In this document: positions 1 to 64,000 of the stretch, in pieces
Layout: every line of letters begins with the position of its first letter
Position numbering within the stretch: the first letter of the stretch is position 1
Source of the DNA: Acidobacteriota bacterium
GTDB taxonomy: Bacteria > Acidobacteriota > UBA6911 > RPQK01 > JAJDTT01
Direction: 5' to 3'
Length of the DNA stretch: 64,000 nucleotides
Assembly (NCBI GenBank): GCA_965209055.1
Contig: OZ242374.1
Coordinates: 3,232,001 to 3,296,000 of the forward strand
The notes under the pieces: model-generated
Databases searched by the model: none
The model's input: the letters and a program-made list of their open reading frames with translations, nothing else
What the model was told of the DNA's origin: nothing
Program-made: the position numbers and the translations under genes

Positions 1-786
1 CGCGACTTCAATGGCCTCGTCGGTCTTGCGCACCGCGCAGATGCGGCCCACTACGGGGGGGCCGGCCCGAGCGACGGTGCGGACCCTCCAACTGCCGACC
101 GGCCCCGGTCGGAGTAGCGTTTCCACCGATGTGAGCAGGTCGAACCTCCGGCCAGCCTCGGTTTCCAGCAACAGCGATCGGGTGTTCACGCGCACCGTCA
201 CGTACCCTCCGCCTGCCGCGACGTGCTGAATCCCGATCGCCGTCGAGTAACCGCGGTCGCCCAGCACGTAATCGCCCGGCCGAATCGGGAAATGGGTGAA
301 CGACTCGCCGGTGCCGCGCCCCTTGGTCGCGGTTAGCTTGAAGAAATCGCAGCCGAGCGACGGGAGGTTCACACTGTAGTGAAGGCGCCACAGCGACCCG
401 GTCCGTCCCGGCTCGTGCACCGTCGTCCCATCGAACGCCCGCACTTGCAAGCCGCCACTGTTCGAAACCACGAGACCATGCTCCCGGAACAGTTCCACGC
501 ACAGCGCGTAGAGCCAGTCGCGGGATTTCCTCAGCCGCTTGAGCAGCGCCACGTCGGATAAATCGGCCAAGTTCGCTTGCCGAGCCCGCACGACGGTTTC
601 GCGCAAGGAATGCCCGCAGCCGAGATGGATCAGCAGGGTCCGCAACAGGTTTTCCGGTGACTTGTCCTTGCGCAGGCCCTTCAAGGCCCCGGTCGAAGCC
701 GCCAACTCCCGCCAATTGTCGGGGAAAAACGACATCAGCAAGTCCCAGTCCTCATTCGCAGCCGCCTTGACTACCGTTCTGCTCAT
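1..786 (-). CDS. IS4-family DDE transposase (runs off the window edge)
   Basis: Not in the ORF track. Manual translation from ATG 786: MSRTVVKAAANEDWDLLMSFFPDNWRELAASTGALKGLRK...LLRTLLIHLGCGHSLRET...LSDVALLKRLRK...VRAFDGTTVHEPG...YVLGDRGYST. AFDGT and GDRGY supply the first two catalytic Asp residues. Confidence 0.85.
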   Translation of the reverse strand, partial: MSRTVVKAAANEDWDLLMSFFPDNWRELAASTGALKGLRKDKSPENLLRTLLIHLGCGHSLRETVVRARQANLADLSDVALLKRLRKSRDWLYALCVELFREHGLVVSNSGGLQVRAFDGTTVHEPGRTGSLWRLHYSVNLPSLGCDFFKLTATKGRGTGESFTHFPIRPGDYVLGDRGYSTAIGIQHVAAGGGYVTVRVNTRSLLLETEAGRRFDLLTSVETLLRPGPVGSWRVRTVARAGPPVVGRICAVRKTDEAIEVA

Positions 787-836
787 GCCCACACTATACA
801 AGATAGCGGTTAGGCAAACAAGTTAGCGCTTATGGG
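1..836 (-). mobile_element. IS4-family insertion sequence, left part; terminal repeat about CCCATAAGCGCTAACTT (820-836, minus strand)
   Basis: Transposase plus a short upstream end that abuts a truncated REP-like hairpin. The other end is outside the window, so the terminal repeat cannot be confirmed. Confidence 0.65.
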
Positions 837-1081
837 TTAACAACCCCCGCTCCAATGCCTCCCACTTTCTGCCAGGATCATGCGGGCCTTAGGCCGGTGG
901 TGGCCTCTGGGGTCACCGGTATTCCTTGAAATCATCTTCCCGAAATCGTCTTGAAAACTTCGCATACCGTTCCGGGCTGGAGCTCCAACGAGCCGAATCT
1001 GTTCGAACCCCACTCGAATTCACGTTCGTTCGCAGACGAAAACCACCGAATGCCCCGCAGAAAATGTGTTATCAAGAGCCC

Positions 1082-3412
1082 ATGGTCTACGGAATATCAT
1101 TCCTGGTCCTGCTCTTTTTCACGGCGCCCGCCGGCGTTGCCGCCGCGGAGACCACCGGAACCTTGACGGGAACCGTCGTCGATGAGACCGGGGGAGTCCT
1201 TCCCGGTGTCGTCGTCAATCTTCGGGCCGACGGCGCCGAGTTCTCCGCCGTCACCGACGACATGGGGACGTGGAGCATCGACGGAGTCCCCGCGGGACCG
1301 GCTACCCTGACTTTCCGGCTGATCAATTTCGCCGGCGCCCGCCGCGAGTTGACCGTGGCCCCGAGCGAGGTCTTGACGGTGGATGTCGTCCTGGTGCTCT
1401 CATTGACCGCGGACGTCGTGGTCACCGCCGAGCGCACCTTCCGCAACATCGCCGACCTGCCGCAACCGGCGGAGAACCTGGTCGGGATCGCCTCCGCCGC
1501 CAGCGTCGGCGCCATCACCGCGGCCCAGCTCCAGGCGAGGCCCATCTTGCGTCCGGGCGAAGTGCTGGAGACGGTTCCGGGTCTGATCATCAGTCAGCAC
1601 AGCGGGGAGGGAAAGGCCAACCAGTACTACCTGCGCGGTTTCAACCTCGATCACGGAACGGATTTCGCGACCACCGTCGCCGGAGTGCCCTTGAACATGC
1701 CGTCCGGCGCCCACGCATCCGGCTACTCGGACTCCAACATGATCATTCCCGAACTGGTGAGCGGCATCCAGTTCAGGAAGGGACCGTACTTCGCGGAAGA
1801 CGGTGACTTTTCCGCCGCCGGCTCGGCCAACGTCAGCTACATGAACCTGCTGGAGCAGCCGCTGGCCAGTATCAGCACCGGCGGCCAAGGCTGGAACCGC
1901 ATCTTTAGCGCCGTGTCGCCTCACCTGGGCGACGGCAACCTGCTCGTCGGGGTCGAAGTGGGCAGGAACGACGGTCCCTGGGTCGAGCCCGACAACCTGC
2001 GCAAGGTGAACGGCATCCTGCGCTACAGTCGGGGAGACGCGCGAAACGGGTTCTCCATCACCGGCCTGACCTATTCGGCGAATTGGAACGCAACGGACCA
2101 GGTGCCGGCCCGGGCCATCGAATCCGGCCGGATCGACCGGTTCGAAGGGATCGATACCACCGGTGGCGGCCGGACCTACCGGCATGGCGTTGTCGCCGAC
2201 AGCCTTCGCTCGAACGGAGACACCTCCACCCGAATCACCGCCTTCGGCATGCGCTACGGACTGAACCTGCTCCAGAACTTCACCTATTTCCTGGCCGATC
2301 CCGTCGACGGGGATCAGTTCGAGCAGGTGGACCGCCGCACCTCCATCGGCGTCAAACTCACCCAGCGGCGCCTGCGGCAGTTCCTTGGACGGCCCGTCGA
2401 GTGGATGGTCGGCACCCAGTCGCGCCACGACGACGCCGGCGTCATCGGCCTGTACGACACGGTTCGGCAGCGCCGCACCAGCACAGTGCGTGAGGATGCG
2501 TTGCGGCAGACGTCGCTGGGCGTGTTCGGCAAGGGTGTGCTCGATTGGACTTCGTTCTTCCGGACCTCGATCGGGCTTCGCGCAGACGCCTATCGGTTCG
2601 CCGTCGACGCCGGCAATCCGTTGAACGGCGGCGCCGGCGTGGATTCCATTGTCAGCCCCAAACTGACGGCGGTCCTGGGGCCGTGGCAGCAGACCGAGTT
2701 CTACGTCAACTGGGGAGAGGGATTCCACAGCAACGACGTGCGTGTCGCGACGATCAGAGTCGACCCGCGCACCGGGGAACCAGCCGACAGGTTCCCTCCG
2801 CTGGTCAAGGCCCGCGGCGGCGAAATCGGTGTGCGGACGGTGAGGCTGCACGGGCTGCATTCGACGGTGGCGCTCTGGCATCTGGACTTCGATTCCGAGC
2901 TGGTCTTTCTGGGCGATGCGGGGGTGACGGCGCCCAGCCGCCCAAGTCGCCGCTACGGCATCGAGTGGTCGAACTATATTCGGTTCACACCCTGGATGAC
3001 GGCCGACGCCGATCTCGCGTTCACCGCCGCGCGGTTCTCGGACGCCGACCCCGCCGGGCTGCGGATTCCGGGTTCGCTCAACCGCGTTTTCTCCGGCGCC
3101 GTCACGTTCGAGCCGGTGAAGCGCTTGTTCGGGAGCGTTCGCGTGCGCCATTTCGGACCGCGGCCATTGCTTGAGGACAACTCCGTGCGGTCCGATTCGA
3201 CGACCCTGTGGAACGGCCAGTTCGGCATCCGCTTCAACCGGCGCGTCACCGTCTCGTTTGAGGTGTTCAATCTCCTGAACTCCCGCGTGTCGGACATCGA
3301 CTACTTCTATACGTCGCGCCTCCCGGGAGAACCGTTTGAAGGGGTGGACGATGTGCACACCCATCCCACCATCCCGCGAACCGCACGCGTCGCCCTGCAA
3401 ATGAGGTTTTAG
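1082..3412 (+). CDS. TonB-dependent receptor with N-terminal carboxypeptidase-regulatory-like domain
   Basis: Signal peptide from ATG 1082, GTVVDETGGVLPGV domain, plug motif QHSGEGKANQYYLRGFNLDHGTDF, C-terminal FNLLN and terminal Phe. Confidence 0.92.
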   Translation: MVYGISFLVLLFFTAPAGVAAAETTGTLTGTVVDETGGVLPGVVVNLRADGAEFSAVTDDMGTWSIDGVPAGPATLTFRLINFAGARRELTVAPSEVLTVDVVLVLSLTADVVVTAERTFRNIADLPQPAENLVGIASAASVGAITAAQLQARPILRPGEVLETVPGLIISQHSGEGKANQYYLRGFNLDHGTDFATTVAGVPLNMPSGAHASGYSDSNMIIPELVSGIQFRKGPYFAEDGDFSAAGSANVSYMNLLEQPLASISTGGQGWNRIFSAVSPHLGDGNLLVGVEVGRNDGPWVEPDNLRKVNGILRYSRGDARNGFSITGLTYSANWNATDQVPARAIESGRIDRFEGIDTTGGGRTYRHGVVADSLRSNGDTSTRITAFGMRYGLNLLQNFTYFLADPVDGDQFEQVDRRTSIGVKLTQRRLRQFLGRPVEWMVGTQSRHDDAGVIGLYDTVRQRRTSTVREDALRQTSLGVFGKGVLDWTSFFRTSIGLRADAYRFAVDAGNPLNGGAGVDSIVSPKLTAVLGPWQQTEFYVNWGEGFHSNDVRVATIRVDPRTGEPADRFPPLVKARGGEIGVRTVRLHGLHSTVALWHLDFDSELVFLGDAGVTAPSRPSRRYGIEWSNYIRFTPWMTADADLAFTAARFSDADPAGLRIPGSLNRVFSGAVTFEPVKRLFGSVRVRHFGPRPLLEDNSVRSDSTTLWNGQFGIRFNRRVTVSFEVFNLLNSRVSDIDYFYTSRLPGEPFEGVDDVHTHPTIPRTARVALQMRF

Positions 3413-3466
3413 GCTGAGCCGGTGGCGCCGCCGGATTTTCACGGAATCAAGGAATCCATTCCCAGT

Positions 3467-3503
3467 GGTAGAGAAGGGAATTATCCTTCTCCGCGAGTGT
3501 GTC
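3467..3503 (+). repeat. Palindromic site, family B (GGTAGAGAAGGGAATTATCCTTCTCCGCGAGTG)
   Basis: GAGAAGG...CCTTCTC inverted repeat; similar direct copy at 4037-4073. Confidence 0.6.
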
Positions 3504-3645
3504 GATTTGGTCTACCTGGACTCTTCTGTTTGGCTCGAACCAGGTTCACAGCGTTCCCTTCATGACTGGTACTTATACGGGGAATCTTCTTGCACACCGT
3601 TGTCTCTTTGGTAATACGCTCGACTATGCCTAGAGGAGAAGAGTG

Positions 3646-3999
3646 ATGTCAGATCCCAAGGAGTTTCGATTCGGAGGCTTCCTTATTTCGCTGCTGGCCT
3701 TCTTGGTTACGGTCGGCATCGCAATCTACGGGTTAGTCAAGGCTTTCAACGCCTTTTGCAAGTGGAACAAGCAGGATCGAATCCCGGAGAAATACAAAAA
3801 CTCTCAATCGGCACTCAAAGGAGACGATTTCTCAAATCCGTCCAAGCGGTTGACGGGGGGGCGTTGCGGCGCCACAGGCTTGTGGAGATCGAGTTGTCAG
3901 CACCGGGAGCAAAAGCTCATCCGCTCAGGAGAAACGTTTCCACTGTGTTGGCATTGCCGTCGGGGCGTGTATTGGAAATTGATTCGACCGGGCAAGTAG
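3646..3999 (+). CDS. Small membrane-anchored protein with C-terminal YjzC-like zinc ribbon
   Basis: AGGAG RBS, one TM helix, C-terminus TGGRCGATGLWRSSCQH...SGETFPLCWHCRRGVYWKLI; AT-richer than neighbours. Confidence 0.7.
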   Translation: MSDPKEFRFGGFLISLLAFLVTVGIAIYGLVKAFNAFCKWNKQDRIPEKYKNSQSALKGDDFSNPSKRLTGGRCGATGLWRSSCQHREQKLIRSGETFPLCWHCRRGVYWKLIRPGK

Positions 4000-4036
4000 G
4001 GAACCTCGATTGCCCACGTATACGGAGAGTGAGATC

Positions 4037-4073
4037 GGTAGAGAAGGTGACAGCCCTTTCGCCGCGTGCGCTC
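4037..4073 (+). repeat. Palindromic site, family B (GGTAGAGAAGGTGACAGCCCTTTCGCCGCGTGCG)
   Basis: Shares the GGTAGAGAAGG head and CCGCG tail with the 3467 site. Confidence 0.6.
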
Positions 4074-4226
4074 ATTAAAGTCTGGACCATCTGACTTCGA
4101 TGGTGAAGAATCATCCCGAATGTGGATGAGAAGGTCCTGCAATTGGCGGCATCGACCTCCATATTCCAAAGCGTCTGGGTTAATCTTCTTGCCCAGGATC
4201 CCTCGTTCAACATCTGGAGGCGTTTG

Positions 4227-5201
4227 ATGAACCGACTCGCCGTGCTGTCTTTATTCGCTGTGTCAACGGTCGTCGCCAGCGACCATCAACTGAAACCGGT
4301 CCGGATTGCCGTCCCGGTCGACGGGCACATTCACCCGGCGGCCTGCGTCACCCACTCGGGGACGATCGTCGTGACGTACGGGCGGGTGAATCACGTGGAC
4401 CTGCGCATCACTCGATCCTCGGACGGAGGAAGGACTTGGTCCGAACCGGTTCCGTTCGTCCATACCGTCGACAAGACCTATTACCCGGGCTCGCTGACGA
4501 CACTGAGCGACGGCCGCCTGGTGCATTGCTGGAACCGCTGGGATACGCCGGTCACTCAGAAGGAGCCACGGTCCGTCCTGTACTCGCTGTCAAGTGACGA
4601 AGGAGTCTCGTGGAGCGACCCGCAGCCGTTTCCGCGTGATCCCGAAGTCAGATCCGTCACGCGGCACCCCGTGACCGAACTGGAGTCAGGACAGTGGCTC
4701 GTTTCGTTGATCGACCGGACGTTCGTGTTTGATCCGGCCACTTCCAAGGCGACACCGTTCGGCGACGGCCGGGATCATGGGATGATCCCGATCGTGCAGA
4801 CACCTCAAGGCACGTTCGTCAGCGGCGCCGGCCTCCGATCGACGGACCACGGCACGACGTGGACAACCATCGAAGGCTTTCCGGACATCAGCACGCAGGG
4901 CTGGCGGCACGAAATGGTCGTTCTGAAAAACGGCTGGCTGCTGGCCTCGGAGATTCTCGGGCCGGGCTTTGGCGGGGAGCGCATCCGCTACCGCATCTCG
5001 TACGACGACGGGCAGACCTGGGATGGAGTATTCGAGTACTACAATCCTGGCCGCGCCATCAACGGCCGGGCCTGTCCCCGAACGGTGCAGCTCGACGACA
5101 AGACGATCGGCGTGGTCTTCTACGATATCGACAAGGATCAGGAGGGAGGACCGGGCGTGTTCTTCCTGCGAATCCCGATCGCGAAGCTGGCCGCCCGGTA
5201 G
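4227..5201 (+). CDS. Secreted BNR/Asp-box sialidase-like glycoside hydrolase
   Basis: GGAGG RBS before ATG 4227, signal peptide, Asp boxes SSDGGRTW, SSDEGVSW, STDHGTTW, SYDDGQTW. Confidence 0.85.
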   Translation: MNRLAVLSLFAVSTVVASDHQLKPVRIAVPVDGHIHPAACVTHSGTIVVTYGRVNHVDLRITRSSDGGRTWSEPVPFVHTVDKTYYPGSLTTLSDGRLVHCWNRWDTPVTQKEPRSVLYSLSSDEGVSWSDPQPFPRDPEVRSVTRHPVTELESGQWLVSLIDRTFVFDPATSKATPFGDGRDHGMIPIVQTPQGTFVSGAGLRSTDHGTTWTTIEGFPDISTQGWRHEMVVLKNGWLLASEILGPGFGGERIRYRISYDDGQTWDGVFEYYNPGRAINGRACPRTVQLDDKTIGVVFYDIDKDQEGGPGVFFLRIPIAKLAAR

Positions 5202-5232
5202 GAGGGGGGACAGTCTTGTCCCCCTCTTCACT
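5198..5232 (+). repeat. REP-like hairpin (GTAGGAGGGGGGACAGTCTTGTCCCCCTCTTCACT)
   Basis: Stem-loop at a gene end; related copies at 7668-7692 (internally deleted) and 8621-8654. Confidence 0.7.
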
Positions 5233-5341
5233 GGCGAGATAGGGAGAGACTACCTCTCTTCGTCTCGACTGTCCCTGCCGAGGGCCCATTCGCAGGTCTG
5301 ATCGTTGACTCGAGACTAGGTTTTCAATCTGGACATCCACT

Positions 5342-5734
5342 TCACACCGAGATGATGAGTAGACCATCCAATCGCTCAAAATGCCGACGATTGTTGGTGA
5401 GTAGCGTGAGCCCGTAATTTATGGCGGTGGCACCTATCATTAGATCGAAGTCGCTGATAAGGGTTCCCGTCGCCCTCAAACGACTCCGTTCCCTGGCGAA
5501 TGTGCGGCAAATATCTTCATCCAATGGCACGACATGAATCCGGTCAAGTACGTGCCACAGAGCTATTTCGGTTGCTTCCGGATCGTAGGAGCCGAATACG
5601 CCCTCGTTCAGTTCGGCGAGTGAGATAATGCTCAATCCGAGGCCGGCTGGTTCAAATTCCTGGAGACGGCTGATTACCTGAGCGCGGCCGTGCAGATGGT
5701 CGATGACCCAATCCGTGTCCACCAAATATCGCAC
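5342..5734 (-). CDS. vapC: VapC PIN-domain toxin
   Basis: From GTG 5734: RYLVDTDWVIDHL...SIISLAEL..G...DLMIGATA...LLTNNRRHFERLDGL, typical PIN motifs. Confidence 0.92.
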   Translation of the reverse strand: MRYLVDTDWVIDHLHGRAQVISRLQEFEPAGLGLSIISLAELNEGVFGSYDPEATEIALWHVLDRIHVVPLDEDICRTFARERSRLRATGTLISDFDLMIGATAINYGLTLLTNNRRHFERLDGLLIISV

Positions 5735-5738
5735 GGAA

Positions 5739-5975
5739 TTACAATTCCGGCTTTTGCCTGGAACCGGCAATCCGAGCTTCGTAGATCTTCCGCTTGAGCT
5801 GTTCCGGATCGTGCATTCCGATCCATCCGCCAGCCGAAGCGCCGAGCGAATTGATGGCGCTACCCGGGGATATGATCTCCCCTATGGACACGACTACTTC
5901 CTTGCCTTCTTCGAGGTCAAGGCTCTCTTGCGGAACGAACACACCCTTTGAATACTTCGCTTTGATCTTTCTCAT
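5739..5975 (-). CDS. DUF104/AF2212-like antitoxin
   Basis: MRKIKAKYSKGVFVPQESLDLEEGKEVVVSI, directly upstream of vapC. Confidence 0.85.
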   Translation of the reverse strand: MRKIKAKYSKGVFVPQESLDLEEGKEVVVSIGEIISPGSAINSLGASAGGWIGMHDPEQLKRKIYEARIAGSRQKPEL

Positions 5976-6124
5976 TGTTACCGGTCTTTTCCATAAGTCC
6001 TTGATTTGAGACGTCTTAGCAATCTCGGAGTCGGGGACTCTGAATCCACCGTCTGCCAAGACGATACCAGAACGCCGCCAGACACGCCGAATTCCGGGGA
6101 GCGGATGCCGACCCGGCACCTTCT

Positions 6125-6163
6125 TCGCACCAGTGGGAAAAGGCAACAGTCACCTTCTCCGCC
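6125..6163 (-). repeat. Palindromic site, family B (minus strand GGCGGAGAAGGTGACTGTTGCCTTTTCCC)
   Basis: Core AGAAGGTGACTG matches the 4037 and 43913 sites; lies between the vapBC module and the next gene. Confidence 0.5.
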
Positions 6164-6190
6164 ATTGCCGATTGCGAATTCCCGCACGGG

Positions 6191-7606
6191 TCAAGGTGGC
6201 GTGGCCGGATACACGAGTTCGCCGGCCTTGTAGACGGCGGCCAATAAGCGGGTGTTGCGGATGTCCGACAGTGGATCCGCCGTGAGCACGACCAGGTCGG
6301 CCAGCTTCCCGGCTTCGACGGTTCCGAGCTGATCCTCCAGACTCAGGCCCTCGGCGCCGTTTCGGGTCGCCATGACGATCACGTCGGTCTCGTCGATGCC
6401 CGCCTGGACCAGGAGCTCCAGTTCCCGATGCAGACTCACGCCCGGCGTTATCCAGGGCATTCCCACGTCGGTCCCTACAGTCAGCCTCACTCCCCCCTCG
6501 TGAAACATCCGCACGATCTGGAGTGCGACGGGGAATACGTCCTTGCCGGACGTGAAGGCCCGAAGGATTCCCATGGGGTTGGTGAAGACGAACGGGTTGC
6601 GATGCCGCCAGTCCGGACCCCATAGCGCCACGACCGAGGGCGGAGCCCGCTGAGGCTCGAGTCTCTCCAGAACCTTCGGATCGTCACCGAAACAGAGGCT
6701 CTCCATCACGACCAGGGTGGGGTCGACCGTCACGTCGTTGTCAACCAGGGCGGCGATCAGGGAGTTCATCAGCTCGCCGTCCAGCTCCACCAATTCAAGC
6801 CAACGGGCGTAGTATTCGGGGTAGGGCAGTGCCCTCAGTTGGGCCCGGTGCCTTTCGGGGACCAGCTCCCACGTCGGCCCTTCTCCGCCGCTGTGGACCA
6901 GGGAGTCGATTCCCAGCCGCGCCGCCTGGGTCCAGCTCGTTGCCCGGATGTGGCCGGCGACCTTCAGACCGAGCGCGTGAGCCTCCTCGATGGCGGCGGC
7001 CATCAGCTCCGGGGTCACGTCCCAGTACAACTTGACCATGTCGGCGCCCGCCGCAGCCTGTTGCCGAACCACGTCCCGCATCTCGTCCGGTGTCGCCACG
7101 GGCACCGTCCAGTCGAATCGGCTCGGAGACCCGTCGATGAAGGCGGCGCCGGTAATCATCCGCGGCCCGCGAACCCGCCCGGCCGCGATCTGGTCCCGGA
7201 GCTCGACGCCTGCGCTTTGCGCGGCGCCGGGGCTGCGTATCGTGGTCACTCCGAAATCGAGCAACGCCTCCACGGTCTCGATCCGAGCCTTGGGGTGAAC
7301 ATGGACATGCATATCGATGAATCCTGGAACCACATAGTGGCCCGAAACGTCTCGTCGCCGTGCCGAGTTGGAGAAACGGAAATCACCCGCGTTGCCGACC
7401 CTGAGGATTCGGTCGCCGGCCACCACGATGACGCTGTCCTCGCGCGGTTCGGAACCGGTGCCGTCAATCAGAGTGGCGCCCTCGAGAACAAGAAGCCCCT
7501 CGTCCACAAGCGCCTCAGCCGGTTCACCGCACGCAGCACCAGCCAGGACAAGTGCGAGGGCGATTGGAATAAGTGGACTGCTCAGCGATCCGGCTGCTGC
7601 TGACAT
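6191..7606 (-). CDS. Amidohydrolase family lipoprotein (imidazolonepropionase-like)
   Basis: PGFIDMHVH, GVTTIR, VGTD, GTVEAGKLADLVVL motifs; lipobox-like LAGAAC. Start uncertain (7606 or 7636). Confidence 0.88.
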   Translation of the reverse strand: MSAAAGSLSSPLIPIALALVLAGAACGEPAEALVDEGLLVLEGATLIDGTGSEPREDSVIVVAGDRILRVGNAGDFRFSNSARRRDVSGHYVVPGFIDMHVHVHPKARIETVEALLDFGVTTIRSPGAAQSAGVELRDQIAAGRVRGPRMITGAAFIDGSPSRFDWTVPVATPDEMRDVVRQQAAAGADMVKLYWDVTPELMAAAIEEAHALGLKVAGHIRATSWTQAARLGIDSLVHSGGEGPTWELVPERHRAQLRALPYPEYYARWLELVELDGELMNSLIAALVDNDVTVDPTLVVMESLCFGDDPKVLERLEPQRAPPSVVALWGPDWRHRNPFVFTNPMGILRAFTSGKDVFPVALQIVRMFHEGGVRLTVGTDVGMPWITPGVSLHRELELLVQAGIDETDVIVMATRNGAEGLSLEDQLGTVEAGKLADLVVLTADPLSDIRNTRLLAAVYKAGELVYPATPP

Positions 7607-7696
7607 CGACGGCCTACCGTGGCGGCATTGGATCACATTTTTTCCAAGATGGCCGGCGTACTTCCGTTAGGGGGGAACATCCCCTCTTCACTTGAG

Positions 7697-7730
7697 CCTC
7701 GCGGAGAAAGGGGTAGTCCAATTCTCCCGG
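7697..7730 (-). repeat. Palindromic site, family B-like (minus strand GGGAGAATTGGACTACCCCTTTCTCCGCGAGG)
   Basis: Similar direct copy at 8201-8232; CTCCGCGAG tail shared with the 3467 site. Confidence 0.5.
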
Positions 7731-7743
7731 CCAGACAAGGATC

Positions 7744-7786
7744 TTGACTCCGGGATACTCATCAATGGTAACATATAAGAATCCAT
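7744..7786 (+). promoter_or_regulatory. Putative TA promoter/operator (TTGACT; imperfect palindrome ATGGTAAC-ATATAA-GAATCCAT)
   Basis: AT-rich, -35-like hexamer and dyad immediately before GTGATGATAGAG. Confidence 0.4.
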
Positions 7787-7882
7787 ATAGTGATGATAGA
7801 GATCAGGGAGTCCCCGGTCTCCGAGGGGTCGTATTCAAAGTCGCTACCTCCTTGGTTCGTAACGACGGGAGACGTGAAAACC

Positions 7883-8200
7883 ATGCCATTGACACGAGAC
7901 TTCAAGGAAACGATTCAGGCGCGCATCAAAAGCGATCCGGTGTTCGGCGAAGAACTGCTCAAGGAAGGGATTGAGTGCTTCCTTTCGGGTGACGTGGATA
8001 CCGGGAAGGCGGTGCTACGCGATTACATCAACGCCACGATCGGCTTTCAGGCGCTTGGCGGATTGACTGAGAAATCTCCCAAGAGCCTGATGCGGATGTT
8101 CGGTCCCAAAGGCAACCCCCAAGCCCGAAACCTTTTCCGAATCATCGGTTTCCTCCAGAAACAGGAGGGGTTGCGCCTGAAGGTGGACGTGATTCGCTAG
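7883..8200 (+). CDS. HTH addiction-module antitoxin / transcriptional regulator (orphan)
   Basis: MPLTRDFKETIQARIKSDPVF...GKAVLRDYINATIGF...PKSLMRMFGPKGNPQARNLF, a family usually found downstream of RelE/HigB-type toxins. Confidence 0.85.
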   Translation: MPLTRDFKETIQARIKSDPVFGEELLKEGIECFLSGDVDTGKAVLRDYINATIGFQALGGLTEKSPKSLMRMFGPKGNPQARNLFRIIGFLQKQEGLRLKVDVIR

Positions 8201-8232
8201 CCGGGCCGGGAAAGGGACGGTCCACTTCTCCC
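8201..8232 (-). repeat. Palindromic site, family B-like (minus strand GGGAGAAGTGGACCGTCCCTTTCCCGG)
   Basis: Similar to the 7697-7730 site in the same orientation; begins right after the stop codon. Confidence 0.5.
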
Positions 8233-8249
8233 GTACCCGTGACGTCAGG

Positions 8250-8528
8250 CTACCTCTTGTCGGTCAGCCGGCCGGCCAGATATTTGTGGATAACACTCGA
8301 AAGCAGCGTCTGATAGGGGATCCCTTCCTCCCTGGCCCGCGAGTGAGCGAGCTAGAAGTCACGCTCCGTCATCCGCAGATTCACTCGCTTGGTCTTGTTG
8401 AACGTATCGCGAGCCGCCTGGCGGGCCACCTCAACCTCGCGTTCGGCGCCAGGAGCGGAGCGCAAGTCACCCCGCTCGAATCGGTCGAGAATGTCGCGCT
8501 CTTCGACGCTCAAATTGTCGCTCACCAT
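8250..8528 (-). pseudogene. CopG/RHH-type antitoxin interrupted by an in-frame TAG (8352-8354)
   Basis: Manual translation with AAGGAGG RBS: MVSDNLSVEERDILDRFERG...NKTKRVNLRMTERDF*LAHSRAREEGIPYQTLLSSVIHKYLAGRLTDKR*. Confidence 0.85.
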
Positions 8529-8620
8529 GGCTGCCTCCTTCGGTAAGCCCTCGTCGCCTTTCGGCTGGGAATACTCCTCTCCAGAAAACGAGCGCCGTCA
8601 GCCCGCGTCACAAAATACAA
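8522..8620 (-). pseudogene. 3-prime remnant of a BrnT-like toxin
   Basis: LYFVTRADGARFLERSIPSRKATRAY resembles the FLKTIIPSRKATR C-terminus of such toxins; overlaps the antitoxin start and is cut off by the REP at 8621. Confidence 0.6.
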
Positions 8621-8654
8621 TAGGAGGGCGGACATTCCTGTCCCCCTCTTCACT
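8621..8654 (+). repeat. REP-like hairpin (TAGGAGGGCGGACATTCCTGTCCCCCTCTTCACT)
   Basis: Similar to 5198-5232. Confidence 0.7.
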
Positions 8655-8731
8655 TGTATACTCGACCGCACAGTTGAGCCGGGCGCCAACTTCGGCGCCC
8701 GCCGCACCGTCACGCAACCGAGGGGAAATCC

Positions 8732-9730
8732 ATGCTCAAATTCGGATTGTTCGGAGCCGGCAGGATCGGCCGCATGCGTGCAAGAATCCTCGCGGCAAAC
8801 CACCGTGTGGAACTGGCGGGGATCTACGATGTCGATGCTGACGCCGTCGCCTCCGCCGCAACCGAGACCAGATCCGTTTCTGTCGACTCCGTCGACGCCC
8901 TGCTCGGAGACCCGACCCTCGACGCCGTTTGCATCTCCTCCTCCACCAGCACCCACTGCGACCTGATCGAAGGCGCCGCGCGGACCGGCAAGGCGGTGTT
9001 CTGCGAAAAACCGATCCACCTGGAAATGGAGCGGGCCGACGCCTGCGGGGCGGTTCTGGCCGAGACCGGCGTACCTTTTCAGATCGGTTTCAACCGGCGC
9101 TTCGACCCCAACCACGGTGAGGTGCAACGGGCTGCCCGCAATGGCGAGATCGGCCGTCTGGAGCAGGCCGTCATCAGCAGCCGGGATCCATACCCGCCGC
9201 CCCTGCGTTTTCTTCGGGGTTCCGGGGGAATATTCCGGGACATGATGGTCCACGACTTCGACATGGCCCGCTTCCTGTTCAATGAGGAGCCCGTGGAGGT
9301 CACGGCCATGGGCAGCGTGCTCTTCGATACGCGTTGCGAGGAATTCGGCGACGCGGACAGCGCCATGGTCGTGCTGCGGATGGCCTCGGGCGCTCTCTGC
9401 CACGTCAACTGTTCGCGCCACTGCTCGTTTGGCTACGACCAGCGGATCGAGCTGTTTGGAGAAGGTGGCATGCTGGTCTCCGCCAATCCGGCCCGGACCA
9501 GCATCGAACGCTACACGGAAAGTGGGACCTCCGCCCGCGACCGGCTGCACCCCTTCTTCATCGAGCGGTACGAAGAAGCGTTCACGCGGGAGATCGACGC
9601 CTTCGTGGATGCCGTGGAACAAGGCGTCAAGCCGTCACCCGGCTTCGATGACGGGAGGCGCGCCCTGCGAGTTGCCGACGCGGCGGAAGAATCAGCCAGG
9701 AGCGGCCGGACCGTCCGGGTGGGCGACTGA
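8732..9730 (+). CDS. iolG: myo-inositol 2-dehydrogenase (Gfo/Idh/MocA family)
   Basis: GAGRIG, CEKP, GFNRRFDP, SRDP, SGGIFRDMMVHDFD, GYDQRIE, FFIERY motifs. Confidence 0.88.
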   Translation: MLKFGLFGAGRIGRMRARILAANHRVELAGIYDVDADAVASAATETRSVSVDSVDALLGDPTLDAVCISSSTSTHCDLIEGAARTGKAVFCEKPIHLEMERADACGAVLAETGVPFQIGFNRRFDPNHGEVQRAARNGEIGRLEQAVISSRDPYPPPLRFLRGSGGIFRDMMVHDFDMARFLFNEEPVEVTAMGSVLFDTRCEEFGDADSAMVVLRMASGALCHVNCSRHCSFGYDQRIELFGEGGMLVSANPARTSIERYTESGTSARDRLHPFFIERYEEAFTREIDAFVDAVEQGVKPSPGFDDGRRALRVADAAEESARSGRTVRVGD

Positions 9731-9755
9731 GCCCGCGTCCGGGTGTTTCCAACTG

Positions 9756-9941
9756 TCAGCAGGCCTTGAACAACAAGACAACCAGACCACCGACAACGAG
9801 CCCGACGAGAGTGACCAGGAGTTTGAGTACCTCGATGGCAACGAGCCCAAGAACCGCGCCCACGGTGACATTCGTAACGAGTCGAGTGTCGAGTTGGGAC
9901 GTAAACCAAGTCCAGATTCGCTTGATTTTCCTTTTCTTCAT
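9756..9941 (-). CDS. Small hypothetical membrane protein
   Basis: 61 aa, basic N-terminus then hydrophobic; co-oriented directly downstream of the cytochrome genes. Confidence 0.5.
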   Translation of the reverse strand: MKKRKIKRIWTWFTSQLDTRLVTNVTVGAVLGLVAIEVLKLLVTLVGLVVGGLVVLLFKAC

Positions 9942-9953
9942 TTCTTGGCGGCG

Positions 9954-10166
9954 TCACTCCTTCCGTGTCGCGACGGACCAGAGGTAGAGAACCATCCCCG
10001 TTCCGACCAGTCCCGCTCCCAACGTCAGGAACAGGAACAGGGAAACCGGATGGTTCCAGAACAGCGTGCCCAACTCCACCGCAATCCCGGCCGCGATCAG
10101 CAATCCGGCAAGTTGCAGGCGGCCCGCGAATCCCGTCCGAAAACCCAGCGACCGAATCCAGCTCAC
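9954..10166 (-). CDS. Small two-TM membrane protein
   Basis: GTG start overlaps the upstream TGA (GTGA); two hydrophobic helices. Confidence 0.7.
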   Translation of the reverse strand: MSWIRSLGFRTGFAGRLQLAGLLIAAGIAVELGTLFWNHPVSLFLFLTLGAGLVGTGMVLYLWSVATRKE

Positions 10167-10780
10167 GGCTTCGCCTCCGGGTCCCAACGCCCGAACCGGT
10201 CCAGCTTCGTGACCTCGTGAATCAGGTTGTGGCACATGAGGCACGACTTGGTCCCGGAGATCAGATCGGATCGAAATCGCAGGTGTGCCGGGAATTCCTC
10301 GAAGGACCTGGCTCCTTGGTGGCATTCCAGGCAGGCCCGGTTCTCATACGGCTCGTAGAGCTTCACCGGGTCGGACCACGAGCCCAAGACGCTGTGCCAG
10401 ACATGTCTCACGCCGCGGATCTTGTCGTCCACGTCTCCGAACATGGTGTAGCTCGTGTGGCAGGTGTAGCAGGCCTTGTCGGCGGGGATGAGCTTGTTCT
10501 GGAAGTGAGCGGCGGGAAGGAACCGGGGATGGTCGATGAGCAGGCTCTCCCCGTAGGGCTCGATAGCGTGGCAGGAGAGGCAGAAGTCGGTCGTCTTGGC
10601 CTGCTCGTAGTGCCGGTCGGCGCCGCCCAGGATCAGGAGCCCCGGCATTGCGAAGAGGGCGACGAACGCGAGTATCCTGCCCCCGACGGCGTCGGTCCAT
10701 TCGGGCCGGCGGGCGAATGCCGCGATCAAGGCGATGGTTGCGAGTCCCGACAGGCTCAGGAGGATGACGTCGCCAGTCAC
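10163..10780 (-). CDS. NapC/NirT-family membrane tetraheme cytochrome c
   Basis: Two TM helices, TTDFCLSCH, CYTCH, CLECH, CLMCH; GTG start coupled to the upstream stop. Confidence 0.88.
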   Translation of the reverse strand: MTGDVILLSLSGLATIALIAAFARRPEWTDAVGGRILAFVALFAMPGLLILGGADRHYEQAKTTDFCLSCHAIEPYGESLLIDHPRFLPAAHFQNKLIPADKACYTCHTSYTMFGDVDDKIRGVRHVWHSVLGSWSDPVKLYEPYENRACLECHQGARSFEEFPAHLRFRSDLISGTKSCLMCHNLIHEVTKLDRFGRWDPEAKP

Positions 10781-12129
10781 TCGATTGGGGTCCTCACGGT
10801 CGGATGATGTTTGCCGCGCAGCTCCTGCGCCAACGTCCTGATCTCGGTCAGATCCTGCAGCATCTCGCTCCACCCGTACCAGAGCGCGTAATCCGGATTG
10901 TTATGAAACGTTCCCTGAAACGCGCGCATCCGGTGTTCCAGGTGCATCTTGAAGAGGCGCTGCTCGATGGTCGAGGGGGCGTCGTGGAAAGCCAGCAGGT
11001 CGGGGAAGTCGTAGGCATAGTGGTCCGGCTTGCTCAGGATGCCGTCACGGTAGAGGGAGGCGATGATGCGGATCGCCTCCGCCAGCAGCCGGTCGGTCTC
11101 ACGAATCATCTCATCGCCCTTCTCCAGTTCCGCTCGCACCAGATTCGACGAGTGGCATTGCTCGCAGATCTGGATCATCCGGTCGCGCTCTTTCTGCCAG
11201 TCCTCCTGGGTCAGCCGGGCGACGTCGGCCTGCTTCACCACCTCCAGCCGGGGAGTCGGGTTGCCCTGCGGGTCCAGGACGCCGAGGGCCTGGAGGATGG
11301 TGGCGCGATCGGCCGCCCACTCCGGGTCCTCCGGCATGGGGAGGCGCACGGCCAGGAATCCCCACGCCGTCCTCACCCCATGATCCCCCTTGGGCATGTG
11401 GCACGTCTGGCAGGTGGGGGCCGACGCCTGTTCCGGCAGGGTTCCGGTCTGCTTGAGCATGTGCCGGACGCCGTGTTTGGACGAGGAGTACATCTCCCAC
11501 TGAGGATGGTCGATTCCCATGTGGCAGGTCCGGCAGGCCTGGGGTTCCCGGGCCTCCTTGACCGAAAAGAGGTGCCGCGTGTGGCAGGTGTCACACGACG
11601 CCAGTCCGAACATAACGCCGTCCGCCTTCAGTTGCCGGATCTCTTCCTCGCTCTTGAGCCCGACGCGATGGCAGCCGCCGCAGCCCTTCATCCCTTCGGT
11701 CAGGGCCATGGGGAGCCAATGCGTCGTGGGCATGGCGTTCATGCTGGCCCAGGCCAGGGCGTGCTTGCCCCCTTGGAACTGCTCCGTCTGAATCGGATGG
11801 CAGGTGGCGCAGACATCGGGAGTCGCCGTCTTCACCAGCGCCACGTCCTCCGCCGTCCGATGTTCCTCGCCATGGCAGAGGGAACAGTCCACCCCCGCGG
11901 GGTTGTGACGGCTCAACTCCCAGTCCGTGACGATGCCGGGAGTCACCTCGCGGTGGCACTCGACGCAGTCCGAGGAGGCCTGTTTCACGTCGCGGTCGCC
12001 GCATGAAACCAGGCCCAGAACGGCCAAAGGCAGGAAAAAGAAGGCGCGGCGCAGTCCACCGGTCCCGGTCCGGTCGCGGAGCAACGGCCGTTGGGAGTCG
12101 AACAGCTCTCGAACGCAGAGTCCTGACAC
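10777..12129 (-). CDS. Octaheme cytochrome c, hydroxylamine oxidoreductase (HAO) family
   Basis: Eight CxxCH motifs (CVECH, CSLCH, CATCH, CGGCH, CDTCH, CRTCH, CQTCH, CEQCH), CHTRHLFS..EAR.P.AC..CHMG.DHPQWE.Y..SKHG signature, lipobox LVSC. Confidence 0.88.
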   Translation of the reverse strand: MSGLCVRELFDSQRPLLRDRTGTGGLRRAFFFLPLAVLGLVSCGDRDVKQASSDCVECHREVTPGIVTDWELSRHNPAGVDCSLCHGEEHRTAEDVALVKTATPDVCATCHPIQTEQFQGGKHALAWASMNAMPTTHWLPMALTEGMKGCGGCHRVGLKSEEEIRQLKADGVMFGLASCDTCHTRHLFSVKEAREPQACRTCHMGIDHPQWEMYSSSKHGVRHMLKQTGTLPEQASAPTCQTCHMPKGDHGVRTAWGFLAVRLPMPEDPEWAADRATILQALGVLDPQGNPTPRLEVVKQADVARLTQEDWQKERDRMIQICEQCHSSNLVRAELEKGDEMIRETDRLLAEAIRIIASLYRDGILSKPDHYAYDFPDLLAFHDAPSTIEQRLFKMHLEHRMRAFQGTFHNNPDYALWYGWSEMLQDLTEIRTLAQELRGKHHPTVRTPIE

Positions 12130-12254
12130 TCGATTCCCTTCAGTAGGGATTATCCCTCATTTCTCTCTTTCGGGTCGCCCCGCCAAGAATTCTCCTCCTA
12201 TTGAGCCGGCTCCGCCCACGTGGTAAATGACTCGGTCATACCAAGGAGGTTCGG

Positions 12255-12524
12255 ATGACCGTGAAAAAGACCGTCAGCTTTACGGATCGCCACCATCGGT
12301 ACCTGTCGGAGAAGGTGGACCAGGGCATGTTTGCCACTCGGAATGCAGTGGCGGCGGCGGCCATCGAACAGATGATGCAGGAAGAGGCCGAGCGAAACGT
12401 GGCAATTTCGGCTTCGGCCGAAGAAATCCGCATGCGTATGCGGACGCCAGTTTCCGAGTATGTGGACCAGGATCACGTTTTCTCAGCCGCTCGCACTCCG
12501 ATTGGGATTGACCCGAAGACGTGA
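12255..12524 (+). CDS. ParD-like RHH antitoxin (orphan)
   Basis: AAGGAGG RBS; MTVKKTVSFTDRHHRYLSEKVDQGMFATRNAVAAAAIEQM; no toxin downstream. Confidence 0.7.
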   Translation: MTVKKTVSFTDRHHRYLSEKVDQGMFATRNAVAAAAIEQMMQEEAERNVAISASAEEIRMRMRTPVSEYVDQDHVFSAARTPIGIDPKT

Positions 12525-12560
12525 CTGTCCCCTTCCGAACAGGTGCTGTCCTTCCCCCGG

Positions 12561-15260
12561 CTACCGGAAAGCGTAGCGGATGCGGATGCCGATCCGCCGC
12601 GGCGAGAGCACGTTGGCGAAGTAGCGCCGCGACCGGAAGCCCGCTCCGGTCATGCCGATATGTCCGGGTGTCTGGCGCACACCGGTGACGGCGTATTCGT
12701 CCAGCAGGTTGTTGGCATAGAACTCCAGCGTCCAGTCGTTCTTCGCAATCGACACCGACAGGTTGTGGAGATCGTAGGACGGCAGAGCCTCGCCGCCGGC
12801 GCGCAAACCGATGCGCGTGAGCACGTCCCCGGTATACGTGTAGCCGTACAGCAGCTCGACCACGCTGCTGCCCAACAGCCAGTTATAGGAAGCCAGCAGG
12901 CTGCCCTGGTGGCGCGGCGCGCCCGACAGGCGGTCTCCCTTGAACGCGTCGGCGCCCCCTTCCAGCAGGCCGGGCGAGTCCTTGCTTAGCTCCGCGTGCG
13001 CATATGACCACGACCCGCGGAGGCGGAACGCCGTCGCCGGGCTGGCGGCCGCCGTGAGTTCGACGCCGCGGCTCACTGCGCCGCCGCCGTTCAGCGTGAT
13101 CGGCTGCGCGCTGAAGGGTGTCAAACCCGCTACTTGAATATCCTTCCAGTCGACGTGGAACAGCGTGCCGCCGGCCGTAAACCGGCCGTCGCGGCCCGAG
13201 TGGCGCAGGCCCACTTCGTAGTTGGTGGTCGTGTCCGGCCGGATCAGCGCCTGATTCTCGTAGATGCAACCGGACTGCGGTGGATCGTTCCCGGGATCCG
13301 CGTCGGTGAGCAGGGTGATCTCCTCGTCGGTGCAGATCCGGAAATTGTTGCCGCCGCCGATGCGGTATCCCTCGGAGCGGGTGAAGTAGGCGTTTGTCTC
13401 GTCGTCGAACCGGTAACTGATGCTGCCCTTCACCAATGTGCCGCGGTCGTGGGAATCAAAGGCGGTGAGCGGAGAGTTGTACATGGGCGTGTAGGGGAAC
13501 TCGGTCGCGTTGCTGGTGTCGATGCCGTATCCGAACCAGCGGCCGCCGGCGGTCACACGCCAGCGGTCGCCCAGGTCGCGCGAGATCTCACCGAACAGCG
13601 CCCGCTCCTCCACCGCGCTGGTTCCGAAGTCGTAGTACTCGACCGGATCGGACACGGGGCTGCCCCCCAGGACAGGCGTGACTCCGGAGAATTCCGTCAG
13701 GCCGGGAGCGAATTCGAAGCTGGTGGCGTCGAGGTCGTAGTTGTTGAAGAAGACGCCGCCGACCCAGCGCCAAGGGCCTTCTCCGGTGGAGACCACGCGA
13801 GTCTCCCAATTGAAACGATCCTCGCGGGAATCCTCGCGGGTGTAGGCGGAAAAAGAGCGAAACTGCGCCGTCAGGTCGGTGGCCGAGACGCTGGGATCGA
13901 TGGCCTGCGCCCGCGTTAGCGCCGGAAAATCGCCTGGCAGGAGCCCGACGATGCCGAACGCCTGGATCAACAGGTCGGTCTGGTCGCGCTGACCCTGCTG
14001 GGAGTAACGGGAATAGCCAATGGCGGTGGTCAACTCCACCGGGCCCGGCACCCAGCTCAGCTCCAGGCTCCCCAACCGGTTCTTACGGTCGTTCGGCTCC
14101 AGGTAGCGGTGCGCCGCGGTGTAGCGGCCGGTGTCGAACGACCGGGCGTGGTTGATCTGCCGCGCGCCGGCGTGCTGATCCTGCAGGTGATAGGCGAACA
14201 ACGCCGACAGTTCCGGAGTGATCTCCCAGAGCAGCGAGAGTCGCGCCGAGTAGGTTTCCTCGGTGTTGGCGTCGGGCGCGCTCCGCAGGTTGGCCGCCAC
14301 CGCGGCGGGGTCGGTCAGGTCCGGCTCGGGTTCGGAGACGCCGGGCGTGCGCAGCAGGTAGTCGTAGTCGATGAATCCGGGGTCGGCGTAGCGGTCGACG
14401 GAGCCGCGCAGCGCCAGCTTCCGGGTCACCAGCGGCAGGTTGAAGGTGAAGCCGGCATCCGAGCCGGGTGAGCCGCTGTGCGCCAGCGCGAACCCGTCGC
14501 CGCGCAGCTCTAAACTGCGCCGCTCGGTGTCGGGGCGGCGCGGCAGGTAGCGCACCGCGCCTGCCAGCGTACCGGCGCCGTACAAGGTCCCCTGCGGCCC
14601 CAGCAGCACCTCCACCCGCTCGATGTCGTGCAGCCGAAGGTCGACCGCCAGGGGGATGTCGCCGAGGTAGGTCGCGACGCCGTTGTTGTAGTTGTTGCCG
14701 GCCTGCTCGGAGCCGTTCAGAGCGTCCGTGTGCAGGCCGCGCGCGATGACGACGTTGCTGCCGCGCGCGCCCTGGTCGACCACGGTCAGGCCGGGCATCC
14801 AGCGTGACAGCTCCGTCAGGTTGCCGATTCGCTGCCGCTCGATGTCCGCGCCGGTCGCCACCGAGATGCTCATCGGCACCTCCCGCAGCGGCTCCTCCAT
14901 GCGGGTCGCCGTTACCACCAGCGCGTCGTCGAAGGCGGCGAGCCGCAGCGTGATGACCGGCAGCTCCACCGGTTCGGATCGGACGGCAACGCCGTCCATC
15001 GACTCGGCGTCGAATCCGGGCAGGGAGACGGTGACCGTGTAGGTTCCGGGATGGAGGCCCGTGAACACGAAGCGGCCGGTGTCGTCCGTCTGCGCCTCGC
15101 GGCGACCATCCGGGCCGCCCGTCAGCGTGACGCCCGCCCCGCGAAGCACTCCGCCGGTCGCATCGGCGACCACCCCCGCGATCTGTCCGGACTGCGCGGC
15201 AGCCGGCGCCGCCGCCGCGGCCATCGAAAACAATAGCCCAACGGCCGCCAGCCACTTCAC
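12561..15260 (-). CDS. TonB-dependent receptor
   Basis: Probable start is GTG 15260 (coupled to the SSS stop); signal peptide, VVTATRMEE, DIERVEVLLGPQGTLYGAG, C-terminal NNLLDE...IRYAF. Confidence 0.9.
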   Translation of the reverse strand: MKWLAAVGLLFSMAAAAAPAAAQSGQIAGVVADATGGVLRGAGVTLTGGPDGRREAQTDDTGRFVFTGLHPGTYTVTVSLPGFDAESMDGVAVRSEPVELPVITLRLAAFDDALVVTATRMEEPLREVPMSISVATGADIERQRIGNLTELSRWMPGLTVVDQGARGSNVVIARGLHTDALNGSEQAGNNYNNGVATYLGDIPLAVDLRLHDIERVEVLLGPQGTLYGAGTLAGAVRYLPRRPDTERRSLELRGDGFALAHSGSPGSDAGFTFNLPLVTRKLALRGSVDRYADPGFIDYDYLLRTPGVSEPEPDLTDPAAVAANLRSAPDANTEETYSARLSLLWEITPELSALFAYHLQDQHAGARQINHARSFDTGRYTAAHRYLEPNDRKNRLGSLELSWVPGPVELTTAIGYSRYSQQGQRDQTDLLIQAFGIVGLLPGDFPALTRAQAIDPSVSATDLTAQFRSFSAYTREDSREDRFNWETRVVSTGEGPWRWVGGVFFNNYDLDATSFEFAPGLTEFSGVTPVLGGSPVSDPVEYYDFGTSAVEERALFGEISRDLGDRWRVTAGGRWFGYGIDTSNATEFPYTPMYNSPLTAFDSHDRGTLVKGSISYRFDDETNAYFTRSEGYRIGGGNNFRICTDEEITLLTDADPGNDPPQSGCIYENQALIRPDTTTNYEVGLRHSGRDGRFTAGGTLFHVDWKDIQVAGLTPFSAQPITLNGGGAVSRGVELTAAASPATAFRLRGSWSYAHAELSKDSPGLLEGGADAFKGDRLSGAPRHQGSLLASYNWLLGSSVVELLYGYTYTGDVLTRIGLRAGGEALPSYDLHNLSVSIAKNDWTLEFYANNLLDEYAVTGVRQTPGHIGMTGAGFRSRRYFANVLSPRRIGIRIRYAFR

Positions 15261-16756
15261 CACACCGAGGCCCTCCCGGACCGGCCCCCCTTCCTCCGGC
15301 TGGCGGCATAGCCCACCACCAGCACCAGGATATGTCCGATCATCCCGATGGTCATGGGCATCCAGGGAAAGTTGTAGGCGCCCAGATCCAGCAACGGGCT
15401 CTGGCTGTTGGGCATCTCCACCCGGGTCAGGGCGGCCCAGAGAGTGAACAGCACGCAGGCGGCGAGACCGGTGTAGGCTCCCTTGGCCGTGGCCTTGGGG
15501 AAGAGCCATCCCAGGGCGAAGAGCCCCAGTTTTCCCCCCGACACGACCAGCGCCAGGCCGAGCGAGTATTTCACCAGCGACTCGATGCCGATCCACTGCT
15601 GCGCCAGGAAAATGGACATCAGCCCGCCGGCCACCACCCCGGCCCGGCCCACCATGAGCTGGCGCCGCTGAGGCGCCCCGGGTCGCACCCGCCGATAGAA
15701 GTTCTGCAGCACCACCGCCGCGATGCTGTTGAGATCCGAGTCCATGCTGGACATGGCCGCCGCCAGCAGTCCCGCCAGGAGCAGTCCCAGCAGCCCCGGC
15801 GGCAGCTCGGTCATGATGAAGTGGGGAATGATGTTGTCCTTGACCTCTGCGACCTGCGGGGGAAGCGCCGACGGGTCGGCCTGGTAGAAGGCCCAGAGCA
15901 AGCCTCCCAGGAACATGAACAGGAGCCAGATGGGGATGCAGGAGAGGATGCCCAACTGTGCGCTGCGGCGGGCCTCCCGGTCGCTTCGGGCCAGCAGGTA
16001 TCTCTGCACCATGTTCTGGTCGGTCCCGAAGGCCTGAAGGAAGTGGAAGACCCCTCCCACGAACAGGAGCCAGAAGTTGTCCTCGATCAGGCTGGGCTCC
16101 CAGTTGCCCAGGCTGAACTTGCCCCCTTCCCAGGCGGTGGTGACGATCTCGCCGGCGTCCCCCCGCCCCAGAATCAGGGCGCAGCAGAGCAGGCCTCCCC
16201 CTACCAGCAGGATCCCCTGCAGGAAATCGGTCCAGACTACGCCCTGAATGCCGCCCGCCAGGGTGTAGGCCACGGTCAGCAGGCCCACCACCAGGATCAC
16301 CCACCACACGTCCCACCCGGTGACGAAGGCCAGGGCCAGTCCCAGGAAGTAGACGGTCAGGCTCATGTCCAGGACCCGGCTCAGGATGAAGGAGACGGAG
16401 GCATAAGCCTGGGCCGGATACCCGAAACGGGTTCCCAGGTACTCGTAGGGGCTCATTCGAAGCGTGCGGCGGTAGAAGACCACGAACCGCCCCAGGGTCA
16501 GAAGCACCACCAGCGGCAGGCCCAGGTGATAGGCGAAGGGCCACATGTCGCTGAAAAAGACGTTCCCGGGATGGCCCACGAAGGTGGCGCTGCTCACCAC
16601 CGTCCCCATGAGGGAGAACCCCACCACCCAGCCGGGCAGGTTGCGTCCGGCCAGGAAGTAGTCCTCCGCCGATTTCTGGCGCCGGGAGAAGTGGAAGGCC
16701 AGGCCGCCGATAAACGCCAGGTAGACGACCAGGACCGTGACGTCGAGTGGGCTCAT
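15257..16756 (-). CDS. Sodium:solute symporter (SSS family)
   Basis: EDYFLAGRNLP, YEYLGTRFG, GGIQGVVWTD, DQNMVQRYL, AAAMSSMDSDLNS. Confidence 0.93.
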   Translation of the reverse strand: MSPLDVTVLVVYLAFIGGLAFHFSRRQKSAEDYFLAGRNLPGWVVGFSLMGTVVSSATFVGHPGNVFFSDMWPFAYHLGLPLVVLLTLGRFVVFYRRTLRMSPYEYLGTRFGYPAQAYASVSFILSRVLDMSLTVYFLGLALAFVTGWDVWWVILVVGLLTVAYTLAGGIQGVVWTDFLQGILLVGGGLLCCALILGRGDAGEIVTTAWEGGKFSLGNWEPSLIEDNFWLLFVGGVFHFLQAFGTDQNMVQRYLLARSDREARRSAQLGILSCIPIWLLFMFLGGLLWAFYQADPSALPPQVAEVKDNIIPHFIMTELPPGLLGLLLAGLLAAAMSSMDSDLNSIAAVVLQNFYRRVRPGAPQRRQLMVGRAGVVAGGLMSIFLAQQWIGIESLVKYSLGLALVVSGGKLGLFALGWLFPKATAKGAYTGLAACVLFTLWAALTRVEMPNSQSPLLDLGAYNFPWMPMTIGMIGHILVLVVGYAASRRKGGRSGRASVW

Positions 16757-16843
16757 TCGGAACCGACGGAATCGGTAATCTGCACTGCCATTGCTCTTGC
16801 TGCGCCGTAGGCGTCAGCGGCGACAACGATAACACGACCGTCA

Positions 16844-17404
16844 GGAGCGGCGGTTTCCTAACCGCCGAACTCCGGTGTAGCAAAGTGGCGACGGAAGAAC
16901 GGGCGATTAGAAATCGCCCTTCCTGGAGCGGCGGTTTCCTAACCGCCGAACTCCGGTGTGACAACTTGGCGACGAAGACTGGGCGATTGGAAATCGCCCT
17001 TCCTGGAGCGGCGGTTTCCTAACCGCCGAACTCCGGTGTGACAACCTGGCGACGAAGACTGGGCGATTGGAAATCGCCCTTCCTGGAGCGGCGGTTTCCC
17101 AACCGCCGAACTCCGGTGTGACAACCTGGCGACGAAGACCGGGCGATTAGAAATCGCCCTTCCTGGAGCGGCGGTTTCCCAACCGCCGAACTCCGGTGTG
17201 ACAACCTGGCGACGAAGACCGGGCGATTGGAAATCGCCCTTCCTGGAGCGGCGGTTTCCTAACCGCCGAACACCGGTGTAGCAAAGTGGCGACGAAGACC
17301 GGGCGATTGGAAATCGCCCTTCCTGGGGCGGCGGTTTCCTAACCGCCGAACTCCGGTGTGGCAACTTGGCGACGAAGACCGGGCGATTGGAGATCGCCCC
17401 TCCT
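16844..17404. repeat. Tandem array of 7 units of about 80 bp, each with two inverted REP-like hairpins (BIME/REPIN-like)
   Basis: Units start at 16844, 16925, 17005, 17085, 17165, 17245, 17325; GGAGCGGCGGTTTCCTAACCGCC and GGGCGATTGGAAATCGCCCTTCC joined by near-constant linkers. Confidence 0.95.
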
Positions 17405-17405
17405 G

Positions 17406-18254
17406 TCAGGCGCTCCGTGAAACCAGCGTGACCTCGGTGACCTCCGGCGGACAATTCAGGCGCAATGGGGCTGTCACCCCGATCCCCACGTTGGTGTAGA
17501 GCCATCCCTGGCCGACCCGGTAGAGGCCCTGGTCGTACTTTCGCCCGTACGGTGGCAGGAAGGGGGAGCCGATGAAGGGGAAACGGACCTGGCCGCCGTG
17601 GCTGTGGCCCGAAAGCTGGAGCAGGACCCGGCCGTCGGCCAGGAAGTCGTCGGCGAAGTCCGGTTCGTGCATCAGGAGCAGGGTCGGGTCCTCGCCGTTG
17701 CGGTTCGCCAGCGCCTTCTCAAAGTCGTGGCGCCGGACCCAGCCGTCGTCCACGCCGGCCAGGTAGAGCGGTTGCCGGCCGACCGGCAGGGTCAACCCTT
17801 CGTTAATAAGCATGTGAATGCCGGAGCGGGTCAGTGCGTCGATCACCGCATCCGCGTTCTTCCAGTGGTCGTGGTTGCCCAGCACGGCGAAGACCCCGTA
17901 CTTGGCGTCCAGACGGCCCAGCGCCGGCGCCAGCTCGTAGATGGATTCGGCGGTGGAGAGGACATAGTCTCCGCCCAGCAGGGCCAGGTCGGGCCGGCAC
18001 TCGTTGGCCATCTCCACGGCGGCGTCGATGAGTTCGATCTGCGTGTGGGGGAAGAGATGGAAGTCGCTGAGCAGGACGATCCGCAGGCCGTCCAATGAAC
18101 CGGGCAGGCTTGGGAGAGGCACCTGGACCCGCTCCAGACGGAGCCGTTTGACCTCGAGTCTCGTCGCGTAGAGCCAGGTCCCGCTCAACCCGACGTAACC
18201 GGCCCCCAAGCCGATTCCCAGGGTCTTCAGTACTTTTCTGCGAGTGATCTTCAT
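17406..18254 (-). CDS. Metallophosphoesterase (YkuE-like) with twin-arginine-like N-terminus
   Basis: SDFH, GGDY, LGNHDH, LMHEPD, SGHSHGGQ; MKITRRKVLK. Confidence 0.92.
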   Translation of the reverse strand: MKITRRKVLKTLGIGLGAGYVGLSGTWLYATRLEVKRLRLERVQVPLPSLPGSLDGLRIVLLSDFHLFPHTQIELIDAAVEMANECRPDLALLGGDYVLSTAESIYELAPALGRLDAKYGVFAVLGNHDHWKNADAVIDALTRSGIHMLINEGLTLPVGRQPLYLAGVDDGWVRRHDFEKALANRNGEDPTLLLMHEPDFADDFLADGRVLLQLSGHSHGGQVRFPFIGSPFLPPYGRKYDQGLYRVGQGWLYTNVGIGVTAPLRLNCPPEVTEVTLVSRSA

Positions 18255-18283
18255 GGATTGAGGATCAATCATAGCACCCGTCC

Positions 18284-18362
18284 GGAGCGGCGACTTTCCT
18301 GTCGCCGATTCCTCAATCGAAGAAAGAGGAAGCATAATGGGCGGCAGGAAAGTCGCCCCTCC
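18284..18362. repeat. Inverted pair of REP-like hairpins (GGAGCGGCGACTTTCCTGTCGCC type)
   Basis: Two copies facing each other; same family at 30244-30430. Confidence 0.75.
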
Positions 18363-18470
18363 GACCCTTGCCAACAGGTTGGCGCCCGCGTAACCTCTGC
18401 CCCGAGTCGAGGCGGTCCAGCCTCGGCCGGTTTCCACGACGAGGAGAGTCCGATTCATCCGCTACTGACC

Positions 18471-20258
18471 ATGACCACGACCCCGGTGCGCGTCGACCGC
18501 TACGACGGGCTGCAGACCGTCGACTACGTGGTGGTCGCGGTCTACTTCGCGTGCGTGCTGCTGCTGGGCTACTACTTCAGCAAGCGGCAGAAATCGGCCG
18601 ACGAGTACTTCCTGGCCGGGCGCAAGATGCCCTGGTTCGTGGTGGGGCTCAGCATGTACGCCTCGCTGCTCTCCACCATCGCCTATCTCTCCGAACCGGG
18701 CGAGTTCATCAAGAACGGGATCGGGGTCTGGGGCCGGCAGATGCACGTTCCCTTCAGCGTGGCGGTGGCGGTCCTGATTCTCGTCCCCTTCTTCATGCGC
18801 AAAAGGCTGACCAGCGCCTACGAGTACCTGGAGGAGCAATACGGTCTCGGCGCTCGGCTGTTCGGCTCGACGCTTTTCCTCTGCATCCGCCTCTCCATGA
18901 TGGGGATGATCGTCTACACCGCCGCCATCGCCATGTCCAAGATGGCCGACCTGCCCTTCACCTGGGTGGTGCTGGGGGTCGGCGTCATCGCCGTCGTCTA
19001 CACGGTGCTGGGCGGCATGCGGGCCGTCATGTGGACCGACCTGGTGCAGTTCATCATCCTCTTCGGCGGCCTCCTCTTCACCATCGGCTACATCTTCGTC
19101 GACACCGGGACCGGCCCCGTCACCTGGCTCCAGGACATCCTGGCGGCGGACCATGAGCCGCAGCCCTTCTTCCGGCTCGACCCCTACGTCCGGGTCAGCG
19201 TGCTGGGGATGGCCATCTACGCCTTCGTCTGGTGGGTCTCCACCTGCGGATCGGACCAGCTCATGGTGCAGCGTTACCTGGCCACGGGATCGCTCCGCGC
19301 CGCCCGCCGTTCCATCCTGGCCAACCAGGCCGCCGACGTGAGCGTGGGCATCCTCCTGGGACTGGGCGGAATCGCCCTCTACTCCTACTACAAGGCCCAG
19401 CTTCCGGGGACGCCCGACGAGGTTTTTCCCCACTTCATCGCCCACACCCTGCCGCGGGGCCTGGCCGGCCTGGTGGTGGCCGCCCTCTTCTCCACCGCAA
19501 TGGCCGCGCTGGATTCCAGCATGCACGGAGTCGCCACCGTCCTGACCGTCGACTTCGTGGGACGCTTCCGAAAAGATCCGCTCTCGCAGAAGTCCCAGCT
19601 CCGCCTGGCCCGGTTCTTCACCCTGGGAGCCGGCATCTACGCCGTCCTCTTCTGCCTCTTCCTGAACACCATCCCCGAGGGCTCCCGGGGCAACATCTTC
19701 GATCTCACGACCCGGATCATCGCCTACGTCATCGGGACCCTGGGAGGCATGTTCGTCGCCGCCTTCCTGAAATTCCGCGCCAGCGCCGCCGCCATGGTGC
19801 TGGCGGCCTTCCTGGGTCTGGGGACCGGGTTCTACCTGTCCCTGGGACACTGGTTCCAGGACCACCCCGACGTCTTCCTCTACGTCCTGGAGGAGGGAGA
19901 GGAACCGACCCGGTGGGAGCCGATGCCCGGTACGCCCAACACCATCGGCTCCAGTCCCGGCGACAACCGCTTCGTCCTGACCGGAGAAGGAGTGGCTCCC
20001 CGGCATGCCGGGGTGGAGCGGACGCCTGAGGGCTGGTCGATTCGGGCTCTGGCCGAGGATGCGGAGATCCGGGTCAACGAAAGTTCCGGGTCGCCTGCCC
20101 TGATCGCCCCCGACGACGTGGTGACCCTGGGGTCGCGCCGGCTGCTGGTCCGGCTGAAGGCCGTTTCCTGGATGTGGCCGCTGCCGGTCTCCTTCTTCGT
20201 CACGTTGCTGGCGACTCTGATTCTGGGATGGCTCTCCGTGTTCAAACGGAGGAGCTGA
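18471..20258 (+). CDS. Sodium:solute symporter with an FHA-like domain inserted before the last TM helix
   Basis: SSS motifs (DEYFLAGRKMPW, SAYEYLEE, GGMRAVMWTD, DQLMVQRYL) plus NTIGSSPGDNRFVLTGEGVAPRHAGVERTPEGWSIRAL...IRVNE...PDDVVTLG. Confidence 0.9.
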   Translation: MTTTPVRVDRYDGLQTVDYVVVAVYFACVLLLGYYFSKRQKSADEYFLAGRKMPWFVVGLSMYASLLSTIAYLSEPGEFIKNGIGVWGRQMHVPFSVAVAVLILVPFFMRKRLTSAYEYLEEQYGLGARLFGSTLFLCIRLSMMGMIVYTAAIAMSKMADLPFTWVVLGVGVIAVVYTVLGGMRAVMWTDLVQFIILFGGLLFTIGYIFVDTGTGPVTWLQDILAADHEPQPFFRLDPYVRVSVLGMAIYAFVWWVSTCGSDQLMVQRYLATGSLRAARRSILANQAADVSVGILLGLGGIALYSYYKAQLPGTPDEVFPHFIAHTLPRGLAGLVVAALFSTAMAALDSSMHGVATVLTVDFVGRFRKDPLSQKSQLRLARFFTLGAGIYAVLFCLFLNTIPEGSRGNIFDLTTRIIAYVIGTLGGMFVAAFLKFRASAAAMVLAAFLGLGTGFYLSLGHWFQDHPDVFLYVLEEGEEPTRWEPMPGTPNTIGSSPGDNRFVLTGEGVAPRHAGVERTPEGWSIRALAEDAEIRVNESSGSPALIAPDDVVTLGSRRLLVRLKAVSWMWPLPVSFFVTLLATLILGWLSVFKRRS

Positions 20259-20285
20259 ACTGGTATTTTCCTAATAGAGGAGAGT

Positions 20286-21113
20286 ATGGACGCCCCGATC
20301 GAGCCGACCACCAGCGACGGATTGAAGAAACGTCCCCGGCGCCTGAAGCGGAAAGTCTACGAAGCGGAGCTCCGGCGGCTGCAGGCGGAGCTGACCAAGC
20401 TCCAGGACTGGGTGGCCCGGGAAGGGCTCAAGGTCGTGGTCCTGTTCGAGGGCAGGGACGCGGCCGGCAAGGGGGGCGTCATCAAGCGGATCATCCAGAC
20501 GCTGAATCCGCGTCAGGTCCGCGTGGCCGCCCTGGCCAAGCCCACCGAGCGCGAGCGGACCCAGTGGTATTTCCAGCGCTACGTGGCGCATCTCCCGGCC
20601 GCCGGCGAGATCGTTCTCTTCGACCGGAGCTGGTACAACCGGGCCGGCGTCGAGCGGGTCATGGGGTTCTGCACCGACGAGGAATACTGGGAATTCCTCT
20701 ACTCCTGCCCCCAGTTCGAGCGGATGCTGCTCCGGTCGCACCTCCACCTCATCAAGTACTGGTTCTCGGTGAGCGACGACGAGCAGGAACGCCGTTTCCA
20801 GGCCCGGATCCGCGATCCGCGCAAGCGCTGGAAACTGAGTCCCATGGATCTGGAGTCGCGGCTGCGGTGGGTGGAGTACTCCAAGGCCAAGGACGCCATG
20901 TTCGACAAGACGGACGTCCCCGACGCACCCTGGTACGTGGTCAACGCCGACGACAAGCGCCGGGCCCGCCTCAACTGCATCACCCACCTGCTGAGCCGGT
21001 TCGACTACAACCAGAAAGATCCGCCCGAGCTGGAGCTCCCGCCCCGGCAGGAGGACGGTGGTTACGTACGGCCCCCCATGGGGATCCAGCGGTTCGTTCC
21101 GGAAGTCTACTGA
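20286..21113 (+). CDS. ppk2: Polyphosphate kinase 2
   Basis: FEGRDAAGKGG, QWYFQRY, FDRSWYNRAGVE, WKLSPMD. Confidence 0.95.
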   Translation: MDAPIEPTTSDGLKKRPRRLKRKVYEAELRRLQAELTKLQDWVAREGLKVVVLFEGRDAAGKGGVIKRIIQTLNPRQVRVAALAKPTERERTQWYFQRYVAHLPAAGEIVLFDRSWYNRAGVERVMGFCTDEEYWEFLYSCPQFERMLLRSHLHLIKYWFSVSDDEQERRFQARIRDPRKRWKLSPMDLESRLRWVEYSKAKDAMFDKTDVPDAPWYVVNADDKRRARLNCITHLLSRFDYNQKDPPELELPPRQEDGGYVRPPMGIQRFVPEVY

Positions 21114-21163
21114 AACCTCCGCCACCGGCGGGCGGAACTCACATCGTGGCCAACCGAACACCA

Positions 21164-22033
21164 ATGCAGTTTCCCAGAGGCAACTTCTTTCCCATCGAAG
21201 TCACGGAGACCGAGAAGGACTACGAAGTAAAGATCGCGCCCGGCGAGAAGGAGCGGGCCAAGAAGATCCCGGGCCGCCGCTGGGACCCGAAAAGGACCCG
21301 TTGGGTGTATCCGAAAACGATGGCGTGTTATCGCGCTTTGAAGAAAGAATTTGGACGCGACGCCGCGATTTTCGAGCTCGGAGAACCCACCTCGAAAAGG
21401 CTCCCTCCTCCGGTGCCCGCCGAGGCGAAACCCGGCGAAGCAACGGTGCGGAAACGTTTGGATAACCTCGACGAAGGGGTGAAGACGCTTCTGAGCATTG
21501 TGGACAGCGTCGAGAAGTCGGCTCGGAAAACGCAAAGTCTGGTCGAGGGGGCTTTCGAGACCTCTGAGTCACGAAGCGACGGTGAAATCGATCTCACCGA
21601 GCGAACGATTCTCCGGGACCTGGAAAAGATGCTCAAGGAATTGGCGTTTCAGGTGTCGGGAGATCCCTCCTTCAAGGTCTGGATGAGGGATATGGAACCC
21701 ATCATGTATCCCCGGGAGTTTGTCGAAAGCACTCATGAGGAAATCCGAAGGAACATCAGCCAGATGCTGGGAGCGGAAGGCCGGGCCAGGTCCAGTTTTC
21801 CGGAATACGTCTCCCGGCTACAGGCGGAAGGCCTGCTGCCCATGGGTTCGGTTCCGAAGGCGTCCTACGTGCTTCGCTCAATGAACGACCACAGAAACCG
21901 TATTGCGCACGCCCGCCGCGTTGAGATGTCAGACGCGGAACGCCTCACGCGCTCCATCATCTACCTTTTCAATCTGGCCCTCGTCTGGAATTACGTCGCC
22001 TCCGAGCAATTGGACGAGAGTGACATGGGCTGA
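21164..22033 (+). CDS. Hypothetical protein: HARP/DUF5710-like N-domain, coiled coil, C-terminal HEPN-like domain
   Basis: EKERAKKIPGRRWDPKRTRWVYP at the N-terminus; LRSMNDHRNRIAH (RxxxxH) in a helical C-terminal region. Confidence 0.7.
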   Translation: MQFPRGNFFPIEVTETEKDYEVKIAPGEKERAKKIPGRRWDPKRTRWVYPKTMACYRALKKEFGRDAAIFELGEPTSKRLPPPVPAEAKPGEATVRKRLDNLDEGVKTLLSIVDSVEKSARKTQSLVEGAFETSESRSDGEIDLTERTILRDLEKMLKELAFQVSGDPSFKVWMRDMEPIMYPREFVESTHEEIRRNISQMLGAEGRARSSFPEYVSRLQAEGLLPMGSVPKASYVLRSMNDHRNRIAHARRVEMSDAERLTRSIIYLFNLALVWNYVASEQLDESDMG

Positions 22034-22042
22034 GCGATCCGC

Positions 22043-23905
22043 TTAATCCGGCAAAGCATAAGCCACCAACCCGTCGGACGTGACGTTGCTGAAGACGTTG
22101 CCACCGCCCGCGGCGATCACCACGTACTGCTTAGCCGTCTTCTCCCCCCAGAAGGTCATGGGCGTGGCGTGGGCATTGGCCTCCAGCAGGTCGACCCAGA
22201 GCTCCTCTCCGGATGCCGAGTCGAACGCCCGGAACCTGCTGTCGTTGGTGCCCCCGACGAAGACCAATCCTCCTGCGGTGACGATGGATCCGCCCAAGTT
22301 CGGGGTTCCGGTCTTGGGGACGCCCTTCTCCTCCAGCTGGTCAACGACGCCGAGGACACTCTTCCACACGATCTCGCCACTGTTCAGATCCACGGCGTTG
22401 AGCGTTCCCCAGGGAGGCTCCTGGCAGGGCCACTTGTTGTCCTGCCAGAACCGGCGGCCCGCGCCGCGGGCGTTCCCCAGCTCGGTGACGTTCACGTAGA
22501 GAAACCCGGTCGTGGGATCGAACGAGGCTCCGGACCAGTTGGCCCCGCCCAGGGAACCCGGCAGCATGAGGGTCGGCCCCTCCTGCCGCGGCGTGTAGAT
22601 GCCCTCGTAGTGGAGCGAGTCGAAGAGCTCCCGGCAGAATTCGTAGGACTCGGGCGTGACCCGGCTCACGTCGTCCCGGGTCAGGTTGTGCCGTACCAGC
22701 GGAGGCGGCTTGACGGTGAAGGGCTGGGTGGGCCAGTTGTATCCGCCCCCGGTCTGGGGCACGGGACGCTCCTCCACCGGGAGCACCGGCTCGCCGGTCT
22801 CCCGGTGCAACACGAAGACCATGCCCATCTTGGTGGGCTGAGCCACCGCCGGGACCTCGCGGCCGTCCTGTTCCAGGGTCACCAGCACCGGCTGGGCCGG
22901 AAGGTCATAGTCCCAGGTGTCGTGGCGGACCGCCTGGAAATACCAGACCAGCTTTCCGGTGAGGGCGTCCAGCACCACCAGGGAGTTTCCATACAGATTC
23001 TGGCCGTCGCGATCGGGGCCCAGGGGAGAGGCCGTAGGGACGAACACCCAGCCCCGCTCCGTGTCCACGCTGATGATGGACCAGGCGTTGGCGCCGGAAC
23101 GATCCTTCCAGGAGTCACCCTCCCAGGTCTCGTTCCCCGGTTCTCCCGGCCGGGGAACGGTGTGGAACTCCCAGACCAGGTCGCCCGTGAGCACGTCCCA
23201 GGCCCGGACCTTCCCGCTGGGACCCTTGCTCTCCTGGCCGGAACTGAGCCGGGACCCTGTGACCACCACGTTCTGGTAGACGGCCACCGGGGAGGTGACC
23301 GTGTAGATGCTCTTGGGCCAGCGCGTGGTCATGCCCCCGTCCAGGTCCACCCACCCGTCCTCGCCGAAATCGGGGATCAGCCGGCCCGTGTCGGCATCCA
23401 GCGCGAACAGCCGGGCGTCTCCCGTCCCCATGAGGATCCGCCGTTGGAGTTCTCCATCGACGGTCCCCTCCCAGTATGAGACCCCCCGGTGTTGGAGGTA
23501 GAAGCGGTTGTCGCCGCTGCCTTCCTGCGGATCGAACTCCCAGAGTTCCCGGCCCGTCTCCGCCTCCAGGGCGATGACCCGGTTGGATGGCGTGGACAGG
23601 TAGAGCACTCCGTCCACCACCAGAGGCGTGGTCTCCCACGGAGCCTGCATCCGGTCGGGGATGGTCCGGTGCGGGCGCTTGACCTCTCCCATGCGGTAGA
23701 TCCAGGCCACCTCCAGTTCCTGGACGTTGGTCCGGTTGATCTGGGCCAGGGCGGAGTACCTCGTCCCGCCAGGGTCCTTGCCGTGGTAACGCCAGTCGTT
23801 GTCGTCGGAAGGGTCGGGCGCCGGGACGCAGTTTGCGGCCAGCAGGAGACCCAGTAGCAGGAGGAGACGGTCTCGCGACCATGTGCCGGTCTTCATGGGG
23901 ACCAT
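22043..23905 (-). CDS. PQQ-dependent (glucose/sorbosone-type) dehydrogenase, lipoprotein
   Basis: TRYSALAQINRTNV..LEVAW, ETTPLVVDG, HDTWDYDLPAQP, PPWGTL.A.D, GTPNLGG; lipobox AANC. Confidence 0.92.
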   Translation of the reverse strand: MVPMKTGTWSRDRLLLLLGLLLAANCVPAPDPSDDNDWRYHGKDPGGTRYSALAQINRTNVQELEVAWIYRMGEVKRPHRTIPDRMQAPWETTPLVVDGVLYLSTPSNRVIALEAETGRELWEFDPQEGSGDNRFYLQHRGVSYWEGTVDGELQRRILMGTGDARLFALDADTGRLIPDFGEDGWVDLDGGMTTRWPKSIYTVTSPVAVYQNVVVTGSRLSSGQESKGPSGKVRAWDVLTGDLVWEFHTVPRPGEPGNETWEGDSWKDRSGANAWSIISVDTERGWVFVPTASPLGPDRDGQNLYGNSLVVLDALTGKLVWYFQAVRHDTWDYDLPAQPVLVTLEQDGREVPAVAQPTKMGMVFVLHRETGEPVLPVEERPVPQTGGGYNWPTQPFTVKPPPLVRHNLTRDDVSRVTPESYEFCRELFDSLHYEGIYTPRQEGPTLMLPGSLGGANWSGASFDPTTGFLYVNVTELGNARGAGRRFWQDNKWPCQEPPWGTLNAVDLNSGEIVWKSVLGVVDQLEEKGVPKTGTPNLGGSIVTAGGLVFVGGTNDSRFRAFDSASGEELWVDLLEANAHATPMTFWGEKTAKQYVVIAAGGGNVFSNVTSDGLVAYALPD

Positions 23906-23949
23906 ATGATGCCACTCGGCGGCGGTGTTGTCAGCGAGTCTGCCTCCCT

Positions 23950-24093
23950 GTCGAATATCACTGGGACAATCCGGCGGTCGATGGAGAAGAGATTGCCGGC
24001 TCGCCCAAGATCGGTTACACCGAGAGCTTCCGCCTGCCGGGCAAGGATCGGATCGTCATCGTCGGCTCCGGAATCTACGCTACGGACAGATAG
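23950..24093 (+). pseudogene. C-terminal remnant of a Cache-domain protein
   Basis: VEYHWDNPAVDGEEIAGSPKIGYTESFRLPGKDRIVIVGSGIY resembles the end of single-Cache domains (Y.W.NP...K..Y...GSG.Y); no start codon or 5-prime part. Confidence 0.55.
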
Positions 24094-24101
24094 TTCCCAT
24101 T

Positions 24102-24167
24102 GGAGGGGGGGGACTGTTAGTCCCGCCGTGCTCCGCGGACGCGGGGGTTAACAACCCCCGCTCCTAC
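24102..24167. repeat. Inverted pair of REP-like hairpins
   Basis: GGAGGGGGGGGACTGTTAGTCCC and GCGGGGGTTAACAACCCCCGCTCCTAC; relatives at 834-853 and 33175-33290. Confidence 0.75.
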
Positions 24168-24703
24168 TGCCGGACGTGGCAGACTTCGCAGCCGTTGGAG
24201 GCCTTTTGCTCCGCGTGACATTCCATGCAGAACTCCATGGACGTGGGCTTTTCCTGAACCAACACGTCCCGTGTGGCGACGGGGCCGTGACAGGCTGCGC
24301 ATTCGATCTTGGCGTCCACGGCGTGCAGCGCGTGTGAAAACCAGACGTAGTCGGGCACCCGGTAGATCCGCACCCAGGGGATCGTCTCCCCCGCTTTCGC
24401 GGCCTTGGCCAGCTTGAGGATGTCCGGGCTGTCGCTCTTGACGGCGGTGTGGCAGACCATGCACTTGGACTCGGCCGGCAGCCCGGCCGCAAACCCCGGT
24501 TCCTCGATTGCGTGGCAGAAGGAGCACCGCATCCCGGCGGCCGCATGGATCTTGTGACTGAAGGGGATGGGCTGAGGCTCCGGCGCCTTGTCGTCGGAGC
24601 GGGCCGCCCCGGACAGAACGCCCAGGACTGCAACCAGGGCCGCAATTCCCAGGCTTCGGCCCCGGGAATCCGGCTCAAGCCAGCGCAAAGGCCACGAATT
24701 CAT
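24164..24703 (-). CDS. Pentaheme cytochrome c (c3/ActA-like)
   Basis: QPIPFSHKIH, CSFCH, CMVCH, IPWVRIYRVPDYVWFSH..H, CAACH, CMECH, CEVCH; start uncertain. Confidence 0.85.
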   Translation of the reverse strand: MNSWPLRWLEPDSRGRSLGIAALVAVLGVLSGAARSDDKAPEPQPIPFSHKIHAAAGMRCSFCHAIEEPGFAAGLPAESKCMVCHTAVKSDSPDILKLAKAAKAGETIPWVRIYRVPDYVWFSHALHAVDAKIECAACHGPVATRDVLVQEKPTSMEFCMECHAEQKASNGCEVCHVRQ

Positions 24704-26558
24704 CGCCTGAATTGGAAGCGGCCTGGCCGCCTCCGGCGGCAATGACCACATATTGCCGGCCCTCCGTCTCGTAGGTGGACGGTGTGGCGAAGCCGCCGGC
24801 GTTCAACGGGCGCTCCCAGAGCACCCGTCCGTTGCTGGAATCGTAGGCGCGGAACTTTTTGTCGAAAGATCCACCCACGAAGATCAGGCCTCCCGCAGTG
24901 GCGATGGTCCCGCCGTGCATGGGGCTCCCGGTCCCGGTGATTCCGCGGGCCTTCAGCTCCGGAATCTCTCCCGCCACCACCCGCCAAGCGAAGTCCCCCG
25001 AGTCCAGGTCGATGGCCGTCAGGTAGCCCCATGGGGGCTTGATGGCCGGGAATTTCTCCGGGTCCTGTAAAAGGGCGCGTTCCGGAAGGGCGTAGTCGAA
25101 GGGCTGGTCCTCCCGAGCAGGGGCCAGCGTGATGCGGTTGGTCCATTCGCTGGTATTCACGAAGAGCCGGTTGGCCGCCGGGTCGTGGCTGCATCCGCCC
25201 CACAGGGCCCCGCCCCGGAAACCGGGATGGATGATGGTCCCCTCCAGGCTCGGCGGAGTGTACAGATCGCCGACGCGGGATCGGTCGTAGATCTCCTTGA
25301 CGAAGGCGTGGGCTTCCTGAGAGATGTCGGTAATCTGGTCCGGCATGAACCCCTGCCGGCACAGGGGAGGGGGCTTCACGGGGAAGGGCTGGGTCGGCCA
25401 CAGCTCCTCGCCCGGAACGTCCGAGGCGGGCATGGGCCGTTCCTCCACGGGAAAGACCGGTTTCCCCGTCTCCCGATCGAAAAAGAAGATCATCCCCATC
25501 TTGGTGGGTTGGACCACCGCCTCGAAGGTCCGCCCGCCGTGGGTCATGTCGATGAGGGCCGGCTGGCACGGAAGATCGTAGTCCCAGACGTCGTGGTGGA
25601 CGGTCTGGAAGTGCCATTTCCGCTCGCCGGTGGAGGCATCGAGGGCCAGGACGCAGTTGCCGAAGAGGTTGGCCCCCTTGCGGTTGCCGCCGTAGAAGTC
25701 GAAGGCGGGCGAGCCGATGGAGGCGAAGACCCAGCCCCGCGCCGGGTCCAGGCTCATGCCGCCCCAGTTGTTGGTCCCGCCCGTGGTCTTCCACGAGTCT
25801 CCTTCCCAGGTGTCGTTTCCGAACTGGCCCGGACGGGGGGTGGTGTGGAAGATCCAGCGCCGCTTCCCGGTGGCGGCGTCGTAGCCCCGGATGTGGCCCG
25901 GCGCCTCCGGATAGGGTCCCTCCGCGCCGCCGCCTCCCGCGACGATCAGGTCCTGGTACGCCACCACCGGACTGGTCAGGTTGAAGGAGAGTCCGGTCAT
26001 GTCGTGGTCGAAGTCTTCCTTCAGGTCGATGACTCCGCCCTGGCCGAATCCGGGCGTCAGCTTCCCGGTTCCGGCGTCGATGGAATAGAGCATGTCCCGG
26101 ACCGGCATGAAGATACGGCGGTCGTCGGCACGCTCCGGGTTTTGCCAGTAGGTGACTCCCCGGTTGACCCCCGGGGACCCCCGCAGCGGCTTTCCGCCGT
26201 GGGGATCGAAACTCCAGAGTTTCCGGCCCGTGGCCGCATCCAGCGCGTGCACCTGGAGCGTGGCCGTGGAGATGTACATGCGGCCGTCCACTACGATGGG
26301 CGTGCACTCGATGGTGGTGGCCGGACGCTGCATGGCGTCCCCGGTCCGGTAGGTCCAGGCCACCTTCAACTCGGAGACGTTGGCCCGGTTGATCTGGTCC
26401 AGGGGGGAGTAGCGGCCGGCGCCCGCGTCTCCGCCGTAGTGCTGCCACTCCCGGGCGGCGGGGTCCGCGCGGTTTCCGGCCGGGGCGCAGGCGCTCCACG
26501 CGGCAGCCAGAGCCGAACTCGTTTTCAGAAAGTGACGGCGGTCGATAGGGCCCTTCAT
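24675..26558 (-). CDS. PQQ-dependent dehydrogenase with Tat signal
   Basis: MKGPIDRRHFLK; RYSPLDQINRANVSELKVAW, HHDVWDYDLP, PPWGYLTAID, GRQYVVIAAGGG. Confidence 0.92.
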   Translation of the reverse strand: MKGPIDRRHFLKTSSALAAAWSACAPAGNRADPAAREWQHYGGDAGAGRYSPLDQINRANVSELKVAWTYRTGDAMQRPATTIECTPIVVDGRMYISTATLQVHALDAATGRKLWSFDPHGGKPLRGSPGVNRGVTYWQNPERADDRRIFMPVRDMLYSIDAGTGKLTPGFGQGGVIDLKEDFDHDMTGLSFNLTSPVVAYQDLIVAGGGGAEGPYPEAPGHIRGYDAATGKRRWIFHTTPRPGQFGNDTWEGDSWKTTGGTNNWGGMSLDPARGWVFASIGSPAFDFYGGNRKGANLFGNCVLALDASTGERKWHFQTVHHDVWDYDLPCQPALIDMTHGGRTFEAVVQPTKMGMIFFFDRETGKPVFPVEERPMPASDVPGEELWPTQPFPVKPPPLCRQGFMPDQITDISQEAHAFVKEIYDRSRVGDLYTPPSLEGTIIHPGFRGGALWGGCSHDPAANRLFVNTSEWTNRITLAPAREDQPFDYALPERALLQDPEKFPAIKPPWGYLTAIDLDSGDFAWRVVAGEIPELKARGITGTGSPMHGGTIATAGGLIFVGGSFDKKFRAYDSSNGRVLWERPLNAGGFATPSTYETEGRQYVVIAAGGGQAASNSGDEFVAFALA

Positions 26559-26572
26559 GCCGGACGAGCGGG

Positions 26573-26971
26573 TCACTTGGCGAAGGTTCGAATGAGGTTC
26601 ACCAGTTGCCACCGCTCCTCGTCGGAGAGCTTCTTCTCGTAGCCGGGCATGGGGTCCTTGCCGTTGGTGATCTTCCAGTAAAGTCCCCCGTCGGTGACCT
26701 TGGCCATGGCTTCGGCATCGATGAACGAAGGGGGTTTTTCCTTGAGCATGCCCGCCACCGGGCCATCCGCGCCGCCGGTCTCGCCGTGGCAGAACTTGCA
26801 GTTCTCGTCGTACTGGGTCCTGGCCGTGGCCATGGCTTCGTCGGTGGCCGCGTGGGGGTTCTTCATCTTCTTGGCCTCTTCGGGCGCCTCCCAATGTTGG
26901 GCGCCGGCGGCCAGCAAGAGCAGGCAACTGCCCATCAGGCTCAAGACGAGTCGAAACGTAAATCTTCGCAT
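26573..26971 (-). CDS. Monoheme class I cytochrome c
   Basis: Signal peptide, CKFCHG, DGGLYWKITNGKDPMP (axial Met). Confidence 0.9.
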   Translation of the reverse strand: MRRFTFRLVLSLMGSCLLLLAAGAQHWEAPEEAKKMKNPHAATDEAMATARTQYDENCKFCHGETGGADGPVAGMLKEKPPSFIDAEAMAKVTDGGLYWKITNGKDPMPGYEKKLSDEERWQLVNLIRTFAK

Positions 26972-27090
26972 GGATGCTTTTCTCCGTAACTTTTCGGAAC
27001 GTACCGTGGCCAGCGTGATCCCTGTTTTGCCGGCCACGAGATTGTAACACTAAGGGTCTGCGCCGGGCCCCCTGTCGATGGCCGGTGCGG

Positions 27091-28971
27091 CTATTCCGGC
27101 ACGGTCAGGACCAGCGCCGACGCCCGGCCGGGGGAATGATAAACGGTGTTCACGGCCGTTTTCATGTGAGTGTGGCGGCCCAGGAACTCTCCCGTGTTGG
27201 GGTTGACGTCATAGAAGGGAAAGTTGCTGCTGGAGATGTCCAGACGGACCCGGTGCCCCTTGTGGAACCGGTTGGCCGTGTCCCAGAGGTCGACTTCCAC
27301 CCGGTAGACGGTGCCCGGCTCCATGAGTTCCTCCCGTTCCCGGGATTTGCGGAATCGCATCCTGAGGATGCCGTCCTCCAGGTTCATGGCGTACCCCTCC
27401 GGGTAGTCGCGAGAGGGCGGATAGACGTCCATGAGCTTGGCGGTGAAGTCGGTGTCCTTGGCCGTGGAGGAGACCCAGAGCTCCACCCGCATGGGACCGG
27501 CGATCTCCAGGTCCTCTTCCAGGGGCGGCGTCTGAAAGGAGAGCACGTCGGAACGGGAAGAGAGGGGCAGCAGGTCGGTGGCCGGGAAGTCCCCCTCCAG
27601 CGGGACCTGGTTGTGGGCGCCGCGGCGCACCAGGCGCTTGCCCGAGTCGATGTTACCGCCGATGGTGGGCACGGGGTTCCTGGGGTCGTATTCGAAGCCG
27701 CTCCGGCCCGTTTCTCGAGGCGGCTCGCGGCGGAGGCTGCCGTCGACGTGCAGGTACAGGCGCAGTTGCCGGGATTCCGCGGGGGGCCAGGTCTCGGAAG
27801 TCTTCCAGGCGCCGCCGCTCTGGAGCCTTCCTTTTTCGTTTCGCTTCGCCGTTTCGGCGCCCATGACGAAGTATCGGACGCGGGGCTTCTTGTCCAGGCC
27901 CAGGTCCTTTCCCTTGAGAAACTGGTCGAACCACCTCAACGCCTTCTTCCGGAGCGTCATCTTCGCCTCCGGGCCGAAGTCCACGTCCCCGGCATAGGTC
28001 TGCTGCGTGGAGTGGGTCCAGGGCCCCACCAGGAGCCGGACGTAGCCCTGCCGTCCGGTCACGCCCTGGAAGTTCTTCACGGTCCCGCGCTTGAAGATGT
28101 CGTACCAGCCGCCGATGTAGAAGATGGGGATGTCCGGGTACTGGGAATAACGCTCCTCGAAGTTGTAGCCGTTCTGCTTCCAGTAGTCGTCGTAGGTGGG
28201 ATGCGCTCGCCAGTCGGCGTACCACTTGGCGTAGGAGGGGGTCCAGGACAACGGGGAGGTGGACTTGAGGGGCGCCGCCATGAGCCAGCTTCGCAATTGC
28301 TCGTTGGCCCGGGTCATGGCCTCCAGCGTGGGCGTGTCTTCTTCCTGGTCCGGATCGGCGGGTTTGGTCTCCTTGCCCGTCTGAGCCAGGCGAAACCCGT
28401 AGACCATGTTGTGCAGCAGGGCGAAGGCCCCGCCGCGGCCCGCTCCGTCCTCGATGTAGTTGGAGGTGCCCACGTAGGCGAACATGGTCCTCAGATGGGG
28501 CGGCCTCAGGGCCGCCAGGGCGTTCTGGCAGGCGGCCGAATAGGATCCGCCGTAGGTCCCCACGTTGCCGTTGGACCAGGGTTGGGAGGCGATCCACTCC
28601 ACGGCGTCGTACCCGTCCTCCCCCTCGTTGACGTAGATGTAAAATTCCCCCTCCGAGTCGTGCCGGCCCCGCGTGTCCTGGATCGCCGCCGCGTAGCCGT
28701 GGGTGGTGAAGAACTCGGCGGTCGCGGCCGACCTGTGCTTCCCGTAGGGGTGCCGGACGAGGATGACGGGGAAGGGACCGGGAGGGGTGGTCTCGCCGTT
28801 GGGCAGGTAGACGTCGGTGGCCAGTCGGACGCCGTCGCGCATCGGCACCATGACGTTCTTCCAGATCCGGACCTGGATCGGGCCCTTGGGGGATTCGGCG
28901 TAGGAGAGGGGAGCCAATCCCAAGACTACGGCAGCCGAAGCGATCAACACACAGATTCTTCGAGGGGGCAT
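27091..28971 (-). CDS. CocE/NonD family serine hydrolase
   Basis: VPMRDGVRLATDVYLP, QDTRGRHDSEG, GGSYSA, GGWYD, GPWTH, LDISSSNFP. Confidence 0.93.
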   Translation of the reverse strand: MPPRRICVLIASAAVVLGLAPLSYAESPKGPIQVRIWKNVMVPMRDGVRLATDVYLPNGETTPPGPFPVILVRHPYGKHRSAATAEFFTTHGYAAAIQDTRGRHDSEGEFYIYVNEGEDGYDAVEWIASQPWSNGNVGTYGGSYSAACQNALAALRPPHLRTMFAYVGTSNYIEDGAGRGGAFALLHNMVYGFRLAQTGKETKPADPDQEEDTPTLEAMTRANEQLRSWLMAAPLKSTSPLSWTPSYAKWYADWRAHPTYDDYWKQNGYNFEERYSQYPDIPIFYIGGWYDIFKRGTVKNFQGVTGRQGYVRLLVGPWTHSTQQTYAGDVDFGPEAKMTLRKKALRWFDQFLKGKDLGLDKKPRVRYFVMGAETAKRNEKGRLQSGGAWKTSETWPPAESRQLRLYLHVDGSLRREPPRETGRSGFEYDPRNPVPTIGGNIDSGKRLVRRGAHNQVPLEGDFPATDLLPLSSRSDVLSFQTPPLEEDLEIAGPMRVELWVSSTAKDTDFTAKLMDVYPPSRDYPEGYAMNLEDGILRMRFRKSREREELMEPGTVYRVEVDLWDTANRFHKGHRVRLDISSSNFPFYDVNPNTGEFLGRHTHMKTAVNTVYHSPGRASALVLTVPE

Positions 28972-29190
28972 GGCAAATCCTCCAGTCGGTAATCCACAGC
29001 CAATCTACAGGAACCTCACAGGCTATCCACACCCGTCACGGACTCCGTGAATGCCGCGAGCCAGTTTAGTCCCGGCCGCCGGCATCTTCCACACGGTTCC
29101 GCCGCAGATCCGCCACGAGCCGTTTTGACCGGCCATGGCCTCCGTTCTATATTGTGAGCCCACTTGAAATTCCTGTAGGGAGCAAAACGA

Positions 29191-30234
29191 ATGACGAATC
29201 AATCGCATCGGGCAGTGATCATGGGTCTGGGCTACATCGGCGGCGCGGACCAGGTTTCGGGAGACGCCTTGGGACAGTTGGTGGTGGATCTGGACGGCAC
29301 CCACATCGACGCCCTGGCCAACCATCCCCGCGTCGACGTGGTGGCCGGGAGCAGCCGCGACCTGGGCCGGCGGCAGCGGTTCACCGAACGGACCGGGATC
29401 GGGACCTACGCCGACTGGCGGGAGATGCTGGAGCAGGAAAAGCCCGACATCGTAGGTGTGGCGACCTATACCCCGGTCCACAAGGAGATGACGGTGGCCT
29501 GCGCCCGCCAGGGTGTGCGGGCCATCCTTTGCGAGAAACCGATTGCCAACACCGCGGCCGACGGGCACGACATGGTGGACGCCTGCGAGGCAGCCGGGTC
29601 ATTGCTGGCCATCAACCACAACCGCCGGTACAACCCCAATTACCGGAGGCTGAGGGACCACATCGCCGCCGGGGGTCTGGGCAAGCTGACCTCGGTGACG
29701 GCCCAGTGGAGCAGCGGACGCCTGGGCAACGTGGGGACACATGTCTTCGACGCCATCCGATGCGTCACCGGCCGCCGGGTGGAAGCGGTCTCGGGGACCC
29801 TGGATCTGGCCGGCAAGCCCGACTGCCGGGGACCCGCGTTTCAGGACCCGGGAGGCTGGGGAGTGATGCGGTTGGAAGGGGGACTCATGACCACGGTGGA
29901 CGCCGCCGACTACGCCTGCGTCCCCATGGTGATCGGCTTCAACGGCACCGAGGGACGGGCCACCACCGGAGGCGAGGAGGTGCGGATCGAGTACTGGGAC
30001 GGCCGGAGCGAGGAGTGGCCCAGTCCCCGGGCTCAGGCCACCTCCATGGACGTGGCGGTCGTCGAGATCGTGGACTGGTTGGAGGGGACGGCGCCGTTTC
30101 CCTATCCGGCCGTGGAGGCCGTCGAGACCCTGGAAGCCATCGCCGGGTTCCACCTCTCCCACGCCCGCTCCGGAGCCTGGGTGGAACTGCCGCTCAAGGG
30201 CGAGGACCGGAATCACGTCGTGAATAGCGGGTAG
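29191..30234 (+). CDS. Gfo/Idh/MocA oxidoreductase
   Basis: GLGYIG, CEKPIA, NHNRRY, GTHVFD. Confidence 0.9.
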   Translation: MTNQSHRAVIMGLGYIGGADQVSGDALGQLVVDLDGTHIDALANHPRVDVVAGSSRDLGRRQRFTERTGIGTYADWREMLEQEKPDIVGVATYTPVHKEMTVACARQGVRAILCEKPIANTAADGHDMVDACEAAGSLLAINHNRRYNPNYRRLRDHIAAGGLGKLTSVTAQWSSGRLGNVGTHVFDAIRCVTGRRVEAVSGTLDLAGKPDCRGPAFQDPGGWGVMRLEGGLMTTVDAADYACVPMVIGFNGTEGRATTGGEEVRIEYWDGRSEEWPSPRAQATSMDVAVVEIVDWLEGTAPFPYPAVEAVETLEAIAGFHLSHARSGAWVELPLKGEDRNHVVNSG

Positions 30235-30243
30235 GAGGCGATT

Positions 30244-30430
30244 GGAGGGGCGACTTTCCTGTCGCCCATTCTTCCATGTTGCCTTGTGACTCCGCAGGCG
30301 GAAAGTGTAGAGGGGGACTCCGTCCCCCTCCCCCCCTTCTTGGCGACAGGAAAGTCGCCGGTCCCATCGGCGGTAAGAAAACCGCCGCTCCACCGGCGAC
30401 AGGAAAGTCGCTCCCGGCTCCCGGCTCCTA
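30244..30430. repeat. Cluster of several REP-like hairpins between convergent genes
   Basis: GGAGGGGCGACTTTCCTGTCGCCC, GAGGGGGACTCCGTCCCCCTC, GGCGACAGGAAAGTCGCC (twice), CGGCGGTAAGAAAACCGCCGCTCC. Confidence 0.75.
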
Positions 30431-31759
30431 TTCGGCCTGGGCCCGGGCGATGGCCCGGCCGGTGGCTTCGATGAGGCCGTCGATGTCCTCATCGGTCATG
30501 GGCAGAGAGAGGCAGCACATGCCCAGCGTGTGACCCAGGAAGTAGCCCTCTTCCAGCAGGGCCAGGAAGGTGGGAGAGACCAGCGAGCCGTCGACGGTCG
30601 TCATGTCCCGGTAGTTTCGCAATTCGCGATCGCTGAAGTAGATGCTGAAGACGGACCCGGTGTTGACGCACTGGGCGACGATCCCCTTCCGGGCGAACAT
30701 CTCGTTGAGGCCGGAGGTGAGCCGGTCCCCCAGCCGGTTCAGGTGGTCGCACGCCTGGGGCGTCAGTTCCCGGAGCATGGCCAGGCCGGCCGCCATGGCC
30801 AGGGGATGGGCGCTGAAGGTCCCGCTCTGGGAGAAGCCCGACGGCGGCTTGCTGTTGTCCAGGAGATCCATCATGTCGGCCCGGCCTCCGAACGCACCCA
30901 CGGGAAAGCCGCCGCCCACGATCTTTCCGAAGCAGGTCAGGTCCGGGTCGATGCCGTAAACCGCCTGCAGTCCCCCTGGTGACGAGCGGAAGGCGACGAT
31001 CTCGTCGAAGATGAGCAGGACGCCGTTCTCCCGGGTGATTCGCCGGACCGCCCGGGCGAACTCGGGCCGGGTGTGCAGGATTCCGCACCTGGGATCGAAG
31101 ATCACGCAGGCCAGATCGTCCCGATTCTCCACGATGAGCCGTTCCGCCGCTTCCTCGTCGTTGTAGGGCAGGATCAGGACTTCGTCAGCCACGCTGGGGG
31201 AACTGCCGCCCGCTCCGGGGACCGAGTGGGGCGCATGGGCCGGGCCCGCCTTGTCGAGAGGCGGCGCCACGCTGACTTCCACCAGATCGTGACTGCCGTG
31301 ATAGCCCCCTTCCAACTTGGCGATCTTGGTCTTCCCGGAAAATCCGCGAGCCAGCCGGATCGCGTGCAGCGTGGCTTCGGTTCCCGAGTTGACGAAGCGG
31401 ATCCGGTCCACGGAGTCGACCCGGCGGCACATCTCCTCGGCGATCTCGGCTTCCGGCCCCATGGGAGCGCCCACGGCCAGGCCTCTGGACATCTGGGTCC
31501 GGACGGCCTCCATCACCCGCGGGTGGTTGTGACCCAGCACCTGTGCCGTGTGGTGATTGGCGCAGTCCAGGTACTTGTTCCCGTCCACGTCCCAGAGATG
31601 GCAGCCTTCTCCCCGATCCATGGACAGGGGATAGGGACGGTAGTAGTAAGCCCCTTTGGCCGGACCCGCCGTGAACGAGGTTCCCGCCTCGTACATCTCC
31701 CGCGACCGGGTTGTCCGGGCACGAAAACTCTCCGCAATCGAGGCAACGCTCTGAGTCAT
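30428..31759 (-). CDS. Class III PLP aminotransferase (glutamate-1-semialdehyde aminomutase-like)
   Basis: WDVDGNKYLD, FVNSGTEAT, GGYHG, LIFDEI, FGKIVGGGFPVGAFGG. Confidence 0.9.
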   Translation of the reverse strand: MTQSVASIAESFRARTTRSREMYEAGTSFTAGPAKGAYYYRPYPLSMDRGEGCHLWDVDGNKYLDCANHHTAQVLGHNHPRVMEAVRTQMSRGLAVGAPMGPEAEIAEEMCRRVDSVDRIRFVNSGTEATLHAIRLARGFSGKTKIAKLEGGYHGSHDLVEVSVAPPLDKAGPAHAPHSVPGAGGSSPSVADEVLILPYNDEEAAERLIVENRDDLACVIFDPRCGILHTRPEFARAVRRITRENGVLLIFDEIVAFRSSPGGLQAVYGIDPDLTCFGKIVGGGFPVGAFGGRADMMDLLDNSKPPSGFSQSGTFSAHPLAMAAGLAMLRELTPQACDHLNRLGDRLTSGLNEMFARKGIVAQCVNTGSVFSIYFSDRELRNYRDMTTVDGSLVSPTFLALLEEGYFLGHTLGMCCLSLPMTDEDIDGLIEATGRAIARAQAE

Positions 31760-31852
31760 GAATCTCTCCTCACCCAATTTTTCAAAAAATCCGGAATCAC
31801 AAATCCGCGAAAGGATAACCCGGTCCCAAGGGAGATGTCGAACGCAGCGGCG

Positions 31853-33148
31853 TCAGTCTCTTCCCGAGTCCCGGCAGCCCTTCTCTTCGTCCACGTACCG
31901 GAGCATCCAGAGGCCGGCGGCGAAAAAGAGGAGCATGGTCGACATGCCCACCCTCTGGGAGTTGAACTGGCTGGTCAACACGCCCACCAGCAGGGGGCCC
32001 AGAAAGGCGGTGGCCTTGCCCGAAAAGGCGAAGAGGCCGAAGAACTCGTTCTCCTTGTCCCGCGGAACGAACCGGCCCAGGAGCGAGCGGCTGGCGGACT
32101 GGTTGGGACCGGAGCAGATGCCGACCAGGATGCAGGCGGCCCAGAACATGGTGCGGCTGGTGGTCAGGATGGCGACGATGGCCGCGATGATGAGCCCCCA
32201 GAGGCTGATCTGGATGGTCCGCTTCCCGCCGACCCGGTCGTCCAGGTGGCCCAGGAAGAACGCGCCGACGCCGGCCGCCACGTTCAGGGCGAGCCCGAAG
32301 ATCATCAGTTCCGAGAAGGTGAAGCCGAAGGTCCCGGTGGCGTAGATGCCGCCGAAGGCGAAGATGGTGACCAGGCCGTCGTTGTAGAGCAGCCGGGCCA
32401 GGAGGAGCTTGGAGATCTCCCGGTAGCGGCGCACGTCGCGGAAGGTGACCGCCAGGTGGCGGAAAGAAGACAGCAACATCCGCGACGACAGCGGCGCTCG
32501 GGGCTGGGTCTCCCGCACCCAGAGGATCAGGGGAAGCGTAAAGATGACGTACCAGGCGGCGACCAGAAGGTTGGTGGCTCGGATATTGGCTCCGGCCTCC
32601 CGGCTGAATCCGAACCAGGGAACCTCTGCATCCACGAACCCCACGAAGGCCACGGCCATGGCGGCCAGTCCGCCGACGTAACCCAGGGACCACCCGTAGC
32701 CGGAGATGCGTCCGATGCGATCCCGGGAAGCGATATCCGGCAGGAGAGCGTTGTAGAAGACCAGGGACATCTCGAAGGCGATGTTGGCCAGCGTGAACCA
32801 GAGCAGGGCCTCGAAGACCTGGCCCGGAACGGGCAGGTAGAGGAGGGCCGTGAAGAGGACGCAGGCGGCAGTCCACAGCAGCAGGAAGAGCTTGCGGTAG
32901 CCGCCCCGGTCGGCGACGACGCCCAGAACCGGCGACAGCAGAGCGACGGCCAGGGCGGTGACGGTGACGGCCCGCGACCAGGACAACGTCCCCGAGATGG
33001 TGTCGGGAGCGATGGCCTGAGTGAAGTAGGACGCGTAGATGAAGGTCACCACCAGCGTGGTGAAGGGGGAATTGGCGAAGTCGTAAAAGCACCAGGAAGC
33101 GACGGCCCGGCGAGACGCGGGCAAATTGCCTGAACCTGGATTCAACAT
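31853..33148 (-). CDS. MFS transporter (UMF1/Atg22-like)
   Basis: SWCFYDFANS, VFYNALLP, GRISGYGWSLGY, QSASRSLL, EFFGLFAFSGK. Confidence 0.9.
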   Translation of the reverse strand: MLNPGSGNLPASRRAVASWCFYDFANSPFTTLVVTFIYASYFTQAIAPDTISGTLSWSRAVTVTALAVALLSPVLGVVADRGGYRKLFLLLWTAACVLFTALLYLPVPGQVFEALLWFTLANIAFEMSLVFYNALLPDIASRDRIGRISGYGWSLGYVGGLAAMAVAFVGFVDAEVPWFGFSREAGANIRATNLLVAAWYVIFTLPLILWVRETQPRAPLSSRMLLSSFRHLAVTFRDVRRYREISKLLLARLLYNDGLVTIFAFGGIYATGTFGFTFSELMIFGLALNVAAGVGAFFLGHLDDRVGGKRTIQISLWGLIIAAIVAILTTSRTMFWAACILVGICSGPNQSASRSLLGRFVPRDKENEFFGLFAFSGKATAFLGPLLVGVLTSQFNSQRVGMSTMLLFFAAGLWMLRYVDEEKGCRDSGRD

Positions 33149-33174
33149 CTGCCGCTATCCTACTTGAGAATCGA

Positions 33175-33290
33175 TAGGAGCGGGGGTTTTTAACCCCCGA
33201 TTCCGGGGGGTTTAGGGGGGCGGAGTCCTCCTTTACGCTTTCCTCCAGTGACGCCGAAGAATGGGGGGGACGAACAGTCCCCCCTCCAAT
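33175..33290. repeat. REP-like hairpins in a divergent intergenic region
   Basis: TAGGAGCGGGGGTTTTTAACCCCCG and GGGGGGGACGAACAGTCCCCCCTCC. Confidence 0.7.
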
Positions 33291-33383
33291 CGTTGCCTGA
33301 ATTACCCGCTCTTGGCTAAGATGGCTCCCAGCCGTCGGGCAACGGTCATTACGGCATCCGACCGGGGATGGTCGCGGGGAATC

Positions 33384-36300
33384 ATGCCAAAACTTCGGTC
33401 CGGGACATGTTTCTTGGCTTGGTGTCTGACAGTTGTCCTCCCTGCAATGGCGGCCGCGGCGACCGCCCCCGCCGACATCGACTTCAGCCGGGACATCCGG
33501 CCCATCCTCTCCGAGAAATGCTTCTCCTGCCACGGACCCGACGCCGGCCAGCGCCAAGCCTCGTTGCGCCTGGACACCGCTGACGGCATCGCCGCCGAGC
33601 GGAACGGGAATGGCTCCGTTGTGGTTCCCGGAAGCGCCCGCCAGAGTCTCCTCTATCAAAGGATCGCCAGCCCCGATCCCGCTTCCCGTATGCCCCCGGG
33701 CTATCTGGGCCATGAGCCCTTGAGCGACCTCCAGATCCGCCAGGTCGAGAGCTGGATCGACCAAGGCGCGTCCTGGCAGCCGCACTGGGCCTTCCTCCCG
33801 GTCCGCAAGCCGGATCTGCCGGCAGTCCAAGAGCGCGGCTGGCTCCGCAACGGACTGGACGCATTCGTCCTGCAACGTCTCGAGGAGAACGATCTTGCAC
33901 CCTCGCCCGAGGCCGCACCGGAGACGCTGGTCCGCCGCGTGACTCTGGATCTGACGGGTCTGCCTCCCACGCCCCGGGATCTGGACCATTTCCTGCGGGA
34001 CCCGTCGCCGGACGCCTACGAGAAGCTGGTGGACCGGTTGCTCGGCTCCACCCGGTACGGAGAGCACATGGCGGTCCGCTGGCTGGAAGCGGCCCGCTAC
34101 GCCGACACCAACGGCTACCAGAGCGACGGCATCCGCCACATGTGGCGCTGGCGCGACTGGGTCATCGACGCCTTCAACCGGAACCTCGGTTTCCATCAGT
34201 TCACCATCGAGCAATTGGCCGGAGATCTGCTGGAGGGAGCGACCCAGGATCAGATCGTCGCCACCGGATTCAACCGGAACCACCGGACCAGCGCCGAGGG
34301 GGGCTCCATCGACGAGGAGCTGCGGGTCGAATACGTGGCCGACCGGGTGGAGACCACCTCCACGGTCTGGATGGGACTGACGGTGGGGTGCGCCCGCTGT
34401 CACGACCACAAGTACGACCCCATCAGCCAGCAGGAGTACTACCGGTTCTTCTCCTTCTTCAACAACGTCCCCGAGCGGGGCTTCGTCTACAACTACGGCA
34501 ACGAGGATCCGGTGATCAAGGCGCCGACGCCGTCGCAGGAGGCCCGCCTCATGGAGCTGGACGCCGAGGTCCGGGAGGCCCGGCTCCGCCTTGATGAGCT
34601 GGACGGCCAACGAAGAAAGGCGCAGCGCGACTGGGAAACGGAGCTTGCCGATACGGGGCGGGTCCGGGACTGGACACTGGATCGAGGCCTGTTGGCGCAT
34701 TTCCCCCTGGACGGCGACTGGTCCGAGACCACGGGGAATCTGAAGCGGGTGTGGAAGGAGGAAGCCGAGAAGAAGGAGAAAGAGAAGGAGCAGGCGCAAG
34801 AGGAGCCGGCCGAGGCGGAAGCTCCCCCGCCCGAACCGCCCTTCGTGGACGGCGGTCCGGAGCCGGGACTGGAATTCGTGCCGGGTCGGAAGGGCCAGGC
34901 GGGGCGCTTCGACGGCCGTTTCGTCAACGGCGGTCCCGTCGCCAGCTTCGACTACATGGAACCGTTCACCCTCTCGGCCTGGTTTTATCCCCGGTCCGGC
35001 GAGGGGGCCATCGTCTCCAGCGTCGTGGACCGGTTCCGGGGACGCGGTTACGGCCTGTACCTGCGGGAAGGGAAGCTGCGATTCAACTTCACCTACCGCT
35101 GGTCGGACCTGGGCGCGCGTCTGGAGACGGAGCAGGTGCTGGATCTGAACCGCTGGCACCACGTGGTCTTGAGCTATGACGGCAAGCGCAACGCCAGCGG
35201 GTTCCGGCTCCACCTGAACGGCGTCCTTCAGAAGCCGGTGGTGTTGTTCGACTACCTGCTCAACCCCATGGGCCCGAAACGGGACTTCCGGATCGGGGCC
35301 GGCGAGGGTCCCGACGACCGTTTCGACGGGTTCATCGACGAGGTCCGGGTCTACGGCCGGGCGCTCTCGGACCGGGAGGCGAAGGTGATCGGGCTCCTGG
35401 ATCCGGTCTCGGAGATCGCGGCAATCGCCCCTTCGGATCGCAGTCGTGTCCAGCAGGCCAAGTTGGACCTCTGTTTCCTGGAGGGCGGCCACGCACCGGA
35501 GGCCGTTCTGCAGGCGGTCCAGGAATTGCGGCAGGCCCGGCAGCAGCGCCAGGACCACTACGACTCCCTTCCCACCGTCATGGTCATGAAGGAGCGGATC
35601 CGCAGGCGGCAGTCCTACGTGCTGGACCGGGGCGCGTACGACGCCCGCACCGATCCCGTGGAGCCGGGGGTCCCAGCGGCCATGGATACGAAACCGGGAG
35701 CGTCCGTCGCGGACCGCCTGGAGCTGGCGCGGTGGCTCGTGGACCGGTCCAACCCCCTGACGGCCCGGGTGACGGTGAACCGGCTCTGGCAGAAGCTGTT
35801 CGGCGCCGGCCTGGTGCGGACTCCCGAGGATTTCGGTTCCCAGGGCGACCAGCCCACCCATCCCCGATTGCTGGACTGGCTGGCCGCGGAGTTCATGGAG
35901 AGTGGCTGGGACGTCAAGGCCCTCCTCAGGACCGTCGTGACCAGCGCCACCTACCGCCAGTCCTCACGTCAGTCGCCGGAGCTGTCCCGGAGGGACCCGG
36001 AGAACCGGCTGCTGGCCCGGGCGCCCCGGCTTCGCCTGCCTGCCCAGGTGATCCGCGACCAGGCTCTGGCCGTTTCCGGCCTGCTTGCCGAGAAGCTGGG
36101 CGGACCTTCGGTCAAGCCCTACCAGCCCCCGGGACTGTGGCAGGAGCTGACCTTCAAAAAGGGGGGCTACGAAGCGGACCAGGGTGAGGGCCTCTATCGC
36201 AGGAGCCTCTATACCTTCTGGAGGCGGACCATCGCGCCGCCGGCCATGGTGACGTTCGACGCCTCCACCCGCGAAGCCTGCGTCGTGCGCAACGACCGGA

Positions 36301-36653
36301 CCAACACGCCGCTGCAGGCCCTGAACCTGATGAACGACGAGACCTACCTGGAGGCCTCCCGCCGGTTGGCGGAGCGCATGCTGGAGGAAGGCGGCTCAAC
36401 GCCCCTGGCGCGTGTCGCCTACGGTTTCCGCCTGGTCACCGCCCGTTGGCCCCGGCCGTCGGAGCAGACCGCACTTTTCGAGGCCCTGGAGCGGTTCGAA
36501 GAAGACTTCAAGTCCCGGCCCCAAGAGGCGTTGGACTATCTCTCGGCAGGCGCGTCGGCCCCGAATGAGAATCTGGACGCGCAAGAATTGGCTTCCTATG
36601 CCGGCCTCGCCAGCGTTATCCTGAATCTGGACGAGGCCATTACCAAGGAGTGA
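33384..36653 (+). CDS. Planctomycete cytochrome c / DUF1549 / LamG / DUF1553 protein
   Basis: [53 protein letters not shown], LamG-like [44 protein letters not shown]. Confidence 0.93.
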
Positions 36654-36654
36654 C

Positions 36655-38127
36655 GTGGACATGGATCCCTGGAACCGATATCGACTGATGCAGACCCGGC
36701 GCCACTTCTTCGGCGCCACGGCCGCCGGAATCGGGACCGCCGCCCTGGGCTCCCTGCTCCAGGAAGACCTTCAGGCGGGCCGCACCGCCGCGGACGGGAC
36801 CACCCCCGCCGTTTCCCCCAGAGTCCCGTCCCTGCCCCACTTCGCACCCACGGCCAAGCGGGTGATCTGGCTGTTCCAGTCGGGAGGGCCCTCCCAGATG
36901 GACCTGTTCGACTACAAGCCGGCCCTGGCCCGGCGCCGGGGCGAGGAGCTGCCCGAGTCCATCCGCCAGGGCCAGCGCCTCACCAGCATGACCTCCGAGC
37001 AGGGCAGTTTTCCCGTGGCGCCTTCCATCTACGAGTTCGCCCGACACGGCCAATCGGGCGCCTGGATCAGCGAGCTCCTGCCCCGGACCGCAGAGATCGC
37101 CGACGACCTCTGCTTCATCCGGTCCATGCATACGGAGGCCATCAATCACGATCCGGCCGTCACGTTTCTCCTGACCGGCGCCCAGATCGCCGGACGGCCC
37201 AGTCTGGGGGCGTGGCTGGCCTACGGCCTGGGGAACGAGAACAGCAACCTGCCGGCCTTCGTGGTCATGGTCACCCAAGGGACCGGCGGGCAGCCACTCT
37301 ACGACCGCCTCTGGGGCAGCGGCTTCCTGCCCAGCCGCTACCAGGGAGTCAAGTTCCGTTCCGTCGGGGACCCGGTCCTCTACCTCTCCGATCCCAAGGG
37401 CTTCGGACGGGAGAGCCGCCGGCATTTTCTGGATGCCCTGAACCGCTTGAACCGGATCAAGCTGGAGGAGTCGGGCGACCCCGAGATCTCGGCCCGGATC
37501 TCCCAGTACGAAATGGCCTTCCGCATGCAGACCTCCGTGCCCGAGCTCACCGACCTTTCGGCTGAGCCGGATCACATCTTCCGGCTCTATGGCGAGGACG
37601 CCCGGGAGCCGGGGACCTTCGCCTCCAACTGCCTGCTGGCCCGTCGCCTGGCCGAGCGGGGAGTGCGCTTCATCCAGGTCTTCCACCGGGGCTGGGATCA
37701 GCATGGCAAGCTGCCCACCGCCCTCCCCCGGCAGTGCAAGGCCACCGACCGGGCCTCGGCCGCGCTGGTGCAGGACCTGAAGCAACGGGGCATGCTGGAG
37801 GACACGCTGGTGGTCTGGGGAGGCGAGTTCGGTCGAACCGTCTACTGCCAGGGACCGCTGACCGAAACCGACTACGGCCGCGACCACCACCCCCGGTGCT
37901 TCACCATCTGGATGACCGGCGGCGGCGTCCGTCCGGGCGTCGTCCTGGGCGAGACCGACGAGTTCTCGTACAACATCACGAAGGACCCGGTCCACGTCCA
38001 CGACCTGCAGGCCACCCTCCTTCACTGCCTGGGCATCGACCACACCCGGCTGACCTACAAGTACCAGGGACGCCACTTCCGCCTCACCGACGTGCACGGC
38101 GAAGTGATCGACCGGGTCCTGGCCTGA
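36655..38127 (+). CDS. DUF1501 family protein (Tat-exported)
   Basis: [45 protein letters not shown]. Confidence 0.93.
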
Positions 38128-38200
38128 CCCTATACGGCCGGTGTGGACATGCTGCTGAAGGCGACAACGCCTTGAATACTACGGAAGGGGAGCGGGTATC

Positions 38201-38659
38201 ATGCCGGGTGTTACAATCAAGGTAGCACCGCAAAATCATTCGATGGAGATGACATACATTTCAGCGCCCCCCAGGGTGTTCCTCAGTTTCTCCATGGAGC
38301 ACAAGCCGCTCGTCGATCTGTTTCGAGATCAGGCGCAAAACGGCCATTCAGGTGTGGTTTTTCGTGACTACTCCATCAAGGAACCCGTGGAAGGTGCGTG
38401 GAAAATTCATGCGGAGCGTCTCATTCGAGCGTCAAGTGCGACGATCTGTTTGATCGGCGAGAGCACCTGGCGTAGCGAGCCGGTGAACTGGGAGGTTCGA
38501 AGGAGTGCGGAACTTGGCAGACGGGTTTTGGCGGTCTACCTGCAGTCAAATGCCGCAAGGTCTCCGGCGGCGCTCGTGGAAATCGGTGTAACACCGATGC
38601 CTTGGGATATCAGGACGATAGTGGCGCAACTGTCCGATGAACAACGACAAGTCAGTTGA
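38201..38659 (+). CDS. TIR-domain protein (ThsB/MTH538/DUF1863-like)
   Basis: RVFLSFS...FRDYSIKEP...IRASSATICLIGESTWRSEPVNWEVRRSAELGRRVLAV, with the conserved WE glutamate; start could be 38243 or 38249. Confidence 0.85.
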   Translation: MPGVTIKVAPQNHSMEMTYISAPPRVFLSFSMEHKPLVDLFRDQAQNGHSGVVFRDYSIKEPVEGAWKIHAERLIRASSATICLIGESTWRSEPVNWEVRRSAELGRRVLAVYLQSNAARSPAALVEIGVTPMPWDIRTIVAQLSDEQRQVS

Positions 38660-39209
38660 TGATGAGTTGTTTCGTCATGGCGAACCCACGCCAGACGACG
38701 CGGAAGCGTTGCTGACACAGTATCGATTGTTCGTCGAGACGTCTGAAGCGCTTTCCGCGCGGCGTCAAGGTGTAAACACGTTCTTCCTCTCCGTAAATTC
38801 CATTGTTCTTGCAGCCGCCGGTTTGCTCCTACGCGATGAGAAATTCAGCGACCTGGAGGCCATCGCGCTGATCTGTCTGAGTTTCGGCGGCGCTGTGCTG
38901 AGTTTCGTCTGGTGGCGATTAATTTCTTCCTTCCAACAACTGAGCAAAGGCAAATTCGCCGTGATTCACGCGCTAGAACGGCGATTGCCTGCTCGAATAT
39001 TCGCTGCGGAGTGGGTTGCCCTCGGGTGCGGAAAGGATCCGAAGAAGTACAGGCCATTCACCGTAACAGAAAAGACAAAGAAACCGATTCTTGGCGTAAA
39101 CCCATGGGGGCAACAGAGAGTCTCACGCATCGTGGCGAGTGCTGCGGACAGGTTGGTCGGTTGGCAGAGGAAGAGTGTCGTTGGCGGGATCTGGAAACTT
39201 TACCGGTGA
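38637..39209 (+). CDS. Small TM protein (RipA/8xMP-like) fused to the C-terminal tail of a second TIR domain
   Basis: LLTQYRLFVETSEALSARRQGVNTFFLSVNS, two TM helices, W..LISSFQQLSKGKFAVIHALERRLP...EW..LG.GKDPKKYRPFT, then KPILGVNPWGQQRVSRIVASAADRLVGWQRKSVVGGI. Confidence 0.75.
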   Translation: MNNDKSVDDELFRHGEPTPDDAEALLTQYRLFVETSEALSARRQGVNTFFLSVNSIVLAAAGLLLRDEKFSDLEAIALICLSFGGAVLSFVWWRLISSFQQLSKGKFAVIHALERRLPARIFAAEWVALGCGKDPKKYRPFTVTEKTKKPILGVNPWGQQRVSRIVASAADRLVGWQRKSVVGGIWKLYR

Positions 39210-39366
39210 TGAATGTCAATTGAACGCTGACCGGACTATTCCCATAATTCTGGAGGTTCAGGAGAACCGGGGAAGCAGATCTGAACGAGCATCGCGACGA
39301 AGCGGTCCATTCCCGCCGGCATGGCTGGACATCAGCTGCTTGATTCCCTCCGAAATGGCATAGACA

Positions 39367-41162
39367 TGGTTAGACCGACCCCGTCCCAGACTGACGCCAG
39401 CGGCCGGCCCCGAACCGGGCGGCCGGTAATCTACGGCACGCAGGGAGTGATCTCCAGCGGCCACTACCTGACCTCCATGGCCGGGATGGGCATGCTGCTG
39501 GGGGGCGGCAACGCCTTCGACGCCCTGGTGGCGGCCGGTTTTGCGGCCGCCGTGACGGAACCGATCGCGTCGTACTCGCTTGCGGCCGAGTCGGTCTTCA
39601 TGCTCTACGACGCCGAGAGCGGCGACCTCCTGTCACTGAGCGGCCAGGGTACTGCGCCCCGGCAGGCAACGTTGGAGTTCTACCGGAACCAGGGGCTGAA
39701 GGAGATCCCCACCGGTCCCGGACCTCTGGCTCATCTCTCCTTCACGGTTCCGGGGGCTGTGGACGGATATCTGTCGCTCCTGGAACGCTACGGGAACCTC
39801 CCGCTTTCCCAGGTCCTGGAGCCGGCCATTCACCTGGCTCAGGCCGGGTTTCCTCATTACGAGTACATGATCGACGCTCTCGACAACCAGGCCACCCGGG
39901 ACCAGTTCAACCACTACCCGCCCGGCGGCAACGAGATCTTCTTCCAGGACGGGAAGCTTCCCCGGCCGGGGTCGATCCTGGTTCAACCCGGCCTGGCGCG
40001 AACCTTGTGGCGGCTGGCCGCCGGCGACGCGGGGGGATCAAGGGATCGGATCGAGGGGATCCGGGCCGCCCGGCGAGACTTCTACCAGGGAGGCCTCGCA
40101 CGCACCCTGGTGGAATGCGCCCGCAGTGTCGGGGGGATTCTCAGCGCCGAGGACCTGGCGGGCTACCGGGCCCAGTTCGAGGAGCCGGCGCGCACCCGTT
40201 ACCGCGGCTACGAGATCTGCTGCCAGAGGACCTGGTCCCAGGCCCCGGTTCTGCTGCAGACCCTGAACCTGTTGGAACACTTCGACCTCCGGGCCATGGG
40301 CCACAACTCCCCGGCGTACGTCCACACCGTGGTGGAGGCTCTGAAGCTGGCCATCGCCGACCGGGAAGCGTTCTACGGCGACCCCGATTTCGCCCGGGTG
40401 CCCCTTGACGGACTCCTCTCCAAGGAATACGCGGACGAGCGGGTCCGGCACCTCGACCCCGGCAAGGCGCATCCCGACACACCGCCGCCCGGCAATCCCT
40501 GGAAACACTCCCGGGAACCCCTGGAACGTCCCGCTCCGGAGGCTCCGCCACCGTCCGACCTCCCGGGTCCCACCTACGCGGATCAGGGGACGACCCACAT
40601 CGCCGTGGTGGACCATCACGGCAACCTGGTGTGCGCCACACCCAGCGGCGCGTCCTTTGCCAAGGCGGTCTTCTTCCCCGAGATCGGCTGTGCCCTGAGC
40701 ACCCGCAGCGAGATGTTCTTCCTGAAGCCGGACCACCCCAATGGCCTGGAGCCGGGGAAGCGGCCGCGGACCACGCTGGTGGGCTACCTGGTGGTGAAGG
40801 ACGGGCAACCGGTCATGACCGTGGGCTGCCCCGGCGGCGACCAGCAAGCCCAGGCCAACCTCCAGTTGCTGCTCAACGTGCTGGTCTTCGGAATGAACAT
40901 CCAGGAAGCCATCGAGGCCCCCCGCTTCGGGAGCGACAGCTTCCGGAACTCCTTCTACCCGCACGTCTACTTCCCGGGGCAGCTCTCCCTGGAGGAGGCC
41001 TTTCCCGAGTCGACCGGGCGGGAGCTGGGGAGACTGGGCCACAAGGTGGTGCCGGCCCTGGTGTGCGGCATGGGAGCCACCATCACCTGGCGCGATCCGT
41101 CTACCGGGACCCTTGCCACCGGCGCCGATCCCCGCCGCTCCTGCTACGCCTTGGGTTGGTGA
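39367..41162 (+). CDS. ggt: Gamma-glutamyltransferase family protein
   Basis: GGNAFDA, TVPGAVDG, EALKLAIADR, GTTHIAVVD (catalytic Thr), PGKRPRTTL, GADPRR; start uncertain (39321-39367). Confidence 0.9.
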
Positions 41163-41400
41163 TGGGAGCGGCGGTTGTCCTACCGCCGATTCTTCGTTGC
41201 GCCGAAGGCCGGGAAACCCCCTCTCTCCCATTCGTATTTACTGTCTGTAGCAAATTTATATCTATCCATAGTAAAAATGGCGTCCAATTCCGCTATGGAT
41301 CGCGAGAGGTCTACATCCTTCTCCCAGGAAGAACGGGTTCGTGGTCGGCAGGGGTCCGGGACGGACTTGATTTCAAAGATCCGTTCGAGAGGATGGACTC

Positions 41401-42372
41401 ATGAAGAAGCCCGCCGGCGAGCAGGCCGCCAAGGGACATGGCAGGAGTATCGAGCACTTGGCGGACGGAGCCGTCGACGAAGGCCGCTACGAAAAGGGGA
41501 AGAGGCACGGGAAATGGGTGCTGCGGAGTGCGAACGGGGATATTGAAGAAGGCCCATATGTGGAGGGAAAACGGCACGGGCAGTGGGTTGAACACCACGC
41601 GAACGGGGAGGTCCACGAAGGCCCCTATGTCGACGGTGAGCTGCACGGGCCGTGGGTCCTGCGCTTAACCGACGGCACCGTCGGCCATGGCACCTTTGTG
41701 GAAGGGAGCGAGCCTGGACAATGGGTTTTTCGCGCCGCGGACGGCGCTGTTTGCAAAGGTCCCATAGTAGAGGGCAAGCAGCACGGACAGTGGGTGCTGC
41801 GTCATGCGAATGGGGATGTCGACGAAGGTCCCTTCGTAGAGGGGAAGCCGCATGGACATTGGGTGCTGCGCCATGCGAACGGGGATGTCCACGAAGGCCC
41901 CTACGTAGACGGGAATCCCCACGGACAGTGGATTCGACGTCAGGCCGACGGGGATGTCTACGAAGGCCCCATGGTGGAGGGGAAGGAACATGGACGGTGG
42001 GTTGTACGTTTTGCGAACGGGGATATCCACGAAGGTCCCTTTGTGGAGGGGACGCCCCACGGAAAGTGGGTTATTCGTCCGGCGGACGGATCCGTCCACG
42101 AAGGTCCCATGGTGCAGGGGGAACTGCACGGACAGTGGATTGCCCGCCTTAAGGATGGGGACGTCTACAAGGTCCGCTTCGAGGAGGGAAGGCAGCGCGG
42201 AGATCCGGTTCCTCAAGGCGGCGAAAAGGCCGGCGCCAAGGTCATCAACTGGGCGGTCGAGAGGCCCTTCACCTTCGGTTTGGCCTTGGTGGCAATTTGG
42301 AAACTTGGGCCGCCTGTATTGGCTGTCATCCTCTTATTGGTCCTCGTTTTCCTGCTGAATTTGAGCTCCTGA
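41401..42372 (+). CDS. MORN-like repeat protein with C-terminal membrane anchor
   Basis: About 11 tandem 23-aa repeats like HGQWVLRHANGDVHEGPYVEGKx; hydrophobic C-terminus. Confidence 0.85.
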   Translation: MKKPAGEQAAKGHGRSIEHLADGAVDEGRYEKGKRHGKWVLRSANGDIEEGPYVEGKRHGQWVEHHANGEVHEGPYVDGELHGPWVLRLTDGTVGHGTFVEGSEPGQWVFRAADGAVCKGPIVEGKQHGQWVLRHANGDVDEGPFVEGKPHGHWVLRHANGDVHEGPYVDGNPHGQWIRRQADGDVYEGPMVEGKEHGRWVVRFANGDIHEGPFVEGTPHGKWVIRPADGSVHEGPMVQGELHGQWIARLKDGDVYKVRFEEGRQRGDPVPQGGEKAGAKVINWAVERPFTFGLALVAIWKLGPPVLAVILLLVLVFLLNLSS

Positions 42373-42427
42373 TGAGGGGCTGTATCTCTCACCTGATTAG
42401 GTTCCGCACGTGAAGCGAGGTGCGGCG

Positions 42428-43786
42428 ATGCCGAGAAGAATTGCCATTGTCGGTGCCGGAGTCTCGGGGCTCGGGACGGCCTGGGCGCTGCATAAACACC
42501 CCGATCGATTCGATTTCCGGGTATTCGAGGCACAGACGTCTGTCGGCGGCAATGCCATCACCGTCGACATGCCGCAAACCGATGGCACCACGATTCCGTT
42601 CGATATCTCCGTCACCGCCTGCATACCCTCGGTCTACCCCCATCTTCTCCTCTTCCTGCGGCAGCACGGTATCGACCTGGTCGATACCAGGTTCAGCTAC
42701 AGCGTGAAGTATCGCGGCGGCGTCTACGCCCACGACTTCGACTCCGACATCCGGAGGGAGTTGCATCCGGAAATCAAGAAGTTCCAGAGACTCCTGAGGC
42801 GCCTCAAGTGGTTCGGCCGGCTCAACCGGTCCCGGTCAAGGCTGCTCAATGCGCTCAACCCGTTCAACTACGTCAGCATGGGCGCGGTGCTCAACCTGGG
42901 CGGGTTCTCCGGAGGTTTCCGCTACAAGGTCCTGAAGCCCATGTTCGTCAACTTCCTGATGGCCACCAACGTTTTCGACATGCCGGCATCCCTGTTTTGC
43001 AGGTATCTGGAGTTCTTCGACATTGAAACCGAAACGCCCATGCGGACCTGGGACCAGGGCACCCGGCGCATCTACGAAGCAATGTCGGCGGGCTTTCGGG
43101 ACAAGATCTATCTCGGCCGGCCGGTTCGAAAAGTGTACCGGCGTTCATCCGAAGTCGTGGTAGAGGACGAACAAGGAAGGACTGAGACGTTTGACGAGGT
43201 GGTGTTTGCCTGCAACGCGAATCAGACGTTGATGATGCTGGACGAACCGACCTTCCTGGAGAGCTGTCTCCTCTCTTCGATTCGTTACGAGAGTGAGCTG
43301 CACAACCATACGGTCGTTCATTCAGACGCTTCCGTTCTTCCGGACAACGAGGTCAAGCCGCTCGCCACCCGGAGCAACCACATCGAGCAGTACGGCGCGA
43401 GACCCGACAACTACGAAATCACCTACATCATGCACAATCAGCAGCCGTGGGCGAACCGGTCGGACCGGCCGTGCCTGGTGACCTACAATCCCATCAGCCG
43501 TATCGACGAGGGCAAGATCCTCAAGAAGTGGTGGTTTCAGCACATCGTTCACGATGTGCATCACGTGGCCTTCCTGATCCATCTGTTCCGGTTTGTCCAG
43601 GGCAAGAGGCGAACCTGGCACTGCGGCGCCCACACGTTGATCAACAGTCAGGAGACCTGTTTCGTATCCGGCCTGGTTACGGCGAGACAGATGGGAGCGG
43701 ACTACCCGTTTCAGGACGCCGAAGCCAGGAAATGGTTCAACTTCTACGGCCGGACCATGTACGGCTGGCGCTTCAAAAAGGCGTGA
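42428..43786 (+). CDS. FAD-dependent oxidoreductase (amine oxidase / COG2907-like)
   Basis: IAIVGAGVSGL, FEA...GGNA.T, FDEVVFAC, VHSDAS, VTYNP, QGKRRTWHCGA. Confidence 0.85.
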   Translation: MPRRIAIVGAGVSGLGTAWALHKHPDRFDFRVFEAQTSVGGNAITVDMPQTDGTTIPFDISVTACIPSVYPHLLLFLRQHGIDLVDTRFSYSVKYRGGVYAHDFDSDIRRELHPEIKKFQRLLRRLKWFGRLNRSRSRLLNALNPFNYVSMGAVLNLGGFSGGFRYKVLKPMFVNFLMATNVFDMPASLFCRYLEFFDIETETPMRTWDQGTRRIYEAMSAGFRDKIYLGRPVRKVYRRSSEVVVEDEQGRTETFDEVVFACNANQTLMMLDEPTFLESCLLSSIRYESELHNHTVVHSDASVLPDNEVKPLATRSNHIEQYGARPDNYEITYIMHNQQPWANRSDRPCLVTYNPISRIDEGKILKKWWFQHIVHDVHHVAFLIHLFRFVQGKRRTWHCGAHTLINSQETCFVSGLVTARQMGADYPFQDAEARKWFNFYGRTMYGWRFKKA

Positions 43787-43793
43787 GCGGAGC

Positions 43794-43845
43794 GGAGCGG
43801 CGGTCTCTGGCCGCCGACTGGGAACGGCGGTTTCCAGCCGCCGGT
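43794..43845 (+). repeat. Two REP-like hairpins (GGAGCGGCGGTCTCTGGCCGCC; GGAACGGCGGTTTCCAGCCGCC)
   Basis: Stem-loops after the stop codon; relatives at 41165-41189 and 47850-47908. Confidence 0.7.
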
Positions 43846-43909
43846 TCTTACGATCCCGGGCCGCCGGAAATCCCACCAACTCAGGCCGTATCGGCCTTCC
43901 GGCGAATCC

Positions 43910-43948
43910 GAAGTAGAAGGGGACAGTCACCTTCTACTGTGCGGCGTG
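43910..43948 (+). repeat. Palindromic site, family B (GAAGTAGAAGGGGACAGTCACCTTCTACTGTGCGGCGTG)
   Basis: Near-identical direct copy at 46964-47002. Confidence 0.8.
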
Positions 43949-44101
43949 CTGTACTGGATCCTGATCCCGGCCTTGCTCCCAGGTTCCGGCGCCCGCCGGT
44001 CCCAGGTCACCGATCAGTTGACAGGGCAATGGTCTTTTTCTTAGTTTGTACTACAAACTGGTTTGCACCTTAATTTCGGCCCGAAGAGAAAGGACGTCGC
44101 C

Positions 44102-44839
44102 ATGAAAACTGCGGACCCCGACGAACAGTTTCCCAGCAACTCGATCAAAGAGATTCCCAAGTGGACTCGTCGCTACGTTCAGAATCGGACTGTCCCCTTC
44201 TTGCTCACCCTGTCCCTGTTTCTGGTTTGGAGCTATTTGGCCGGCACAGGGTCGAAGCTTGCCAGGGAGGCGTTTAGAGCGGGAAACATGACCGAATTCT
44301 ATTTTGCGATGACAGTTGTCGTCGCGATGGTTGCTCTGCTCGTCTGGTCCTTCGTGCCAGGGTGGGGCTGGGGGTGGATGAAGAGGCTCACCAATAGAAT
44401 CCAAAAGGAGAGTGGCGATGCGGCCCTTCCGGTCCCGGCAGACCAGAAGAACCCCAACTGGCGCCGACAGCTGCTACCCGGCGTCTTCATGTTGGGAGTT
44501 CCGATCTCGGTGGTGCTGACACGAATGGGCTACCTTCCGCATGAGTATGTGCAGCCGGTATCGGCTCTCTATGCCGTGCCATTCCTGATCGCCACCTTCA
44601 TTACGATGCGCTCGATCATGAGTCCGGTTTACCTCCTGTGGCCGATTCTCTACGGAACGCACGCCATCCTGGTGGTGGCAGGAGCCCCGATACAGTTCGA
44701 AGGGCAATGGGAATCTCTGAATATGCTGATTCCGACTATTGGATACGGCCTCCTGACCGGAGTGGTGGGATTTCTATTCGGCCAGTACTCTCTGACGAGG
44801 TTGCGGGATATCGCATCCGGAGGAGTGGCGAAACCATGA
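44102..44839 (+). CDS. Hypothetical multi-pass membrane protein
   Basis: AAGGA RBS, about six TM segments, ATGA overlap with the downstream regulator. Confidence 0.75.
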   Translation: MKTADPDEQFPSNSIKEIPKWTRRYVQNRTVPFLLTLSLFLVWSYLAGTGSKLAREAFRAGNMTEFYFAMTVVVAMVALLVWSFVPGWGWGWMKRLTNRIQKESGDAALPVPADQKNPNWRRQLLPGVFMLGVPISVVLTRMGYLPHEYVQPVSALYAVPFLIATFITMRSIMSPVYLLWPILYGTHAILVVAGAPIQFEGQWESLNMLIPTIGYGLLTGVVGFLFGQYSLTRLRDIASGGVAKP

Positions 44840-45144
44840 CGAGCGGGCTCGACCGGGTTGTCCACGAGCCGGCCCGGCTCCGCATCCTGATGCTGCTATC
44901 TGCGGTCGAGGAGACCGATTTCAAGTTCTTGCAATCGACTCTGGGCCTGACCAACGGCAACCTGTCGTCTCACATGAATCGCTTGGAAAAGGCTGGTTAC
45001 GTGAAGATTCTGAAGGGGTTTGTCGGAAAGGTAACCCAGACGCGGTACCACCTGACCAGAGCGGGGAAACGGGCTCTCGACAGCTACTGGAAGCAGATTG
45101 ACGAGATTCGCTCACTCTCAGTTCAAGTGAGTGGATCGCTGTGA
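44836..45144 (+). CDS. Winged-helix transcriptional regulator (MarR/ArsR-like)
   Basis: LDRVVHEPARLRILMLL...DFKFLQSTLGLTNGNLSSHMNRLEKAGYV. Confidence 0.9.
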   Translation: MTSGLDRVVHEPARLRILMLLSAVEETDFKFLQSTLGLTNGNLSSHMNRLEKAGYVKILKGFVGKVTQTRYHLTRAGKRALDSYWKQIDEIRSLSVQVSGSL

Positions 45145-45332
45145 TTCGGCCAGAAGCAATCCCTCTGCATCACTGAATACTGTAGAAGATCAACCGAATT
45201 GGACGCTGGCGACTTCATCTTCACGACGTTGCCCGGTGTGCCGGTTCGCCGTTGATCTACCGGGAAATGCTGGAGACGCCGATAAATTGAGAGAGTCCAT
45301 CGGTTTCCCGGAGGAACATCACAAGTAGGGAC

Positions 45333-45575
45333 ATGATCTGGAACCTGATTCCCATTGGAGCCTTCCTTTGCTTGGCCGTCGTCATCCGAGGCCAGATCCG
45401 GCGCCAGAAACAGATGGAGTTGGGCTTGGGCGTCAGAATCACCAGCCTGGAGACGCAGGTCGGAGATCTACAGGATCGCGTCAACCGGATCGAGGACACG
45501 TCGTCCGTTTCCAAGGAGTCCTTCGGAAGAAACGTTCCCGATCTCCCTGCAATTCCTGAAGACGTCGTATCGTAG
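45333..45575 (+). CDS. Small hypothetical protein (TM plus coiled coil)
   Basis: Hydrophobic N-terminus followed by ITSLETQVGDLQDRVNRIE. Confidence 0.5.
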   Translation: MIWNLIPIGAFLCLAVVIRGQIRRQKQMELGLGVRITSLETQVGDLQDRVNRIEDTSSVSKESFGRNVPDLPAIPEDVVS

Positions 45576-45606
45576 CCGTCAGCGATCCACGAATTCGCCG
45601 CCAGGG

Positions 45607-45855
45607 GAGCGGACGCCCAATCGACTCCCACAAACCACTGACTTGGTTTCATCTCGACCTCCGAGTGCCTAAAATGGGTTTGGGCCGCCGCGATCCGGGC
45701 CGAATCCTGTACTGGCATTCGTGGATGCAAACTTCCCACGGGGCCTCCATCGCGGCAACCGGCCGGGGCACGGGTCCGCTCCAGGTGGCCTGAAGGCACT
45801 GCGGTTTTTTGGTAGCTCCCGGCCGGTTGGCCCTCTTCACCCACTATGGGTGAAG
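45607..45855 (-). mobile_element. IS110-family remnant: about 200-bp non-coding end plus first about 15 codons of the transposase
   Basis: GGAGG RBS, ATG 45652 MKPSQWFVGVDWASA (IS110 N-terminal FVGxDW motif), then loss of similarity; structured upstream region. Confidence 0.55.
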
Positions 45856-45883
45856 TCCCTTAAAGGTTACTCGGGAAGGGTAC

Positions 45884-45987
45884 AGGCGGTTTCCTAACCG
45901 CCGAACTGGAGCGGCGATTTCCAATCGCCGAACTCCTGACTGAAAAACTTGGCGACGAAGACTGGGCGATTGGAAATCGCCCCCCCT
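45884..45987. repeat. Single REP/BIME-like unit related to the 80-bp array
   Basis: GGCGGTTTCCTAACCGCCGAAC, GGAGCGGCGATTTCCAATCGCC, TTGGCGACGAAGACTGGGCGATTGGAAATCGCCC. Confidence 0.85.
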
Positions 45988-46129
45988 TTTTCTTAGAGGG
46001 GGCGTGACGATCACGCATGATTTTCGCCCTCAGCGCGTGCTCGCGACCGATAGAGCAGCGGTAACTACGTTTGAGCGGGTATGTGCGTGCTGAGGGGGAG
46101 AAGCCCAGCGAGCGCGCTCCCAGCACAGT

Positions 46130-46355
46130 CCGTCATGGAGAAATCTTTGCCAGAGCATCATGACCCCAAGAACTCCAGCAACGACAGCCGGCAGAAAATC
46201 AAAGGTATAGGCTGCGTAAGGGATCAGCGTCGGGACGGGCGTAACGAATCCATTGGCGATATTGGCATTGAAACCGAACGTGCGGCGATGCGTATAGGAC
46301 CCGTCGATCAGGGAATAGGTTGCCCAGACATCGGCCCTGCGGGTCGGGGACCAAA
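46130..46355 (-). pseudogene. Diverged internal fragment of a homologue of the 47033-47767 gene
   Basis: VWSPTRRADVWATYSLIDGSYTHRRTFGFNANIANGFVTPVPTLIPYAAYTFDFLPAVVAGVLGVMMLWQ aligns without gaps to the intact gene; both ends missing. Confidence 0.85.
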
Positions 46356-46405
46356 CCCCTCTCCACGGCTCCTTGGTGGACCGGAACTCGCCCGCCGCCT
46401 CGTCG

Positions 46406-46831
46406 CTATTGGCCCAGCCACCGCCGCTTGCGAGCCAGAGCACGTCGTTTGCAAGACCAGATCAAGTCAACAACGTCGAGAGCTTCAATGTCTGAATCAA
46501 ACCGCACGGTTTCGTTTCCCTTGATGCGGACCGTATACCGTCTCCCTGCTCTGTCACGGAACAAATAACCGAAATCGACAAGATGGCGTCGTAACGAGAC
46601 CCGGTCCAAGGACGCGTCCAGGCCGATTGAGGCAACCCACTCTCGAAGCGAACCGTTCAATTCTCGTTCTGAGTACGGGCTCCTGCTCTCAAGCGTTTGA
46701 GCGATGGCGCGAAACAAGATGTGACGATCACGCTGCTTCCGTGGCAGCATCATCAAACGCCCGCCACATATGGCGGATAGCCTCGCCTCGAATTCGCGTC
46801 GATCGACTGGGTGCTGCTCTCCATTCCCCAT
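46406..46831 (-). CDS. DUF2087-like protein
   Basis: LPRKQRDRHILF...YSERELN..L...DRVSLRRHLVDFGYLFRDRAGRRY. Confidence 0.8.
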   Translation of the reverse strand: MGNGEQHPVDRREFEARLSAICGGRLMMLPRKQRDRHILFRAIAQTLESRSPYSERELNGSLREWVASIGLDASLDRVSLRRHLVDFGYLFRDRAGRRYTVRIKGNETVRFDSDIEALDVVDLIWSCKRRALARKRRWLGQ

Positions 46832-46866
46832 AGTTCGTGCTGGCCGACGAATATGAACGAGATCTG

Positions 46867-47002
46867 GTAGAAGGGGACTGTCACCTTCTCCTGAGGCCGG
46901 AAGTATGAGGCCGGAAGTAGAAGGGGACTGTCACCTTCTCCTGAGGCCGGAAGTATGAGGCCGGAAGTAGAAGGGGACAGTCACCTTTTCTTGTGCGGCG
47001 TG
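46867..47002 (+). repeat. Three family B palindromic sites at 50-bp period
   Basis: GTAGAAGGGGAC(T/A)GTCACCTT at 46867, 46917, 46967, joined by CTGAGGCCGGAAGTATGAGGCCGGAA. Confidence 0.9.
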
Positions 47003-47032
47003 TCAATGGCCATTGAATTGCACACCGGGATT

Positions 47033-47767
47033 TCAATGACCCAGAATGCCGTAGTTTCCGTCCAGGATCAGGCGAACCGACACGTACAATCCCAATAACG
47101 GGAAGAGCACCCAGGGGGCGTTCGTGGCGCCGACGTAGGCGTACAGGCCGCCCCTGGTGACGTGGCGCTGCCTCCCGGCCACGAAGAAACTGACCCAGTA
47201 GACCGACGTCGCGTAGGTCCACTGCCAGAATATCATGACGCCAAGAATCCCGGCAACGACGGCCGGCAGAAAATCCACGGTATAGGCTGCGTAGAGGATC
47301 AGCGTCGGGGCGGGTGTAACGAATCCGTTGGCGATATCGGCATTGAAACCGAACGTGCGGCGATCCGAATGGGACCCATCGAACAGGGAATAGGTAGCCC
47401 AGACATCCGCCCACCGCGTCGGAGACCAGACTTGTCTCAATGGAATCTTGCCGGCAAGGAACTCGATGGCCGGCGTTCGGCCGGTTTCAAGTTGCCGTCT
47501 GCGCCAATACTCGGTGCGGGTCTCGATATAGTCCCGTTTGAGGAATAGACACGCCTCCCAATAGCAAATCAGGAGATTGATCGAGAAAAACAGTATCAGC
47601 AGGCAATGGATGACGTTGAGAGTTCCGGCGAAATAGTAACGCGCGCCAATGCCGGGAAGCGCCAGAAACGCGACCACCAGCGCCGCAAGCAGCCAGACCG
47701 GCAGGCTCAAACTATTCTTGCCCGCGCATTGGTCCGGAGGTATTTGATCGGGGTTGTGTTCACCCAT
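47033..47767 (-). CDS. Membrane protein, EXPERA/emopamil-binding-like
   Basis: Five to six TM segments, WADVWATYSLFDGS and NAPWVLFPLLG motifs reminiscent of EXPERA proteins. Confidence 0.6.
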   Translation of the reverse strand: MGEHNPDQIPPDQCAGKNSLSLPVWLLAALVVAFLALPGIGARYYFAGTLNVIHCLLILFFSINLLICYWEACLFLKRDYIETRTEYWRRRQLETGRTPAIEFLAGKIPLRQVWSPTRWADVWATYSLFDGSHSDRRTFGFNADIANGFVTPAPTLILYAAYTVDFLPAVVAGILGVMIFWQWTYATSVYWVSFFVAGRQRHVTRGGLYAYVGATNAPWVLFPLLGLYVSVRLILDGNYGILGH

Positions 47768-47909
47768 GGCCCGTTCTCCGCTCTTGAGGACGATCAAGCG
47801 CAGTTTGGCCCGAGCCGGGAGGAGATGGGCAGGATAGCACCGGTTCGAGGGGAGCGGCGGCTTCCAACCGCCGATTCTTGCGGGCGCGGGCGGCCGGAAA
47901 CCGCCCCAC

Positions 47910-49592
47910 TCAGGCCGTGCCGCCCTTCCGGCGAAACCGGAACAACACGGCCAGCAGCACGAACGCCGCTGCTGCCACCAGCCCCGGCACCCCGATCCGC
48001 GACCAGATGCTGTAGGCGCAGCCCAGCGTGGCAAACCCGGTGGCCAGGGCCATCATTACGTTCCACGCCACGCGTTTCCCCCCCCGGGGCAGGTTTTGGC
48101 CCAGCAGCTTCCGCTGGTTCATGAGCAGGAAAAAGGAGATGTAGGCAATGGGCAGCAGCACCATCCCGAAGACCGACGTGGGGACCGCCAGCCAGAACTG
48201 GGCGTCCTTCCAGACGAAGGGCCCCAGCACACCCACCACGGCGGCCAGGGAGCCCAGCCGGTAGGCGCGCCCCTTGGGCTCCAGTCCCAGCATCTCGCAG
48301 ACCACGAACCCCGAGATCAGCATCAGGATGGCGATGCTGGAGAGTGCCATCCCCACCACGCCGATTCCGAATACCACCCGGGCGAACAGGCTGCCGGTGA
48401 GCGGCTCCAGCGACTCCGCCAGATTGAAGGCGTCCCGCTTCACCAGCATGGCGGCCAATTCCTTGTCGGCCTGCGGCAACTGCTCCGCGGCCCGGCTCCG
48501 CTCTTCCGGAGAAAGCTCCGGATTCGTGGCTGCGATCCGCTCTCTCAACAATCCCTGGTAGCCGGCCACCAGCTTGGCGGGCGGCGCCGGCCCCTCCGCT
48601 TCCGCCACCAGGCCGGCCGCGGGACGCGTGTGGAACTGGGTGGCCGAGGCGATGACCACGCAACTGGTGGCCAGCAGGAAGGGAATGAGCATCCCGGTGG
48701 ACAGGTCGAAGATGGCCAGGCCCCGGAACTCCCGGTTCCAGCCGCGCGACAGCAGGGAATACCCCAGCAGGAAGGTCATGTTGATCCCCACCGCCGTGGC
48801 GCTGGCGCTGATCATGACGTCGCGCTGCATCCCCAGGATTTTGCCGCTCCAGAACTCCCGCGAAGTTTCGCCCACCGCCTCCAGGAAGGGGGTGTAGGTG
48901 GCGGCCGGGTGCATCAGGACGCTCAGGTCGGGGACGAATCCGGAGACGATGGCTCCCCAGTTCAGGGCTCCCGGCGAGAGGGTCATCTTCACGACGACGC
49001 CGAAGAAGCAGAGGACGATCAGAGCCACCACCACTTTCAGCGTGCCCTCGTACAGCTTCACCCCCCAGCCGCCCTTGCCGTAGAGCCAGGTGATGGAAAT
49101 GGTGACCGCCAGGATGGCGCCGCAGATGACGACCTTGCCGCCCAGGTCGCCGGTGAGGCCGTCGGCCCCCAGCAGGTCCGGCAGCAGGTTCTGCTGGACG
49201 GCGCTGGTGGCCAGGCTGTACTGGGGCAGGGACCAGACCATGTTGGCCATGAGGCTGGCGATGGCCCAGGCCCATCCCAGCAAGGGGCTCACGTGCCGGT
49301 TGATGGCCTGAAAGGGCCTCTCGCCGGTGGAGAGGGTGACGTAGCTGATGGCGCTCAGCATGACGATGCCCAGGATCATGGCCACCGGTTGGAGCCAGAG
49401 GAGGGCGAACCCGGAGAGGGTCCCCAGGTAGAGGCCGCTGGCCAGCGATCCGCCTCCCAGGGTGAGGGCGCTCTGGAGCCAGCCCGGCCCCGAGAGCCGG
49501 AAGTAGGTCTTCAGTAGTGGGCCGCGTCCCTGGGCGCGGGCCTCCCGCAGCATCCGGCGGTCGCCTTGGACATCCGATCTCGTCTCGGTCAT
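47910..49592 (-). CDS. Nramp-like divalent cation transporter
   Basis: SGPGWLQSALTLGGGS, LLWLQP, ATAVGINMTFL; many TM helices. Confidence 0.75.
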   Translation of the reverse strand: MTETRSDVQGDRRMLREARAQGRGPLLKTYFRLSGPGWLQSALTLGGGSLASGLYLGTLSGFALLWLQPVAMILGIVMLSAISYVTLSTGERPFQAINRHVSPLLGWAWAIASLMANMVWSLPQYSLATSAVQQNLLPDLLGADGLTGDLGGKVVICGAILAVTISITWLYGKGGWGVKLYEGTLKVVVALIVLCFFGVVVKMTLSPGALNWGAIVSGFVPDLSVLMHPAATYTPFLEAVGETSREFWSGKILGMQRDVMISASATAVGINMTFLLGYSLLSRGWNREFRGLAIFDLSTGMLIPFLLATSCVVIASATQFHTRPAAGLVAEAEGPAPPAKLVAGYQGLLRERIAATNPELSPEERSRAAEQLPQADKELAAMLVKRDAFNLAESLEPLTGSLFARVVFGIGVVGMALSSIAILMLISGFVVCEMLGLEPKGRAYRLGSLAAVVGVLGPFVWKDAQFWLAVPTSVFGMVLLPIAYISFFLLMNQRKLLGQNLPRGGKRVAWNVMMALATGFATLGCAYSIWSRIGVPGLVAAAAFVLLAVLFRFRRKGGTA

Positions 49593-49692
49593 GATTGCGT
49601 CCCGGTCGGTTGGGCCATCCCGCACGAAGTTGACGGGTCATTCTGGCCGGGACGACCCCCGATTGCAAATCCAGCGGCGGCAGGCGGTTCTG

Positions 49693-50625
49693 GTGGAATT
49701 TTTCTCAATTCTGGAAGACCGGGTCGACTTGGCCCGGGGGGCCTGGGCGGCGTCGCATCGCCTCGCAGTCCGCTGGCGCGGCCGGCGCATCCTGGCGCTG
49801 AGCCAGGGACCCTACCGGTCCTACCTCTACCCGGTGTTCACCCCGGCCGGCTTCGGCGTCACCTCCGAGAGTCCGGCGGATCACCCCCACCACAACTCCA
49901 TCTGGGTCGCTCTGGACCGGGTCCGGTGCCTCTTTCCCTATTCCTCCGATGAAACCGAGGAGGGGACCTACAACTTCTACGTGAACGGGACCTTTCAGGG
50001 CCGGGCGCCGGGACGGATCCTGACCACCGGGATCGAGACCGAAGAACTGGCTCCGGACCATTTGAGAATCGAGTTGAACCTCGAGTGGCGCGGTCCGGAG
50101 GAATGGGCCGCATCGGACGGACGGGTCCTCCTGAGCGAGACGCGGACGCTGGACGTTCGTCCCGGGCGGCGGGTGAACCTGATCGATGTCCGCTCCCGTC
50201 TTCAGGCCGGCCGGTGGGCGCTGGAACTGGGGCCGACCCGCCATGGACTCTTCGGAGTGCGCCTGATCGAGGCCCTGACCGTCACCCATGGGGGAACGCT
50301 TCTGGACTCGGCGGGCCGGGAGGGAGGCCGGGAGATCAGCCGCGGGAATGCCGTTTGGGTGGACGGTTCCGGGACCCTGGGACGGGGGGTCCGTGCCGGC
50401 GTATCCCTGTTCCCCCACTCCTGCACGGCGGGTCACCCCTGGTACGTAACCGATTGGGGAACCCTGACCATCAACCCCATGGCCCGCCGGACGTGGTCCC
50501 TGGAACCGGAAGAATGCGTTGAGTTCGGACTTCGGATCGCGGTCCACGACGGCGATGCACACGAGGCGCGGGTCGGAGAACTCTACCGGGCGTTTCAGGA
50601 AGAAATCGAAGGGGAAAGCCGATGA
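49693..50625 (+). CDS. DUF6807 / PmoA-like family protein (not a methane monooxygenase subunit)
   Basis: YLYPVFTPAGFGVTSESPADHPHHNSIW, GLFGVR, AVWVDGSG; start uncertain. Confidence 0.7.
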   Translation: MEFFSILEDRVDLARGAWAASHRLAVRWRGRRILALSQGPYRSYLYPVFTPAGFGVTSESPADHPHHNSIWVALDRVRCLFPYSSDETEEGTYNFYVNGTFQGRAPGRILTTGIETEELAPDHLRIELNLEWRGPEEWAASDGRVLLSETRTLDVRPGRRVNLIDVRSRLQAGRWALELGPTRHGLFGVRLIEALTVTHGGTLLDSAGREGGREISRGNAVWVDGSGTLGRGVRAGVSLFPHSCTAGHPWYVTDWGTLTINPMARRTWSLEPEECVEFGLRIAVHDGDAHEARVGELYRAFQEEIEGESR

Positions 50626-51413
50626 AGATCGTTCGTTATCAAGAAGGGGATCGGGCCCACTACGGCGTCCTGGAAGAGGGGGGGCTGATCCGGCGTCTGG
50701 AAGGGACGCCATACGAGAGCCCGGCTCCGGACGGGACGGCCACGCGGTTGGAGTCGGTGCGGATCCTCTCGCCCGTGCCCGCTCCCAGGATTTTCGGCCT
50801 GGGCCTGAACTATGCGGACCACGCTGCCGAGGGAGGGAAGGAGCACCCGCCTCAACCCATGCTCTTCATGAAGCCCTCTACGGCCGCCGTCGGGCCGGAC
50901 GATCCCATCATCTATCCGGCAGCCGAGGGGGACCTGGAAGTCCACTTCGAGGCGGAGTTGGTCGCGGTCATCGGACGGAAAGCACGTAGGGTCGGCGCCA
51001 GAGAAGCCCTGGATCATGTCCTGGGCTACACTTGCGGCAACGACGTGAGCGAGCGGGTCATTCAGAGAGCCGAGATGAAGGAGGGATGTCTTCTCATGGG
51101 CAAGGGATACGATACCTTCTGCCCGCTGGGGCCCGCCATCGTCACGGGACTCGACCCCACCGACCTGCTGCTCGTGGCCCGCGTCAACGGCCGGGAACGG
51201 CAACGCACCAACACCTCGGACCTCATCTATCCCGTCGCCGAGATCGTCTCCTACATGAGCCGGGCCATGACGCTGCTTCCGGGGGACGTGATCCTGACCG
51301 GGACGCCCTCGGGAGTCGGGCCCGTCTACCCCGGAGACCGGGTGGAGATCGAGGTCCCCCAAGTGGGCGTCCTGTCCAATCCGGTGGTGGCAGAAGGGAG
51401 CAACAGATCGTGA
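50622..51413 (+). CDS. Fumarylacetoacetate hydrolase family protein
   Basis: GLNYADH, LFMKP, HFEAELVAVIG, GYTCGNDVSER, KGYDTFCPLGP, GDVILTGTP. Confidence 0.93.
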   Translation: MKIVRYQEGDRAHYGVLEEGGLIRRLEGTPYESPAPDGTATRLESVRILSPVPAPRIFGLGLNYADHAAEGGKEHPPQPMLFMKPSTAAVGPDDPIIYPAAEGDLEVHFEAELVAVIGRKARRVGAREALDHVLGYTCGNDVSERVIQRAEMKEGCLLMGKGYDTFCPLGPAIVTGLDPTDLLLVARVNGRERQRTNTSDLIYPVAEIVSYMSRAMTLLPGDVILTGTPSGVGPVYPGDRVEIEVPQVGVLSNPVVAEGSNRS

Positions 51414-53020
51414 GGAACCGAAATGGTCTGCAGGGAATCGTATTCGTTCTGGCCGCGGCTGCGGCAGCGTGCGGCCCGGGGAGCGGAAACTTGATTCTGG
51501 AATCGGAGCAACAGTGGGCGGATGCGGTCCGGACCACGACCGGGACCGTAGCGGGGCCCGATGGTCTGACGCTGGAAGGCGGAGGCGAGGGCCACTGGAT
51601 CGGGGCCTGGCAGGAGGGACAGGGAGATACCGGCCCGGTTCAGGTGACGGTCCGGTCCCGGCTGGAACTGTTCCGGGACAAGACCATCGAAGTCGTGGTG
51701 GACGGCTCCGAGGAACCCTATACCGGCAGCGACGGAGTTCCTCACGACTGGTACGGCCGTTCCATGATCGCCATTCTGGATGAGAACCGTTGGGTCATGG
51801 CGCTGCGCTCGGGACTGAATCACATCGACTGGAGGGGCCAGGACGCCATCCACATTCTGACGTCCCCGGACGAGGGACGGACCTGGGGCGGGCTGGACCT
51901 CTGGTTCGACGGCACCCCCATCTCGGGGATGCCCTTCGACGACGGCTACACCCACAGCGAGCCGGGGCTCTACCGCATGCCCAGCGGCGACCTCATCCTC
52001 CAGTTCTGGCGGACCTCCTACAGCTCCGGGACCCGTCAGCTCCGCTCCCGCGACGGCGGCAAGACCTGGGTTCCGGACCACGACCGAATCAACGTCCAAG
52101 GGGTCACGGGGGCGCCCGGAGATCTGGTCCTCGGTACCGAAGACTGGTTCGTGGACCCGGAGAATCCCACCCATGTCTACATGGCGTTCCAGTATTTCCA
52201 CCACGAGGCGCAGGCGGGGACTCTGCTGGCCCGCTCCACCGACGACGGCCGGAGCTATGAGTTCCTGAGCTGGATCGGTCCACTGGCCAGCGAGAAGGAC
52301 CCGCACGGCGGCGCCACCTTCGAGCCGGCCATCGAGTACGTGGGCAATCGCACTATCGTCGCCGTGCTGCGGGACGGGGCCGGGAACCGGCACACCTGGC
52401 AGACGGTGAGCACCGACATGGGCGCCACCTTCGCCCCGCTGGAGGAGATCTCTCCCAAGGTGGACGGCGGGGTGGAAGGGGGCCTCTGGCAGCGGGCGCG
52501 GATCTACAAGGCGAGCAATCCGCGGTTCCAGCATGGGAACGTGCTGGACTTCGTCGCCGGAGAAGGGCGACTCTGGGGCATGGGGCTCCACAGCATCGGC
52601 GGGGGCTACACGCGCAAGCCGGTGGTCTACTGGTCCGACGACGACGGCTCCACCTGGCAGGGACCCGAGCTGCTGCACGGTCCCATGCGTCCGGGAACCG
52701 ACACCGGTTACGGCGACCTGAAGCGGCGGGTGGACGGGACCTTCGTGGCCGTGGCCTACTATGCGACCCGGGACTCCAAGGTGTCGGACCTGGAGCAGTA
52801 TACGTTCGGAGGACGCCGGGCGCTGTTCCGGCTGGAGGAGGACGCCGACGGTGACGGCGAAGCGGACGGGGGATCGAGCTGGCGGGAGATCCACGGCGGC
52901 GTCGAAAGCTACACTGTCCCGTTGACGGGAGCCCGCTGGAGATTGAACATACGTCTCTCGAACATTGGGGATGGTCCGGGCCCCGGAATCGAGTCCATCC
53001 GGATCGCGCCGTCGCAGTAG
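51410..53020 (+). CDS. BNR/Asp-box sialidase-like lipoprotein
   Basis: GTG overlaps the upstream TGA; lipobox-like AAAC; Asp boxes SPDEGRTW, SRDGGKTW, STDDGRSY, STDMGATF, SDDDGSTW; DTGY. Confidence 0.82.
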   Translation: MRNRNGLQGIVFVLAAAAAACGPGSGNLILESEQQWADAVRTTTGTVAGPDGLTLEGGGEGHWIGAWQEGQGDTGPVQVTVRSRLELFRDKTIEVVVDGSEEPYTGSDGVPHDWYGRSMIAILDENRWVMALRSGLNHIDWRGQDAIHILTSPDEGRTWGGLDLWFDGTPISGMPFDDGYTHSEPGLYRMPSGDLILQFWRTSYSSGTRQLRSRDGGKTWVPDHDRINVQGVTGAPGDLVLGTEDWFVDPENPTHVYMAFQYFHHEAQAGTLLARSTDDGRSYEFLSWIGPLASEKDPHGGATFEPAIEYVGNRTIVAVLRDGAGNRHTWQTVSTDMGATFAPLEEISPKVDGGVEGGLWQRARIYKASNPRFQHGNVLDFVAGEGRLWGMGLHSIGGGYTRKPVVYWSDDDGSTWQGPELLHGPMRPGTDTGYGDLKRRVDGTFVAVAYYATRDSKVSDLEQYTFGGRRALFRLEEDADGDGEADGGSSWREIHGGVESYTVPLTGARWRLNIRLSNIGDGPGPGIESIRIAPSQ

Positions 53021-53042
53021 CAGGATAAGGAAGGTTGACCTG

Positions 53043-54665
53043 ATGCAACTTCATTTCGCGGATCACGTGGTGCTGGTCGCCTATCTGGCGGCCATGATGT
53101 TTCTGGGCTGGCGGCTCGCCAGGGGGCAGAAGACCGAAGAAGAGTACTTCCTGGGCGGGCGGCGCCTCCCCTGGTTCGCCGTCGGAGTCAGCATCATCGC
53201 GTCGCTCCTCTCCAGCATCACCTATCTGGCGAGTCCCGGCATCGTCTGGCGATTCGGCTTCGGCGCCTTCGTGAGCAACCTGGTGGCCATTCCCATCGAC
53301 ATCGTCCTGATCCTGCTGCTGGCCATCCCCTTCTTCGTCCGCTTCAAGTTCACCACCGCCTACGAATACCTGGAGCACCGGTACGACCTCTCGGTGCGCC
53401 TGCTGGGCGCCACCATGTTCCTCATCTTCGTCACCGTGCTCATGGGGGTGATCGTGCTGGTCTCCTCACGTGCGCTGGCGGTGGCCACGGGGCTGCCCCT
53501 GGTGGTGGTCATCGGGGTGATCGGAGTCGTCGCCACCGTGTACACCATGATGGGAGGGATCCGGGCCGTGGTCTGGACCGACGTGATTCAGGCGGCTCTC
53601 CTGGTGGGAGGAGGGCTGTTCGCCATCGGCTACGTGGCCTATACCACCGGTTCGGGACCGCTGGACTGGTACCACGTGGTGAGCGCCCGGGACAACGAGA
53701 GCTTCACCTTCTTTTCCCCCGACCCCACCCAGGCCGGCACGGTGGTGACCATGACCCTCTCGGCGGTGATCTGGACGCTGACCGCCCATTGCGCCAACCA
53801 GATGACCCTGCAGCGCTACTTCAGCACCGTGGACGTCCGGGCCGCCAAGCGCAGCTTCGTCACCAGTATCGTGGTCAGCATCACGATTTCCTTCCTTCTG
53901 GCCGTCATCGGCGCCTCCCTGGTCTACTACTACACGCAGGGTCCGGCAGTCCTCCCCGAGCATTTCGACCTGGCCAGCGGCAAGGATCGGGACGCCATCT
54001 TCCCCTTCTTCGTGGCTTCCAGGATTCCGCCGGGACTGGCCGGGGCCATCTTCGCCGCCCTTCTGGCGGCGGCCATGTCCACCATCGACTCGGGGGTCAA
54101 TTCGTGGGCCACCGTGGCCACCGTGGACTTCGGCCGGCTCCGGAAGAAGCCGTCCACCGGAAACCGTGTCTTCCAGGCCCGGGTCATCACCCTGATCGTG
54201 GGGTTGGTGGTGACCGTATCGGCCATCTACCTGGACGGAGTCACGGGAATGGACGACATCCTCACCATACTGCCCAAGACCTTCAACTCCCTGGTGGGGT
54301 CGATGGGAGCGCTGTTCCTGGCGGGGATGCTATTCCCGCGGGTGAGCAGCCGCGCCGTCTGGCCGGCGGCGTTCATCGGCTTGGCGGTGGCTCTGGGAGT
54401 GGCCTATTCGCGCGACCTGCTGCAGCTCATGGACCCCTCCACACACCAGGCCATGGCCGGCGTTCTGGGTGCGGACTTCACCCAGCGGCTGGTGGAGAAG
54501 GGGATGGGATTCACCTGGATCATCCTCTTGTCGGCCATCGCCGCCCTGGGTTCCGCGTGGCTGCTGAGCTTCGTCTTTCCGAATCGGGACCTGGACCGGA
54601 TCAAGGGCCTGACCTGGGCCACGCGCCACGAGCCCTCGCCGTTTACGCGAAAGAAGCTGGTGTGA
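53043..54665 (+). CDS. Sodium:solute symporter (SSS family)
   Basis: EEYFLGGRRLPW, TAYEYLEHRY, GGIRAVVWTD, NQMTLQRYF, AAAMSTIDSGVNS. Confidence 0.93.
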   Translation: MQLHFADHVVLVAYLAAMMFLGWRLARGQKTEEEYFLGGRRLPWFAVGVSIIASLLSSITYLASPGIVWRFGFGAFVSNLVAIPIDIVLILLLAIPFFVRFKFTTAYEYLEHRYDLSVRLLGATMFLIFVTVLMGVIVLVSSRALAVATGLPLVVVIGVIGVVATVYTMMGGIRAVVWTDVIQAALLVGGGLFAIGYVAYTTGSGPLDWYHVVSARDNESFTFFSPDPTQAGTVVTMTLSAVIWTLTAHCANQMTLQRYFSTVDVRAAKRSFVTSIVVSITISFLLAVIGASLVYYYTQGPAVLPEHFDLASGKDRDAIFPFFVASRIPPGLAGAIFAALLAAAMSTIDSGVNSWATVATVDFGRLRKKPSTGNRVFQARVITLIVGLVVTVSAIYLDGVTGMDDILTILPKTFNSLVGSMGALFLAGMLFPRVSSRAVWPAAFIGLAVALGVAYSRDLLQLMDPSTHQAMAGVLGADFTQRLVEKGMGFTWIILLSAIAALGSAWLLSFVFPNRDLDRIKGLTWATRHEPSPFTRKKLV

Positions 54666-54681
54666 GGGATCCGAATACTAG

Positions 54682-54839
54682 GAGTCTGCGCCGTAGAAAT
54701 GATCGTAGCGAGAAAGTGGAGAATCGAGGACAGATTTTCACGATTTTGAGGTGCATAGTTGTTCTATTCGCCGAGAAATCGGGGAAATATGGACCGATTC
54801 GCCGCTTTCGCAGTAGATTGATTTCTGCGGCGCAGGCTC
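54682..54839. mobile_element. 158-bp MITE-like element flanked by CTAG
   Basis: Terminal inverted repeats GAGTCTGCGCCGTAGAAAT (54682-54700) and ATTTCTGCGGCGCAGGCTC (54821-54839), 17 of 19 matching; CTAG at 54678-54681 and 54840-54843; AT-rich non-coding interior. Confidence 0.8.
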
Positions 54840-55130
54840 CTAGTGAATGAAACTTTCGGGCCACTTCCTGGACGTGTGGAACACGCTCAGAATCTGGACC
54901 TCCTGGTTCTGGATCCGGTACGGCACGATGTACGGGATTCCGGGGATCACCAGTTCGTAGGTGCCGGCCACTCGGCCTATGCGGCCGATCTTGGGATGAT
55001 CTCCGAGGAAATCGGTCATCACACGTATCCGCTGTGCAACCTCGAAGGCTGCCCGACGATTGTCCTCGGCAATTTGGTCTTGGATATCTTCGAGAGCCTT
55101 CGCTGCGGGTTCAGTCCATCGAACACGCAC
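54840..55130 (-). CDS. RelE/ParE family toxin
   Basis: VRVRWTEPAAKALEDI...HPKIGRIGRVAGTYELVIPGIPYIVPYRI...ILSVFHTSRKWP. Confidence 0.92.
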   Translation of the reverse strand: MRVRWTEPAAKALEDIQDQIAEDNRRAAFEVAQRIRVMTDFLGDHPKIGRIGRVAGTYELVIPGIPYIVPYRIQNQEVQILSVFHTSRKWPESFIH

Positions 55131-55132
55131 GA

Positions 55133-55372
55133 TCAGGCATTCTCGTATTTGCCAAATACTCGTTCCATCTCGGCTCTCCCGACAAAACGCCCTTGATCGG
55201 CTGCCTCGATGCCCGCCCGGATACGCACTTCCTGCCACGCGTGCAGCTCGAGAAATTGGCTGATCGCTTCGTTCACCACGTAATTTCGTGACCGGTCCCG
55301 CTGCTTGGCAAGCTCGTCCAGTTTCCGGACGGTCCCGCTATCTGTACGAACGCTGAATGCCTCTGTAGCCAT
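55133..55372 (-). CDS. CopG/RHH antitoxin
   Basis: FSVRTDSGTVRKLDELAKQRDRSRNYVVNEAI...WQ...IRAGIEAADQG; upstream of the toxin. Confidence 0.9.
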   Translation of the reverse strand: MATEAFSVRTDSGTVRKLDELAKQRDRSRNYVVNEAISQFLELHAWQEVRIRAGIEAADQGRFVGRAEMERVFGKYENA

Positions 55373-55464
55373 GAGTCTGATTCCTTTCAGTTCAATGTGG
55401 TTCACTATGATTACATATTTTTCATCCCCACGGGATGATCGAAATCGGCGCGGCGTTTCCCGTT

Positions 55465-57102
55465 TCAGTAAATCTTGGAGAGCTTGCGGGTCTCGGCGGT
55501 GATCACGTCGACGACGGCCGGCTGACCGTCATTGGTGGCCTGAATCGCCCGTTTCAGGGCCGGCTGCAGGTCCTGGACCGTTTCGACCTTTTCCGCATGG
55601 CAGCCCAGGGCCCGCGCCACGTTGGCGTAGTCCCCGGTCTGGGTCGAGAGCTTGTAGCGCTCGATGGCCACGGGGATGTGGCGGTCATAGCCGCTGAAGA
55701 TGGAATCGTGCTTGATCACGGTGAGAATGGGGATGTTCTCCCGGACCGCCGTCTCCCAGTCCATTCCGGTCATTCCCACGGAGGCGTCCCCCATGACGTT
55801 GACCACCAGCTTGTCCGGATTGGCGATCTTGGCGCCCATGGCCAAGCCCAGGGAAAAGCCCAGTTGCGAGGACTGGCCCCATCCCAGGTAGCTTCGGGGA
55901 GTGTTGGCCTGGTAGAAGACGCTCTGGATGTCCCGTGACGCCCCCGATTCGTGGGTCACGATGGAAGCGTCCGGGTCGATGACCGACCAGAGCTCCCGGA
56001 ACATCCGGTAGCCGTTGACGGGTTGGGAATCATCACTGAAGAGGGACTCGAATTCCTCCAGCCAGGCGCTCCGCCGCCGTGAGAGGGTCTCGACCGTTTG
56101 TTGGCGATGGGCCTCCCGGCCTTTTCCCACCTTGGATTTCAGGACCTCGGCCAGTTGCGCCAGGAACAGCTTGGCGTCGGCCACGACAGGGAGCACCGCC
56201 GGGTATTCCTTGTTGATGTCGGACGGGTCCACGGTGGCGTGGATGATGGCTTTCCCAGGCGGGATCGGCGGCGTGAATGGCGCCACTGTGAGACTGGACC
56301 CTACGGCCAGGATCAGGTCGGAGTCGGCCAGGAAATGCCGCGCCATCAAGGTGACGGAGTAGGCGCCGACGCCGGCCGAGAGCTCATGACGTTCGGGGAA
56401 GCCGCTCTTCCCCTGGAGGGTCGTCATGACGGGGATGCCCAGAATCTCGGCCACCTCCACCAGTTCCCGGCTCGCCTCGGCGTAGAGGACGCCCTGTCCG
56501 GCCCAGATCATGGGACGCTCGGCCCGGAGCAAGCGCTCGGCGGCCTCTTCCACCGCTCCCGGATCGGCCGCCACCCGCATCCGGGGGATCGGCGTGTATT
56601 CCAGGTCGCCCTTGAACTCCGCCTTGCAGGCGTCGTCCAGCACCTCCAGCATCACCGGGCCCGGCCTCCCCGAGCGCAGGGCGGTGAAGGCGTGCCGCAA
56701 TCGGCTCGGCGCCAGCTCGGGCGAGATCACTTTGTTGGCCATCTTGGTGGTGGCCCGGTAGTTGTCGACGCAGTCAAAGGAGGGATGGGTCCCGATCTGG
56801 TCCAGCCCCGCGTGCCCCGGCAGGAAGAGGACGGGGGTGGAATCGGTGAAGGAGTGGGCCACTCCTGCGAATGCGTTCTCGGCGCCGGCGCGGGACTGGA
56901 CGGTGAAGACGCCGATCTGCCGGCCGTTGGTGGACCGGGAGACGCCGTCGGCCATGTTGCCGGCGACCCGCTCCTGCCGCGCGCTGAGGATGCGGACGCC
57001 GGCCCCGGCCAGGGCGTCCAAGAGGTTGGTCAACGGGTAGCAGAAGACCTGCCGGATCCCTTCCAGTTGCAAGATCTTGACGATGGCGTCAGCGCCGTTC
57101 AT
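55465..57102 (-). CDS. Thiamine diphosphate-dependent enzyme (acetolactate synthase-like)
   Basis: MNGADAIVKIL, RQERVAGNMADG, AFTALRSGRPGPV, LGLAMGAKIA.PD..VVNVMGDA. Confidence 0.9.
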   Translation of the reverse strand: MNGADAIVKILQLEGIRQVFCYPLTNLLDALAGAGVRILSARQERVAGNMADGVSRSTNGRQIGVFTVQSRAGAENAFAGVAHSFTDSTPVLFLPGHAGLDQIGTHPSFDCVDNYRATTKMANKVISPELAPSRLRHAFTALRSGRPGPVMLEVLDDACKAEFKGDLEYTPIPRMRVAADPGAVEEAAERLLRAERPMIWAGQGVLYAEASRELVEVAEILGIPVMTTLQGKSGFPERHELSAGVGAYSVTLMARHFLADSDLILAVGSSLTVAPFTPPIPPGKAIIHATVDPSDINKEYPAVLPVVADAKLFLAQLAEVLKSKVGKGREAHRQQTVETLSRRRSAWLEEFESLFSDDSQPVNGYRMFRELWSVIDPDASIVTHESGASRDIQSVFYQANTPRSYLGWGQSSQLGFSLGLAMGAKIANPDKLVVNVMGDASVGMTGMDWETAVRENIPILTVIKHDSIFSGYDRHIPVAIERYKLSTQTGDYANVARALGCHAEKVETVQDLQPALKRAIQATNDGQPAVVDVITAETRKLSKIY

Positions 57103-57223
57103 GGGACTCTTCTCCTGTCTTGCGTTTCGTGGTTGGCGAGCCCCGGCATGCTAACACCCATGAGGGAACCGATCTACGGCTGATCATTCAGAATTCGCGC
57201 TGTCAAACCAGGCGGAGCAGCGT

Positions 57224-57703
57224 TCAGGCTCTTCCGGGTACCTCGATGACGACGTAGTCCTCCTCTACCGCCACCGGGTAGGTCTCCAGCGTGTACGGCC
57301 CCGGGCGGAGGCCGCTCATGCCGGGATCGGACGCCGGGTCGCGGGTCTCCGCCGCCAGAGCGGCGCCGCTCTCGACCCGGGCCGGGTAGGTGGCCACCCG
57401 CAGCCGGGCCGGGTCGAACCAGGACTGGCCGGTTTTGACGTCGAACTCCCATCCGTGCCAGGGGCACCGCAGGATCTCCCCTTTCCGCAGGTACTCGAAC
57501 TCGCCGGGAGTCGGCGACGTGGCGAACCCCGTGAGGTGTCCCAAGCAGATCGGGCCGCCCTGATGGGGACAACTGTTGCGAAGGGCGTAGTAACGGCCGT
57601 TCACGTTGAAGACGCCGATGGACCGGACGCCGATCTTCACCAGCTTGCGGGAACCGGGGGGCAGGGCGTCGACGCTGCAGATCAGGTGTCGCTTCACCGG
57701 CAT
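57224..57703 (-). CDS. Rieske [2Fe-2S] ferredoxin
   Basis: CPHQGGP and CPWHGWEFD. Confidence 0.93.
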   Translation of the reverse strand: MPVKRHLICSVDALPPGSRKLVKIGVRSIGVFNVNGRYYALRNSCPHQGGPICLGHLTGFATSPTPGEFEYLRKGEILRCPWHGWEFDVKTGQSWFDPARLRVATYPARVESGAALAAETRDPASDPGMSGLRPGPYTLETYPVAVEEDYVVIEVPGRA

Positions 57704-57723
57704 TGGCTTTTTCTTCGCTCTGT

Positions 57724-57832
57724 GGAGGGGGCGATTCCCAATCGCCCAATTCTCCGTGCCAATTGGTTACGCGGGAGTCCGGCGGCTAGGAAACCGAGAT
57801 TCCCGTTCGGCGGTTAGGAAACCGCCGCTCCT
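57724..57832. repeat. REP-like hairpins (same family as the 80-bp array) inside an operon
   Basis: GGAGGGGGCGATTCCCAATCGCCC and TTCGGCGGTTAGGAAACCGCCGCTCC. Confidence 0.8.
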
Positions 57833-57842
57833 TGGGCCGCCG

Positions 57843-58955
57843 CTATGCCTCTCCGAAATCGTAGAGGCTCCGGGCGTTCTCCGACATGACGCCCCTCCGG
57901 AAGTCCCGGGGCAGACCCGGCGGGATGGCCTGGGCCGGGGAGTCGAAGTCCCAGTGGGGGTAGTCGGTGGCGAAGAGGAGGTGGTCGTCCATGTCCAGTT
58001 GTTCCAGCAATTGCACCAGGTACTCGTGCCGGGGCGGCTCCTCCATGGGTTGGGTGGTCAGCCAGAAATGGCGGCGGATGGTCTCGGACGGCAACCGCTT
58101 CAGGTCGGGAACCTCCTCCTTGAGCCTTCGCCAGGAGCGGTCCAGCCGCCACATGAGGGGAGGCAGCCAGGCGAATCCGCCCTCGATTAGCACCACCTTC
58201 AATCCGGGAAATCTTTCGAACACCCCTTCCGTGACCAGGCTGATCACCTGGGACTGAAAGGCCTGGGGCATGCCGGCGTGGTCCTCGTAGTAGTGGTTCG
58301 GCCATCCTCCGCCGGTCAGGGGCTGGCCCGAGTTTCCTCCGAAGTGGATGCCGAAGGGGAGATCGTGGCGTTCGCAGGCCTCGTAAATCTTCCAGTACTT
58401 GCGCCGGCCCAGCGGCTGTTGGGTGCGGGCGGCCACCAGCACCTGGACATAGCCCGGATGGCCTCCGACGCGGTCGATCTCGGCCGCCGAGAGCTCGCCG
58501 TCTTCATAGGGGATCACGACGGAGGCCCGCAGCCTCGGCTCGGGCTCCAGCCAGGTCTCGATCTGCCAGTCGTTGAGGCCCTGGGAAAAGGCGGCGCCGA
58601 ACGCCAGGTTCTGCTGCCGTCCCGCTCCGATGAGGCAGTTCAGTAGGCCGTATTCCAAGTCCCACTCGTCCAGCAACTGCTCCCGGAGAAAATCCAGGTC
58701 CGAACCGGCGGGCAGACCGGAAGGGGGCCAGGAGTCGTGCCGCGCGGCGTTGGGACTGGCTCGGGGGTACTCGCACCCGACGTGGCCCCGGAGACCGAAC
58801 ATCCGGTGGTGTTTCCGCCAGCGCGGGGGGAGGTACCTGCGTATAGCCTCATCCGAGGGCAGCGCGTTGTGAATGTCGCAGTCGATGACGGCGGTCTTGG
58901 CCCGGCGCCTTCCTCTGGTCATGTTCCGAGTCCGGGGTTCAACGGCGATGGCCAT
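57843..58955 (-). CDS. Amidohydrolase_2-fold protein with DxDxH motif (possible dimetal oxygenase subunit)
   Basis: IDCDIHN, GIHFGG, GVFERFP.LKVVLIEGG, TTQPMEEP, FATDYPHWDFD. Confidence 0.88.
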   Translation of the reverse strand: MAIAVEPRTRNMTRGRRRAKTAVIDCDIHNALPSDEAIRRYLPPRWRKHHRMFGLRGHVGCEYPRASPNAARHDSWPPSGLPAGSDLDFLREQLLDEWDLEYGLLNCLIGAGRQQNLAFGAAFSQGLNDWQIETWLEPEPRLRASVVIPYEDGELSAAEIDRVGGHPGYVQVLVAARTQQPLGRRKYWKIYEACERHDLPFGIHFGGNSGQPLTGGGWPNHYYEDHAGMPQAFQSQVISLVTEGVFERFPGLKVVLIEGGFAWLPPLMWRLDRSWRRLKEEVPDLKRLPSETIRRHFWLTTQPMEEPPRHEYLVQLLEQLDMDDHLLFATDYPHWDFDSPAQAIPPGLPRDFRRGVMSENARSLYDFGEA

Positions 58956-58965
58956 GGTTTTCTCC

Positions 58966-60003
58966 TCAAAGACGATAGAACTCGCGGGCGTTCTCAGATC
59001 CGACCCGGTCCCATGGTAAATCGGGAAGCTGGGCCGGAAGGTCTTCCTCCAGGGTGTCATTGTGGCAGTGCGGGTAGTCGGACGAGAACATCAGGAGGTC
59101 CTGTCCGTCCATCTGCTCCAGGATCTCCAGCAGCTGCGGGGACCGGGGGGGCGCGTCCACGGGCTGCAGGGTCAACCGGATGTGTTCCCGGATGTATTCC
59201 GACGGCGGCCGCTTGACCCAGGGGATGTCCCGGCGCAGTCCCCTCCATTCCTTGTCGAGCCGCCACATGAGGGAGGGCACCCAGGTGAAGCCGGCCTCCA
59301 ACAGCGCCACCCGCAGCCCGGGATAGCGGTCGAAGGTCCCTTCGGAAATCAGGCTCAGGACCTGGGACTGGAAGACCTGGGACATGCCGGCGTACTCCTC
59401 CAGATAGGTGGAAGGCCATCCGCAGGGGGTGGGCGGGTTGCCGGAGGAACCGCCGAAGTGGATCCCCACCACCAGGTCGTGGCGGAGGGCCGCCTCGTAG
59501 AGTGGATCGAAGCGGCGGTTTCCATAAGGAGTCCAGGATCGAACCGGCACGATCACCTGCACGAAACCGGGGTGATGCCCCATGCGATCGATCTCCCGGG
59601 CGGCCAGGACCGGGTTCTGGCTCGGCACCACCAGGGAGGCGCGCAGGCGGGTGTCCGCCGTCAGCCAATGTTCCGCCTGCCAGGTGTTGATGGCGGTGGC
59701 CAGCGCCGACGCCAGGTATTCGTTGTGGACGCTCTGAACCCAGTAGTTGCAGTTCAGTATGCCCAGCTCCAGGTCCCAGGCATCCAGGGTCTGGGCGCAG
59801 AGGAATTCGGGGTCAGACCCGGGTGGTCCCCCTGACGGGGGCGTGGTGCCCGGCCGCGCCGGAAGGCCTGTTCCCTCGGGATAGTCGTTTACGTCGGGGC
59901 CCACGAACGCCGATTCGCGGATGTACGCCCGCCAGTGCTCTTCCAGGTAGGGCACCAGCGTTTCCAGGGAGGGAAGCTGGTTGTGGATGTCGCAGTCGAT
60001 CAT
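58966..60003 (-). CDS. Amidohydrolase_2-fold protein with DxDxH motif (paralogue)
   Basis: MIDCDIHN, GIHFGG, GTFDRYP.LRVALLEAG, TLQPVDAP, FSSDYPHCH. Confidence 0.88.
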   Translation of the reverse strand: MIDCDIHNQLPSLETLVPYLEEHWRAYIRESAFVGPDVNDYPEGTGLPARPGTTPPSGGPPGSDPEFLCAQTLDAWDLELGILNCNYWVQSVHNEYLASALATAINTWQAEHWLTADTRLRASLVVPSQNPVLAAREIDRMGHHPGFVQVIVPVRSWTPYGNRRFDPLYEAALRHDLVVGIHFGGSSGNPPTPCGWPSTYLEEYAGMSQVFQSQVLSLISEGTFDRYPGLRVALLEAGFTWVPSLMWRLDKEWRGLRRDIPWVKRPPSEYIREHIRLTLQPVDAPPRSPQLLEILEQMDGQDLLMFSSDYPHCHNDTLEEDLPAQLPDLPWDRVGSENAREFYRL

Positions 60004-60020
60004 TTCGACTCCCCGGCCCT

Positions 60021-61010
60021 TCAGCCGGTCTCCAGGGGCTCGGGTTGCCCCGTTCTTAGAGATCGTATCAGAGCGTCCACTCCCAGCGTTCCGTGAAGAG
60101 CGTCCCGGGGCGGACTGCTCACCGGGTGCCGTCCCTCCACAGCGCCCAGAAAATGATCCCGCTGGTCCCGCATCACGTCGTCCCGGTCCACAGAGAGGTT
60201 TTCCACGTACCGCCGTCCGGTTTCCCGGTCGCCGTGTTCCACCATGTTGCGGCTCAGATCCACCCGCACGTAGCCCAGCTCTCCCTGGAACGTATACGTG
60301 CAGCGGTCCGGGTAGGCGACGTAGTCGATGTGCAACTCGGCGACCCGCTCCGATTCATATTCGATTACGGCGCTGAGGAGATTGGGGCGGCTGGTGAAGG
60401 GGAGTCCCTCCACCTGGATGCCCCGGGCGTAGACCGAGACGGGCCGTTCCTTCATGAGCCACCAGAAGGTGTCGAACCCGTAGACGTAGTCCAGGGCTGC
60501 CGAGCCGAAGACGTCGCGCTGGTGCCGGGAGCGGGAGTTCTGCAGCGTATTCAGCGTGGCGACGGAGAAGCGGGCATAGCAGACCCGTCCGATTCGGCCG
60601 TCCCGGATGAGTTTCCGGGCGCGCAGCATCTCCGGCATGAACCTCTGGACGAACCCCACGTTCAGAAGCCGGTCCGTCCGTTGCTGATCCCGGATCATGC
60701 TCCTGGCGCCCACGGAGGAATCGGAGATGGGCTTCTCGCAGAAGACGTGCGCCCCCAATTCCAGGGCGATGCGGGTCAGGGCCGCGTGGGAGCCGGGCGG
60801 AGTGCAGACGAAGACGATGTCCGGCCGGGTCGCAGCGGCCTCTTGGAAGTTGCTCCATTGGCGGGCGCCGGGAACGGCGGTTGCGGCTTCGGACAACCCT
60901 TCGCGCCGACTGTCGCAGACCTCGACGGCGCAACCTTCGACTTCGGCCAGGAGCCGCAGGTGCCGCAATCCGATGGATCCCGCCCCCACCACCAGAACCC
61001 GTTTCATCAC
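60021..61010 (-). CDS. Gfo/Idh/MocA oxidoreductase
   Basis: VVGAGSIGLRH, HVFCEKP, VGFVQRF. Confidence 0.9.
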   Translation of the reverse strand: MMKRVLVVGAGSIGLRHLRLLAEVEGCAVEVCDSRREGLSEAATAVPGARQWSNFQEAAATRPDIVFVCTPPGSHAALTRIALELGAHVFCEKPISDSSVGARSMIRDQQRTDRLLNVGFVQRFMPEMLRARKLIRDGRIGRVCYARFSVATLNTLQNSRSRHQRDVFGSAALDYVYGFDTFWWLMKERPVSVYARGIQVEGLPFTSRPNLLSAVIEYESERVAELHIDYVAYPDRCTYTFQGELGYVRVDLSRNMVEHGDRETGRRYVENLSVDRDDVMRDQRDHFLGAVEGRHPVSSPPRDALHGTLGVDALIRSLRTGQPEPLETG

Positions 61011-61104
61011 GCTAACCGTGCCAGATTCCTACGGAAGAGGGGTAATTGCAAGCCGGAACGTGAGCCAATCCGCACGGTTTCACCGAATACCCGAGGCGGC
61101 CGGA

Positions 61105-62100
61105 TCAAACCTCATAGAGAGACCGTTGCCGGGGTTTCTTCGAGGCCGGGCCGGCGATGTCGTTCAACTCCATGGGGTAAGGGTTGAACAAGGTCTGATT
61201 CCTCAGGTCTCTCGTGCCATGGCGCATGACCCACGACCGCAGCAGGCCCACCGGTCCGCTGGCGGGAATCTTCCCGTTCCGGAACCGCTCCAGCCGATCC
61301 AGAAAGCGAGCCTTGTCCCGGTCGGTCAACTGCTTGGAAATCGGCCCCAGGGCGTAGATCAGGACGCCGATGAGTGAGGTGTAGCGGGGACTGCGGGACA
61401 GCGCGTTCGACAACCGCCTCTTGTACTCCCTGGCCAGGACGGCCGCGTCCGCATCTCCGTTGTCCGCCAACAACCGGTCCAGTTGATCCAGCTCCGTGCG
61501 GTTGTAGGCCATGAGCATCAGGCGATTCGCCGCATGGAACCGGCTCAAGGCTTTCCGGGTCGGTCGCCGGACGACCCGGCGGAGCCGGGCCAGCGCAAAG
61601 AGGCGGGTCAGGAAATGTTCCCGCCGGATTCGATTCCGGAGGCGCTTCTCGTCCTCGACGGCAGCGTCGGGAAAGTGCTCCAGAACGGCCGCGGCAAAGA
61701 TCCCGGCGCCCCGTTCCAGCACCGTCACCTGCCCGGCGTCGTGGATCTTGGTGTCCCGGATTCCGCAACTGGGAGACCGGCTCTTGAGGATGAAGCCATC
61801 CACGTCGTTCAGACTTTTCAAAAATTCCTGACTGAAGGTGGTCATGGACCGGGTCAGGTCGCGTCCGGTCGCCGGCTGGACCAGGGTCCGGCCGCCGTCG
61901 CCGGCGATGATCTGAATCGGGTCCCGAGGCACCCCCAGGCCGATCTCCAGTTCGGGGCAGACCGGCCGGAATCTGACGTATGAAGAGAGCTGGTGGATGA
62001 AGTCTTCCCGGATCATCTTGCCGTTGTAGCGGCAGGCTTCCACGCCGAGGCAACGGCTCAGAACCACGACGGGCGTCGGGGTCCGGCTATCGGACTTCAA
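61105..62100 (-). CDS. DUF523/DUF1722 (YbgA-like; 2-thiouracil desulfurase family) protein
   Basis: SRCLGVEACRYNG, VCPELEIGLGVPR, GFILKSRSPSCG, GAGIFA, FHAANR, PYP.EL. Confidence 0.88.
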   Translation of the reverse strand: MKSDSRTPTPVVVLSRCLGVEACRYNGKMIREDFIHQLSSYVRFRPVCPELEIGLGVPRDPIQIIAGDGGRTLVQPATGRDLTRSMTTFSQEFLKSLNDVDGFILKSRSPSCGIRDTKIHDAGQVTVLERGAGIFAAAVLEHFPDAAVEDEKRLRNRIRREHFLTRLFALARLRRVVRRPTRKALSRFHAANRLMLMAYNRTELDQLDRLLADNGDADAAVLAREYKRRLSNALSRSPRYTSLIGVLIYALGPISKQLTDRDKARFLDRLERFRNGKIPASGPVGLLRSWVMRHGTRDLRNQTLFNPYPMELNDIAGPASKKPRQRSLYEV

Positions 62101-62162
62101 TGGTCGCGTACTCCCGGCCAGGCTTTCCGGTCACGCCGGCTCGCGGTAGGCGCCTCAACGGA

Positions 62163-63152
62163 TCAGATTTCCCCCCACGAGGACATTTCGGCCTTCAACT
62201 CGGGATCCAGGTTCATCCGGAAGGATTCCAGGGCGTTGTCGATGTGGTCGAACTTGCGCGCCCCCGCCAGCACGGCCGTCACGTCCGGGTTGCTCATGGC
62301 CCAGGCCATGGCCAGGCGCACCATGGGGATCCCCGTCTCCTCGGACTTGGCACGCAACTGTTCCACGATCTTGAAGAACCGGTCGTGGAAGTAGATGTCT
62401 CCGTGTCCCGGAACGATGTCAAAGCGGGTTCCGGAGGGCAGCTCGTCCATTCCGGCCGTGTACTTTCCCGCGAAAAAGCCGGCTCCCAGAGGACTGTAGG
62501 TGGTGACGGCGATCTGTTCGCGTCTGCAAAGAGGGAAGAGGTCGGTCTCGTACTCCCGTAACGCCAGGTTGTACGGCGGCTGGGTGATCTCGAAACAGCG
62601 ATATCCCCGCCGGCGGCTGATCTCCAGGGACTCGCGCAGCATGTCCGCAGTGAAATTGCTGCAACCCAACGCCACGATGCGTCCCGCGTCCGCTTCCTGG
62701 TTGAGGGCGTCCAGACTCTCCCCGACGGGGACGTTGGGATCGGGGGAGTGGATCTTGTAGGCGTCGACCGAGTCGGTCCGGAGCCGCTCCAGGCTCGCCG
62801 CCAGAGCCTTGCGGATATTTTCCGGACTGGCTCCGGTACTCACCTTGGTGCAGAGGGTGACCTCGTCGCGGCATCCCCGCGCCTCCATCCAGCGGCCGAT
62901 GATGTTCTCCGAGGAGTTCATCTCCACGGTGACCTCGCGCCTGTCCTTCACCCCGTACTCCTTGATGCGGTACTGCTGGGAGTTGCCCCCTCCGTAGGCT
63001 TCGGCCGTATCCAGGAAGGTGATGCCCTTCTCCACGGCATAGTCCAACACCCTCCAGGAGGTCTCCTCGTCGATCTCCCGCCCGAAGGTGGCGCAACCCA
63101 ATCCGATGGGACTCATCATGAGTCCCGTCTTGCCCAACGGTCTCAGCTTCAT
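62163..63152 (-). CDS. Aldo/keto reductase
   Basis: MKLRPLGKTGL, GITFLDTAEAYG, SENIIG, SLERLRTD, GCSNF, QPPYNL, YSPLGAG. Confidence 0.93.
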   Translation of the reverse strand: MKLRPLGKTGLMMSPIGLGCATFGREIDEETSWRVLDYAVEKGITFLDTAEAYGGGNSQQYRIKEYGVKDRREVTVEMNSSENIIGRWMEARGCRDEVTLCTKVSTGASPENIRKALAASLERLRTDSVDAYKIHSPDPNVPVGESLDALNQEADAGRIVALGCSNFTADMLRESLEISRRRGYRCFEITQPPYNLALREYETDLFPLCRREQIAVTTYSPLGAGFFAGKYTAGMDELPSGTRFDIVPGHGDIYFHDRFFKIVEQLRAKSEETGIPMVRLAMAWAMSNPDVTAVLAGARKFDHIDNALESFRMNLDPELKAEMSSWGEI

Positions 63153-63308
63153 TCGGATTCCCCTTTCAACGATGATGGTGGAAGCGGCGGTCCCGGAGAC
63201 TTCCGGGATGGCCCCGGCAGCGCTTAAGCTTACCAGTTTCCCTGCATGGTAGTCTTGACCTTTCCTTGACATTGGCGGCGGCACGGCGGGTTCGGAAGGA
63301 GTATACAA

Positions 63309-64000
63309 ATGCAAACGGTCAACGCGGTCTTGCTGGGTCTGGACAATCCCCATTCGATCGCTCATCTGAGAACCCTGGATCAGCTTCCCGAAGTGGCCCG
63401 GGTCCAGGTCTGGGCTGAAGACGAGAAGTTCATTCCGGACGTCGAGGAAGCGGGGAGCCCGAAAGTGGATCGGGTTTCGACGGATCTGGCGTCGATCCTG
63501 GCAGGGGGGGCGCACCTGGCCGTGGCCAGCCCGCGCACCGACCGGAGCCCGGGCGTCTGCATCCGGGCGCTGGAGGCGGGGCATCACGTCGTGGCCGAGA
63601 AGCCCATCGGAGCCACCGTCGAGGAGATCGGCCGGGTCGTCCAGTCGGCGCGGGACCACGGCCGGAAACTGGGGGTCTTCTACGGGCGGCGTTACAATCC
63701 CCTGGTCCGGCAAGTCCGCGACATCATCAGTCAAGGCCTGCTGGGAACGCTCATGTCGGTGGAACTCCGGATGCTCACCACGCAGGTGCGCTTCCGGGAT
63801 CCCGGCTACTGGCTCTTCAAGAAACGGATCTCGGGGGGAGGCATGCTCTCCTGGCTGGGCTGCCACTACGTCGACAAGATCCGGTTCATCACCGGCGAGG
63901 AGATCGTTTCGGTGTCGGCCGAGGTCGCCACCCGGAGCGGCGAGGACATCGACGTGGAAGACGTGGCCGTTCTCTCCTTCCGTCTTGCCTCCGGGACCGT
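63309..64000 (+). CDS. Gfo/Idh/MocA oxidoreductase (runs off the window edge)
   Basis: Not in the ORF track; AAGGAG RBS, ATG 63309 MQTVNAVLLGLDNPHS...ALEAGHHVVAEKPIG...SGGGMLSWLGCHYVD. Confidence 0.88.
   Translation, partial: MQTVNAVLLGLDNPHSIAHLRTLDQLPEVARVQVWAEDEKFIPDVEEAGSPKVDRVSTDLASILAGGAHLAVASPRTDRSPGVCIRALEAGHHVVAEKPIGATVEEIGRVVQSARDHGRKLGVFYGRRYNPLVRQVRDIISQGLLGTLMSVELRMLTTQVRFRDPGYWLFKKRISGGGMLSWLGCHYVDKIRFITGEEIVSVSAEVATRSGEDIDVEDVAVLSFRLASGT

Follow-up and report, generated by a model that had tools for sequence, protein, structure and literature searches.

The window analysed here, a stretch of 64,000 nucleotides from an Acidobacteriota bacterium (contig OZ242374.1, positions 3,232,001 to 3,296,000), carries small accessory genes beside copies of a 25-letter repeat motif, termed family B, that resembles the ends of a little-studied transposase gene. 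A weight matrix trained on other genomes only was run over both strands of the window with loop gaps allowed and returned 18 matches of at least 14 bits, against 0.08 in 12 Markov controls, which bears out the existence of the repeat family proposed in an earlier sequence-only reading. At a threshold of 10 bits, about 1.1 matches per window are expected by chance; nine sites lie well above chance and two are borderline. In a relative, represented by the segment L022 (88–90% identical to the window), the breaks in the orthologous locus coincide with sites of the window itself. The features are as follows:

3467..3492, minus strand: degenerate family B site, borderline (11.1 bits); L022 backbone homology stops at about 3465.
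3643..3999, plus strand: short accessory ORF of low GC, its tail rich in Cys and His, absent from L022.
4037..4063, minus strand: family B site lacking 2 nt of the loop (23.6 bits); orthologue of the L022 site at 11255.
5235..5262, plus strand: weak possible site adjoining a family C repeat (10.5 bits), which may be chance.
5342..5980, minus strand: vapBC pair, PIN toxin and AF2212-like antitoxin (Pfam); right limit approximate.
6134..6162, plus strand: family B site bounding the vapBC insert on its right (29.0 bits); backbone homology is back at 6183.
7703..7729, plus strand: family B site, B2 variant, nearest the Y1-flanking form (15.6 bits); L022 counterpart at 15063.
7790..8200, plus strand: TA remnant, with the RelE/ParE-type toxin gene mostly deleted and the antitoxin (7883–8200) intact, from the alignment to L022.
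8205..8233, plus strand: family B site, B2 variant (19.3 bits).
8262..8528, minus strand: small pseudogene with an in-frame stop (from translation), lying 3′ of the 8207 site; absent in L022.
12255..12524, plus strand: orphan ORF with its stop codon inside a site and, from the sequence, no partner toxin downstream.
12512..12538, minus strand: family B site (22.7 bits).
43787..43910: left-hand copy of a duplicated target, made up of a family A repeat and the Nramp 3′ end and abutting a site.
43913..43939, plus strand: family B site opening an accessory block (29.6 bits; hairpin z = -3.0).
44063..46831: cargo block, with a membrane protein, an HTH_34 regulator, an 80-aa gene, a gene fragment and DUF2087.
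46867..46991, plus strand: three family B sites with a 50-bp period, at 46867, 46917 and 46967 (28.1, 28.1 and 36.5 bits).
47810..47939: right copy of the target duplication, from sequence comparison with 43787–43910; probably the true right limit of the block.

In the left part of the window, the alignment shows that sequence common with L022 begins at the 4037 site and extends rightwards, and the place of ORF 3643..3999 is occupied in L022 by higBA and a vapB fragment. This ORF, which has no Pfam or NCBIfam match, had been read as a zinc-ribbon gene lying between sites at 3467 and 4037; the latter site is firm, while the former is borderline, scores alike on both strands and takes its orientation from the 4037 site through a common 11-bp flank. 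The vapBC position is empty in L022, where a family A repeat is kept and there is no B site; the site described beside vapBC at 6125–6163 was recovered at 6134, while its suggested weak partner near 5234 did not rise above the borderline. Both sites placed around the antitoxin (7697 and 8201) were confirmed. The L022 counterpart of the deleted toxin matches TIGR02683, and L022 homology reaches as far as the antitoxin stop codon, which immediately precedes the 8207 site. The adjoining pseudogene, whose first 58 aa have no Pfam or NCBIfam match, is presumably antitoxin-like; the orphan ORF at 12255..12524, which likewise has no match in either collection, we take to be a ParD-like antitoxin, following the first reading, and the site assigned to its stop codon (12521) was found there.

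The sites reported at 43910 and 46964 around a 3-kb block are both strong, and the two copies are nearly identical over 39 bp (3 mismatches), but they do not simply bracket the block: the stretch 43787–43910 is a copy of 47810–47939 (81% identity to 47850–47939), and the insertion therefore spans the 43913 site to about 47848. The tandem pair at 46867 and 46917 is additional to the sites first noted, and a tenth motif match (19.3 bits) lies near 44180, inside coding sequence. Within the cargo, the 80-aa gene is found in relatives beside B sites at an unlinked locus, and the fragment at 46118–46402 is 83% identical to part of the gene at 47033. Weaker sites suggested at 39233, 41300 and 42374 each scored below 1 bit and were dropped. 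Orientation is shared within each clear pair, as had been stated, but the pairs differ from one another, the 4037 site lying on the strand opposite to those at 6134, 7703, 8207, 43913 and 46967; the hairpin consensus of the first reading therefore merges both orientations.

The family B consensus, GGGGACAG, is conserved at 92–97% per position among the training sites from other genomes and contains the GGGGWSAS motif of TIRYT repeats. The GTAG foot formerly regarded as a family feature has its diagnostic base in only 13% of the training sites, and membership of the GTAG-REPs was accordingly rejected. The hairpin is weak, and many sites, including one that flanks the Y1 gene described below, fold no better than shuffles. 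In a genome scan, the motif was concentrated in seven Acidobacteriota genomes, with 159 sites in 688 kb of 34 segments, the relatives being sampled as 20-kb windows; these counts are not independent, because the segments form 14 orthology groups and were chosen by motif presence. Among 155 clusters, 142 are single, 10 direct and 3 inverted, and neighbouring clusters lie on the same strand in 99 of 112 cases. Neither replication-strand bias (site strand equal to a codon-skew proxy, itself weak, at 15 of 30 loci) nor gene-strand bias (equal to the majority gene strand at 16 of 34) accounts for this shared orientation. The strand of the genes around the sites is free (orientation classes 43/27/32/36), and GC content is as low on one side as on the other (0.59 each). 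TA and defence genes adjoin family B sites in the segments from relatives. Outside the clade of these genomes, 10 of 33 loci carry the motif as inward-facing doublets, as would fit an element that ends at the motif's 5′ edge.

Of 115 site clusters, 78 have the end of an inter-genome alignment within 45 bp, compared with 74 of 192 site-free intergenic midpoints (p = 7e-7), and only 12 of the 115 clusters are spanned intact by such an alignment, compared with 96 of the 192 controls. Family A repeats, taken as a further control, gave 17 matches, of which 4 clusters fell in comparable regions and 3 of these had an alignment end close by, too few to be informative. Local duplications end within 45 bp of a site in 32 of 68 cases (permutation mean 5.4, maximum 14 in 2000). 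Many inserts consist of pieces from within adjacent backbone genes; such fragments occur among the local duplications of L007, L061 and L067, where the source copy has no site, and some fragments carry a site at both ends although their source has none. An assembly artefact is an unlikely explanation, since the duplicates have diverged (79–100%) and recur at orthologous loci in several genomes. The repeat is thus found where local duplications, deletions and accessory insertions join the surrounding DNA, and the copies at any one locus face the same way. The view of the sites as recombination junctions has held up: their position at presence/absence breakpoints between related genomes, their same-strand arrays, their TA and defence neighbours and the Y1 gene flanked by variants of the motif in relatives set them apart from terminators and ordinary intergenic REPs; a terminator or other RNA element was also rejected on the grounds that the window has no Rfam match at gathering thresholds and that gene orientation is free.

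The repeat tends to remain joined to the DNA that lies 3′ of it. Between genomes, segments that start at the 5′ edge and run 3′ were seen at 30 sites and the mirror class at 7, and within single genomes there were 6 site-led copying events and no mirror event. This polarity is only partial, because joints to partners that lack a site are equally common on the two sides (34 on the 3′ side, 30 on the 5′ side). Site-led segments start at offsets of -4 to -26, and joints scatter over about 10–15 nt on both sides of the site, in flanks of short scrambled tandem repeats. No conserved target sequence or junction dinucleotide was found among the 30 and 34 joints. Characterised TnpA-REPs cut at CT or CA; here, 3′-side joints begin with CT in 7 of 34 cases and with TG in 9 of 34, some of them redundant. 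The same methyltransferase gene lies next to a site at two unlinked loci, with the opposite end facing the site in each, a double site of about 75 nt replaces 9 bp inside higB, and a 697-bp site-led unit occurs in three repeats. The expectation of single-site empty alleles was borne out at some loci (L003:10010 opposite multi-site filled alleles in L048 and L078; L076:495 and 5955 opposite L029), but other empty alleles have no site at all (L015, and vapBC in L022).

No recombinase was found in a scan of the window, in agreement with the first reading, and the candidate enzyme is encoded in relatives. It is a Y1/HUH protein of 311–313 aa (PF01797) with invariant H65, H67 and Y164 in NHFH/NHYH and YVELN motifs. 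A sequence search against the PDB gave no match, but fold searches did, matching TnpA-REP (4ER8; Z 16.2, rmsd 2.8 over 161 residues), with Rep domains at Z 5.7 or less. With the RAYT model NF047646 the scores are 53 and 49 bits, short of its cut-off of 80; beyond Y1_Tnp, the C-terminus, where TIRYT enzymes of subclass 2.1 carry an HTH or Bac_DnaA_C-like domain, has no Pfam match at E 0.1, and the fold search barely covered residues after 229. In L066, L070 and L075, the gene is flanked by inward-facing GGG(G)ACAGTC ends, the right-hand ends having GGG instead of GGGG. The three loci, from three genomes, are orthologous and count as one observation. A Y1 gene flanked by the motif, for which the first reading had proposed to look, is present with variants of the motif rather than the same form: the flanking form, GACAGTCTATTTT, is closer to the B2 variant than to the commoner B1 form, and a core, GGGACAGTC, is common to the Y1 ends and family B and fits the TIRYT consensus. 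Close relatives of the protein map to six of the seven site-rich genomes, with up to three clusters per contig, and the Y1 has paralogues 85–90% identical to it. On these sequence features we infer a link between the candidate Y1 and the family B site.

Comparison with known systems, as far as the available portions of the cited papers go, places the repeat near the TIRYT families, which are dispersed as singles, dimers and clusters, are in part self-complementary and have Acidobacteria among their hosts (Di Nocera 2013, PMC3733652). As in a TIRtron, a Y1 gene lies between inward-facing inverted repeats carrying a GGGGWSAS-type motif, with further repeats dispersed, but family B repeats are almost all singlets in direct orientation, and their junction role, same-strand arrays and cargo are not described for TIRYT in the part of that account available (PMC3733652). 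By motif only, the enzyme resembles TnpA-Y1 subclass 2.3, whose members are about 325 aa long and have the motifs NHYH and YVDLNP, insertions in the core and several diverged copies per genome (Quentin 2018, PMC6006769); subclasses 2.3 and 2.1 share with it the length (about 311–325 aa), NH[YF]H and Y[VI][DE]LN, an HUH-to-W insertion and a long tail, and the best matches of the protein in a plasmid collection are mostly Alteromonadales-type proteins. In contrast, the accessible part of the 2018 survey reports no REP-like structure or substrate for subclasses 2.1 and 2.3, and identity to the plasmid-collection matches is only 25–33%. REP/REPIN–RAYT systems share the fold, a trans-acting enzyme and short dispersed extragenic palindromes (PMC5581495, PMC8266576), but family B has no conserved GTAG foot, few inverted doublets, a candidate Y1 that scores below the RAYT cut-off, and sites at breakpoints with cargo. 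IS91, ISCR and Helitron elements combine HUH chemistry with one defined and one loose end and capture adjacent gene fragments (PMC4778049); the partial polarity of the site-led copies may recall this, but the candidate enzyme here is a small TnpA-type Y1 and neither a Rep nor a Rep-helicase, the mobile unit measures about 35–45 nt, and joints lie on both sides of the site. Non-autonomous IS200/IS605 composites have distinct left and right ends and a conserved cleavage or target tetranucleotide, whereas here no conserved bases were found 5′ of position -3 and the joints share no dinucleotide. IS copies also lie at the centre of duplications and deletions, perhaps inserted into existing breaks, but those are full IS5 and IS481 elements, and here a minimal repeat occurs many times per locus (Ngan 2024, PMC11708052, in the part available). 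No description of a junction or gene-capture role for such a repeat was found in the open-access literature.

Our favoured reading, which we hold to be probable, is that family B is a non-autonomous mini-element whose sites a trans-acting Y1 joins to free DNA ends, thereby building patches of accessory genes. Each unit, an asymmetric palindrome of about 25 bp with 3–12 variable bases on each side, would belong to a TIRYT or subclass 2.3-type Y1/HUH single-strand transposase encoded elsewhere in the chromosome. The nick would fall in single-stranded DNA, a few bases to the 5′ side of the GGGGACAG arm, with the enzyme remaining covalently bound to the nicked end until a free 3′-OH, from a nascent strand, a break or another nick, resolves the link and joins arbitrary DNA to the site; a 5′-phosphotyrosine of TnpA-REP is resolved by an added 3′-OH oligonucleotide (PMC8266576, in the part available). 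The other joint may arise from a second cut beside the weaker arm or from host repair. Over successive rounds, sites with their cargo would accumulate as head-to-tail units, fragments of nearby genes would be copied, and TA and defence genes would become caught in scattered patches. Counting against this reading are the closer match of the Y1 ends to B2 than to the commoner B1, the lack of a conserved cleavage dinucleotide, the poor folding of many sites and the partial polarity.

The repeat might instead be a passive marker that Y1 only spreads, as RAYT spreads REPs, with the hairpin stalling forks or offering microhomology, host repair making the rearrangements and purifying selection leaving them only in accessory DNA. 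Imprecise junctions with scrambled tandem repeats, the lack of a target motif and the equally low GC on both sides would suit this account, which we nevertheless consider rather unlikely: the hairpins are weak, within-genome copies all lead from the 5′ edge, sites occur at both ends of fragments from site-less sources, a double site has replaced part of higB, and a near-symmetric stalling structure would not predict one orientation per locus. That the junction role is real and the enzyme a different one, either another Y1 family or a tyrosine recombinase, we regard as very improbable. The core common to the Y1 ends speaks against it, as do the phage-type integrases, just two among 435 scanned ORFs and both more than 4 kb from any site; the difference between B1 and the Y1-flanking form, an unrelated RAYT-like gene in L017 and the limitation of our view of relatives to 20-kb windows count in its favour.

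In integrons and CALINs, too, short imperfect palindromes are arrayed on one strand among TA genes, defence genes and small accessory genes, and the first reading had proposed a dispersed, integron-like system in which cassettes with direct sites would excise and integrate by precise site-by-site recombination. The direct-repeat arrays, the single-site alleles opposite filled ones, the thrice-repeated 697-bp unit and the TA-rich cargo recall such a system, but no IntI was found in the window, the only integrases among the 435 scanned ORFs being the two phage-type ones far from any site; family B has neither attC boxes nor a fixed crossover, and the arrays are dispersed over many loci. The spread of start offsets, free gene orientation, frequently fragmentary cargo, the methyltransferase gene joined by either end and site-less empty alleles make precise paired-site cassettes improbable, and that part of the earlier proposal was not supported. 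Joining of sites to free ends by a Y1 remains our preferred reading, and the pattern suggests a rough cut-and-join form of gene gain rather than a precise cassette system. More tentatively, the Y1/HUH protein and its 25-bp repeat may constitute a dedicated gene-acquisition system in which the repeat is ligated to single-stranded DNA, whether incoming or local, and polar arrays of TA and defence genes are built up at many chromosomal loci.

The repeat and the Y1 protein make a candidate enzyme–substrate pair for subclass 2.1/2.3, with a visible genomic outcome, namely copied gene fragments and TA and defence genes that gather at joints marked by the repeat, and they bear on the host role of domesticated Y1/RAYT-like transposases. 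If the joining reading is true, cassette-like arrays can arise from arbitrary DNA, and the motif would be a handle for locating accessory and defence genes in such genomes. Should the gene-acquisition reading also be true, the system would be a functional analogue of the integron without pre-made cassettes and would give the orphan transposases of subclasses 2.1 and 2.3 their first role.

The window (GC content 64%; gene content including TonB receptors, DUF1501/PSD1 and oxidoreductase genes) carries short palindromic repeats that fall into at least three families. Family B, an asymmetric palindrome of ~25 bp, was found at most of the positions reported in the sequence-only reading. A weight matrix trained only on other genomes, and run on the window with loop gaps, yielded 18 matches of ≥14 bits (both strands counted), versus 0.08 in Markov controls. 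The oriented consensus is GAGAAGGGGACAGTCACCTTCTC, in which the left arm is more conserved than the right arm; a GTAG foot, which had been claimed for these hairpins, is not conserved among the matrix training sites. Nine intergenic or junction sites pass the 14-bit threshold:

4037, 6134, 12512, 43913, 46867, 46917 and 46967: B sites
7703 and 8207: B sites of the variant form B2
near 44180: one further passing site, within coding sequence
3467 and 5235: sites proposed earlier, borderline at 10–11 bits
39233, 41300 and 42374: weaker sites proposed earlier, failing the matrix test

Family A (16843–17405, 41165, 43816, 45885, 47849 and 57727–57832) includes a seven-copy array with an 80-bp period and looks like an ordinary REP cluster. 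Family C (5201, 7667, 8623 and 45830) directly precedes a B site twice (5235 and 7703), and its copy at 8623 is common to the window and L022, a relative orthologous to window 1007–11201 at ~86–94% identity. A MORN-like gene (41401–42372) contains at least nine internal repeats of 69 bp, and the B-like matches flanking it score as chance. At 38201–39209, a ThsB-like TIR gene and the 8xMP membrane gene after it, of low GC, are likely a defence pair, with no credible B site adjoining the locus.

A genome scan with the family B motif returned at least 80 stretches, and 47 of those listed belong to seven Acidobacteriota genomes. These merge into 34 segments (688 kb) with 159 sites of ≥14 bits, a count with some circularity, since matrix training drew on those same segments; they form 14 orthology groups, the window counted, so that the segment statistics are not fully independent. 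The remaining 33 loci, from other taxa, entered the doublet count only, and in 10 of them the motif occurs as inward-facing doublets (30–60 bp apart; L001, L002, L025, L033, L041, L052, L055, L063, L072 and L080), whereas the Acidobacteriota clade has direct singlets.

Family B repeats sit at joints, stack locally on the same strand and are biased to travel with their 3′ side. Of the 115 comparable site clusters, 78 have the end of an inter-genome alignment within 45 bp, against 74 of the 192 intergenic midpoints without a site (Fisher p 7e-7), and only 12/115 clusters are spanned intact, versus 96/192 midpoints. After removal of 14 dispersed repeats, 32 of 68 local duplications have an end no more than 45 bp from a site (permutation mean 5.4, maximum 14 in 2000). 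Neighbouring clusters lie on the same strand in 99 of 112 cases across the 34 segments, where site strand follows neither local skew nor gene direction; among 155 clusters, 142 are single, 10 direct and 3 inverted, and 13 fall within long predicted ORFs. Site-containing segments that start at the 5′ edge of the site and run 3′ were found for 30 sites, versus 7 in the mirror class, and within single genomes for 6 events versus 0.

The comparison with related genomes that the sequence-only reading had called for identified the window's own B sites as breakpoints relative to L022. Homology stops just before 3467 and resumes at the 4037 site, the counterpart of the L022 site at 11255; between the two, the window carries a small Cys-rich ORF, and L022 carries higBA, a vapB fragment and another site. 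The 7703 site and its toxin–antitoxin (TA) cargo are common to both, and homology runs up to the antitoxin stop codon, with the 8207 site immediately after it. In L022, a 276-bp internal fragment of the gene at window 15289–15564 abuts a B site. A 3-kb block had been proposed between sites at 43910 and 46964; a site does open the block at 43913, but 43787–43910, ending at that site, duplicates 47810–47939, and the 44–47 kb insertion is therefore one-sided, with a long target duplication, and reaches beyond the proposed right-hand site. Beside a parDE-type pair, 54678–54843 is a MITE-like element of 166 bp whose ends are inverted; copies 91–97% identical occur at several loci in relatives, one adjoining a B site in L022.

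ORFs lying no more than 900 bp from a site number 246; 212 of them were surveyed as near-site cargo, and the other 34 (apparent duplicates, orthologues and genes scanned earlier) were left out. TA-type families (HigB, HigA-like HTH_3, ParE, PIN, FitA, HicA, MazE, Gp49, HTH_37, DUF433 and TraY-like) were matched by 33 and defence-type families (Mrr, GmrSD, DUF2357 with PDDEXK_7, and AAA_21) by 6; farther from the sites, TA-type matches occurred in 4 of 223 scanned representatives (226 clusters), and the ratio is approximate since thresholds and de-duplication differ between the sets. Many inserts are partial genes. L007, L061 and L067 contain internal copies of backbone genes (417–1039 bp, 92–98% identical, source 3–10 kb away) with one end or both placed against a site, the source copies having none; in L009, a site-led unit of 697 bp is present in three copies, and higB has 9 bp replaced by a double site. 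Deletions, interruptions or stops often affect the TA toxin genes close to B sites, with intact antitoxins, and scrambled short tandem repeats (5–45-bp units) lie directly beside B sites and the ends of Y1, a candidate HUH transposase; the latter suggest repeated error-prone joining:

window 7790–7880 and 12524; L009 13150–13240; L022 10640 and 15205: damaged toxin, intact antitoxin
L066 4500–4590 and 9900–10060; L067 11490; L062 11490; L020 10020; L075 4540–4610: scrambled tandem repeats

IS605-type tnpB elements, 97–98% identical, occur in two genomes (L035 1857–3032, L049 13619–14794 and L056 6921–8096), and two of the three have a B site no more than ~350 bp away.

The sequence-only reading had proposed integron-like cassettes bracketed by B sites as direct repeats. 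Empty alleles retaining a single site, which that model expects, do exist (L003:10010; L076:495 and 5955), but so do alleles without any site, in L015 and in L022, which lacks the vapBC insert and retains a family A repeat. The joints are also scattered: where the partner is site-free, 23 of 30 5′-side joints lie 16–25 bp and 26 of 34 3′-side joints 10–24 bp from the site centre (some rows redundant), and no conserved dinucleotide was found at them. Flanking genes take all four orientation classes (43/27/32/36), and one methyltransferase gene, present at two unlinked loci, meets a site with one end at the first and with its other end at the second. Integron membership fails, as do membership of the GTAG-REPs and of the rolling-circle elements.

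A Y1 gene flanked by the same motif, another suggested check, was found by motif search in L066, L070 and L075, with variant ends and at one orthologous locus (inverted in L070) adjoining an epimerase gene and ~4–5 kb from the scan match; PF01797 was confirmed. The ends on either side of each gene, GGG(G)ACAGTC, face inward and are similar to the B2 variant of 7703/8207. The family has 312 matches, with H65, H67 and Y164 invariant among 68 aligned sequences, forms up to three clusters at 85–89% identity on one contig, and is present, by direct observation or contig matching, in six of the seven site-rich Acidobacteriota genomes. The predicted structure (pLDDT 87.5) matches E. coli TnpA-REP (Z 16.2), the protein's RAYT score lies below the NCBIfam cut-off, and the best relatives in the plasmid collection are mostly Alteromonadales-type proteins (25–33% identity). 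A second, unrelated RAYT-like Y1 gene (L017 18878–19546; NF047646, 73 bits) may be paired with family A or C.

As judged from the available portions of each source, the family B repeat agrees with the GGGGWSAS consensus of TIRYT and with the layout of TIRtrons (PMC3733652), and Y1 is similar to subclass 2.3; for that subclass, PMC6006769 found no REP-like substrate (RAYT groups compared after PMC5581495). On the same basis, the system's mode of action is in part similar to the one-ended capture by IS91 or Helitrons (PMC4778049) and to IS insertion at rearrangement joints (PMC11708052), and the REPIN mobilome preprint (10.1101/2024.07.17.603846) reports no circles from the REP regions of E. coli and leaves family B out. 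HUH enzymes leave a 5′-phosphotyrosine resolvable by a 3′-OH, and TnpA-REP cleaves both 5′ and 3′ of its hairpin (PMC8266576). Y1 would cut near the GGGGACAG arm of the B site, and the Y1-linked end may then be captured by a free 3′-OH; such capture would explain why no target motif is seen, why the target duplications are long and why fragment copies occur.

In the open-access texts searched, such repeats are nowhere described as capture joints, and no earlier description of the junction behaviour of family B was found. That family B is a real junction element, of a known kind of repeat and enzyme, is fairly well supported; that Y1 and the repeat constitute a dedicated gene-acquisition system, in which foreign genes would be actively taken up rather than simply tolerated at the joints, is a tentative and rather doubtful proposal.
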